This document shows positions 1 to 64,000 of a stretch of 64,000 bases of DNA, in pieces. Source of the DNA: Leucoraja erinacea (Eukaryota); contig NC_073391.1 in NCBI RefSeq assembly GCF_028641065.1, positions 36,022,001 to 36,086,000 on the forward strand, read 5' to 3'. The number at the start of each line of letters is the position of its first letter. Position 1 is the stretch's first letter. The notes beneath the pieces were generated by a model. It was given only the letters and a program-made list of their open reading frames with translations, had not been told where the DNA came from and made no database searches. Both the position numbers and the translations under genes were made by a program.

Positions 1-496
1 ATTTTCCTCCGAGGAGTTCCAGCATCTATTATTTGTTATATATACTGTTTACAGATAATATTTAGAATTTTTTATATTTTTTATATTTTTAATTAACTAA
101 AAACAGGATAGTAAAAAAAATTATGCACCAACTTAATACCAAAATAAATGTGCAAGACAGTTTCTCCTTATTCAACTTATGAACATCTGTAAGAATGGAA
201 CCCGTTCTGAACTAGGGACAGCCTGTATACTATTTTGCACTCAAAGTGCAAGAAAGGAGAGATTACTGAATAATAAGCCACACATTATTGACTTGCGACT
301 GTCAATATTTGAACATATTTTACGATTTTAGTTTTTTTGAGAACTCTGCTAATCATGATGAAGGGTCACTTATTTTGATAGCTATGTGTAGCATTTTGTT
401 TGGAATGTTCGTTGACACCAACATTTATTAAAACACTATTATACCCGACATGTCCCAAGAATCCCATGAGCTTAATTAATAGGTTATGATTCTTAC

Positions 497-683
497 TTGG
501 TATGAGGGCCACTGGCCGGACTTTTAGTGAAGATCCAATTACAATTAGAAGGTCGACCTCATCCTTGTCGTACTTCATGCTCCTGTGAAATTGCTCGGGT
601 AGGTTTTCACCAAAAAACACAATATCTGGCTTCATAATGGCAAGAGGAATTTCAGGAGGGCACTTTGGACAGTGGGGAACAAC
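497..683 (-). CDS. SIRT1: SIRT1 coding exon 7 (187 nt); exons 8-9 lie outside the window (<1)
   Basis: Translates [62 protein letters not shown](S): second CxxC, FGE and GSS motifs of the sirtuin domain. AG at 685-684, GT at 496-495. Confidence 0.97.
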
Positions 684-983
684 CTAAAAAGAGCACAACA
701 AACAATCTGCTGGAAGAAGTGGATTTTGCAGCATCAATTCCAGCCAAAATCCTGCATCAGGACAGAATGTAGATTGCAGACGTGGTGGGGAAAGGGGGAG
801 AAAGCAATCACATTCTTATGAGACAGGGTGGGAAGAGGTATAAATGATGTCACTGTAAATAATGGATAGTTCCCCCCCACCCGCGAGATGGAGAAATCGA
901 GTAAAGGGAGAGAAGTGTCAATGATCCCCGATTCAACATACCAGAAATTGGTGCTTTCAATTACATGACTTGGAAAACATTAC

Positions 984-1063
984 CTGATTGAATACTTCTT
1001 CTCTAATTGCTTCACAATCAACCTTGTATTTGCACATCAGACAAGAGGCCATTGCAAATGAAC
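984..1063 (-). CDS. SIRT1: SIRT1 coding exon 6 (80 nt)
   Basis: (G)SFAMASCLMCKYKVDCEAIREEVFNQ, first Zn-binding CxxC. Canonical AG/GT, phases fit the neighbouring exons. Confidence 0.97.
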
Positions 1064-1637
1064 CTAAGTAAAACATTCAGAAAACATTAAAACTGCAAGG
1101 TTCATAATTCAGAATTAAATTATTTTGAAAAAATTAGGGAAAGGAGCAGAAAGGAAGCAAATCTAAAGCCATGAATAAACTAGATGGCACCCCAACAACA
1201 CTTGTCAATATTTCATTTATAGAATTTGTACCAACACGCCCCGAAATATGGAAAATCCATCCCCAAATAAAACATTGTTTTTTTGTTTTTTTAAAAAATC
1301 AAATCCTGAATGCTGGTTCTCCTTTATTAAGCTATGACTGTCCTAAGCTTAACTTGATGGCGCAGGGCACATCAGACAATATTGTGTCCCATTCTCTAAA
1401 GCCAAAAATGTTTGCAATAAAACAAACTATTTTGGCAAAATCAAGAAAAAAAGATATTTAACCATTCATCGGGATACAATATGGATCCACAATGATCATA
1501 CCTTCCAATTCACTTGAAAAGCACTGGAAATAGATTACATGCTTGCCCAACATCTACCAGCCTATAAACCCAGCACAATAAATGAAGCCATGCAACAACA
1601 AAAAGATCTTTGAGCCTTTGCGAGGATTGAGAGTTAG

Positions 1638-1783
1638 ATACATAGAAAATAGGTGCAGGAGTAGGCTATTCGGCCCTTCGAGCCTGCACCGCCATTCAAT
1701 ATGATCATGGCTGATCATCCAACTCAGTATCCCGTACCTGCCTTCTTTCCATACCCCCTGATCCCTTTAGCCACAAGGGCCAC
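1638..1783 (-). mobile_element. CR1/HER1-type LINE 3' tail fragment
   Basis: acatagaaaataggtgcaggagtaggctattcggccc... recurs at ~26390, ~32152, ~32985 and ~41680, next to CR1 RT C-terminal remnants. Confidence 0.7.
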
Positions 1784-1952
1784 AATGAGTTTGTGCTTAA
1801 GAGGTCAATGCACTCCCAACTAGAATTTTCGGGTTAATATTTAAGGTTTTTTTTGTTTTTTAAAGATCTGCCGAACACGACTGGAAACTGATGTTAAAAT
1901 AAGAGGAAAAACTCATTCAGCTACTTAGCTGCAGACATTTTCTTCTACTAAC

Positions 1953-2100
1953 CATGGCACTCAACAATCCTACGAATGCCAGCAACTTGTTCCAGGGTAT
2001 CTATGTTCTGGGTGTAGTTCCGAAGTAGTTTCTCCTGTTTATCCAGCAAGGCAATAAATTTGTGACAAAGTGATGGCTGGAATTGACCAGGATAAATCTC
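1953..2100 (-). CDS. SIRT1: SIRT1 coding exon 5 (148 nt)
   Basis: EIYPGQFQPSLCHKFIALLDKQEKLLRNYTQNIDTLEQVAGIRRIVECH(G): TQNID motif and catalytic His. Canonical AG/GT. Confidence 0.97.
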
Positions 2101-3041
2101 CTGCAAAATAAAAACAGGTGGAATTACCCTCTCGCACACATTCTAGCAATATCAATTTGAACAAACAGACTTCTGAAAAGTCTCATTTTAATGGGCATAA
2201 AAATTCAAAAATGTGGAATAAGTACATTCCTCTTCAATAATGTTAGCAATCAATCATTTCCATTAATATTATTACAGATTGAGAGAATTGGCAGATGGAA
2301 TACAGTATAGCAAAGTGTTGAAATGTGCATTTTCATAGTAGAAATAAAGGCGTGGACTGTTTTCTAAATGGGGAGAAAATTCAGAAAATGAGAAATGTTG
2401 GGCCCCATATCTTAGGAACAATGTTCTGGACAGCTGGTTTTGGAAATGAAACAAAGAAGACATGGGAAAAGCAGGTGCTCTAGGGAAGAAGGGAAGTTGT
2501 GCTCAATATTATGCAACAGTTCTGCATTAGTGGATAGCAAAACTGGACAAAGTAGTTGTGCTAGCATCAAGTTGGGGGGTGGGGGGGGGAGGGATTAATT
2601 ATTTCATTTATTAATATCACTAAGAAAATTAGAGAAGGAAACAACTGCAGATGGATTAATTGATATGATAGTAGAGTTTGATATCCATATCCTCCATGTG
2701 CGTACAGTAGAGTAATAATGCTGCAGTATGCACAGCTGAGCAATTAAACATAAGAAATCTATTTGAGGGAAGGCTAAAGTCAATACTGACGTAAATTTAA
2801 ATCAGAATAGAACAGTTCCACACAAAGAAAGTGAAATTGTCAATAGTATTGATGGAAACGGCATTGGAGGAACTATGGAGGAAGAATCGTACGGCATAAT
2901 ATTTCAATATTTATATTAATAATGTGCAATTCGATGACGTGCTTTATAAACATTGTTTCCTCGATTTCTCATCTCTGCCTCTCACCTTAAATTAATGGTG
3001 CCCGATTTCTCAACATTTTCAAACAAAGCATAATTATTTAC

Positions 3042-3194
3042 CTTGGCAAACTTAAAAAATGGTCTGGGGTCTTTTCTGAAGTACTCAATGTCAAACATGG
3101 CGTGAGGATCTGGTAGGTCTGGAAAGTCAACTGCCAATCTAGCATAAATCCCATCTCTTGATCTGAAGTCTGGTATTCCACATGAAACAGAAAC
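3042..3194 (-). CDS. SIRT1: SIRT1 coding exon 4 (153 nt)
   Basis: VSVSCGIPDFRSRDGIYARLAVDFPDLPDPHAMFDIEYFRKDPRPFFKFAK with the GIPDFRS cofactor-binding loop. Canonical AG/GT. Confidence 0.97.
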
Positions 3195-3499
3195 CTAGAA
3201 AAGTGCATCAAGCCCAATTTATTGATCAATTGAAGTCAAAATAATGTTCATTTTATTTATTCCTCCATTACAATAAAGTTACAATTTTGCCAAAGAAAAT
3301 GGAACTTGAATTCAAGCGCCCAAGCTAAGTTTCCAACCATCAGAACGGTAAAAGCCAGGGAAATTGTGTCTTATAACACAACCATACAAGTTGAAGTGAT
3401 TAAAATGGTAATGGTCATACTAATGGCATTAAATGTACACATACTACAAAATAAAATACAAAGCTATCAAAGTGGCAAATGTTATAAGTATGTATAAGT

Positions 3500-4310
3500 T
3501 TCCTTTATTGGCATTCAGACCTTTTTACGGTCTGAATGAAATTTTGTGCCTTGCAGTCATAACATAGAATAAAATACCAAAAACACACAATAAACACAGA
3601 TTTAACATCCACCACAGTGAGTCCACCAGGCACCTCCTCACTGTGATGGAAGGCAAAAGTCTTAAAGTTCTTGTCCCTTCCCTTCTTTTTCTCCCTCTGC
3701 GCTGAGGCGATCCAGGCTTCCGATGTTGTGACCCCGCCAGGTGATGGTAAGTAAGTCAGTCCCGCGGCTGAATCCGAGCCCCGCGAACGGGCCGGTTCAA
3801 ACTCCGCGGCCTGGGGCGGTCGAAGCTGCCGCCATCCAGTCCAGCGGATGAAGCTGTTGTTACGGGAGCTCCGGAAAAACCTGTGACCGGCGAGCTCCCG
3901 ATGATGTCGTCCACTGGGCCCGCAGCCGAGCCTCCAAAGTGGGGTCGCCGCCGCCGCAACAGGCCCAAAGTCAGGTCGCTGCCGCCGGATGGCCGACACA
4001 GCGTCGAAGTCTGCCAGCCTTGCTTTGGTAAGTCCTGGCTGGCTCTTCCTCCGAAGCCTCGAGGTTGGTCTCAGTTGGAGGCCGTCAGCTCCGCTATTAG
4101 GCCTCAACGGAGACGGGGGATACGACAAGAAAAGGTCGCATCCCCCCCCCCCCCCCCGAAGGAAGACACCAAAAACATGTACACGCACGCACACACACAC
4201 GCACTAAATTAACTAAAACAGGACAAAAGAAAACAACAACAAAAAAAGAAAAAAAGAGACGGACTGCAGGCGAGCCGCAGCTGCTAGGTCAGCGCCGTCA
4301 CTTCCGGAGT
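3500..4310 (-). mobile_element. Non-coding GC-rich LINE-derived (Rex/Babar-tail) non-autonomous retroelement
   Basis: 5' end CCGGAAGTGACGGCGC, 3' stem-loop CATTCAGACC..GGTCTGAATG plus AATAAA. Shares internal motifs with 17725-18475. Confidence 0.6.
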
Positions 4311-4492
4311 TTTGCTTTGATCCAATTTTTCAAATCTTTTTCGCAACCATAATTTGAATGTTGTGATTTTATACTTTTCTTCCTTGTTTCTCCCATCACC
4401 ATTTAATGGCTCAGTTATGAAGCCAGGAACTCGAGCAATTTAATACAGCAAAATCCTTAGCTCCTCCTTAGGAACAATTAATCAATTGATTT

Positions 4493-4614
4493 AAAAAAGA
4501 CAAAGTGCTGGAGTAATTCAGCAGGTCAGGTAGCATCTCTGGAGATCACGAATAGGTGATGTTTTGGATTATGACCCTTGTTCAGACCAGCATCTGCAGT
4601 TTCTTGCATCTTGC
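4493..4614. mobile_element. PLE-derived mini-element (degenerate)
   Basis: Family arm sequence, flanked by ATCAATTG(A/T)TTT direct repeats at 4481-4492 and 4615-4626. Confidence 0.65.
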
Positions 4615-4880
4615 ATCAATTGTTTTTGTCCATTTCAGTAGCACCTCTGCTGATTATGGTGTTAGTAAAGGTACTATAAATAAGCTATTGGAAATCGAGT
4701 TCAGACGCACATGCACTTCACACTTGGGATGCACTAATACTCCTCCTTTTTGTCTTATTGACTAATGCAGAATCTAGAGAAGTGTTGAAACCACCAGATC
4801 CTTCCAAGTTGTCAACATAATGTTAATAGAATGGCCGATAACCAGAAACGTTTTTGGCAAACCAACACAAAACAAACCTT

Positions 4881-5043
4881 GTGTAGGAAGGAACTGCAGA
4901 TGCTGGTTCAAACCAAAGATAGACAAAAAATGCTGGAGTAACTCATCAGGACAGGCAATAATGTCACGTCAACCACGTGTACCGAAAAGACACCCATTCC
5001 TTCTTTCCCGAGATGCTGTATTAATCCAGCATCTTGTGTCTAT
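4881..5043. mobile_element. PLE-derived inverted-pair mini-element (centre deleted)
   Basis: Inverted arms, with TSD AAAACAAA(C/T)CTT at 4869-4880 and 5044-5055. Confidence 0.7.
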
Positions 5044-5120
5044 AAAACAAATCTTAATTTATTGTTCATTAATGTTCACAACTTTAATAGGATCACTAAA
5101 CCCCATCATTTAACACATAC

Positions 5121-5363
5121 CCCAGCTCCAGTGAGGATCATGATTTTCTTGCTTTCCTTCAAGATTCTCACCACATCCTCCAAGGAATTAATATCTTTGC
5201 GCTTTTTTCCGCTTTGGTGGCTCTGACAAAATATTGAGAACAATCTGCCAGAGTGTCATGTCGTCCAGATCTGATGGAGGACTGTTCCCTCGCAATAGAT
5301 CCTTCAGGATAGACCGTGGGTCTGTACCCAACATAAGATGTTGCTGGACAAAACTATATGGAC
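5121..5363 (-). CDS. SIRT1: SIRT1 coding exon 3 (243 nt as given; contains an apparent +1 frameshift)
   Basis: (G)PYSFVQQHLMLGTDPRSILKDLL...DLDDMTLWQIVLNILSEPPKRK[+1]KRKDINSLEDVVRILKESKKIMILTGAG. AG at 5365-5364, GT at 5120-5119. Confidence 0.95.
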
Positions 5364-6423
5364 CTAGTTGGAAAGTTAAAAATGAAAAAATTAAAACTTT
5401 AATAATTTAAGCATAAAAGAGTGTGAATATAAGCAACATTTCCATTCAACTCACCACAGATGTTCCATCTTATCATTACCCCATGATTCCTTTTGAAAAA
5501 ATAAACCCATGGACACGTTAAAGCTTACACTCCTGCCATTAATGCCTCTGGGTAAACATAGCAAATGGGGTTTATTGAAATCAGTTTCCGTAGGGAATAA
5601 ATGATTTTATAATCTAGGAAATTAACAATGAAGAGGTTGCCTTTGACCATAATTCTTCCCAACAAAATGCTGGAAAAACAGAAACTTGCATACAACAATT
5701 CAAGAAATATGCCATGACATTTCCTAGGAGTGCAACCAAGCCAAGAAGAATAGACACACTAGGAACTACAGATGTTGCAATCTTGAACTAAGTACAAAGC
5801 GCTGGAGGAACTCAGCGAGTGAGGGAGCCTTTGTCAACTTTTCAGGTTGGGACCATTCTTCCATGCAGAAGGAGGGAGAAATCTGGAAAAGGGTGGTAGG
5901 AAAAAGCCTGATAAGTGATAAGTAGATATGGGGTTGGGGGAAGGTTAGCAGATGTGTGCAGTTGGTGACAAAAGCAAGAGTTGAAAAAGACACAAAAGGG
6001 CATCAGATAAGAAGCGAAGAGGCATGAAACTTAAAGTTAGGAGGAGGGTTATAGGTGGAAAGAGACATCTCCCGACTGGGCATGTCATCATATTGTGGAG
6101 AAAAGTTTTGTTACATTGAGATAACTCCAATTTCAAAGTAAAAATTATGAATCTATGATGAGGAAAATCTGAAATCTCAAAAATGGTCTGTGCTTATATA
6201 ATGCCCATCATCTTATTAATAGTGATCATACTTAAAAAAATGGTTGATGACAGGGCTGTGCGTAACATTGGGTACAATCAGATTGAGATACATAAACAAA
6301 TTAACAACAGACATAATTAGGGTAGCAAAATAACCTGGCTTGCAAGCACTATATTTTTCTACCAGTCAATGAAATTTAAATAATTGAGCAAGAAATAATC
6401 TCCAATTACATATTAAACATTAC

Positions 6424-6558
6424 CTATCCGAGCATGAGGGGTCCAGTCACTTGAGCTGGCGTGAGAGGTTTTGTCATCTTCATCACTTTCCCACGAGCGA
6501 ATCCCATTTGGAATAACTTCCTCAGGAGCAGCATTTCCTGAATACACAGATACACCAT
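6424..6558 (-). CDS. SIRT1: SIRT1 coding exon 2 (135 nt)
   Basis: (D)GVSVYSGNAAPEEVIPNGIRSWESDEDDKTSHASSSDWTPHARI(G) matches the ESDE..SHASSSDWTP motif of vertebrate SIRT1. Phase 1/1. Confidence 0.93.
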   Translation of the reverse strand: MVYLCIQEMLLLRKLFQMGFARGKVMKMTKPLTPAQVTGPLMLG

Positions 6559-7609
6559 CTGAAATTTGAAAATGCAACTACTATGAAACAATATCTTGGG
6601 TAATAACAAACAAGAGATTTATCGTGTTCACAGCAACCATTCACAGTGGCAAGAGAATCTTAAATCTTTAACAGATTCATAGCTCCAGGTTTATCTAGAA
6701 TTTCCCGTCCATTTCTGGACAGTGAGGATTCCTGTGAGAAACATTTTGCTGGTTCCCACCCTCTACACAGCATCCGACATGGCCAAGTACCCTCCAATTG
6801 AGACGTGAAGAAAATTGATCAGCAGAGTATACTGACATGTATGCCCTGGCAACATGGTGACAGGGGTTCACTGTAGTCAGAGCAATCAAGATGTTAAACC
6901 AAGGCTGGTTGATTGTACGAGTTCTTACGCAGGACAATTTGACCCGGTGTCATAGAAGCACAGAAACAGTCCCTACGGCTCAACTTGTCTATGCCAACCA
7001 AGATGCCCCATTGATGCTAGTCCGACTTGCTCCCATTTGGCCCATACGCCACTAAACCTTTACTTTTGATGTAGCTGTCCAAATGTCTTTCAAATATAAA
7101 ATCGAACCGGTCACATCTACCTCCTCTGGCCGCCAGTTCCATATACCCACAATCCTCCCTGTGAAAATGTTGCCCCTCTCACCTTAAGACTATGTCCTCT
7201 TTCTTTGGCTCTTGATTCCCCCAATTTGGACAGAGTAAGTACATTTACTCTATCTATTCCCCATAATCTTATATACCTCTGTAGGATCACGCTTCCACCT
7301 CCTGCGCTCCAAAGAATAAACCCCTAGCCTGCCTAACCTCTACTTAGAACAATACATCGCAGGGATGGGCCCCTTTGCACACAATGTTTGTGCAAAACAT
7401 GACTCCACGTTAAACTGATCTCTTTTGCCTGTACATGATCCATATCTCTCTATTCATTGCATTTCCATGCGTCAATTTCAAATCTTTAAGTGCACCACTA
7501 TCATATCTGCCTCCTCCACCAACCACAACAGTGCATTCCAGGCCCTCACCACTCCGTGTAAAAAAAAAAAAATGTTTTCCCTTTAAAACTTGCCCCGCAC
7601 ATCTCCTCC

Positions 7610-7945
7610 TTTCCTAAACTACCTCCCCCTCCTCATTTCCCTCCAACCCCAACCCATCCACTCCTGCCAACCCAATCACTCCCATCTCCTGACCCTTCCC
7701 TTCACCTCCTCCTCCTCTGCCGACTAGCCCCTTCCTCCTCCAACTGACCCCTCCTCCCCTTGCCCCTCTTCTCCCGACGTCCCCCCCCCCCCCCCCTCCT
7801 CCTCTCCCACCCCCCCCCCCCCCCCCCCCCCCTAAATCCCAACAGCGCCCTCCGCTCCCAACCCCCCACTTCTCTCACCCACCCCTTTCTCCTCTCCCAA
7901 CCCATAACCTTACACCTCCCCTTTTGCCACCCCACCCGGCTGCTC
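7610..7945. repeat. Polypyrimidine/polypurine C-rich low-complexity tract in SIRT1 intron 1
   Basis: Runs of CCT/CCC and two long C homopolymers. G-rich on the SIRT1 sense strand. Confidence 0.85.
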
Positions 7946-7972
7946 TCCCAGCGCCGCCCGGGAAACCGCTAC

Positions 7973-8240
7973 CTCTGGCAGCAGAGGGCGAGGAGCCGCT
8001 CTCGGGGCCCTCGCTCCGGGGATCATTGTTTCCCGGAGCCGACCCGGAGGCCTGGCGCTCGTCGTCCGCCGCTATCCACCCCAGTCCTTCCTCCGGCGGC
8101 TCTTCAGCGGAGGCGGAGGCGGCGACGGCGACGGCGACCGTGGCGTCTCCACCGTCCAGGCGGGACTTTTTGGCGAGCTGGCCGAGATCCAGGTCGTAGT
8201 TGTCGGCCGCACGATCCCGTCGCCCGCCCGCCTCCGCCAT
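7973..8240 (-). CDS. SIRT1: SIRT1 coding exon 1 (ATG at 8240)
   Basis: GC-rich ORF MAEAGGRRDRAADNYDLDLGQLAKKSRLD... starting in an AAGATGGCGG context. Donor AG|GTAGCG at 7972 gives phase 1, matching exon 2. The donor choice is inferred. Confidence 0.82.
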
Positions 8241-8275
8241 CTTCGCAGATATTTAAACGGAATCACGTGACGGCG
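8233..8275 (-). promoter_or_regulatory. SIRT1 proximal promoter: GTCACGTGA E-box, TTTAAA box, YY1/TISU-like start context
   Basis: The minus strand reads GTCACGTGAttccgTTTAAAtatctgcGAAGATGGCGG within a CpG-rich island. Confidence 0.6.
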
Positions 8276-9170
8276 CCGGCGAGGGTCAGGGGTCAACCGG
8301 GGTGAACAACAACAAACAAACAAACACCCGAGATAGACACAACATTGCTGGAGTAACTCAGCGTCCCCGGAGAGAAGCCCTTCTTCAGTCAGGGGAGAGG
8401 GAGACGAGAGATATGGAAGGGTAAGAGGTGTAAAAACGACAGATCAAAGGAGGGGGTTCACTGCTGATGCAGGACACCGCTCAGGGAAACGAAATTTCGG
8501 TCAGACCGAAAGGTCTGAATGACAAATCAATTCAATTCAATACATGACCCGCAGGTTCTCAGTATCATCCCGATTGCAGCTTCTCCAACATCAGCAGTCT
8601 CTTATCAAAATCATTTAGCATGAAACGGGTAATTCTGCCCACAACGTTCACACACACCAGCAAGCACCCATCCGCATTGATCTCGTTTTCCTGCACATGC
8701 AAATACTTGTCTCATCACTTAAATGCTGCTCTCTGCTTTCATCACCTGGTGGGTGAAAATAGTCCCTCTCAGATCCCCTAACCTTTTATCTATATCCTCT
8801 ATTTGTATTTATCTCAAATATGGGAAAGTGTCCTGAAGAGTTAGCATTTCCTCAAGAAAACTTTGAGCGTAATCTTTGAATTTTTTTTCAGTCTCTTCTC
8901 ATGATAGGACTCCAATTCTGTCATGAGAGTATGATGTTGAGCATGCAAACTACAAGGGTTGCCCAACTTAGTCAACCAAATTTATCTAACAACCCTAGAG
9001 CTGGGCCTAAAGGACATCACTAACAATGATTCGCTTGTCCTTCCAATGAATTTCATAATCATAATCATACTTTGTTAGCCACGTTTGTTTTGCAACATAC
9101 GAGGAATTTCATTTGCCATACAGTCATACCAATAAAAAGCAACATAGCACACAAAATATATTTGCCTATA

Positions 9171-10211
9171 CAGGTGCACAACCTTTTATCCGAAAACCTT
9201 GGGACCAGACACTTGTCGGATTTCGGACATTTTCGGATTTCCGAATTGCAGATTTTTAGCGTAGATTAGGTAGGTAGTGCGGGCGGCTTGAAAAGTCTGG
9301 AGCGACTGCCTCCTCCCCGGAGACCGGGGAATCATTGTAAATCATTGCATAAATGTTAGTCGGTTAGTTTGGAGGGATTTTATGTGGTGGTGGTGGGGTG
9401 GGTGGGTGAAGGGGTAAACTTTAATTCTTAGTCCCCTGCCTGGTCGGCGACTCCCAACATCGCGGAGCTGGGGGCTCCGCCCGGCCGCGGGTGGCGCCGG
9501 TTGTAGCTCCGACCCCGGCAACACGACCCCTGGCTGCGAGGCGCTCCAAATCCAGCGCCGCCCGTGGCCGGACGCCCGCAGCCCCAGCTCCGCGAACGTT
9601 GGGAGAAGGCGGCCTCAGCGCCCTGGAGCTTACCGCACAGCGACCCGGTAAGGCATTGCCTGCTTCCTGCTGGTATCCCAGCGCTGCGACGCCGCCGACT
9701 CCCAACATTTGCGGAGCTGGGGCTGCGGGCGTCCGGCCGCGGGCGGCGCTGGATTTGGAGCGCTTCGCAGCCAGGGGTAGAGTTGCCGGGGTCGGAGCTA
9801 CAACCGGCGCCGCCCGCAGCCCCAGCTGGGAGTTGGGGGCCACAGCGCTGCGGAGCTTACTGCACGGCGACCCGGTAAGGCATTGACCGCTCCCCGTCTC
9901 TCTCCGACCAGGTAGGGGACTAAGAATTAAAGTTTACCCCTTCAACCCCCCCCCCCCCCCTTCACATAAAAGCCCTCCAAACTAACAGACTAACATTTAA
10001 GCAATGATTTACAGATGTTTAAGTGTCTCCCCGGTCTCCGGGGAGGAGGCAGCCGCTACAGTAGTACAGACTTGGGTTGACCGTGGGTCGTTTCGGGTCA
10101 AGTTTGGCGCCAAACGCGAGCTTTGGTGTGCAGACGACATCCTGGAAAAAATGGCCGGTTTTCTGAGTTTTTTTCGGTTTCCGGAACACCGGATAAAAGG
10201 TTGTGCACCTG
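9171..10211. mobile_element. Non-autonomous Tc1/mariner-superfamily (pogo/Tigger-like) foldback MITE
   Basis: Perfect 22-bp TIR CAGGTGCACAACCTTTTATCCG (9171-9192 / 10190-10211), TA on both sides, nested internal inverted repeats, no transposase ORF. Confidence 0.9.
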
Positions 10212-11079
10212 TACAATATCTCCAAATCACACAACTCCAGGAAAATACAGCGAGCAGTACTCTCCCAATGAACAGGGTCAAAGGGTCAACAGGTCATAGA
10301 TCTATTAGTGAGGATCACAAATTGCATGCAATCATAGAGAAAAATGATTTTTTGGCATCCGCTAAATTTGAGATTGTCTTATAATTGCTTTGTAATCCAG
10401 TGGCTTGTGTTGCTATCTTCAATTGCCTTTTACATGCAATTTGCCTCCCAATCTGCCTTACAACTCCAGAGGTGCTCTTTGGGCACTGGGCAGAGGATTT
10501 TGATGACATGGATGCCCTCTGTGATCACTTCAGTCCCGAGTATGCTATTCTCTTCCCCACAGAAGGAGATTATGAAGTTTTGCATCTGGAATACATTCCC
10601 ATAATCTAATTTATTCATCAGGAATGTTATTATTAATATATTCAAATCCTGCATCAGCATTTATCACATTTCACAAGTTTACCAAAAAATATATTCCTGT
10701 ATTTGGTATCCTATATTCATTATGAAATTCATTTATAAATATATTAATTTTCTGTGATAACCTTTGTCACATATCACAGGTTTACCAGAAAACGTCATCA
10801 CAGTTGCAGCTAAAAGCATTCACGTCAAAGACCTAATCTTGGCTGAGGCGATCTTTGAATCACATCCTCTATAAGACTCCTACTGCCACACTATTCTTGA
10901 TGAGGTCTCAATTTTGTTGATGGAAACATACACTTTGCGCATAAATGTCGTTTTTAAACAAGCCCCTTACGGCATACTCCATACTAAAGTATAAACGCTC
11001 ATGATGATGTAAAATCCTCAAGCATACCGTGACTGATACAGTTTTTAAAATGAGCATTTATCACCTTTAACAACAACTC

Positions 11080-11870
11080 TTTCAATCTTCTCGAGCCACC
11101 GATGATGTGCCAGATGACTGGAAGACAGGAAATGCAGTACGTTTCTTTAAGAAAGCCAGCTGGGATGTTAGATAATTACAGGCCACTGAGTCAAATGTAA
11201 AGAGTAGAAGAATTATTCAAACATCCCGAGTGATAATTTGAATCTACACTTCAAAAGGCAGGGATTGATTTGAGATATTCAGCACAGATTTGTTGGAAGG
11301 AGATCCTGTCTGATTTATTTAATTGAGGTTTTAATATTGGAAGTATTAAGAGAATGGCGTGGTATTTATGAACTTTAGTAAGGCCTTTGACAAGGTCTCG
11401 CATAGAAGGCTGGACCAACATATTAGACCCAATATAATACAATGTGCCAAATTGCACCCAAAATTTGTTTGTTAATGGGAGACAGAAGTTGATGAGGAAG
11501 CCTGTAACCACTGGTATATCACATGGATCAGCATTGGGCCCACTGCTGTCTGTTATATACATTAACTATTTGGATGTGAATGTAGGAGATATGATTAGTA
11601 AGTTTGCTGATGACACAAAAAATTATGTTGTTGTTGATAGCGATAGATTTGCATGTTGGACAGGGCAATGACAAATGATTTTTAATTCTGATCAGTGTGA
11701 GATCAATGCCTTTTAGGGTGAGGGATGGGGGAAATTTAATAAGGGCACAATATATTCCATGAATGGTAGAGCTCCAAGGAGTTTTGAAGAACAAAATATG
11801 AGAGGTAGCGATAGGGTCAGATCCTTTTTCCCCAGGATGGGAATGTTCAACAATAGAGAACATCACAATG
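11080..11870 (+). mobile_element. Decayed CR1/HER1 LINE RT fragment
   Basis: Remnants of VPDDWKT, GSALGPLL..YINYLD and SKFADDTK (RT motif C). Confidence 0.85.
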
Positions 11871-12149
11871 GAAAGAAGTTGAATTCAAAGGCTAGTTGTT
11901 ACAAGCGGGCGCAAATCTCAATCAGAATAAACTTTCACCTTCAATGTACCACCGGAACCCATCGCACTCGTGTTATCGATCCTGCCTGATTTTCACATCT
12001 ATCGATTTCCGGGAAAATGTAAAGTGCTCCATGTTAATTGAGCTCGCCAATTTTACTATAACTAAATAAATGAATACATAGTGAGCAAAGGCACAAGCAA
12101 TTGGTTTATAAAGAAATATATACACCTAGAATCACACGCAGTAGGAATT

Positions 12150-12930
12150 ATATGAATGAATACGTTTATTGGCCAAGTATGCACATACAAGGAATTTGCC
12201 TTGGTGCTCCGCCCGCATGTGACAACATGACATAGTGACAGTTAAGGATGATACATAAAACATTAAACATTAATAATAAAACATTATTGATTAAACATTT
12301 GAATTAAATAAAATACCAGAGCAAAAGGAGGCTACAGATTTTTGGTTATTGAGTAGAGCTACTACTCGTGGAAAAAAAGCTGTTTTTATGTCTGGCTGTG
12401 GCAGTTTTGACAGTCCGGAGTCGTCTTCCAGAGGGAAGTGATTCAAAGAGTTTGTGGCCAGGGTGAGAGGGGTCAGAGATTACCTAGCCCGCTCGCTTCC
12501 TGGCCCTTGCAGTGTACAGTTCGTCAATGGAGGGAAGGTTGCAGCCAATAACCTTCTCTGCTGATCGGACGATTCGCTGCAACCTCCAGGTGTCGTGCTT
12601 GGTGGCGGAGCCAAAATCAGACCATGATGGAGAAGATGAGGACAAACTCTACGATGGCCCTATAAAATTGGACCATTGTTGCCTGTGGTAGATTATGCTT
12701 CCTCAGCTGCAGCAGGATGAACATCCTCTGTTGTGCCTTTTTGACTGTGGAGTCAATGGTAGCCCCCCCCCACCCCCCACTTAAGGTCCTTGGAGATAAT
12801 GGTTCCCAGGAACTTAAAATAATCCACAGATGTGACTGTGGTGTTGTTTTTGGCGAGTGGGGTGAGGGGAGGGGGAGTTCTCCTAAAGTCTACAATCAAC
12901 ACCACCGTCTTAAGAGCATTGAGCTCCATT
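12150..12930 (-). mobile_element. Rex1/Babar-type LINE 3' fragment
   Basis: The minus strand encodes remnants such as FKFLGTIIS..KKAQQRMFILLQLRK..VESLSSS, ending in AATAAA and an (ATTC)n tail. Confidence 0.75.
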
Positions 12931-13875
12931 GAGCATATGAACCATGCAGAGGACAGCAGTGTAGACCTAATTGGTTTTTCCGGTGCAATTTATTTTCTAC
13001 ATAGAAATGATGCAAGAAAATGTAATGTCCGCAAAAATAAACGGTGTGGAAATTGGAAACGAAAACATATCGGGAGGCACAAAGAAACAGATGTATCACA
13101 CGTGCGTCAAGAATGAATAAATAAACCAGATCTGGGTGCATCGGCAAATAATTATATAAACACACGTGTCCAAAAACACGGTGGAATTTCAGACATTTTT
13201 TTCATTCCTAAAAATCAAAGGAGATCAACGGTCTACTGCTCGTTCCCAAACAGATAAACTCTAAACATCAAATCCCTCCGGACATCATATCCCTTCATGG
13301 CTTCGCCTGCCTGTCAAACCTACTCTAGCTCCACAACGCAATATTTGTGTTGCAAATTTCACCTCTCGTGCATTTTACCCCTGGAAGGAAACCTACCTTC
13401 CCGAAACCCACCTCCGGTTTCAGTACCTGGCCGAGCAAACGTTGGGTATCGTCGAGGCGCACCCGTGAAGTTTCTTGGGCCATTTCACCCCTTTAAAACG
13501 GCCTTCAACGCATGTTAGAATACAGCGTTTCCTCTTGAGATGCACATCTTATTAAGACTGGCAAGAAAACCTTACAAAATGCTGGCGGAACTCTGCGGTC
13601 GGGCAGCATCTCTGAAGGGAATTGGATAGACGAGTTTTTGGGTCGCAACCCATCTTCAGACCCGTCTCTGCTCAGGGCTGGCGGCAGCCCCTGAGAGCGG
13701 GGTGCATTGCATTCCATGGCTGGGGAACCGGAGCGCTGACGACCGCTTGTTGTTGACCAGTTGCCCCAAGCTCCAGGATACTCCCCCGAGACGAAATTCC
13801 CAAGAGGTGGAGACTGGCCGTGTGGTGTCATCGTCCGGCACAGGGCGAGTGGGCGGTATATCCGCTCGGCAGTTC

Positions 13876-13885
13876 TTTATAAGGT
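13876..13885 (+). promoter_or_regulatory. Candidate TATA box of DNAJC12
   Basis: TTTATAAGG about 55 nt upstream of the ATG, preceded by GC-rich sequence containing GGGCGG. Confidence 0.5.
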
Positions 13886-13935
13886 GCCGCTCTGTAGCTC
13901 AGCAGCGTTGAGCCAGCGCGATTAGGACTACACAG

Positions 13936-14013
13936 ATGGATGCGGTGCTGAATTTCGCAGCCGAAGGCGGAGACGATTATTACCAGCTGCTAGGCTGTGA
14001 TGAACTATCCACG
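13936..14013 (+). CDS. DNAJC12: DNAJC12 coding exon 1 (78 nt)
   Basis: MDAVLNFAAEGGDDYYQLLGCDELST, the J-domain start (DYYxLLG). Donor GTGAGA. Confidence 0.95.
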
Positions 14014-16095
14014 GTGAGAAAGTTCCGCTCTAACAGACCTCCGCGTCACGTTATTTAATGGGGCCAAAGTCCTTCAGATGGCCAGTGTGCCTCCTAGTGG
14101 GGATTGTTATGGTAGTGAACGAGACCGGCTGTATCCTAGTGTCGTCTCTTTAGTCTCTCAGTACCTGCCAGTGAGCACCACAGCTCGACCAATGCAGATA
14201 CGTATGTATTTTAAAATCGGCTTCTAACTATCTCCGGTTAGTTTCATGTTACAGAAAGCCAATCCATATCTCAGTGGATAGGGGTAAACTTGCATCATAA
14301 ATGTGGACCAGCAAACAAGAAGATGTTTCTCGACTTGAAACGTCACCTATCCATGTTCTCATGAGTTTCTGTATGACCTGCTGTGTTACTCCAGCTCTTT
14401 GAGTCCTTTAGTGTATTAACCAACATCTGCTCCGCTCTATGATCTTTGATCTGCAGTTCTTTGTTTCAGTGTATTCTTAACTTTAGTTTGGGCTGTGAAG
14501 ACACTGTCAAAGCCAGCATTTATTGCCCAACAATAATTATTTCAGAAACTGTTGGTTGGCCAACTTCTTGAATTGTTTAAATCATTTTGGTGAAGATACC
14601 TTCCACGGTCTTGTTGGTAAAGAATGCCTGGATTTAGACTTGCTGATAATGAAGGATTGTCAATATATTTCCAAATTGGGATCTTGTGTGACTTGGAAGG
14701 GACACTGCAGGTGAATGTGTTTCCAAGCACCTGCTGCCCTTATCTTTCTTGGTTGTGGAGATCATAGATTAGGGCGATTGCGTTGGAACTGTCTAAGTAA
14801 CTGCATTGCATTTTATAGCTGGTAGTGGAGCAAATGAATGTTTAGAGTGGTGGATGAGGTGTGAATCACACAAGCTGCTTGGTGCTGAATGTTGTTGAGT
14901 TTCTTTGTTGGCGTTTCATTCATCTAGGCAGCTAGGGTAGTATTTTCTCATGCCTCTGACTTGTGCTTTGTAGATTGTGGTAAGATCTTGTGTTTGTTAG
15001 GAGATCAGAATACTGAGCCATTGAACCAAGCCTGTAGTCACAGAATGTAGTTTCCTCATTCACGTGAAATGGTGGTCCATTAAGACCCATTCATAAAAAT
15101 AACATCAAATAAAAATATGAGATCATTTGACTCTCTTGTTGGAAATGGGCATTGCTGGGCACATTTTTGGTGCATATGTTACTTGCCATTGACCAGCAGA
15201 TGCTTGAGTGTTATTGAGGTCTTGCTGCATGCTGGCATAGGTTGCTTCATTTGCTAAAGTGTTGTGATAAGAAGTGAACTTTGCACAATCTTCAGTGAAT
15301 ATCCCTACTTCTGCCAAAAGGTAGTAATTGATGACTGGCATGCAGCATGTATGATTAAACCATTATGAAGAATAAACTAACTCCACTTTGTCCTCAACAA
15401 TCTACCTGTGGCAGATGCATTTGTCCTTAAAAGGGTTGGTAGAAGTGAACACTGCACAGTCCTTGTGGAGACAAACTTAAGTCTTCACACATGGACATTC
15501 TCTATCATGTTGAATGCCATTACAGACATGTTCAATTGGGTAGAATAGAGGGCAGCTCAAAGCTGTGCTTCATTAAAGCACCCTGGGCCAGTTCAGACAC
15601 TAGTGGTATTACAAAGCATCTCATGATGATGCTTATTTAAGCCCCCTCACTTGTAGTACATGCTGTGCACTTGTTACTGTCAGCACTTACTAGGGCACGG
15701 CAACCGGCAACAGCCTAACTCATCCGTGCTGCCCAAGATTCCCCATCAAAGCTAGTGTTTGGTCCCTATCCCTCTAATCCTTTCCTATCCAAGTACCTGT
15801 CCAAGTGTCTTTTAAATGGTGTTCTAGAACCTACCTCTTCTGGCAGCGTTCCATATACCTACCAGCTTTTGAGTGAAAGAGTTGCCCCTTAAATTACTAT
15901 TAAATCTTAAAAGGAAGGAACTGCAGATGCTGGTTAATACAGGTGCTGGAGTAACTCAGCAGCATCTCTGGAGAACATGGATGGGTGATGTTTTGGGTCG
16001 AATCGGAAGAAGGTAGCAATTGACAAAAGATTTTTCGACATCACATTCTAAACCTGTAACCTTCACTGCCTTTGAGGATGAGGCCAGTGGTGAGT

Positions 16096-16403
16096 TTTAG
16101 AGATACAGCGTGGAAATAGGCCCTTAGGCCCACCGAGTCCACACTGGCCAACGATCCCTGCACATTAATGCCATCCTGCACACACTAAGGACAATTTTAT
16201 ACTTATACCAATCCAACTAACCTACAAAACTGGACGTCTTTGGAGTGTGGGAGGAAACCGAAGTTATCGGGGAAAACCCATGTGGTCACAGGGAAACATA
16301 CAACCTCCGTACAGACAGCGCCCATAGTCGGGATCGAACCAGAGTGTCCAGCGCTGAAAGCAGTGTAAGGCAGGGACTCTAACACTACGCCACCGTGCTG
16401 CCC
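16096..16403 (-). mobile_element. tRNA-derived SINE (HE1/V-SINE-like)
   Basis: tRNA-like head GGCAGCACGGTGGCG..GGTTCGATCCC, central gtctgtacggag..gtgacc domain, CR1-like tail with CTCTAAA. Confidence 0.8.
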
Positions 16404-17347
16404 TTTGATAAAAAGGTACATGTCAAAAAGTTGGACAACATCCTGGCTTTGACAAATATCAATATCCATTTTTCCTTTTTCGATTTGACTGGCTGCTTTC
16501 ACCTGACAAGCTGCAGTATTGTGAGAAGGCAGCTCAAACTATCTATTTGAATAATTGGGGATGTACAATAATACTGGGTTCGGCAATAATGTCCACAATC
16601 CAAGACTTTATTAAATTATATATTGAAATGTCCCTGAAAAAAAATGTTCTCCTTCTGCCTCAATCGAAGCACCCTCTTGATGATATATGTTTGGCTAATT
16701 CACTACAGTAGAGTATGTTTTCCCCGGCAGCAGCTGAAGCTAAGACACTGGAGCAGTAATGAGGAAGGATTGAGACAAAGTCTAGCTAGGGGATTATCTG
16801 TGGACTTTATCATAATGTATTAGATCCTGTAGTGGTGTTAACTGAATTGGTGTTGTGTGTTCCTGGGGTCTCAAACCCCAGGCACCTGCCAGGTATTACA
16901 ATATACAATCTTTGCTTTCATTTGGCACTTTTAAAGTTGCAGATTCCAATAAATTTGTGCTAAAGATGATGGTGTGTGGGAAGTGTGCATTGTGTTTTCA
17001 AACAGATTCAGGCAGAAATATTTAAATTTCTTTCTTTCTTCCTCTGTTATATTGCAATGAATCAGAGCAGTGTCATTAAAATACAAATTAAAATCTTATT
17101 CTGAGAATGTGACGCAGTTCCCAATATTTACTGCTGTACCTGCAAAGGCCAAGTACTCACTGTTGCCTTGGAGCATGTAATTACATCAAGGAAAGCATAC
17201 ACTTCCTGAATACAAAAATAAACTAACCAGAAGAAGAATAAATATGAAAAAGGAAATGCTGCCTGATAAGTTCAGCAATATTTTTCGGATGACATTGGTG
17301 ACTTAATGTTTGGCTTCAGAGCTGAAGTTATGTAATAATGAATGTTT

Positions 17348-17534
17348 AAGAAGGAACTGCAGATGCTGGAAAATCAAAGGTAGACAAAAATGCTGGAGAA
17401 ACTCAGCGGGTGAGGCAGCATCTACGGAGCAAAGGAAATAGTGTGAAGAAGGGTTTCGGCCAGAAACATTGCCTATTTCCTTCGCTCCATAGATGCTGCC
17501 TCACCCGCTGAGTTTCTCCAGCATTTTTGGCTAC
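17348..17534. mobile_element. PLE-derived inverted-pair mini-element abutting the DNAJC12 exon 2 acceptor
   Basis: Inverted arms, degenerate hammerhead core, 18-bp TSD ATGTAATAAT(G/T)AATGTTT at 17330-17347 and 17535-17552. Confidence 0.85.
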
Positions 17535-17562
17535 ATGTAATAATTAATGTTTGATTTGTTAG

Positions 17563-17641
17563 ACAGAACAAATTGTGGCAGAATTTAAAGTCAAGGCTCT
17601 GACCTGCCATCCTGACAAACATCCACAGAATCCAAAAGCAG
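17563..17641 (+). CDS. DNAJC12: DNAJC12 coding exon 2 (79 nt)
   Basis: TEQIVAEFKVKALTCHPDKHPQNPKA with the HPD motif. Canonical AG/GT. Confidence 0.97.
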
Positions 17642-17724
17642 GTATGTTTTTTGTCTTAAAATTAAAATAGTCTCACTGAATGGCTGAAGGCCCTGGCAAA
17701 GCTGTAACAAAGTAATCAACTTGG

Positions 17725-18475
17725 CAAGATACAAGATACAATTTATTTGTCATTTGGACCCCTTGAGGTCCTGCAGCCATACATTACAAACAAATAGACC
17801 CAAGACACAACATAATTTACATAAACACCCATCACATTGTTGTGATGGAAGGCCAAAAAACGTATCTCTCCACTGCACTTAAAGCCACATTAAAGCCACG
17901 CCAGGTGATGCAAGGTCGCACACCGGGTTCTTGATGTTAGAGCCCCCGGCGTGCGCTTGCAGAGTCCCGCAGCCATTCCAAGCCGCGTGGGCCGGTGCTG
18001 TAAGGCCCCGCTCCAGGAGCTCTTCGACCCCGCAACTCGGGCGGGAGAAGTCGCAGTTGCGGGAGCCCTGAAATGCGGTCTCCCAGCAGGGACCCGCGGG
18101 CTCCCGGTGCCGCCGTCCGCCAGACCCGCAGTTGCAGCCTCCGAATCTCCGGAGGTCGGGCCGCAGCAGCGCTCCTCCACCCGCTCTGGACTCGGCCAGC
18201 TCCGCGACGGTGAGGTAAGTAGTCGGCACCAGAGCCCCCGGTCTTCCTGTTGGAGGCCGCTCCTCGTTGCAGCCCCAACGACAACGGAGACCCGACAAAG
18301 AAAAGGTTGGGTCTCCCGTGCAGGGAGAGATTAAAAGTTGCCCCCTCCCTCCCACCCCACCCCCCCACACACACACCCCAACAAAAAATAACAAAAACTA
18401 CGTAAAAACATAGAGAAAAAATAATAAAAACGCAGACGGGCGGCAGAGGCCGCTGCTGACGAGAGTCGCGCCGGC
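17725..18475 (-). mobile_element. Non-coding GC-rich LINE-derived non-autonomous retroelement
   Basis: Same architecture as 3500-4310 (shared TGTGATGGAAGGC, CGCCAGGTGATG, GGTAAGTA, GAGCCCC). Ends in AATAAA and a (TATCTTG)n tail. Confidence 0.6.
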
Positions 18476-21400
18476 TGGACACATTGTGGCGATGTGCTGG
18501 CTCAATTTGAAGCTGAAGTGTAGTCTGGATGCCTCCTAAATCAGCAGTTCCTTGGAATAACTATTCTGTTATTCAAGCACATATCTTGTACCTCTACCCT
18601 TCAACATCCCCTTCTGTTTAAAATCTGGTATCAGAGTCACTATTTTCTGCCTCCCATCACATCACTCAAGCTCGGGGTTGGGACGAATTGGTGAGCTGGG
18701 AACAGTCAAGGGTTTAGAGTTCAGAGATGTTCAGTTTCAAGGTTGGAGACCATAAGAATTGTTGTGGACCTGAAGTGTCTGTGTAGCGTTGATATGCTCA
18801 CTATGAGCGTGTGGCTTTTGTCCAGATGTTCTGGTTTCCTCCTACTTCCCAGAGTTACATGGGTTGTTGGGTTAATTTCCCGTTATTAATTGAACAGGGT
18901 ATAGAGGTGAGTGATAGAATCTGAGGTGTGTGTGGGGGGGGGGGGCTTAAGTATAATGTCATAAAAATGGATGAATGGAGTATTTATGACTTTAAACATA
19001 TGATTCAGACCACTTTGTTCCCTCACCTGTTCCAGTTAAGTGTAAAATGGGTGGTTGATTATCAGTGTGGACTTGATGGACCAAAGGACCAGATTCCATG
19101 CTGTATCGCTGACTAGCAGAGTGGGTAGAATTGAAGTGATTTATCTGATCCTTCAATCCATTTGATATGGTACCACACAAGTAATTGCTAAATTATTCTT
19201 AAACTTAGAACTACAGGGTAGGAAGCCATTTGGCCCATGGAGTCCCAGCTACTTAATAAGGTCGCAATCCATTGGTTTTACTTTGTCTCTTTCCTTATTT
19301 CCCTGTACCCCTGCAACCTGTTCTCGCAGCAACATGTCCATTAACTCTTTTTTGATTATTTTCTCCATTAACCTATAATGAGAGTTCATTTACAGTCAAT
19401 TGTTAACTCAGCTGCATGTGTTTGTAATATGGGAGGAAGCTGGACAAAGCCTACTTTGTCATGGAGAGAACATGCAAATTGCACACCGGCAACAGTCGAT
19501 GTCAATTTTAGTACAGGTATAGCATTGCTAAATTATATATTGGCTCACAGACATTTACAGCGTGGAATTGGGCCCTTTGGCCTACCATGTCCATGCCAAC
19601 CATTGGCCCACTGGGCTAGTCCCATTTACCTGCATTTAGCCCATTGCCCTCTAAACCCTTTCTATCCATATATCTGCCCAAATATCTTTTAAATGTCGTA
19701 ATTGTACCCGCTTCTATCACTTCCTCTGGCAGATCATTCCAGATCCAACAACATGTCGGCCGTGACCTTTCTTCAGACTGATGGAGTAGTTGGGGAGAAA
19801 CCTGGAAATGTGTGGTGAGGGTGGGCCAAAGCCTGGAAAGTGATAGGTGGATAGAGATGAGGGGGGTGCATGGCGGATAGATTAAATGACAAAGACTAGA
19901 GGTGAAAAGGAGACAAAATTATGTCAGATTGGATAAGTGGTGTTTTTTGGAGCAGGTGAGGGAACAAAGTGGTCTGAATCGTATGTTTAAAGTCATAAAG
20001 GACATAGCCAGAGTAATTAGAGAGTGTCTGTTCAAATTGGCAGAAGGGTTAAGAACGAGAAAACATTGAATGAAGGTAAATTACAAAATGGAAAGCTTTT
20101 TATACATAGCAAGTGGTTAGCAGTAGAGATAAATTCAATTGCAGCACTCAAAAGGAATAAATATATGAAGGAAATAATTTGCAGGGTTTATGGCAAGTGG
20201 TACAGGATCGTTCTTGGACCTGGTACTAACTAGACGGGCCAAATTGCTCCTTTTAGTACTATAATCATTGTATAATTCTGTAGCAAGAAATGCTTGAAAA
20301 AATATAAAATGAGCATAGGCTAAATCTAGGTGCAAAGAACAGATGCTGATTTATCTTTGCGAAAAAGATACGAAATAAGCTGTTCAGACGCCTGCATTAA
20401 GAGACACCAAAGATTGTCATCATGCACGTAGATCAGTCTGTCCACAATCTCAGATGCATGAGTCAGAACTTACTATATTGTCTGTTATTTTAAACTAAGG
20501 TACAATATTTCAAATTTTCCATTAATACATTTTCTTTGTCTCCACCCCACAATAAACTTCAATAGGAAGGAAAATAGTCTAGATAAACAGCTTTTCATCA
20601 GCATTTAAGCTTTGTAGTGATAGATGACGCAGTGGTATATTTATTAAGCAAATATCTATCCAGCCAGTGATGCCATTCTACTGCCGCTGGTAATATATGT
20701 ATTTCCATTTTGTTTTGTTAGCTTTGATAAAAACTACGGGACTTGAATGATTTAATTCCTTTCACAGATATACATATTCATCCTGGAAGATAAAACAAGT
20801 TTATCCACTGGTATAATGGTGGTCAGATCAAAATAATGGCCAGGATCCTTTCTTCAGACATACGAGCTCCATTGGACTGAAACTTTCTTAGTTCATCAAT
20901 TGGGCATTTCGTTGTCTCTGTACTGTACACTGACAATGACAATTAAAATTGAATCTGAATCTGAATCTGAATCAATTCTTGAAGATGTAAAGTGGTTGTA
21001 ACTTTATTCAACTGAACATTTGATAAATCTACCTGCAACATGTGCAGCATCAATAATATTTCTAATTCATTCATTGCATTTGTAGGTATTTAGGTTTTTG
21101 AAATAATCACACGAGAGTCACTTCCAATATAGGTCCAAGCTCATGTTTTACCTGAATAGCTACAAATTTTGAAGTTATAAATATTCCAGCTGGGCAATGA
21201 TTCAGCTGGTCATCATAGTTCTTAATTCTGAGGCTGCTCTGGCAGCACTCTGAGCTGAGCTTGGACAACAGAATTCAGAGCTTTCAATCCACTGTCATGG
21301 CTTCTGCTGTGGTGAAAGGAATGTTCTGCACCATGGTTGAGTACTCAAATGTTGATGTGGAATCAGTCACCTCTTGCACGTCCATGCTGTTAAGGACTAA

Positions 21401-22058
21401 GTGGACATTTTGTGCTGGAGATTTCCATCCTCCCGTTTACCTCGAGCAAGCTTTTACAGCCAATCCCTTTGAAATGTACAACATTTTGAATAAGGGTCTC
21501 GACCCAAAACGCACCCATTCCTTCTCTCCAGAGATGCTGCCTGTCCCGCTGAGTTACTCCAGCTTTTTGTGTCTAAAATTCTTAAAGGGCTTGACAGGGT
21601 AGATGCTGAGTGCTTTTTTTTCCATGCCTGGTGTCCAGAAGCAGGGTCGGTCACAACATACGGAGTCGGCCATTCAGGACAGGTGAGAAATTCCTTCATC
21701 CAAAGTGTTGCAAATTTTTTGGAATTCTCTACCCAAGAAGGATACGAGGTCAGTCACTGACGCCACCGAGGATGTCAGGGTGACACATCCGGGACAGATT
21801 CACTATTTAGTTCTCCTTCACATGAAGCTCATTTCCAATTAAATATCGTCCAGACATTTTGAAATTGTATTTGTGATTTCCAAGCCTGAAGCTTATGGAA
21901 CCTAAAAATTATAAGTAGTACTAGTGAGTGGTATAGAGTAGAGTATTATCTTGGGGTATCCTGGAGTTTCAGGCTGTGGAATGATTAGGGGATTTGGAGG
22001 TGTGGAATGTCAGAGAGGGTCAGAAAGTCTATAATGGGTATGTTAGAGGATTGAAGGT

Positions 22059-22355
22059 AAACACAAAACGCTGGAGTTACTCAGCGGGACAGACAGCTGG
22101 TGAGAAGAAATGGGTGACGTTTCGGGTCAAGATACTTCTTCAGACTGATGTCAGGGGAATGAGCGGTACAGAAATAAAATATAGTCAGAGACAGTAAGAC
22201 TGGTCGGAGAACTGGGAAGGGGAGGGAGAGAAGGGTTACTTGAAGTTAGAAAAGTCAATGTTCATACCGCTGGGGTGTAAGCTACCCAAGCAAAATATGA
22301 AGGGCTGTTCCTCCAATTTGTACTGGGCCTCACTCCGACAATGGAGGAGGCCCAA
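22059..22355 (-). mobile_element. Penelope-like element 3' remnant: endonuclease C-terminus plus pLTR with hammerhead motif
   Basis: 22346-22236 reads LHCRSEAQYKLEEQPFIFCLGSLHPSGMNIDFSNFK*, resembling the PLE GIY-YIG C-terminal E..I..L..L.P.G.N motif. Followed by CTGAAGA..GAAACGTC and the family arm. Confidence 0.75.
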
Positions 22356-22455
22356 GATTTAGGGGATTGGGTGGGTTGGGGGTTTGATGTATACTGGAGA
22401 GAGCAGGAGATTGTCAGAATAACTAATCAAGCTCTGTTTTATTTCTATAATCTAG

Positions 22456-22595
22456 TGGAGCAATTTCAGAAACTGCAGCAGGCTAAAGAAACCCTAACCA
22501 ATGAAGAACGACGCGCCCGCTATGACCACTGGTATCGTAGTAGGATTGCAATTCCATTTCATCAGTGGGAGGCTCTAAGTGATGCTGTCAAAATG
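22456..22595 (+). CDS. DNAJC12: DNAJC12 coding exon 3 (140 nt)
   Basis: (V)EQFQKLQQAKETLTNEERRARYDHWYRSRIAIPFHQWEALSDAVKM. Canonical AG/GT. Confidence 0.97.
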
Positions 22596-22671
22596 GTACG
22601 TCAATTCTGAGATAAAACACTCAACTTTCACTGCAGTTCAGATGCCCACTTGAAAAGGAAAAATTGTTTGG

Positions 22672-23210
22672 AACATAGAACAGCACTTGAACAGGCTTTT
22701 CAGCCCATGATGTTCATGCCAGCCTGATGCCAATTTAAACTAGCCTCTGTCTACACGTGATCCATACCGCTCCATTTGCTGCATATCCATATGCCTATCT
22801 AAAAGCCTCTTTAATTTCCCTATAGTATGTGCTGCCATCTCCAACCTTCGCAGAGGGTTCTAGGCATCCACCAGTCTCTTTCTGTAAAATAAAATGCCCC
22901 GCACATCTCTAAACAGCCCATCTCACCTTAAAGCATTTTCCACACTGGGAAATTTCCACACTGGGGTTCTGACTGTCTACCCTATCTATGCCACTCAATG
23001 TTATCATCTCCCCTCAACCTCCAATGCTTCAGAGGAAACTATCCATGTTAGCCAAATCTCTTCTTATTGCTAAGACCTTCTAATCCAGGCAGCATTCTGG
23101 TAAACATTTTCTGCACCCTCTCCAAAGCCTCCACAACCTTTCTTAATGGTGCAAGATTTTACAAGATATGCAGAATTGCACGCAACGTTCCAAATGTGGC
23201 CTAACCATGC
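22672..23210 (-). mobile_element. CR1/HER1 LINE 3' fragment
   Basis: Reverse strand shows VRPHLE..CVQF and LERVQK-type remnants plus the CR1 tail. Confidence 0.7.
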
Positions 23211-34394: not shown

Positions 34395-37300
34395 GACGTT
34401 GTTGCCTTCCTGGTGCCAGGGTCCAGAATGTCTCAGAGTGGTTCCATGATATTCTCAAGTGGAAGGGGGAGCAGTCAGAAGTTATTGTGCATTTCGGCAC
34501 AAATGACATAGACAGGAAAAGGGCTGCGGTACTGCAAAATAATGCAGGGAATTGGGCGAAGAGATTAAAAACAAGACCTCTAGTGATTTCTGGATGACTC
34601 CTGGTGCCATGTGCTAATGGGAGGAGGAACGGGAAAATAGGACTGAGAACTTAGTGCAGGGGGCAGGGATTCTGTTTCTTTGACCAGTGGGATCTCTTCT
34701 AAGGCAGAGGTGACCTGTGTAAGAAATATGGGTTGTATCTGAACTGGTAGGGGGTTAGTATACTGACAGGCAGGTTGGTTAGTGCTGGAAAGGGTGGATT
34801 TATAGGTGGTAGGTGAGGCTGGAAGTTTGTATGGAAGGTGATGAAAAAAAGTTCACTAGGCAGGAGCATGGCAGGAAGTGAGGAAGGCAAGACAGCGCCT
34901 TTACCACCTCAGGCAATTGGGGAAATTCAGAGTGTCTTGCGGATCCGCCAGTGCTTCTACCCAGCGGCTTTGGAAAGCATTTTGTCTGGAAATATCACGA
35001 TTTGGTTTGGGAACTGCTCTGCCCAGGGTACGAAGGCTCTGCAGAGAGTAGTGCGTTTGGCTGAACGCACTATGGGAACTTCACTCGCCCCTTTGCAGGA
35101 GCTATACATCAGAAGGTGCAACTCCAGAGCCAACAAGATCGTGGGCGACCTCTTCCACCCCAGCAGCGGACTGTTCCAGCTGCTATGGTCAGGCAAACGC
35201 TTCCGTAGCTATGCTGTGAGAACGGAGAGGATGTGAAGGAGTTTCTTCCCAGAGGCCATTAGGACTGTAAACTCCTGTCTCTCCAGGGACTAACTTTACT
35301 GTACCATTTTACTGGTGTGTGGTGTCTTTTTAATATTGCTGTTTTTTTTTCCTTTTCTTCCCTCCCTCCCACAAATATGTGAATATTCTGTTTTTTGTTT
35401 GTTTGTTTTTTGCACAATTCGCGAGCATTGCCACTTTTCATTTCGCTGCACATCTCGTATGTGTATGTGACGAATAAACTTGACTTGACTTAAGGAAGGA
35501 CAGTTGGATTGAATTTATTTTGATGTGAGAGGTTTGATGGGCAAGGCAAATGAACTCTCGGTGTGGAGAGATGTTAATGACTGGGATGTTGTAGCCATTG
35601 TAGAAACCTGGGTAAGAGAGGGACAGGATTGGCAACTTAATGTTCCTGAGTACAGGTGCTACAAGAGAGATAGAGATTGAGGTGGGAATAAACGAGGAGG
35701 GGGTGGTGCTTTATTGATTAAAGTGAATGTCACAGCAATAGTCCAAGCTACTACCAATAGTAGATATTACTGATGGTTCACCCAGTGAGTCTATATAGGG
35801 AGGTGAGAAATAAAAAGGTGATGATCACCTTGTTGGGAGTGTACAATAGGCCCCCAAATAAACAATGAGAATTAGAAGAACAAATATACCAAGAGATTGG
35901 ATCCAGTTGCAAAGCTACTAATACTATTAGTAGGGGATTTTAACTTTCCCAAAATAGTCTGGGACTGTCAAAGTGCCAAGGGCTTAGATGGGGTGCAATT
36001 TGTTAAATGTGTCTGGAAAGTTTCGTCAGGCAATATGTAGAGGGCCTTGCATGAGAGATGTGAAGCTTGATCTACTCTTAGGAATTTGGGAAGGACATGC
36101 GACTGAAGTGTCGGTGGGTGAGGCCTTTGGAACCAGTGACCACTGTTCTAATAGTTTTTAAAATAGTTGTGGATAAAGACAGGGCAGACCCATAAGTTAA
36201 AATCCTAAAATTGGGCAAGGCCAACTTTGATGATATGAAACAGGAATTTGCTAATGTTGATTGGAATAAGTTATTTGCAAGCAAAGGAACATGTGGAAAG
36301 AAGGATGGTTTTCAGGGCATACGTGTTCCAGTTAGGGTGAAGGGCAAAGCAGGTGAGAGAAAGGAAGCTTGGGTGATGAGAGGAATTGAGGCTCTGATCA
36401 GGAAAAAGGTTGTAAGGGACAGGTAAAAGCAGCTGGATCAAGCTGGAGGAGTTTTGGAAACCGAGGAGCATACTTGAGAAATAAACCAGGAGGACACAAA
36501 GAGGTGGGAGATGGCTATGGCAAATAATGTTAAGGAAAATCTTTAAAAAATGTATGTACATTAAGTGAAATAGGATAACTATAGAGAGAATAGTGCCTCA
36601 CAGAAACCAAAGTAGTCCCTTCTGTGTGGAACTGCATGAGATGGGCAAAGTCCTCAATTAATGTCTCTTCTGTTTTTACCATGGAAAAGGACATGAAGAC
36701 TGGGTAAATTGGGACAGTTTATGGAGATACATGGAGGACAGCCCATATTACAGTTGACAAGGTGAAGGATAAGGTATGTAAATATAGATAAATCTGGGCC
36801 TGGTCAGATGTATCTGAGGACACTGGGAAGTGAGAGAAGCCAAGGCAGGGGCCCTAGCTAGGATATATGAATCATCATTAGATATGGGTGAGGTGCCAGA
36901 AGAATGGAGTGTGGCTAATGTTGTGCCTATATATAAAAGATATATAAAAGACTGCAAGGGAAGGCTAGGGAACTATAGACTAATGAGCCCAATGTATGGT
37001 AGGTAAGTTACTGGAGAGTATTCTGAGGGATAAGATGTTTGCATTTGGATGGGTATGGGGTAATTGGGGGTAGTCAGCATGGTATTGTATGTGGTAGATC
37101 CTGTCTTGTGAACCGGAGAAAGAAGTAACCAAAAAGGTTGACAAGGGCAAAGCTGTAGATGTTGTCCATTGGACGTCAGCAAGGGATTTGATGAGGTTCT
37201 GCATGGTAGATTACTCTGGAAGATTAGATTACATATGAGATCCAGGGAGAGCAAACTGACTGGATATAGAATTGGCTTCATGGATGGAAGCAGAGGGTGA

Positions 37301-38262
37301 CAGTGGAAGGGTGTTTACTGAACTGGAAGCCTGTGACTTGTGGTGTTCCTCTGGCATCGGTGTTGGGGCCCATTGCTGTTTGTGGTTTATACGTTTTAGG
37401 ATTAGTATAGACAGTGCATGATTAGTAAGTTTGCAGATGACACTAAAGTGAGTGGTATCGTAGTCAGCAAAGATGGTTTTCAAAAATTACAGCAGGATCT
37501 TGAAGTGCTGGGTAAGTGGGTGGTGGAATGATTGATGGCGTTTAATGCAGATCAATGCAAGGTTTTGCATTTTACAAAGTCAAGCCAGGGCAGGACTTTC
37601 ACAGTGAATGACAAGACACCGGAGAGTGTCCAAGAGCAGAGAGATCTAGGAGTGAAAACGCATAGTTCCCTGAAAATGGGATCATGGGTAGATGGGGTGG
37701 TCAATATATCTTTGCATACATTGGCCTTCATCAGTTAAGGTATTGAGTATAGACGTTGGGATGTTACGTTACAGTTGTACAAGATATTGGTGAAGCCACA
37801 CTTGGGAGTATTGTGCTGTGTTTTGGTCACCCTGGTATGGGAAGGATTTGTAAAGCTGTAAAGAGTGCATAGAATATTTAAGAGGGTTTTGCCAGGTTGA
37901 GGGATGATCTTCTAGAGATGTATGAGATCATGAGGGGAATACATGGGGTGAATGCACAATCTGTTACCTAGATTAGGGGAATCAAGAAACTGGGTATAGG
38001 TTTAAGGTGAGAGGGGAAGGATTAAATGGGAATCTGAGGGACAACTTTTTCCACACAGGGCGATAGGCATAAGGTATGAGCTGTAGGTAGTTGACGCAGG
38101 TACTATAATAATACTTAAAATGCATTTGGACAGGTACATGGATAATAAGGATTGGCAGGATATGTGCCAAAGATGGCAGGTGGGACTAGTGTTGATGGGA
38201 TATCTTGCTCAGCATGGGCAAATTGGGCAGAAGGACCTCTTTCCATGCTTTATGACTCTATA
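34395..38262 (+). mobile_element. Near-full-length but heavily decayed CR1/HER1 LINE (ORF1 esterase, APE endonuclease, RT), interrupted by a Rex fragment
   Basis: CCLPGARV and VHFGTND (SGNH ORF1); ETW, RGGGG..LLIK, YNRPP and GDFNFP (APE); EWSVANVVP, SKFADDTK and FFHT..; CR1 tail ending tatgactctat. Confidence 0.85.
34881..35490 (+). mobile_element. Rex1/Babar LINE 3' fragment nested in CR1
   Basis: KARQRLYHLR..ESILSGNITIWFGN..ALQRVVRLAER..HPSSGLFQLL.SGKR..SFFPEAIR, then AATAAA and (CTTGA)n. Confidence 0.85.
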
Positions 38263-40289
38263 GCCAAGGTTATCCAGTTCTGGCATTGTCCTCTTAAATC
38301 TCCTATGTACCATTTTTAGTAATGTTGCATTCTCTCCATGATATATAACTAGAAAGGTACAGCGCTCTCTTGCTATCAAATACTTTATACTAATAGCTTG
38401 GTATAAGACATTCAGTGCTTTGGCTAATAAATGAAACTATTTTATGTGCTTTTGTAACCACCTTATCTGTCTCCCAGGGATCTTTGGCCATAAGATCTGT
38501 CTCTTTACATTCCTTAACGTCCTACCATTTATCACTTGCCATACTTGCTCACCCCAAATGAATCGCCTCTCATTTTCCCAGACTGAATTCCATTTATCAC
38601 TTTTGTTTCTACCTGGCCAGTCAATTTTATTTCTCGCCTTCAATCTGCTGCATTTAAATTTAAACTGTTCATCTCTACCCCAGTGAGTACATTGGACTTA
38701 ATCTACTGAACTGATGCTAAGGACTGTCTGTAGTCTGCACTCTGTCTTCCCTTTTGCTCTATCTATTTTATTTGCATTTGATTTGATTGCATTTATGCAT
38801 AGTATATCTGATCTGTTTGGATAGTAATAATAAACCTAAACCCAAAGTCATGAAAAATGAGCCAGTTACAGTGGAAGTACGGCAGGACATGAACTTTACA
38901 TTATACTTTTCCTTAGTTAAAGCTTTTATGTATGATTGGTGAAAATGTGAACATTTCAGGTTTATATCTATATCTAATTAATTATTTTCCCTCAAAATAT
39001 TATTTTAAAATAAATTACTAATTGATTATGTCACTGTAAAACCAACATTAAGATCATATGTGCATTTTAAGAAAAACTTGCCTTCTAGTACCATTTCTCA
39101 TGCTTTATCTAAATTACAATTTAACAAAAAAATGCTTATTCTCCAAAAATCACCCCAGGGGGATGAGCGATTCCACACACCGTTTCCCTTTCTCTGTCTG
39201 TCTTGATGTGCGTTTCCAAAGAGAAAAATTAATCATTTAGAGACAAAAGAAAAGGTAACAGGAAGAAACATTCAATGGAATTGGGCTGATGTTTTACCTC
39301 AGCACTCCTACTTAATGCTCAAATTCTGATGTCCTTGTATTCCCTTAATAACCAAAACATTATCAATCACTCTTGTATATTCTGCAATCTTTTTGGTAAA
39401 AATTGAGAGATTCATAATTCTCTGGGTGAGGGATTTTATTTTTTATTGCACTGAATGTCTGAACCTAGTTCTCCAAGACCCTGCCATAAAAGACACATGC
39501 CTGCATCTATTTAATCAATCTCCCTGATTGGTAATTCAACTTCCTTTCCTCTTTTGCATCCCCCTCTATCAAGTCTGAAACATCCAAAGTCTGGAATGCT
39601 GAGCTGTCAACCCAGCCTGTCTCTCAACCAAATTTTGCAGCACCAAGTAAATTGGCAGCTGTCCACCCACTCCCCAGTGTTGGCAGAGGTGTTGCCATCA
39701 ATTTAACAGGGTTTTATTTATCTCTTATCCAAAGTGCAGTTCCCCTCATGATGCGTTTCAAAACAGTTTGCAGTGCACAAATTAATCCACAGGCTCTATA
39801 TATTGTCTCCAGTTGGCGTATCTATCTTGAATGTATATGCAGGTTCAATTACTTGTAAGAATATTTAAAATTTCAGTCTAAATAACCTCGCATATTAAAA
39901 GTCACATCTTTATCATTGAATTGCTACATTGTTATGTAGTTGAAATTTGGTGTTGGTTTTGGAAGCTGAGCTTCTGAGGAAAATCAATAACTGCAACTTG
40001 ACATGTTGACTTTGTGAAAAGGATTTGTAAATAGCTGAAGGCCCACGGGCATCAATCAAATTGTAAAGGCATAACAGGGAATTGGGAGAACTAGGATTGA
40101 AGTAATGAACTCGCAAATCTTGTCTGTCCTGTGGAGCCTTTGGGCCTGTATTTATCTGAAAGGTTCAGGGCAGCTGCTCAGCCCTTGTCACTTATTTAAG
40201 AGTCAGTACTCGGTTCACAATCTTTGAAAGGATTTGAACTCCTCTTGGACAACCTACATTCATAATGCTTACCAGTCTGATTTGCCTCT

Positions 40290-40682
40290 GCACATTCACT
40301 TCAGCCTTCTTGGGCCCCCTTCGGTCATGGCTGACCATGGGTGGCTCCATGGTTGGAGGACGCCAGTGTGTGACTTTGTTTAATGTGGGGAGACTGGTGC
40401 ACAGACAGCCACCACACGGCCCTTGACAGATCTGGGTCAGGATCCAGTGGCATGGACTCTGAGACGACCAGAGACCCTTTTCTACTGCAGCCTTCATCCG
40501 CCTTCCCAGTCGTTGTGACGCTCCATTAAGGTCAGCCATCTTCCTCTGCCTGTTCCACTGTTGAGGTCTTGGTTGGATTGCTCTTTGCCAGAGTCCTCCC
40601 CCTTGACCTTACCGCCATGGGTGGCCCTACCAGGAGCATAGCTTCAGCATCGCTCTCAGGATCTCGGGACCACCCAAGCTTC
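40290..40682 (-). mobile_element. Short RTE-clade-derived non-autonomous element (5' UTR plus 3' tail)
   Basis: Minus strand GCTATGCTCCTGGTAGGGCCACCCATGGCGGTAAGGTCAAGGGGGAGG resembles RTE 5' UTRs (BovB/Rex3-type, recalled). Ends CCATGGTCAGCCATGACCGAAGG. Confidence 0.55.
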
Positions 40683-41518
40683 AATAGTTGTGATATAGGG
40701 GGGGGGGTTTAAATTTCCCAAATATTAACTGTGATTGTCATTAGTGTCAGAGGGGTGGTAGCGGAATTTAAGAAATGTGGCTGGGAGAGCTTTTTGATAA
40801 AGTATCTTGATAGACCAGTGAGGGAAGGAGCAGAACCCTCATGGGGAATGTAGCTGTTCAGGTGGAGGGAGTGTGGGAGCATTTTTGAGATAGTAACTCT
40901 GCATATTTTAAAATTATGCATAAGGATGGATCAGGAATAAAAGCCTTGCATTGGGGAAGGTCAATTTAATTAGCATATGAGAGGACCCGGTAAGGGTAAA
41001 TAGGGAGCATGTACCTGAAGGTAAATCTATAATTTGCACAGTGGGCAGCATTCAAAGATAAATGAATGGGAGTTCATGGGCAATATTGGCAATCTTCCAG
41101 TCATCTTGTATCTCTCACTTGTATCAAGCAGTGATTTAAAACCCTCTGCCAGAGCTCCAGCAATCTTTTCCCTTGCCTACAAGGGATGAGAATCCAAGAA
41201 TAAATCAGTTTCTTTCCCTTCTACTCACTCCATCTGTCCAATGCCCCACATTTCTTGCCGTGTGTGGCAACCCACCACTGTTTCCAACCACTCGCCCACC
41301 TCCCTTATTTAGTTCCATATTTCACCTTTTCCCATCAGGTTTGATAATCTAAAGCCCTTTGCTACCTCCATCTATCATCTCCCGGCCTCTGTCACTATTT
41401 CCATCCTTCCCTCACCCACCCCGATGAAGAATCCTGATCCTAAACGTTGGTTATCCATTTCCCTCCACAGTTGCAGCCTGACCCTTTGAGTTCCTCCAGC
41501 AGATTGTTAGATAGTGAA

Positions 41519-41614
41519 AGTACACAAAAATGCTGGAGAAACTCAGCGGGTGCAGCAGCATCTATGGTGCGAAGGAAATAGGTAAAGTTTCGGGCCGAAA
41601 CCCTTCTTAAGACC
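41519..41614 (-). mobile_element. Solo PLE arm
   Basis: Exact 15-bp TSD TTGTTAGATAGTGAA at 41504-41518 and 41615-41629. Hammerhead core mutated. Confidence 0.85.
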
Positions 41615-41674
41615 TTGTTAGATAGTGAAGATCTTTAATTATTCTATTAAAATTTGCAAAAATCTAGCAGAATT

Positions 41675-42090
41675 AGACAATAGATACAGGAGTAGGCCAT
41701 TTGCCCTTTGAGCCAGCATCGCCATTCACTGTGATCATGGCTGATCATCCACAATCAGTACCCCGTTCCTGCCTTCTCCCCATATCCCTCACTCCACTAT
41801 CTTTAAGAGCTCTATCTAACTCCCAAGAGAGTTAGATGAAGCTCTCAGAGAATTGGTCTCCAATGCCTTCTGAAGCAGAGAATTCCACAGATTCACAACT
41901 CTCTGGGTGAAAAAGTTTTTCCTCATCTCCATTCTAAATGACCTACCTCTTATTCTTAAACTGTGGCCCCTGGTTCTGGACTCCACCAACATCGGGAACA
42001 TGTTTCCTGCCTCTAGCATGTCCAATCTCTTAATCTTATGTTTCAATAAGATACCCTCTCATCCTTCTAAATTCCAGTGTATACAAGCCC
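41675..42090 (-). mobile_element. CR1/HER1 LINE 3' fragment
   Basis: TRGHSLRIRG..FFTQRVVNLWNSL plus tail. Confidence 0.85.
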
Positions 42091-45000
42091 ATCTTGTATA
42101 TTTTCCATTGTGTATATTCTGGCCAACATTATTTTGGTAGAGACATTGCAGATTAGGTTTTTCCAGAATTAATCGCTCAATGTATTAAAAAAAAGTCTTG
42201 ACCCAAAACTTCACCTATCCATGTTCTCCAGAGATGCTGCCTGACCTGTTGAGTTACTTCAACACTTTGTGTCTTTTTGTGCATTCGCCATCATCTTGTT
42301 TCTTGATTAAATTAAAACTATTATTGGTGAAACATTTAACTGTCTTTCAACCAGGATTGGGGAATCAAAAACAAGAGGAGTAGTTTAAAGGTGTGAAGGG
42401 CAAGATTTAATAGGAACCTGAGATGCAACTTTTTCACTCAAGATGGTGGGTATATGGAATGAGCTGCCAGAAGAGATACAATAACAACAATTAAAAGCCA
42501 CTTGGACTGGTATATGGATAGGAAAGTTTTATGGGTGAAACAGACAAATGGGATTATTTGGGCTGATGGATGTGTTTCCATGCTGTATGTATGGCTTTAT
42601 GACTATTTTGTGAACCACATAACATTAACAGGACTTCTCAAGAACCTAGTAGGTACAAGCCCTTAGGACATACCAAGATTATGAATGGAGGCTTTTAAAT
42701 GCAAATCTTCTTATAAACTGCTCAATACATGTCAGATTGTCAACTGGGAATTAAAGTTCTAACTTTAACAACATGATCAGAGGCACTCCCTTCTGGCAGT
42801 GGTGTTTAAGACGCCTAGACTAACACAAAATTGAGAATAAATCATTGCAACTTCTTGTTTAACTATTAGCTAATTAGTAAAGGGAATCCACTGCAGGGAA
42901 ACCTGACCCCAGTCTCCAAATACAAAACATATCCTTGCATGAAAGTAGCAGGCAGAAGAAACAATGTTTTGACAAAAAAAATGCCAGAAGAACTCGGCAA
43001 GGGAGGAAACATCTGTTTTTATTTCAGATTTCCAGCATCTGCAGTTTTTGTGATTTTCATTTACACTTGATTCAACATGCCTTTCTCGACAATCATGCTT
43101 ACCATAATCTTTTCTGGGATGTGAATGCAGGAGGAAAAGCCATTCCTGATTCTCCTTGAAGAAGAGGTGATGAGCTGCTGTAGAGAACCACTTTGGTTGT
43201 ACTTTTGCAATGTTGTTGGGTAGGGATTTGCAGAACTTGGACCCAGTAATATTGAAGGAATAGCAATGTAAAGTCCTTACCAACCAGGAAAAAGTGTGAC
43301 CAAGAAAGGAACGTGAAGGGGGTGCTACCTTCATCCTCGATGGTAAAACCTGCAGGTTTGAGCACACTACAACAATTCTGCAGCAGTGGTGGTTGGAATG
43401 CATCCTTGGGGCAGTGGATAGGCTACCAATCAAGGACGATACTATTCCTTAGGTGACAATGTTTTTGGCGCTGCTCCCATTCAGATAAATGGAAATTATG
43501 TTAATGATAGAAATGCTGTTGGAATGGAGAATTCCTTCAGAATTCCTACCTAATGTGTGTATCTTGCAGTCACGTTACTTTGCTGGATGGCCTAGTAATT
43601 TTTCTGGTTCATTGGTGACAAGGATATAAATAAAGATCTAATGAGATCATCACTGACAATTATCTCATTAGACTGTCAAGAGAAGTTCCTTAAATTCTCT
43701 TTTAATGATAAATATTAATTTCTGGGCAACAATAATATGGCCCCTCGTTGACCCAATAATGACTGAGAGCTTACAATACATGAAGCGTTCCTGGAAAATT
43801 CTTCTCCAGTCATCAGGTATTGAAAATTATCCTGGAAAATCACATTGGATCATCTGGTCATAATCTGTCCATTCACTTGCCGCGCACTTGCGTCTGGCCC
43901 AGGACTTTACCGAGGGGTTGCCAACAATCAGCTTGCATGGAGGAGGTGGGACTGGCATATGCTAACTGACTCGAGTACATTTTCAACGTTCACAAATATG
44001 AACAAGACAAATTACTCAACATTTAGTCCATTCTTGCTTTTACACATTTGAAACAATAGAAAAATACGAAAAACATGCTACTTCTGAGGACCACATGAAA
44101 TATTTTTGACTGCTTAAAAAGTTAAATTACTCTGGATATCTGTGTTCATTCTTTCTCCTAGTGGGTGGTCAGTTGCAATTCCTCATACCAAGGTATTGGT
44201 TTATTGATATTATGTGTACCAAGATACAGTAAAAAGCTTTTGCTTTCATGCTATCCAGTCAAATAAATTAGATTAGATCAAACTATGCATGACTACAATC
44301 AAGCTGTACACTAATACAACAAGTAGTGCAAAAAGAAAAATACCAGAGTGCAGAGTAAATTGTTATAACGTTATGGTATTACATTTGTAGAGAAAAGTCG
44401 TTGGTCCACAATAAGGGAGGCTGGGATCAAACCCTAGCATCTGGGAGGACTGTCCAGTAGTCTGATAACAGCTGGGAAGAAGCTGTTCCTGAATCTGGTG
44501 GTCTGCCTGCTCCAAAGAGGTGTATTGTTCTATTGTGCGAGGCAACCTAAAAAGCCCCTTATGCCTCTATTATTGCTTTGAGATTTCTGTCTAAAGCTCA
44601 GTTGACACACTCTTCTGCCTATATCATGAGGGATAAATGTCCGTGCCTGTCTTGGAGAATTGGCTGATCAAGCACTGCTCCAATGTTTGAGTCTGTTCTT
44701 TCAGTCAATCTTAAAACATCCCAATAGTTGATGTTCCCACCAATATTTTAATTCCTCAATTGATATCGCCACAACCTATTAATTGGTCACGATCACATTG
44801 CTGTTTCAAAATAGATTGCCTCCACGTTTATGACAGTCCAACTGCAAATAAAAATCACGGTCTTCATCGTCTGTAAAGCTCTTCAGGATGCCCTGATAAT
44901 GTAAATTCAATTTATTTCACGTTAGTATGAACCCGATTCTGGACTTTCTTTTTATTTAGAGCCTCATGAATTTTCAAGGTGCTTCAATACACTTTAAAAT

Positions 45001-47715
45001 GAATGTACCCCAATAGTTGGTCAGCAGTATTGTGTGTGCAGATGTAGCAGCTAGTTTGTTCAATGTAATAGCCCACAGGTATTCAATTGTTGAAATGCCA
45101 AGTTATCCTAAATCTCAAGGGACCAGCTAAGAAGAGAGTTACTAATCAGGTGACCCTTCTTGAGTGTGTCCAACACAAAAAAACTTCCTTCTCTTCCTGA
45201 AATACTGCAGTGGGAAAACTCCAAATGGGAATACCGAGGAGAGTTGATACAGCAACTGCCACACATCTCCAGGGACTTATGGGGCTGTCTTTGCAGAGTT
45301 TGCAAGTTCTCTGACCACATCCTCAAGGCATGGTGTTAGGCTGCTGTAAATTACCTATTGTGTCGGTTAATGGCAAAAAGAGTCGATGACAAGTTGATGG
45401 GCAAGTTGCAGGAGAACAGGGAAATAAGGAGTGGGGGAATGGGATTGCTCACCTCAGAACTGACATGGACCCAAGGGCAGAATGGCCTCCTTATGTTATA
45501 ACATAAATGTTTAATAGATGGAGATAGACATTCCTGATGGGCACTCACGGTGTGCCAAGGAAAACTGAAAATTCAGTTAATTGATTCATTTAAAAGGAAA
45601 TGGAATTGAAAGGGAAGAATGGGTCAAGAGCTGGGAGATTTAAAAAAATGGTAAAACTCAATTTCTAGACGAGGTATCAACAAGTGCAGGTCTACTGGGG
45701 AGAAATAGCTTCCTTCTGCACTGCAGCTTCTACAGATAAGAGTTGCAATAATTGACACTTGATCTGAAAAATCTGCATTTTGAACCGTAAATAGATGTGC
45801 ACTTGTGCTCCCACACACGAGCAAGACTCGATTACAGCGGTCACTGAAATTGCTCTGTGCTGACCTCTGTGCATCTCACCACAATATGGGATCAGATTAC
45901 AGAGGTCAGGCCACAGTGTATAAATACAATCCACATAAAAGATTTAGATAATGTCATTTCCAGCTGTCAAATGCAATAACCACATTGATGGCAATAAAAA
46001 GTGATTTGTTTTATTGCCTTTTGCGAATTTGGTAATAGGATACATGCAACGGATTTTCAAACTCTCCTTTACTCTCAGCTGCTTGTCCTTTATTAGATGT
46101 TCTCTAACTGCAGCCACTGATGTCTGATGATGTACTTTGTCATAACCAATTCCTCCTGCCAATAAATATTGAATTCAGTAACTTATCTCTACTTACACTG
46201 AATAACCTTTATTTGGTACACACAAGAAACTGCAGATGCTGGAATCTTGGGCAAAACACAAAGTGCTGGAGGAACTCAGCAGGTCAGGCAGCATCTGTAG
46301 AGAGAATGGATAGATAACGTTTTGGCTTTGGACTCTTCTTCAGACTGAAGATCATAAGGGTTATGACGGGTTCTTCCCCATAGTTATCAATCTGAAGAAG
46401 GGACCAGACCCGAAACATCGTCTGTTTAATTGAGGTGTGCGGGGGAAGTTTTTTTTACAGAGTGGCGGGGGCCTGGAATACATTGCCAGGGTTGGAGATG
46501 GTGGCAGGTATTGTAGTGGCATTTAAGAGACTTTTGAATATGCACAAGGAAGTGTAGGGAATGGAGAGATATGGATCAGGTACTGGCAGAAGAAATCAGT
46601 TTGACTTGGCATTATATTCGGCATAAACATTGTGTGTGGAAAGGCACCTTCCTTAGCTTTATTGTTCCATGTCTTTTGAACTCTCGTCCTCGGGCAAAAG
46701 AACCTTTGAATCTTTTTAAGGCAGATGCAGACTGATTCTTGAAAAGCAGGCAAAAGATTTCTCTGCATTGACGATCTTGTGGAGATGACAATGATCAAAT
46801 CAGCCACAACGTTATTAAGTAGCGAGGTTGGATTGAGGGTTGAGTGAACTGCGGCTTTTCAAATGTTTATTAAATTCATTTAAAAATTATTTATTGTGAA
46901 TTTTAAATGACCTCCCCCATTTCCCATCGCATCAACTTTTCAACTATTTTGTGCAAGCAAGAGGGCTTAAATTAAAAATATATATTTTAAGTCCATTATT
47001 ACATTAAATTACATTAAGTACATCATTTTAAAAGTATGTTTTGTTCTCCTGGTGCACAGTTTATTGACTGACCACAGAATTAGAGCAGTAATTTAACTTG
47101 CCAATGGCAAGAATTTCCAGGCTCGAATCATTTTGCATGTTGATCCCCAATGCAACCAAACCACATGCCTGCTAACAGTGCAGACCAATTTCAGACCCTT
47201 CCTCAATGTAACCTTACACTTTACTTCTCCGCAGCATAGCTCAAATCCCAGGTTCTCTCTCAACTGCACCTGAAATCCTGAAGCTCTTCTCAATGTAGGT
47301 TAACCACAGAGCTTTCCTCTATGCTGCTCAAATGGCAGACCCTCAACTCCATGTATCTGAATTTTCCTCAATGTACCTAACTCCCCAATATTATTTAATA
47401 TACCGTGAACTCAAGACTCTTATGTAATGTACCCTGACACTACAAGACCCCTCCTCAGTGTTACCTAACCCAAAAGCCTCTTAATCAAGGTACCGTAACC
47501 TTGAATTCCTTGTCATTGTAACCCAAAACCCGCACTGTCCATTATGTAAGGCTACATGAAAGAATGAATAAATGAATGAATACTTTGTCACATTTGACAA
47601 GTCACATTGAAATTCTTTGCTTTGCATACCATATCCAAGGTATGCAAAGAGTCGCCACATAAAGGGGGCCGACTAAATTACAAATTATCCCATGCCAAGT
47701 CCTCCATTGTTCTCC

Positions 47716-47717
<2 letters not shown>

Positions 47718-47755
<38 letters not shown>
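47718..47755. repeat. Poly-C homopolymer (~38 nt)
   Basis: Direct observation; lies inside a LINE-tail-bearing repeat (47565-47760). Confidence 0.9.
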
Positions 47756-47758
<3 letters not shown>

Positions 47759-48897
47759 CCCCTTCTCATAGACCTCTCTTTAATAAAAGCAATTCTAGAT
47801 TCCTCCTTGGTGAAGCTTAACCCAATTCCAGGACTCCATCTCCTCCATCTCATCCTAAGAATTACTCAGCCTCTCACAAATGCTGTCTCTGGGGTCATGA
47901 GTAAGCAGATACCATCTTTGTTAGTAATTGTCCCATATGTCCAGCTGATCCTAGAACAGCTGTTTATGCATAGCTCTGCAGCAGCCCTTCCTGCTGCAGC
48001 TGACCCTGTTGTGTCACAGGTCCTTCCTTTATCACTGATCCTCCCATTCCGGATTACATCTCCTTCTTTTACAGTTGACCCTGCAGCAGCTACGTTCTGC
48101 CCAGTTGTTTCAGCAATGCCTCCTGTCCTTTGAATAGCCCGCTATTCCATCTGTGGATTAAAGCTCGTCGACAGGACCGTTGGACTTGACAGCTGAAACT
48201 TTCTGCACACTACAACTCCAGTCTTCTCTACAAGTCTGAGCGAACGATTGTGGTGAGTTTGTTTTCCTTCTGTTATGCACAGCAGTTTGTGGTAAAGATA
48301 ATGGTATGTCAGTAACTTGTCCCGTTCTCATCAGTGAAAAGCCATTCAGAATAAGCACCAGAATTGTTTTTCCCTCCGATAGGGACGTGGGGCAAGAAAA
48401 TCCATGATCAATACATGATTTTTAATGATAGGCACACAGCCAAACAGACTAGCACTGTGCGTTACGTTCTCCCTTATAAGACACACACACTGAGAATCGC
48501 TCACTCACTGACTAACACGGCCTCTCACTCTCTCCTAAGACATACACAATGCCACTCTTCCTTTGTCAGAGACACTTGTGGAATTGGTCAGGGTGCTACG
48601 AGCTGCCATGAACATACAATGCCACCCACGCAATCACAGCACTGACAGTGGCAGTATTTATTCTTTCCCACTTCTGATGATATCCCAGGCAGGCTTACAG
48701 TAGTCAGAGTTACAATAATTGTACTGTCATGCACATTCTTATGCTCTTGTTCCAAGCACTGATGCACACTTCTTGTACAGGCAGCCATGCATAACACCAA
48801 CATGACAACGTGTAGTTATGTAGCAGCTTTCATATAGTAAAAAAATCTCCGACACTTTACTGGAACATTATCAAACAAAAAGGTGCCACTTAACAGT

Positions 48898-49960
48898 GAC
48901 AGTGAATGATCAGCCCCTGGGGGTATTGTAGAGCAGAGGGATCTTAGCGTACAGTTACACACTTCCCTGAAAAGTGGTGTCACAGGTAGAGAGAAAGCCT
49001 AGAAAGTAACGGCTTTTGGTACATTAGCCTTCATCAGCCAGGGTACTGAGTATAGAAGTCGGGACATAGAACACAGAATAGTATAGCATAAGAACAATGT
49101 CTGTGCTGAACATGGTGACAAAACAATTCTTATCTAACTGTGCAAAATCGATATCCCTCCATTCCCTGCATATCCGTATGCTTATCCAAAAGCCTCTTAA
49201 ATGCCACTGTCATATCTGCCACGACCACCAACTCTGGCAGAAAGTTCCAGGCACTCACCACCCTCTTTTAAAAAAAAAAAAGTTGCTCTGCACATCTCCT
49301 TTACACTTTGTCTCTCTGTTTAAAGCTATACCTTCTAGGATTTTATTTTTCCATCCTGGAAAAATAATTCTGACTGGCCTATCTATGCCTCAAATAATTG
49401 TATATACTTCTATCATGTCTCCCCGCATCCACCTACGTCCAACCTCTCCCTGGAACCTTCTAATGCTAGCAACATTCTGATAAAGCTTCTCTGCACCTTT
49501 CCAAAGCCTCCACATTCTTCCTGTAATGGGGTGACCAGAACTGCACACAACATTCTAAATGTGGCCTAACCAAAGTTCTATAAAGCTGCATCATGACATC
49601 CTGAACCTTATCTCAACCTATGAGAGCAAGCATACCTTATGCCTTCTTTATGGATGTTATGTTACAATTGTGCAATACGAATGTGAGATTACATTTGGAG
49701 TATTTAGAGTATTATTCTGTTTTTAGTTACCCTGCTACAGGGAGGAGACCATTAAACTGGAAAGGATGCAGAGAAGATTTACGAGGGTATTGCGAGGACC
49801 TGAGGGCTTGAGCTATAGGGAGAAGTTGGGCAAGCTAAGACTTTATTCCATGGAGTACATGAGGCTGAAAGATGATCTTACAGAGGGGAATAGATAGTGG
49901 GTGTATGGAACGTGCAGCCAGAAGAGGTGGTTGAGGCAGGTACTATAACATCATTTAAAA
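48898..49960. mobile_element. CR1 fragment (+) interrupted by an inverted CR1 3' fragment (-, ~49065-49650)
   Basis: The plus-strand remnant breaks at ...tatagaagtcggga and resumes at ggatgttatgttacaattg. The intervening sequence matches 22672-23210. Confidence 0.7.
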
Positions 49961-50041
49961 GTGAGGAGAGGTAAAACATTTCTGAGAAGATCTTGGCAGT
50001 TGAATACATGAATATTAATGCTGCAGCCATTGAATTCTGAA

Positions 50042-50223
50042 AGGGATGGCACAGTGTCGCAGTGGTAGAGTTGCTGCCTTACAGGTTTCTTGGTTAATTG
50101 GCTTGGTATAAGTGTAAATTGTCCCTAGTGTGTGTAGGATGGTGTTAATGTGTGTGGATTGCTGGTCGGTGCGGATTCGGTGGGCCGAGGGGTCTGTTTC
50201 TGCTATATCTCTAAACTAAACTA
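50042..50223 (+). mobile_element. HE1-like SINE, internally deleted
   Basis: Head ggcacagtgtcgcagtggtagagttgctgccttacag joined directly to the tail ending ctctaaactaaact. Confidence 0.75.
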
Positions 50224-50919
50224 TTCCAAATGACTGAATTGGAGGAGCTTATTATCTTTTAGGCTGATGGGGAATGGAGGGATTGGAAACAAGGACGAGG
50301 ATTTTGAAGGTGGGGCATTACTTAATTTAGTTAAGAAGCACAGAGGGGATGAGGATAATGCAAAAAGTGAGCTAGGAAATTGGCAGCAGAGATGAATTAG
50401 CTGACCTTCACAGAGCCAAGAAACGGCTTACAAGGCGTGTTTGTCAAGGAAGATGAGCCATACGTGTAGAGCATCATACTACTGCTAAAAACACAACACG
50501 GAGATACAGTCGGTGCTGGCACAAGAGTACGTACGTTTTGGACAGATGAATTTAGGGTATTGACATTGGTATATTACTAACATGCCTATACTTACTGGAC
50601 ACACACCGGCATCTACTGTACTGATAATCACATATCAACATTACCAACACACATACTCTGCAACCATGGCTTTTGTTTATATACAGAACTATACAGATAC
50701 AGTGCTGACACACGCCACTAAAAGAACATGTTTGCTTTATTGATTACACCACATACTTCTGTACTCACGTAAGTGAAGCACAAATACTCATGCGACTATC
50801 ATGCACGCCCGCAGTACTGGCACTGAATTATAATATTGGTATATGGTGTTCTGACAGAACCATATTTACAGTGCTGGTATGGATAAGCAGAGGCTGGAAT
50901 ATATGTGCAAACATCTTAG

Positions 50920-51545
50920 GAGGTGGCACAGTGGGTCAGCGGCGAAGTTGCTGCTTTACAGCTCCAGAGACCCGGGTTCTATCCTGACTACTAGTGTTAT
51001 ATGTACTGAGTTTGTACATCCTCCCTGTGACCGCAGGGTCTGAAGAAGGGTTCTGACCCAAAACATCACCCATCCTTTTTCTCCAGAGATGCTGCCTGAC
51101 CTGCTTAGTTACTCCATCACTTTGTGTTTATCTACCTGTGACCACGTGGGTTTTTTCCGGGTGCTCGGGTTTCTTCCCACATTCCAAAAACATATAGATT
51201 TGTAGGTTGCCCCCTCTCTGTGATTTCCCCCCCTGCTCTCCTGCCCCCTCTCCCCCCCCCCCCCTGCCCTCCTGCCCCCTCTCTGTGATTCCCCCCCTGC
51301 CCTCCACCTATTTCCTTCGCTCCATAGATGCTGCTGCACCCGCTGAGTTTCTCCAGCGTTTTTGTGTACCTTCGATTTTCCAGCATCTGCAGTTCCTTCT
51401 TGAATACATAGATTTGTAGGTTAATTAGCTTCTGTAAATTGTCCCTAGGGTGTAGGATAGAACTAGTGTACGAGGTGATCGTTGGTCGGCACGGACTCGG
51501 TGGGACAAATGGCCTGGTTTCATGTTGTATCTCTAAAATACTAAA
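50920..51545 (+). mobile_element. HE1-like SINE carrying two PLE mini-element insertions
   Basis: Insert 1 is flanked by CCTGTGACC (51024-51032 / 51135-51143). Insert 2 is flanked by ATAGATTTGTAGGTT (51194-51208 / 51408-51422). Confidence 0.85.
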
Positions 51546-52084
51546 AACATCTGTGTCATATGGGGGTCAATGCCATAAAGGCCATGGAATTTATAACAAT
51601 AAGTTATGTGAAATATTCCACTCCAATAATTATGTCAGCGTTCGTGCTGACCTTGAAATGACCTCCCCACAGCCTTGCAGCCCTACCTGAAGATTTTGGG
51701 TTGAAGAAATATATTAAATTGTCCTCTAAGATAGAAGGCAACAAGTGGAATTTTGTGCTGAATATGAACTCCCTCCATTAGCATCAAACCTGCAGAGTTA
51801 AGACTTGGTTCAGCCACCAACTTGAAGCCAAGCAAACTCAGAAATAGTTGGAAGTTATTTCTTTCCTGGTGCCAAATGTGCAGCCTTGTAACATTGTCCA
51901 CTGGCATTTATATTTTGTTCTATGGCTGAGCACTCAGATTTCCTTTTACTTTTGTGACTTTATTATAACTGTGTTCATTTCAGTAAACTATATTATTTTA
52001 TTTAACTTGTGAGCACAAAGATCCAATTGTAAAGTTAAAGGTCCGTAATATAATCTAAGCTTTGTTTTATTGTTTGCAGGCAAA

Positions 52085-52186
52085 ATGACATCTGTGGCCC
52101 TGAATGTTCCACTGAAAATGGACACAAAGGACCTCCAGATCAAAACCTTAACAGTGGAAAGATTGATTCAGCCTTTGATATTGCAG
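52085..52186 (+). CDS. CTNNA3: Catenin alpha-3 (alphaT-catenin) first coding exon; acceptor AG at 52078-52079
   Basis: MTSVALNVPLKMDTKDLQIKTLTVERLIQPLILQ, an alpha-catenin N-terminus. Donor CAG|GTTAGG. Syntenic with DNAJC12 and SIRT1. Confidence 0.9.
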
Positions 52187-55100
52187 GTTAGGCTTTGCAT
52201 TTTCTAACAAACCATCAGCACGTGTAGGCTGCTCTGCTATAAAGATCTTTTATACTTTTATAAATCAGGGACATTCGGCAAAAACTCCATAAACCCATTG
52301 CTCCTCCCATCACCCCTCTACCACCCACCCCCCCCCCCCCCCCCCCCCCCCCCCCAAATAACGTGGACTGCACACGGCCTACAGCGGTGGAGCAATGGAC
52401 GAGGAGCGGTGGAAGAAACCGCAGCTATGTGTGGCCAGGTAGACCCTGCAATGCTGCCAGAAATTGGGAGAGATGAAGATTCCTGGTCGGAATGAAAAAA
52501 ACTCGGTATCATGTTAAACTTAGTATTCTTTGAGATGACGGAGACATAAAAGGAGGGAACCGAGGAAATTGAGACTCATCACTCGGTTGAAGAGAAATGA
52601 GTCTGTTGGGATGAAGAAATTGTTCACCTTAACTCAAATTAATCTGCAAACTCCATGAAGAATTATGCTGAAAATTTAGTTGTTGATGGAGCTCGGCTTG
52701 TTTCTCAGAGCGCTATTTGGCCCTCTGCACCAGTTAAGATCTTACCGGGATAGTTTTGGAATAAATCTAAATGCACCTACACACAAAGATAAAATTCTGT
52801 GCAATTGTACACTGTCGGGAAGCATCCCCACCATCAACCACAGAAACCGAGGGCTACCCTTCAGTTCGTAAGGGTGCTAGTGGCCGACTTGAAGGAAGAC
52901 CTGGCAGATCGCCCATAGCTACTGAAGGTGGTAGGACCGGCTTGCTGCCCTAAAGAAGGAAGGACCTAGCTGGCTTCTGCCTGTTGTGGGGAGCTCGGAA
53001 GCTGCCGAGCTCGGCTCCAAAGACAGAAGAATCAAGTAGGAGAGAGCCGCTGGTGATGGTGGATGTGAGGAATGGGGCCCCTAGGAGAGGGACTAGGGTA
53101 TTGCCTCCAGCGCCTTCAAGGTCGGCTACCCTGGGACACAGAGGCGGTCTGGTGAGGAGAGGGCGACAGAGGAGGCCCAGCATGGCCTGGGGCTAACCTG
53201 GATCGGGAGCTGCTCCACAACACTGATCACGCGGACAGGACTTTGGACTTTCCCGTAAATGGTGCCAAAATATGGCAATTCATACACACGTGAATTATGC
53301 AAAGACAATTTCACTGCACAGTGTATATGTGACAATAAAGTACCATTGAGACAACATTCTTCCTGCTCACCAACCCACACCATATTACTCGCAACATGAT
53401 CTCTTTGGATCATGGCTATGGAATTATGGGGCAGAAGAAAAAGGAATATCAAAGATTTTGTTGTTTTTAGTCAACATAGCTGGAGACAAAAGGAGCAATC
53501 TATAAACATCTATATGCTTTGTTTTCAAATCTCTTGGCAATGCTGAACAATTATATTTTGCAGGACGTTTATTTTGCAGGACGTTTGTAGGGAGCATGTG
53601 CCTACAAAATGCTGACAAACTGCAGAGTCGCTGAAATAGTATACAGCTACTCTGATTTCACTGAATAGCATGATTTTATATTCACATGGATCTATAACTG
53701 GCTAACTCAGCATCCAGTCACAAAAGACAACTATGCCAGATTCCCCAAGTTGCACAATGGTCAAATGATGTTGACTTTTCAAAAGGCTTTGAAGCCAGCC
53801 TAATGACTAGCAGTATCAGAGATTACCTGCACAAACTGAGCTACAGGCATGGTGTGGTTTTGATCTCCATCTATAAGGGTATACTTACATTGGAAGGAAT
53901 GCACAGAAGATGACTACATTAATTTCTGTGATGTGAAAGATCGTGTGGATCGGACCTAATTATTAGAGTGGTGAATATTGAAGATTCTGAGGGAACTTGA
54001 CAGGGAGGATGATGTGAGGTGTTTCTCCGAGTGGTTGGATCTAGAAATAGGGATCGTAGCCCACGGGTTCGTTAAAGAATGAGATGTGGTGTGTATGAAA
54101 AGGGTTTTGATACACCAACAGAAATTTTAGATTGCCCTCTCAAGATACCATGAACATTTTTTCCACAATTATTTGCACCACTTCTACTCCCCACCTTATT
54201 TGAGACCCTCCTGGGGTAACCAGGAGCAAGGGGAGATCAGTCGTGCATGTTTTGCTGGAGGCTTTCCAAGATAAGTAGGATGAAGGGAACAGACCAACAA
54301 CAGAAATGCAACAAAAGCTTTTCAGGCCAAGGGGAGCTGTGGTTGCTCTAGGACAAGGAAAGGCTGGAGGGACAGATCCAAGAAGAGCTCCAGATGACTG
54401 GAGAACATTGTGCTGTTGTTTGATCAGGGAGGAAGGGACCAATAAACAGTTGCAGGCCATACAAATAAAATAAAACTGCAGATGCTGGAAATCTGAACTG
54501 ATACCAAATGATGGAAACACTCAGCAGGTCAGGCAGCATCCAAGTAAGGAAAATGAGAATTAACATTCCAGGAAAAGACCCTTTGTCATAATTGGAAAAT
54601 AGAGAAAACAAGTGATGTTTCAGTTGCAGAGGTGAAGAGATGGGTAGGATAAAAAGAATGCCTGTGATAGAGTGAGGTGAGGATTGCCATGGAGATTTGT
54701 TGTGTGGGGCAAGTTTTTTACACGGTGTGAGTGCCCGGAATGTGCTGACAGGGTTGGAGGTTGAAGCAGATACGTTTGCGTATTTAAGAATTCGTATGTG
54801 CAGTGTATGGAGGGATAGGAGTTATGTAAAGGTAGATAAGTGATGATCATTGTAGGTGAAAGGCCTGTTTGGCATAGACATTGTAGGTGAAAGGCCTGTT
54901 CTTGTGCTGCACTATTTCTGTTCTATGATCTAACCAGTACACATTGAGCCCCACTGCAATACTTCCTTTGAGGACACTGATGGCCTGTTCTCACATACCC
55001 CTTAAACACACTGGGAACCATTCTCACACATGAGGGCCCCGTTCTCATGCATCCTTTAAGCAAATTATTATACCACAGTATGACATTTAAGTCTAGATTA

Positions 55101-55274
55101 ATTCAATGTGGCTTGGTGTATTAATAGAAGTAACATTGCAATATGCAACGGACTAGACAATCTGCTCATCGAGCAGATCCAGAGTCCTGAGTGTGCCAGA
55201 TTGTTGGAGTTTTTTCTGTATCTCGGTACGCTACTTTACTACATGGAAAATGCAATCTGTTGTTTACAATCTAG

Positions 55275-55467
55275 GTCACAACTTTAGTTAACTGCGTCAG
55301 AGATCCTTCAAAGAAGAAAAAGGGACGATCAAAGAGAGCTAGTGTACTTCTGGCATCAGTGGAGGAAGCCACAAATAACCTGATTGAAAAGGGGGATCAG
55401 ATTGCCAAGGACACCACTTATCTGAAGATGGAACTTACTGAAGCAGTTCAGGATGTACGTAGAGAAG
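55275..55467 (+). CDS. CTNNA3: Catenin alpha-3 second coding exon (193 nt); the gene continues beyond the window
   Basis: VTTLVNCVRDPSKKKKGRSKRASVLLASVEEATNNLIEKGDQIAKDTTYLKMELTEAVQDVRRE. LVNC and SKRASVLLASVEEAT are CTNNA3-type rather than CTNNA1/2-type (SKKAHVLA.SVEQAT). Confidence 0.93.
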
Positions 55468-55554
55468 GTGAGAATGCTGTTTGTAATGTTCATCTAAACA
55501 TACCTCACATGCTGGAATAAAGTATTTTCGATGACAATCAATTATAGCTTAGAA

Positions 55555-56295
55555 TATAGAACATAGAACAGTACAACACCGGAATAGGCCCTTTGGCCTA
55601 CAATATTTGTTTGGTTTTAGTTTAGTATAGTTTAGTTTATTGTCACGTATACCAAGGTACAGTGAAAAGTTTTTGTTAAGTGCTTACCAGTCAGCGGAAA
55701 GACAATACATGATTACAATTGAACCATCCGCAGTGTACAGATACACGATAAAGGAAATTGGGCGAAGTAACGTTTAATGCAAGATAAAGCCAGAAAGATC
55801 TGATCAAAGATAGTCCGAGGGTTTCCAATGAGGTAGATTGTAGATAGGATGGTTCAAATGCCTGATAACAGCTGGGAGGTAACTGTCCCTGAAACTGTGT
55901 ACAAGAAACTGTGCCAAACATGATGCCCAGTTAAACTGATCTTATCTACCTGTACATAATCTACACCCCTCTATTCTCTGCCCTTGCAAGTCCCTATCTA
56001 AGATCCTCTTAAATGCCACTATCGTATCTGCCTCCAGCATTAACCCTGCCAATGCATTCAAGGTCCCCACTACTTTCTGTGTAAAAAAAACTTGCCCTCT
56101 CACACATTCTTATGCCCTCTCATGTTGGCCATTTCCACCCTGGGGAAAAAAGTTCTGACTGTCTACCCTATCTATGCCTCTCATAATTGTATATGATTTC
56201 ATCAAGTTTCCCTTCAATCTCCTACATTCCAGAGAAAACAATCTAAGTCTATCCAACCCCTCCCTGTAGCTGAAACCCTTTAATCCCGACAGAAT
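55555..56295 (-). mobile_element. CR1 3' fragment with a nested Rex-type tail (~55612-55895)
   Basis: The CR1 tail breaks at caatatttgt and resumes at gtgccaaacatgatgcc. The insert has a (TTTAG)n/tttattgtcac tail. Confidence 0.65.
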
Positions 56296-57984
56296 TTTGA
56301 TGAAAGGAGGAATAATGTGTGAATTGTGTGTGGATTTATAACGTATTTGTTTCTATAATGTGATATACTTAATTGTTCTGATAACTTTAACCTTCATGAG
56401 GCTGCTTTATGCATTTCTCATATGGACCACTGGCCAAAATGTAATAGGCAATGTATGAGGAACCAGGTGTAAGGATTCTGGAAAAATTGAATGTTGCTAG
56501 AAAATGTACTTGAATTCAATTAATTAATTATTCTGCACTCCTTTGCAATTGTGAAGGGCATGCACAAATCAATGATATGACATTATTATGGTTTTACCAT
56601 TGGCAGTGCTAAATGTACTATTTGTATCATGGTACATATTCACAGGGTGCAACCGATGGTGTTGAGTTCCAGTTGAAATTAGCTGGCGATAATTAAAGTT
56701 GCATCTGCAACTAAAAGGGGTCTTTGCTAGGTCTTGCACCAAAATGTAAACACTTGTTGTTGTTCACAACAGTACCTTCCCCTCAAATGACCCCCGGCAG
56801 ATGTATAGGAACACCATCAATTGCAGGTTCCCTTCCAACTCGTATACCATCCTGACTTGGAAATACATATCTGTTAATTTTTCACTGCTAGTTTCAAATC
56901 TTGAAACTATCCGTGTACGGAACAGTAGAAATGCATTCTCCAGTTGGTCTGCAGTTGTTCAAGAAGACAGCTCACCACCATCTTCTCGAGGGCAATTGCG
57001 AAGACCCGACAAGTGTTGGTGTTACCAGTGAAACTCATATTATGGACAATAAACTAAAACAAAGTCAGACAAGTATTTTGACCTTTATCTGGGGCATCAG
57101 TCTGAGTTCTGTATTATGTTGAGGATCTGTCTACATTTGTTACTCTTAACTCAAGCACTTTGCTGTTCATGGCAGTAACTTGGCACATTAGTATGAATGT
57201 CTTTCTGTAGGAAGGAATGAAATGTGAGCAGCCCACGAAAGCTTCTAAATATAGGTGCCATTGCTGGCAGCTTGTGGGAGATTGGAGTGCGGGTAGTGTT
57301 CAGCTTTGGTTGGAATGCAGTAAGTGGTCTGGTCGCTCTAATCACATTGAAGTGGAGTGCCTCAGAAGGAGCAGATAGTTTTCCCTAAATGGGCTGAGAT
57401 AGAATCTGGCCTTTTCCAAGTGATCTTAAAGTTACCCAACTTTGAAATTCTATTGCACGGCACAACGCTGATATGCACCGCAATACCTATTTTCGGCTGC
57501 AGTAGAAACTTGCTACCGTGATTTTCATTCACACATGTGGCCCACTGTGGCCTTACTCATTGAGAACCAAAACTGGAAAATGCTGGGAAGGCTTAGAAGG
57601 GCAGGCAGCATCATTGGGCTGAAGAAACCAAAACGTTTCAGGTCCTTTGTCGGAAATTGTTTCATGAGACATGTGAAGCCTGCATTGACATAAGGTCAAG
57701 CAGTCTGGGATGCCATTACATGTGGTTGATGCTTGGAATTGGCGACAGATAGTTCAAGAGGCTTCAATATCGCCCAACATCCCCGCATCTCTCACAAACA
57801 TCACTTTCCAACCTGGTGACAATCCTGCCCTGCTCTGGTTACCAAGCCCCCACCATTCATCCACCCACCTTGCCTGTTGTCATCATCCTTTGGGCTTTGA
57901 ATACTACTGAATTTTGCGGCACAGTGGTGCCAAAAAAACCTTAATGGAGCTCTAACATGCACATTCAAAGCAAGACTTTCCAGT

Positions 57985-58190
57985 GTGTAGGAATGAACTC
58001 CAGATGCTGGTTTAAATCGGATAGACACAAAACGCTGGAATAACACTGCGGATCAGACAGCATCTCTGGAGAAAAGGAACACAAAGAGCTGGAGTCGGTC
58101 TGAAGAAAGGTCTCGACCCGAAACGCCACCTATTCCTTTTCTCCTGAGATGCTGTCGGACCCGCTGAGTTACACCAGCATTTTGTGTCTA
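57985..58190. mobile_element. PLE-derived inverted-pair mini-element
   Basis: Inverted arms. Plus-strand core GGT CTGAAGA AAGGTCTCGACCC GAAAC GCC ACC. Confidence 0.8.
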
Positions 58191-59514
58191 TTTACAGTGA
58201 ATTTTATGGCCATTGCACAACAGATATGTGCAATATGTTTACTTGTGTGTTATGACCCATCAAATGGAAAGGAGAATTCAACAGAATTATAAAATATGCT
58301 GAGTGATTTATAGCTAGTTTGCACAAGGCTGTTTAACCTGGGATTCCTGGAATATTAGTGCAAGCTGCGCTGAATTAAACAGGAGGAGTTTTGATTTTTA
58401 TTCATTCATCGACTGCACCTTGATTGTGAGGATTGGTTGATATGATGTGAGAAGTGAATCTGATCAATGAAGAGATCACTTTTATTGATCAAGAGAGCTG
58501 TTGCAATGTAGGGTGGTTGTGGCGTTGATTGATTATAGATATGACATCAGGATAGGGGACATGGGTATCGAACATGAGTGGGGATAAGATATCGGACATT
58601 GGAAAATATTAGTTTTTATAAGAACAAATATATCGTCAAGTTGAGTTTATTGCCATATGCACAAGCACGGAGACGTACAGGTATAAATAAAATCTTGCAT
58701 ACAGCATCACCACAGACAAATGAGCTCGGTCAATGCACAAAAACATAAATTATACATAATTTACACACAAATTTTACAACTCGGTGAAAAGAAAAAGAAT
58801 GCAAAAAAACAACGCAGTTAAATAACAAATCCGTGATCGTCCAAAAGACAGTCAGCAATGTTCCTTGGCTGAGGGAGGTTTAAGCTTATGGAAATCAGTT
58901 AAAGAACCTGTTGGTTGCAGAAAGGTAAATGTTCCTGAGTCTGAGGGTGTGGAACTTCAGACCTCTGTACCTCGATGGTGGCATGGGCCAGTGTGGTGAG
59001 GATCCTTGATGTTTGATGCTGCCTTCCCGAGGCAGCAACGCGTATAACTGCCAATCGCAGTCAGGTGGGACTAGTGTGGATAGGGCATATTGATCAGTGT
59101 GGGACAAGTTGTGCCGAAGGACCTGTGTCCATGCTGTACGACTCTATGAGGTGATTTTGGTGGTGGGAAGGGGTGTGCTCATGATGGACCAGGCTGCATT
59201 TAACAGTCTCTGTAGCCCTTTGCATTAGAATTGCCATACCAGACCAATGATGCAACCAGTCAGGATACTTATTCCAGTGCATTTGCAGAAGTTTGTTTGA
59301 GTTTTCAGTGAGATGCTAAATCTCTTCAAACTATGACATTAAGGATGCTGGCAAACCTTCTTTATGATTACTTCTATGTACTAGTCCCAGTACAGGTCAT
59401 CTGAGATCCAGAAATTTGAGCCATATAAATCAGGACCAGATGTATGTAGGCCACTCGATCTCTCCACAAATATTCCACTATCATCACACTATTCCACAAT
59501 AAGATTATGGCTGA

Positions 59515-59744
59515 AGATAGACACAAAATGCTGGCGTAACTCAGCGGGACGCGCAGCATCTCGGGAGAGAAATGGGTGATGTTTCGGGTCAAGACCCTTC
59601 TTCATATCTGAAGTCTGAAGAATGGTCTTGTCCCGAAATGCCACCCTTTCTTTTTCTCCAGAGATGCTGCCTGTCCTGCTAAGTTACTCCAGCATTTTGT
59701 GTCTGTCTTTGGTTTAAACAAGCATCTGCAGTTCCTTCCTACAC
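59515..59744 (+). mobile_element. PLE mini-element: inverted arm, direct arm, 36-nt extension
   Basis: Exact 14-bp TSD AAGATTATGGCTGA at 59501-59514 and 59745-59758. Confidence 0.9.
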
Positions 59745-59930
59745 AAGATTATGGCTGACCTGATTGTAACCTCAATTCTACATTTCACTCCCTTTCTGTC
59801 GCAAACCCACAGTATCTTATGCTTCAATCAAGTCCCCATTCTAAGCTCCAGTGGATTCAAGCTCTGCCTGTCCATTATTTCTTCATTTGGGCAATCCAAA
59901 CATTCTAGATGTTGGTGTAATAATTGGGCA

Positions 59931-60241
59931 CAGGCTGCACAATGGTACGGCGGTAGAGCTTCTGCCTCGTAACTCCAGAGACCCGGGTTCAATTCTGGCT
60001 GTGAGTGCAGCCTGTGCGGAGTTTGCACATTCGCCCTGTGGGTTTACACTGGGTGATTGGGTTTCCTCCCACATTCCAAAAACATGCCGGTTTGTATGTT
60101 AATTAACTTTTGTAAATTGCCCCTAGTGTGTAGGATGCAAAACTGGGATAACATAGAACTAGTGTATGGGTGATCGATGGTCGGCGTGGGCTTAGTAGGC
60201 CAAAGGGCCTGTTTCCAAGCTGTACCTCTAAACTAAACTAA
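59931..60241 (+). mobile_element. HE1/V-SINE-like SINE
   Basis: tRNA-like head (GGTAGAGC..CCGGGTTCAATT), central domain, (CTAAA)n tail. Confidence 0.8.
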
Positions 60242-60399
60242 ATGTTCTTCATTAAATATGGAAACCAAGCTGATCATTCTCTCAGCAATACTCTTTATGT
60301 GAAGCATAAATGCCTTAATTTTCCTGCCAATAAATAAAACTGTTATGTTAGCTTTTCTAATTCCATGGGAATTGATCAACCAGCCTCCTTAATGCATAT

Positions 60400-61155
60400 T
60401 CCTCTAAACCTTTGCTATCCACTTTATTTTATCTCTAGTTACCCTTTTCCCTTACTGTAAAATCTCTTTGGATTCTTCTTATTCCTATCCGCTGGAGCTA
60501 TCTTCTATGTCCTTTTTCACCTCCAATTTCCACAATCCCCTATACTCCTCCATGGATACAGTTGATCTCAGCTGCCCGTACCCGATCCATGCCCCCCTCT
60601 CTTCCCCTCTTCTCGTTAACAGCAATATTTATATCTTGAACTCGTCATCACACTTTTAAAATCATCCAACTTTCTGGACGCTCCTTTACTAAAAATCAAG
60701 CTACCCCTGTCAACTTGAGCAAGTTCTTGTCTAGTTCCATCAAAGTTGACCTTGCTCCAATTTGGAATTTTAACTAGTTGGCCTGCCCTGTCTTTATCCA
60801 TAACTATTTTAAAGCTAATAGAACTGTCCCAAAAGGCTCGCCCACTGACACTTCACTCGCTTACCTAGCCCAATTCACGAAGAGTAGGTCAAGCTTTGCC
60901 CTCTCCCTTATAGAGCCCTCTACATATTGCCTAAGGAACTTTCCTGAACACACTAGACAAATTTCACCCTATCTAATCCCTTGGCACTACGGCAGTCTAA
61001 ACCCCCACAACCACAAACCTATTTATCTTGCAGCTGTCTGCAATCTCCCAGCATATTTGTTCCTCGAATTCCTATTGACAACTTGGGAGCCTATAGGTCG
61101 AGCTTTGCCCAATGCCTTGTATGGCCTTCTATATGGTTCCCTTCCGGGGAACTAT
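60400..61155 (-). mobile_element. Decayed CR1 endonuclease/tether fragment
   Basis: MDKDRAG..VKI.NWSK.NFDG.RQELA.VD, homologous to 36160-36290. Confidence 0.7.
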
Positions 61156-61449
61156 TTGTAAGGCAGTGTCTCTGCAAGTCAGAAATGTCTGTTTTCTACA
61201 GCTATCCATAATATCGGTCTACAATCACTTGCTATATTGTTTTCATGTAATTGAATAACAACCCTAACACTACCCATAATAAAGTTAATGGAATATTTAC
61301 AGTATTCAGTCGTGATAAATACCACAAAACATTTTATTATCTGTATTACCAGCTTGAAAAATGTTTAAAACATGTATTGGAGTAATTTGTCCAAAGCTGG
61401 ATTCCCTTCCATTAGGTGTTTTATCATCCAGGGAGCCCCTGTAATAGTG

Positions 61450-61644
61450 TTCAGGGTACACAAAATTGCTGGAGAAACTCAGCGGGTGCAGCAGCATCTA
61501 TGGAGCAAAGGAAATAGGCGACGTTTTGGGCCGAAACCCTTCTTCAGTCTCAGTCTGAAGAAGGGTTTCGGCCCGAAACGTCGCCTATTTCCTTCACTCC
61601 ATAGATGCTGCTGCACCCGCTGAGTTTCTCCAGCAATTTTGTGT
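61450..61644. mobile_element. Near-perfect palindromic PLE mini-element
   Basis: ~91-bp inverted arms with a 7-nt spacer. Exact 16-bp TSD AGCCCCTGTAATAGTG at 61434-61449 and 61645-61660. Confidence 0.92.
61552..61586 (+). ncRNA. Candidate minimal type I hammerhead ribozyme (PLE-type)
   Basis: CUGAAGA (61555-61561), extra A, stem II GGGU-UUCG-GCCC, GAAA (61575-61578), CGUC with predicted cleavage after 61582. Helix III is reduced to palindromic ACGU and stem I is weak. Confidence 0.6.
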
Positions 61645-62157
61645 AGCCCCTGTAATAGTGGTGATGTTGAAAATTCAAAGTCAATGTTGCGAGGGTAATA
61701 CAGTAACAAGAGTCAGCTTAAAAATATATATAAACTGGGCAAATCAAATTACCACCAATAATGTGGAGCATGAATTCCTGGAATGTATATAAATTGGATT
61801 TCTCGTTAGATACATTAAGGGACTGACAGGGGAATAGGCTGTATTAGATCTAATTAAAATGAAAACACCCTGCTGATTCTGTAAGTCTAAAATTTTTTTT
61901 TTAAAAGAGCTGTAAATATTCAGTTGTGAAGGCCACATCTGTGGGAAGAGAAACGGACAATGTTTCAGGTCGAAGACCCTTTCTCAGAACTGGGAAAGAC
62001 AGGAAAGAAACTTGCTGAGCTGCAGAGAAGGTAGGAGAGGGACGATTTATCTGATAGAATAAAAACAGGGTGAGCATGGTTACCTGGTCATTAAGTGATT
62101 AGGTAAGATTGGAGAACAAGTACATAGGCAAAATAATCCTTGGTTAGTAAGCTTACT

Positions 62158-63630
62158 GATGACATCAAGATTGCCTGGGTCGTGGACTGCGAGGAAGGTT
62201 ATCACAGATCAGCTACAGAAATGGGTGGTCAAATGGCAGATGGAGTTCAACCTGAGCAAGTTTACAGATGACACTAAAGGGGGTGGTGTTGTAGATTGTG
62301 AAGATGGTTATCAAAAATCACAGCAGGATCGTAATCAGTTGGGCAAATGGCCTGAGGATTGGCTAATGGAGTTTAATGCATATAATGGTGAGGCGTTGGA
62401 TTTTGGCAACTTAAATCGGGGCAGAGTCTTCACAGTGAATGGCAGGGCTCTGGGGAGCATTGTAGAGCAGAGGGATTGAGGAGTGCAGGTACATAGTTTC
62501 TTGAAAGTCACGTCACAAATATACATGCATTTGGCACATTGACCTTCAACAGGCACAGTGTTGAGTCTAGAAGCTGGGATGTTATGTTACAGTTTAGTTT
62601 TAGTTTAGAGATACAGCAAGGAAACAAGCTCTTCGGCCCACTCAGTCTGCGCCGACCAGCGATACGCGCACACTAACACTATCCTACACACGATAGGTAC
62701 AAGTTACAATTTTACTGAAGCCAAATTACCTACAAACCTGCACGTCTTTGGAGTGTGGAGGAAACCGTGGCAACTAGAGAAAACCCACATTGGTCACGAG
62801 TGAACATACAAACTCTGTACAGACAGTAACTGTGGTCAGGATCGACCTTGGGTCTCTGACAGTGCAAGGCAGCAATTCTACCGCTATGCCACCGTGCCGC
62901 CCCAGTTGAACAAGACATTGGTGAGGCCACATTCTGAGTATCGCATACATTTGGTCACCCTACTATAGTAAAGCTGGAAAGAGTGCAGAAAAGATTTAAG
63001 AGTACGTTTGCCAGGACTTGTGAGCTTGAGCCATAGGGATAGGTTAGGCAGGTGAGGACTTTATTCCTTGGAGTGCAGGAAGATGAAGGATGATCTTATA
63101 GATTATATGATCTTGCATACCCCCATGATCATGATGGGAATAGTTTGGGCAGAGCCTTTTACCCTGAGTAGGGGAATCATGAACCAGAGGTCATAGGTTT
63201 AAGATGAGAGAGGATTTATTAGGATTCTGAGGGGCAACTTGTGTACAGAGTGTGGTGGGTATATAGAATGAACTATTCTGTACATTACTAAAAGGCTTGG
63301 ATAGAATGTATGTGGAGAGAACATTTCCACTAGTGGAAGAGTCCAGGACTAGAGATTATAGCCTCAGAATTAATGGACGTTCCTTCAGGAAGGTGATGAG
63401 GAGGAATTTCTTTAGTCAGAGATTAGTCAGGAATCTGTGAAATATCCAAGTCCGTGGATATTTTTAAGGCAGAGATAGATAGATTCTTAATTAGTACATG
63501 TGTCGGAGGTTATGAGGAGAAGGCAGGAGAATGTTAGGAGGAGGAGATAGATCAACCATGATTGAATGGCGGAGTAAACTTGATGGGCCGAAAGGTCTAA
63601 CTCTGTTCCTATCAGTTATGATCTTATGTC
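62158..63630 (+). mobile_element. Decayed CR1/HER1 LINE fragments (RT to 3' tail) with a nested SINE
   Basis: SKFTDDTK..YQK.QQD..QLGKW..W.MEFN, VRPH, LERVQKRF remnants and the CR1 tail. Confidence 0.85.
62593..62903 (-). mobile_element. HE1/V-SINE-like SINE nested in CR1
   Basis: Head GGGGCGGCACGGTGGCATAGCGGTAGAATTGCTGCC and (CTAAA)n tail. The host LINE resumes at agttgaacaagacattgg. Confidence 0.85.
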
Positions 63631-64000
63631 TAGTTAAGGGCTCTAAATAATTACATAACTAGCAATCTCAAGCATCGTAGTATAAAGAAAATCATTGTGT
63701 TCCACTACAAGTCTGTGTTCAACTTCTAGTCATTCTGTAATAATAGACTAGCTCTGTAATAATAGACCAGCTCTGTCAAGGCATCACCAGCTGATTCTTA
63801 TAGTTTCGAGAACATCAAAGACTTTAGGGACAGGCAGGAAAATGAACTTTAGCCCATGATCAATACTCTATTTTTCTCAGCTTGTTTTATTTTTTTCCTT
63901 CCTCTCCTGATTTTCTTCTTTACTCTCCTTCTCCTCATCTCTGTCATCACCCATCCTCCTCATTCTGCATTCTCTTTTCCTTTGGTTTGTTCCGCTGCAT

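What the first reader, a model, noticed from the sequence alone, without database searches (positions are those of the whole stretch)
4493..61990. Window-wide family of tiny Penelope-derived mobile elements built around a minimal hammerhead ribozyme motif
Seen: more than 20 copies of one ~90-130 bp arm (e.g. 4493, 4881, 13570, 14325, 17348, 21488, 22059, 28202, 28695, 31285, 32510, 41519, 46220/46390, 51033, 57985, 59515, 61450). Each arm begins with CTGAAGA-A-[stem-loop]-GAAA-CGTC or a decayed form. Stem II stays largely paired while its loop varies (GGGT-CTCG-ACCC, GGGT-TTCG-GCCC, GGGT-TGCG-ACCC, GGGT-CTTG-ACCC, GGGT-CCCG-ACCC, GGGT-TCTG-ACCC). At 51036 the flanks GGGT/ACCC close a stem I. 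Copies have variable 9-18 bp TSDs and no poly-A. Established: CUGANGA..GAAA..NUH is the hammerhead core, and Penelope-like elements carry minimal type I hammerheads in their pLTRs with a vestigial palindromic helix III thought to need dimerisation. Inference: this is a hugely amplified PLE-derived, ribozyme-bearing short-insertion family, about one copy per 3 kb, seeding introns with hairpins and latent self-cleaving motifs. I cannot tell whether it is already catalogued for this lineage.
Basis: partly seen in the sequence, partly recalled or inferred. Interest (0 to 1): 0.85.

Follow-up and report, generated by a model that had tools for sequence, protein, structure and literature searches.

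The report
Penelope retrotransposon tails with hammerhead motif
The window is peppered with short end-pieces of a Penelope-like jumping gene that carry that group's already described minimal hammerhead-ribozyme motif; it is an ordinary kind of repeat and most copies here have a broken motif.

Summary
The repeat family is real. An 18-nt family word has 28 hits against 0.02 expected. BLAST finds 37 fragments covering 5.7% of the window. Each unit runs from just upstream of CTGAAGA-A-stemloop-GAAAC-GTC to one of two 3' ends, about +95, or about +135 with a 40-nt "tail". Copies have 10-18 bp target duplications and no poly-A. Eight are head-to-head inverted pairs, and seven of those carry the tail on one arm only. 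These are the published hallmarks of Penelope-like element (PLE) insertions.

One copy (22074-22358, minus strand) continues upstream into the C-terminus of a GIY-YIG-type endonuclease ORF.

The hammerhead core is better conserved across copies than its flanks: 0.84-0.87 against 0.70. But helix I is only 2 bp, there is no covariation, no Rfam hammerhead hit, and only 2 of 18 heads are intact. RNA reads show no pile-up of ends at the predicted cut.

So the PLE origin is supported, while "latent self-cleaving" is doubtful. The scan noted this family before on other DNA of this genome, with hundreds of notes and two follow-ups reaching the same reading. Verdict: a new member of a known kind, of low interest.

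The parts
4493..4614 (.). Inverted unit: full arm on the minus strand (4500-4587, decayed head) abutting only the last ~25 nt of a plus-strand tail; ~12-bp TSD
4875..5041 (.). Inverted pair: minus arm 4875-4957 (starts ~+58, with tail), 20-nt filler, plus arm 4978-5041 (starts ~+12, short end)
5802..5863 (-). Diverged arm with decayed head
8337..8430 (-). Arm with an internal deletion; upstream it continues into C/T-rich sequence like the PLE 3'UTR
13574..13661 (-). Solo arm, short 3' end, head starts at -2; G12 lost
14319..14430 (+). Solo arm with partial tail, starts ~+3
15912..15997 (-). Solo arm, 5'-truncated (~+17), with tail
17343..17529 (.). Inverted pair: minus arm starts +31 and has the tail; plus arm has the head and a short end; 18-bp TSD (1 mismatch)
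21478..21574 (+). Solo arm, decayed head, short end
22074..22358 (-). Longest copy: endonuclease ORF C-terminus 22239-22358, stop codon, ~95-nt 3'UTR, head 22116-22143, short 3' end; ~15-bp decayed TSD
27795..28059 (-). Second, frameshifted GIY-YIG endonuclease relic (includes the YIG-type motif region); no recognisable hammerhead tail after it
28205..28305 (-). Solo arm of the young subfamily; core and helix II intact (GUU site); starts at -8; 14-bp TSD
28697..28771 (-). 5'-truncated arm (~+9)
31287..31494 (.). Inverted pair: minus arm with head (-4) and short end; plus arm starts ~+21 and has the tail
32215..32775 (.). Cluster of fragments: 32215-32320(-), head fragment ~32511-32560(+), 32583-32660(-), 32696-32775(-)
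33313..33427 (-). 5'-truncated arm (~+15) with tail
41439..41613 (.). Two independent arms tail to tail: older 41439-41507(+), and younger 41521-41613(-) with its own perfect 16-bp TSD
42188..42281 (+). 5'-truncated arm (~+7)
46224..46427 (.). Inverted pair: minus arm reaches -27 into 3'UTR-like sequence and has the tail; plus arm 46387-46427 is cut short at +37
51036..51133 (+). Solo arm starting at the C of CTGAAGA; the preceding GGGT belongs to the ~16-bp TSD
51208..51403 (+). Insertion with 17-bp TSD: 96 nt of C-rich 31-nt repeats, then an arm from ~+27 to the tail; no hammerhead
54474..54593 (-). Old diverged arm with tail
57984..58189 (.). Inverted pair: minus arm starts +34 and has the tail; 15-nt filler; plus arm with head and short end
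59514..59750 (.). Inverted pair, both heads present; tail on the plus arm only; perfect 14-bp TSD
61455..61646 (.). Youngest inverted pair (arms 95% alike); plus-strand head 61555-61582 fully intact, minus-strand head has G12>A; perfect 15-bp TSD
61900..62030 (-). Old diverged copy whose upstream side is C/T-rich, like the PLE 3'UTR

Best explanation
These are insertion products of a Penelope-like retrotransposon (PLE: reverse transcriptase plus C-terminal GIY-YIG endonuclease). Each 'arm' copies the stretch of PLE RNA that runs from a few bases upstream of the element's minimal hammerhead motif down to one of two alternative internal reverse-transcription start sites. One site lies about 95 nt downstream; the other lies about 135 nt downstream and adds the 40-nt 'tail'. 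The likely sequence of events is as follows. The PLE enzyme cuts the target with a 10-18 bp stagger. It starts cDNA synthesis inside the RNA, so there is no poly-A. It copies toward the RNA's 5' end and most often stops at one recurring point, -9 to +3 of CTGAAGA. Often a second, inverted and usually more truncated copy is laid down on the other strand, which gives head-to-head hairpins. The hammerhead motif is inherited from the master elements, where it appears to be kept by selection; in the inserted copies it decays like neutral DNA. Shown here: the family, its ends, the TSDs, the inverted pairs, the one-sided tails, the link to an endonuclease ORF, and the decay. Inferred from published PLE biochemistry (PMC11167929, PMC8557442): the internal initiation, the two-strand priming, and the reason for the recurring 5' end.
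For: - Family and density.
- Variable TSDs and no poly-A.
- Inverted pairs: 8 head-to-head pairs, 7 of them with the ~40-nt tail on exactly one arm. This matches the published PLE signature: high 5' truncation, an adjacent inverted 5'-truncated copy, and a 30-40 bp tail at one end (PMC8557442 passages); and two adjacent internal RT start sites that explain the tail (PMC11167929 main text).
- ORF link: copy 22074-22358(-) runs from the head through ~95 nt of 3'UTR into an ORF end.
  - Its 40-aa peptide finds 32 proteins at E<=1e-3 in 1.84 billion, best 1.4e-9 at 72% identity, always at or near their C-terminus.
  - I scanned the 10 longest of the 32. GIY-YIG is the recurring Pfam family: 4 of 10, one above the cut-off and three at 17-19 bits. 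It also hits 3 of 5 endonuclease-region sequences.
  - The ESM Atlas places that region with GIY-YIG clusters (0.96; 24 of 30 hits), and by structure with a chordate cluster carrying RVT_1+HTH_animal+GIY-YIG (TM 0.87).
  - Hit P0029 reads from the same ORF end on into ...LKKGLGPK..., the translated head. That is an independent ORF-to-hammerhead link in another public sequence.
  - A second endonuclease relic lies at 27795-28059(-).
- 5' ends: 4 of 37 arms continue upstream into C/T-rich 3'UTR-like sequence. 15 of 37 start at -9..+3 of CTGAAGA. None starts at the base after GUC (read by eye, +/-3 nt).
- RNA: reads that run upstream past the head most often continue with ...C-rich...ACA|TCAGT, as in the 22k copy's 3'UTR (table 7, four runs).
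Against: - No PLE-type reverse transcriptase and no full-length element lie in the window. The RT fragments found by tblastn look LINE-like, and hit P0007, which joins such an RT to the endonuclease, is probably a chimeric gene model.
- The Pfam GIY-YIG scores of the closest relatives are below the curated cut-off, and a PDB profile search found nothing.
- The link between head and ORF rests on one copy in the window plus one database protein.
- The sharp 5' boundary is not explained by simple random 5' truncation.
Confidence: 0.85

Rival explanations
1. The short units are a self-propagating non-autonomous lineage (retrozyme-like or SINE-like). Short master copies made only of head plus tail are transcribed on their own and mobilised in trans by PLE enzymes, rather than being by-products of full PLE RNAs.
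For: 15 of 37 arms begin at the same point, -9..+3 of CTGAAGA, and only 4 of 37 reach further upstream (by eye). There are several subfamilies of different age: identities 91-95%, 80-92% and 66-78% to the two reference arms. [quoted passage not shown]
Against: There are no tandem arrays of the unit in 64 kb; the only related tandem is a post-insertion duplication of tail plus flank. RNA reads lie on both orientations about equally, and none of the four runs shows molecules starting at the boundary (tables 2 and 6). Many RNA reads continue upstream into PLE 3'UTR-like sequence (table 7). A recurring 5' end is equally explained by the 5' end of the PLE's own RNA.
Confidence: 0.25
2. The inserted copies are latent, functional self-cleaving hammerheads that cut the intron RNAs carrying them.
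For: The core boxes, the extra base before helix II, the G10.1-C11.1 pair, the GUC site and the palindromic ACGU are all present in the best copies (61555-61582, 28270-28297). Published PLE mini-hammerheads cleave weakly as dimers or with the PLE protein (PMC4209133 text; PMC11167929).
Against: Only 2 of 18 heads keep core plus helix II, and 7 of 18 lost G12 through CpG decay. Helix I is 2 bp, against 4-5 bp in the published descriptor families. There is no hammerhead hit in Rfam at gathering score, nor at E<=10. The predicted MFE of the intact head is a different fold that pairs AGAAGG of the core: -10.7 against -4.5 kcal/mol. Single arms fold no better than shuffles, z from -1.8 to +0.8. In inverted pairs the core is paired to its own antisense arm. 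No pile-up of RNA ends appears anywhere in 57900-61750 in four RNA runs, with sensitivity of a fifth of local depth. No arm starts at the cut site.
Confidence: 0.07
3. The CTGAAGA...GAAAC block is conserved for a reason other than catalysis, for example as a protein-binding or RNA-pairing site of the PLE, and in this family it only resembles a hammerhead.
For: Helix I is vestigial, and covariation does not exceed shuffles. A second block (AGATGCTGC...CCAGCAT) is nearly as conserved, 0.79. HHR mutants do not affect insertion in vitro in the anole PLE, and some very successful PLE clades lack the motif.
Against: The pattern of conservation is the one a hammerhead predicts: core boxes 0.92 and 0.90 (without CpG columns), stems 0.86, loop 0.67. 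The four non-descriptor features listed by Cervera and de la Pena are present.
Confidence: 0.2
4. A foldback or MITE-type DNA transposon with terminal inverted repeats.
For: Many copies are near-palindromes that Rfam's miRNA-hairpin models hit weakly.
Against: TSD length varies from 10 to 18 bp. Solo arms have their own TSDs (28.2k, 41.5k, 51.0k). The arms of a pair are unequal, with variable inner truncation, fillers and a tail on one side only. One copy runs into a retroelement ORF.
Confidence: 0.02

Closest known systems
Minimal hammerhead motifs (min-HHR) in the pseudo-LTRs of Penelope-like elements (Cervera & de la Pena 2014, PMC4209133)
   Same: CUGANGA and GAAA boxes; no helix III or loop 3, with a palindromic 15.2-16.2 (here ACGU); an unpaired base between A9 and helix II; a G10.1-C11.1 pair. 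The motifs are massively dispersed as single copies, and dual motifs lie 100-700 bp apart on opposite strands. They are found in fishes, coelacanth, amphibians and reptiles.
   Different: Helix I here is 2 bp. The paper reports 4-5 bp for most families and 2 bp only for the Drosophila virilis variant. Helix II is 4 bp rather than the 6-8 bp described for several PLE families. I saw no cartilaginous-fish example in the parts of the text I read; the supplements were closed.
Poseidon PLE of Anolis carolinensis (PAc), internal initiation of reverse transcription (Frangieh et al. 2024, PMC11167929)
   Same: The hammerhead lies about 100-130 nt upstream of two adjacent internal RT start sites, and the difference between those sites is the optional 'tail'. 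Both target strands are cut and extended. Targets are AT-rich. Uncleaved RNA is the template. No RNA-seq reads end at the ribozyme cut site.
   Different: In PAc the hammerhead overlaps the ORF start. Here the head lies ~95 nt after the ORF stop, and the arm holds no long ORF. Nothing was tested biochemically here.
General PLE insertion architecture (Craig et al. 2021, PMC8557442)
   Same: High 5' truncation, an inverted 5'-truncated partner, and a 30-40 bp tail at one end only.
   Different: No partial tandem or pseudo-LTR-ORF-pseudo-LTR unit is present in this window. Relatives of the endonuclease carry a CX3-4CxxC linker, which that paper associates with the Neptune and Nematis clades. Clade assignment was not tested.
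Animal non-LTR retrozymes (Cervera & de la Pena 2020, PMC7229834, seen only as a search listing; Li et al. 2026 preprint)
   Same: Short non-coding hammerhead-bearing sequences related to PLE pseudo-LTRs; monomer copies are dispersed.
   Different: Retrozymes are defined by tandem arrays and circular RNAs with canonical type I hammerheads. Here there are no tandem arrays, and the motif is the minimal form.

Membership tests
Penelope-like element (insertion product) | GIY-YIG endonuclease ORF belonging to the same copy | tested here: met
   Copy 22074-22358(-) has an ORF end 95 nt upstream of the head. Its peptide hits the C-termini of proteins whose only recurring Pfam family is GIY-YIG (most scores are below the cut-off, one is above). 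Atlas features score 0.96 to GIY-YIG clusters, and structure TM is 0.87 to an RVT_1+HTH_animal+GIY-YIG cluster.
Penelope-like element (insertion product) | PLE-type (telomerase-like) reverse transcriptase in the element | tested here: inconclusive
   No PLE RT lies in the window. The RT pieces found by tblastn at 11.5k, 25.6k and 37.3k look LINE-like. All copies here are 5'-truncated.
Penelope-like element (insertion product) | 5' truncation, variable-length TSD, no poly-A | tested here: met
   TSDs of 10-18 bp at 10 units, 5' ends from -215 to +113, and 3' ends without A-runs.
Penelope-like element (insertion product) | Adjacent inverted 5'-truncated copy | tested here: met
   8 head-to-head pairs.
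Penelope-like element (insertion product) | 30-40 bp 'tail' extension at one end only | tested here: met
   7 of 8 pairs carry the ~40-nt extension on exactly one arm; the 61.5k pair has none.
Penelope-like element (insertion product) | Partial tandem giving pseudo-LTRs around an ORF | tested here: not met
   No such unit occurs in this 64-kb window. This is expected if only truncated copies are present.
PLE minimal hammerhead (min-HHR) | Core boxes CUGANGA and GAAA plus an NUH site | tested here: met
   They form the majority letters of 18 aligned heads. All core letters are intact in 4 of 18, and core plus helix II in 2 of 18.
PLE minimal hammerhead (min-HHR) | Unpaired base between A9 and 10.1; G10.1-C11.1; palindromic 15.2-16.2 without loop 3 | tested here: met
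   There is an extra A (T in 1) in all 18. G-C at 10.1-11.1 occurs in 12 of 18. The majority reads GAAAC|GTC, which gives ACGU.
PLE minimal hammerhead (min-HHR) | Helix I of about 4-5 bp flanking the core | tested here: not met
   Only two pairs hold (U-A/G in 16 of 18, G-C/U/A-U in 14 of 18). The third and fourth candidate pairs are paired in 8 and 5 of 18. The longer stem at 51036 is TSD DNA.
PLE minimal hammerhead (min-HHR) | Covariation in the helices | tested here: not met
   Helix II has no two-sided changes, only U-A to U-G. All five measures are within the shuffles. The copies are few and related, so the test is weak.
PLE minimal hammerhead (min-HHR) | Self-cleavage after H17 | not testable with these tools
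   Indirect evidence only: no pile-up of RNA ends (table 6), and no arm begins at +29.
Rfam hammerhead families | Covariance-model score | tested here: not met
   There is no hammerhead hit at gathering score in the whole window, nor at E<=10 in 57900-61700. This is expected for a form without helix III.
Non-LTR retrozyme | Tandem arrays of hammerhead-bearing monomers | tested here: not met
   TRF finds no array of the unit.
SINE (pol III-derived) | tRNA-, 7SL- or 5S-derived head | tested here: not met
   Rfam at gathering score finds only one genuine tRNA gene at 31915-31996, and none in the arms.
MITE / foldback DNA transposon | Fixed TSD length and matched terminal inverted repeats | tested here: not met
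   TSDs are 10-18 bp, arms are unequal, and solo arms have their own TSDs.

The most novel reading that the evidence does not exclude
The head-to-head pairs may be fossils of symmetric two-strand priming by a dimeric PLE particle carrying two template RNAs. In that reading the hammerhead motif serves mainly to pair the two RNAs (through its palindromic ACGU) or to mark where copying ends, not to cut. Three observations hint at this. The heads are almost always retained uncut at the inner ends of the arms. The inner junctions cluster at one point. In 5 of 8 pairs the tail-bearing arm is the more truncated one, as if the two strands used different start sites.
Probability: 0.1. Interest if true: 0.6.

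Novelty: new member of a known kind. Interest (0 to 1): 0.18.

Why it matters
Mostly this matters for annotation. About 6% of this window, and by the scan's own notes much of this genome, is made of PLE end-pieces, which should be masked or labelled as such rather than read as ribozyme genes or microRNA hairpins. The copies also form a small natural record of how PLEs insert. They show two alternative 3' start points, inverted partners, one-sided tails, and 5' ends that keep the hammerhead uncut. That agrees with the in-vitro finding that unprocessed RNA is the template. The hairpins sit in transcribed DNA, and family sequences are abundant in RNA-seq. They could therefore feed double-stranded-RNA pathways, but nothing here shows that they do.

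Tried and rejected
- Pattern slip: my first pattern search used a spacer one base too long and missed the family. Searches replaced it.
- Rfam: the gathering search and the permissive search gave no hammerhead. They gave only sub-threshold microRNA-hairpin hits (47.7 bits against a gathering score of 81) on the palindromes, which I take as generic hairpin matches.
- Folding: single arms fold no better than shuffles. My attempt to score a designed hammerhead dimer failed, because the structure is knotted in the two-strand notation. Only the monomer comparison is used.
- Protein evidence: the PDB profile search with the endonuclease alignment found nothing meaningful. I first took hit P0007 (RVT_1 + GIY-YIG) as proof of RT-EN architecture and then rejected it. 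Its RT part matches LINE-like fragments of the window, so the model is probably chimeric.
- The endonuclease relic at 27.8k seemed to end at a ...CAGT like the head boundary. The alignment is too weak to use.
- The TCAGTCT at the boundary fits the initiator consensus as I recall it, but a chance fit is likely and RNA reads give no support.
- Literature: full-text searches for three family strings found 0 papers. Searches for Penelope/hammerhead/shark and for Penelope/elasmobranch/skate listed no paper describing this family in cartilaginous fishes. Dfam and Repbase are not available here. The supplements of PMC4209133, which hold its fish and coelacanth motif families, were closed, so a prior listing cannot be excluded. 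Lunse et al. (PMC5785218) is not held. I know it only through a passage in PMC6765202 and from recall.
- What I saw of each paper:
  - PMC4209133: parts 1-2 of 4 of the text.
  - PMC11167929: outline and the whole main text.
  - PMC8557442, PMC6155905, PMC6765202: passages only.
  - 10.64898/2026.07.22.740005: outline, Results part 1 and passages.
- Host species: not identified by me. Other notes of the scan call it a cartilaginous fish, and my own recollection of similar repeats agrees, but neither was checked.

Full report
**What is there.** The window holds a dense, real repeat family.
- A family-typical 18-mer (at most 3 mismatches) occurs 28 times against 0.02 expected; 0 of 100 shuffles reach that number.
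- The 28-nt head motif occurs 6 times against 0.00 expected.
- BLAST with three copies taken from the window by coordinate gives 84 HSPs. They merge into 37 fragments totalling 3,632 bp, 5.7% of the window, about one per 1.7 kb.
- Three more diverged copies turned up on reading.

**Anatomy of a unit.** Read from head to tail, a unit starts a few bases before CTGAAGA. It continues with one extra A, a 4-bp stem with a 4-nt loop, GAAAC and GTC. After that come a variable ~17-nt stretch, a second conserved block (AGATGCTGC...GCTGAGTT.CTCCAGCAT) and a T/G-rich end.

There are two alternative 3' ends. The short one lies at about +95 (...TTTTGTGT.TA). The long one lies at about +135 and adds a ~40-nt extension ending ...CAGCATCTGCAGTTCCTTC.TACAC. 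No copy has poly-A.

By eye there are at least three subfamilies of different age. They are 91-95%, 80-92% and 66-78% identical to the two reference arms.

**Target-site duplications.** They are clear and variable:

| Unit | TSD |
|---|---|
| 61.5k | 15 bp, perfect |
| 59.5k | 14 bp, perfect |
| 17.3k | 18 bp, 1 mismatch |
| 28.2k | 14 bp |
| 41.5k | 16 bp, perfect |
| 51.3k | 17 bp |
| 51.0k | about 16 bp |
| 22k | about 15 bp |
| 4.5k and 4.9k | 12 and about 10 bp |

**Inverted pairs.** Eight units are head-to-head inverted pairs: 4.5k, 4.9k, 17.3k, 31.3k, 46.3k, 58.0k, 59.5k and 61.5k.
- In 7 of the 8 the long extension is present on exactly one arm.
- In 5 of the 8 that arm is the more 5'-truncated one.

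**Where arms begin.** I set aside the endonuclease relic without an arm and two tandem duplicates of a tail. That leaves 37 arms: 34 of the 37 BLAST fragments plus the 3 read by eye. Positions are by eye, +/-3 nt.
- 15 begin within -9..+3 of the C of CTGAAGA.
- 4 continue further upstream (22k, 46.3k, 8.4k, 62.0k).
- The other 18 begin inside the unit, at +7 to +113, or are unclear.
- None begins at the base after GUC. The nearest are +31 (17.3k) and +34 (58.0k).

**Link to a Penelope-like element.** Copy 22074-22358 (minus strand) runs from its short 3' end through the head and ~95 nt of C/T-rich sequence into an ORF end of 40 codons before a stop.
- That peptide, scored against 1.84 billion representative proteins, finds 32 at E<=1e-3. 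The best is 1.4e-9 at 72% identity, and the match is nearly always at the very C-terminus.
- I scanned the 10 longest of the 32 with Pfam. GIY-YIG is the only recurring family: P0014 is above the cut-off, and P0002, P0007 and P0030 score 17-19 bits against a cut-off of 22.6.
- For four endonuclease-region excerpts plus the window peptide, 3 of 5 match GIY-YIG, best E 2.4e-4.
- The ESM Atlas places residues 262-379 of P0030 with GIY-YIG clusters (0.96; 24 of 30 hits). By structure it places them with a mostly chordate cluster carrying RVT_1, HTH_animal and GIY-YIG (TM 0.87).
- Hit P0029 reads from the same ORF end on into ...LKKGLGPK..., which is the head translated. So the ORF-to-hammerhead order also exists in another public sequence.
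- tblastn with 6 of the 32 hits finds a second, frameshifted endonuclease relic at 27795-28059.
- I reject P0007 as evidence for an RT-EN fusion, because its RT part matches LINE-like fragments.

The structural traits match what the literature gives as the PLE signature. These are high 5' truncation, an adjacent inverted 5'-truncated copy and a 30-40 bp tail at one end (PMC8557442, passages). Two adjacent internal RT start sites explain the tail, and both target strands are cut and extended (PMC11167929, main text).

**Is the head a hammerhead?** At the sequence level it fits the minimal, helix-III-less PLE hammerhead of Cervera and de la Pena (PMC4209133). It has both core boxes, the unpaired base between A9 and helix II, G10.1-C11.1, a GUC site and a palindromic ACGU where helix III should be.

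Mean identity to the column majority across 18 aligned heads from all subfamilies:

| Region | Mean identity |
|---|---|
| First core box | 0.92 |
| Helix II stems | 0.86 |
| Loop II | 0.67 |
| GAAAC-GTC | 0.81 (0.90 without CpG columns) |
| Whole motif | 0.84 (0.87 without CpG columns) |
| Next 17 nt (3' flank) | 0.70 |
| Second conserved block | 0.79 |
| Upstream 12 nt | 0.44 |

Against activity:
- Helix I is only 2 bp, and there are no two-sided changes in helix II. None of the five covariation measures exceeds the shuffles.
- No Rfam hammerhead model hits at gathering score or at E<=10.
- The intact head's predicted MFE fold pairs AGAAGG of the core with CCUUC downstream: -10.7 against -4.5 kcal/mol for the hammerhead-like fold.
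- Arms fold no better than shuffles.
- Only 2 of 18 heads (61555+, 28297-) keep core plus helix II. 7 of 18 have lost G12 by the CpG change CG>CA.

**RNA.** One run search listed RNA raw-read runs under a coded species label. Four of them (X13 and X14 of one study, X16, X9) were laid on 57900-61750 at 90% likeness.
- The arms reach depths of about 600-3,000 per orientation, while unique flanks lie at 0-3.
- 63-98% of the laid reads run on into unlike sequence. They therefore come from other copies, and this shows family-wide presence in RNA rather than expression of this locus.
- The two orientations are about equal.
- Table 6 lists no place where molecules begin or end in excess (threshold a fifth of local depth). 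So there is no sign of cutting at GUC or of a start at the head boundary, at that sensitivity.
- Loose ends upstream of 61550 and 58098 have a C-rich consensus ending ...ACA or ...ATCA before (TCA)GT, as in the 22k copy's 3'UTR. Loose ends and joints beyond the short 3' end spell the tail.

**How it most likely works.** A PLE ribonucleoprotein cuts the target with a 10-18 bp stagger. It starts cDNA synthesis internally at one of two sites ~95 or ~135 nt downstream of the hammerhead and copies toward the 5' end of the RNA. The copy usually ends at one recurring point just before the motif. A second cDNA primed on the other strand gives the inverted, usually shorter partner.

The anatomy is shown here. 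The enzymology is inferred from PMC11167929.

The arms keep the whole uncut motif and none starts after GUC. So the fossil record here agrees with that paper's finding that unprocessed RNA is the template.

Why the 5' ends cluster is open.

**Comparison and novelty.** This is the known association of minimal hammerheads with PLE termini, published in 2014 for many animals including fishes and coelacanth. The insertion architecture was described in 2021 and 2024.

I found no paper on this family in cartilaginous fishes. However, Dfam and Repbase were out of reach, and the supplements of the key papers were closed.

The scan itself has noted the family on many other pieces of this genome: 652 notes fit 'hammerhead' and 443 fit 'Penelope'. 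Two follow-ups reached the same reading. Those are leads, not evidence; I re-tested their main points here.

Verdict: a new member of a known kind.

**Limits.** No full-length element and no PLE-type RT lie in the window. The ORF link rests on one copy plus one database protein. The 5'-end tallies are by eye. Covariation tests on related decaying copies are weak.

Noticed in passing
window 31915-31996 (-): A tRNA gene with a long variable arm (Rfam tRNA, 66.6 bits, E 2.8e-12) sits among the PLE fragments. Another note of the scan calls it tRNA-Ser conserved to human.
   Followed up: no
window 31443-31713: Tandem duplication (period 141, 1.9 copies, 88% matches) made of the PLE tail plus its flanking DNA. 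It arose after insertion and is not a retrozyme-like array.
   Followed up: partly
window 51208-51403: An insertion with a 17-bp TSD has a 5' part of three C-rich 31-nt repeats joined directly to an arm that starts at about +27. The hammerhead is absent although 3'UTR-like sequence precedes the arm.
   Followed up: partly
window 61559-61595 (RNA reads): In all four RNA runs some reads 'go back 34' (61592>61559, 61595>61562). Some expressed copies elsewhere therefore carry a 34-nt direct duplication of the helix II-GAAAC-GTC region. These are roughly 1-3% of local depth.
   Followed up: no
window 59061-59189 and 60093-60350: Another repeat family is present in RNA at depths of 30-450. Reads join 59076 to 60198, so other copies lack the 1.1 kb between them. 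That stretch contains the 59.5k PLE pair and is thus a later insertion or nest.
   Followed up: no
window 11459-11701 (+), 25567-25857 (-), 37240-37606 (+), 34838-35236 (+): LINE-type reverse-transcriptase fragments (tblastn with P0007's RT part), and an ORF that looks like a LINE ORF2 C-terminal region.
   Followed up: no
the 8 inverted pairs (4.5k, 4.9k, 17.3k, 31.3k, 46.3k, 58.0k, 59.5k, 61.5k): In 5 of 8 pairs the arm carrying the 40-nt tail is the more 5'-truncated arm. This is a possible asymmetry between the two priming events, but the numbers are small.
   Followed up: partly
window 61548-61557, 28297-28305, 22143-22150: The bases at the recurring 5' boundary read TCAGTCT, which fits the initiator (transcription start) consensus as I recall it. 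No RNA read starts pile up there.
   Followed up: partly
window 3505-4200, 7760-8305, 9421-9886, 17879-18482: GC-rich stretches give long low-complexity ORFs on both strands (Pro/Gly/Ala/Arg-rich). They may be CpG islands or another repeat.
   Followed up: no
window 47718-47762: A run of 45 C.
   Followed up: no
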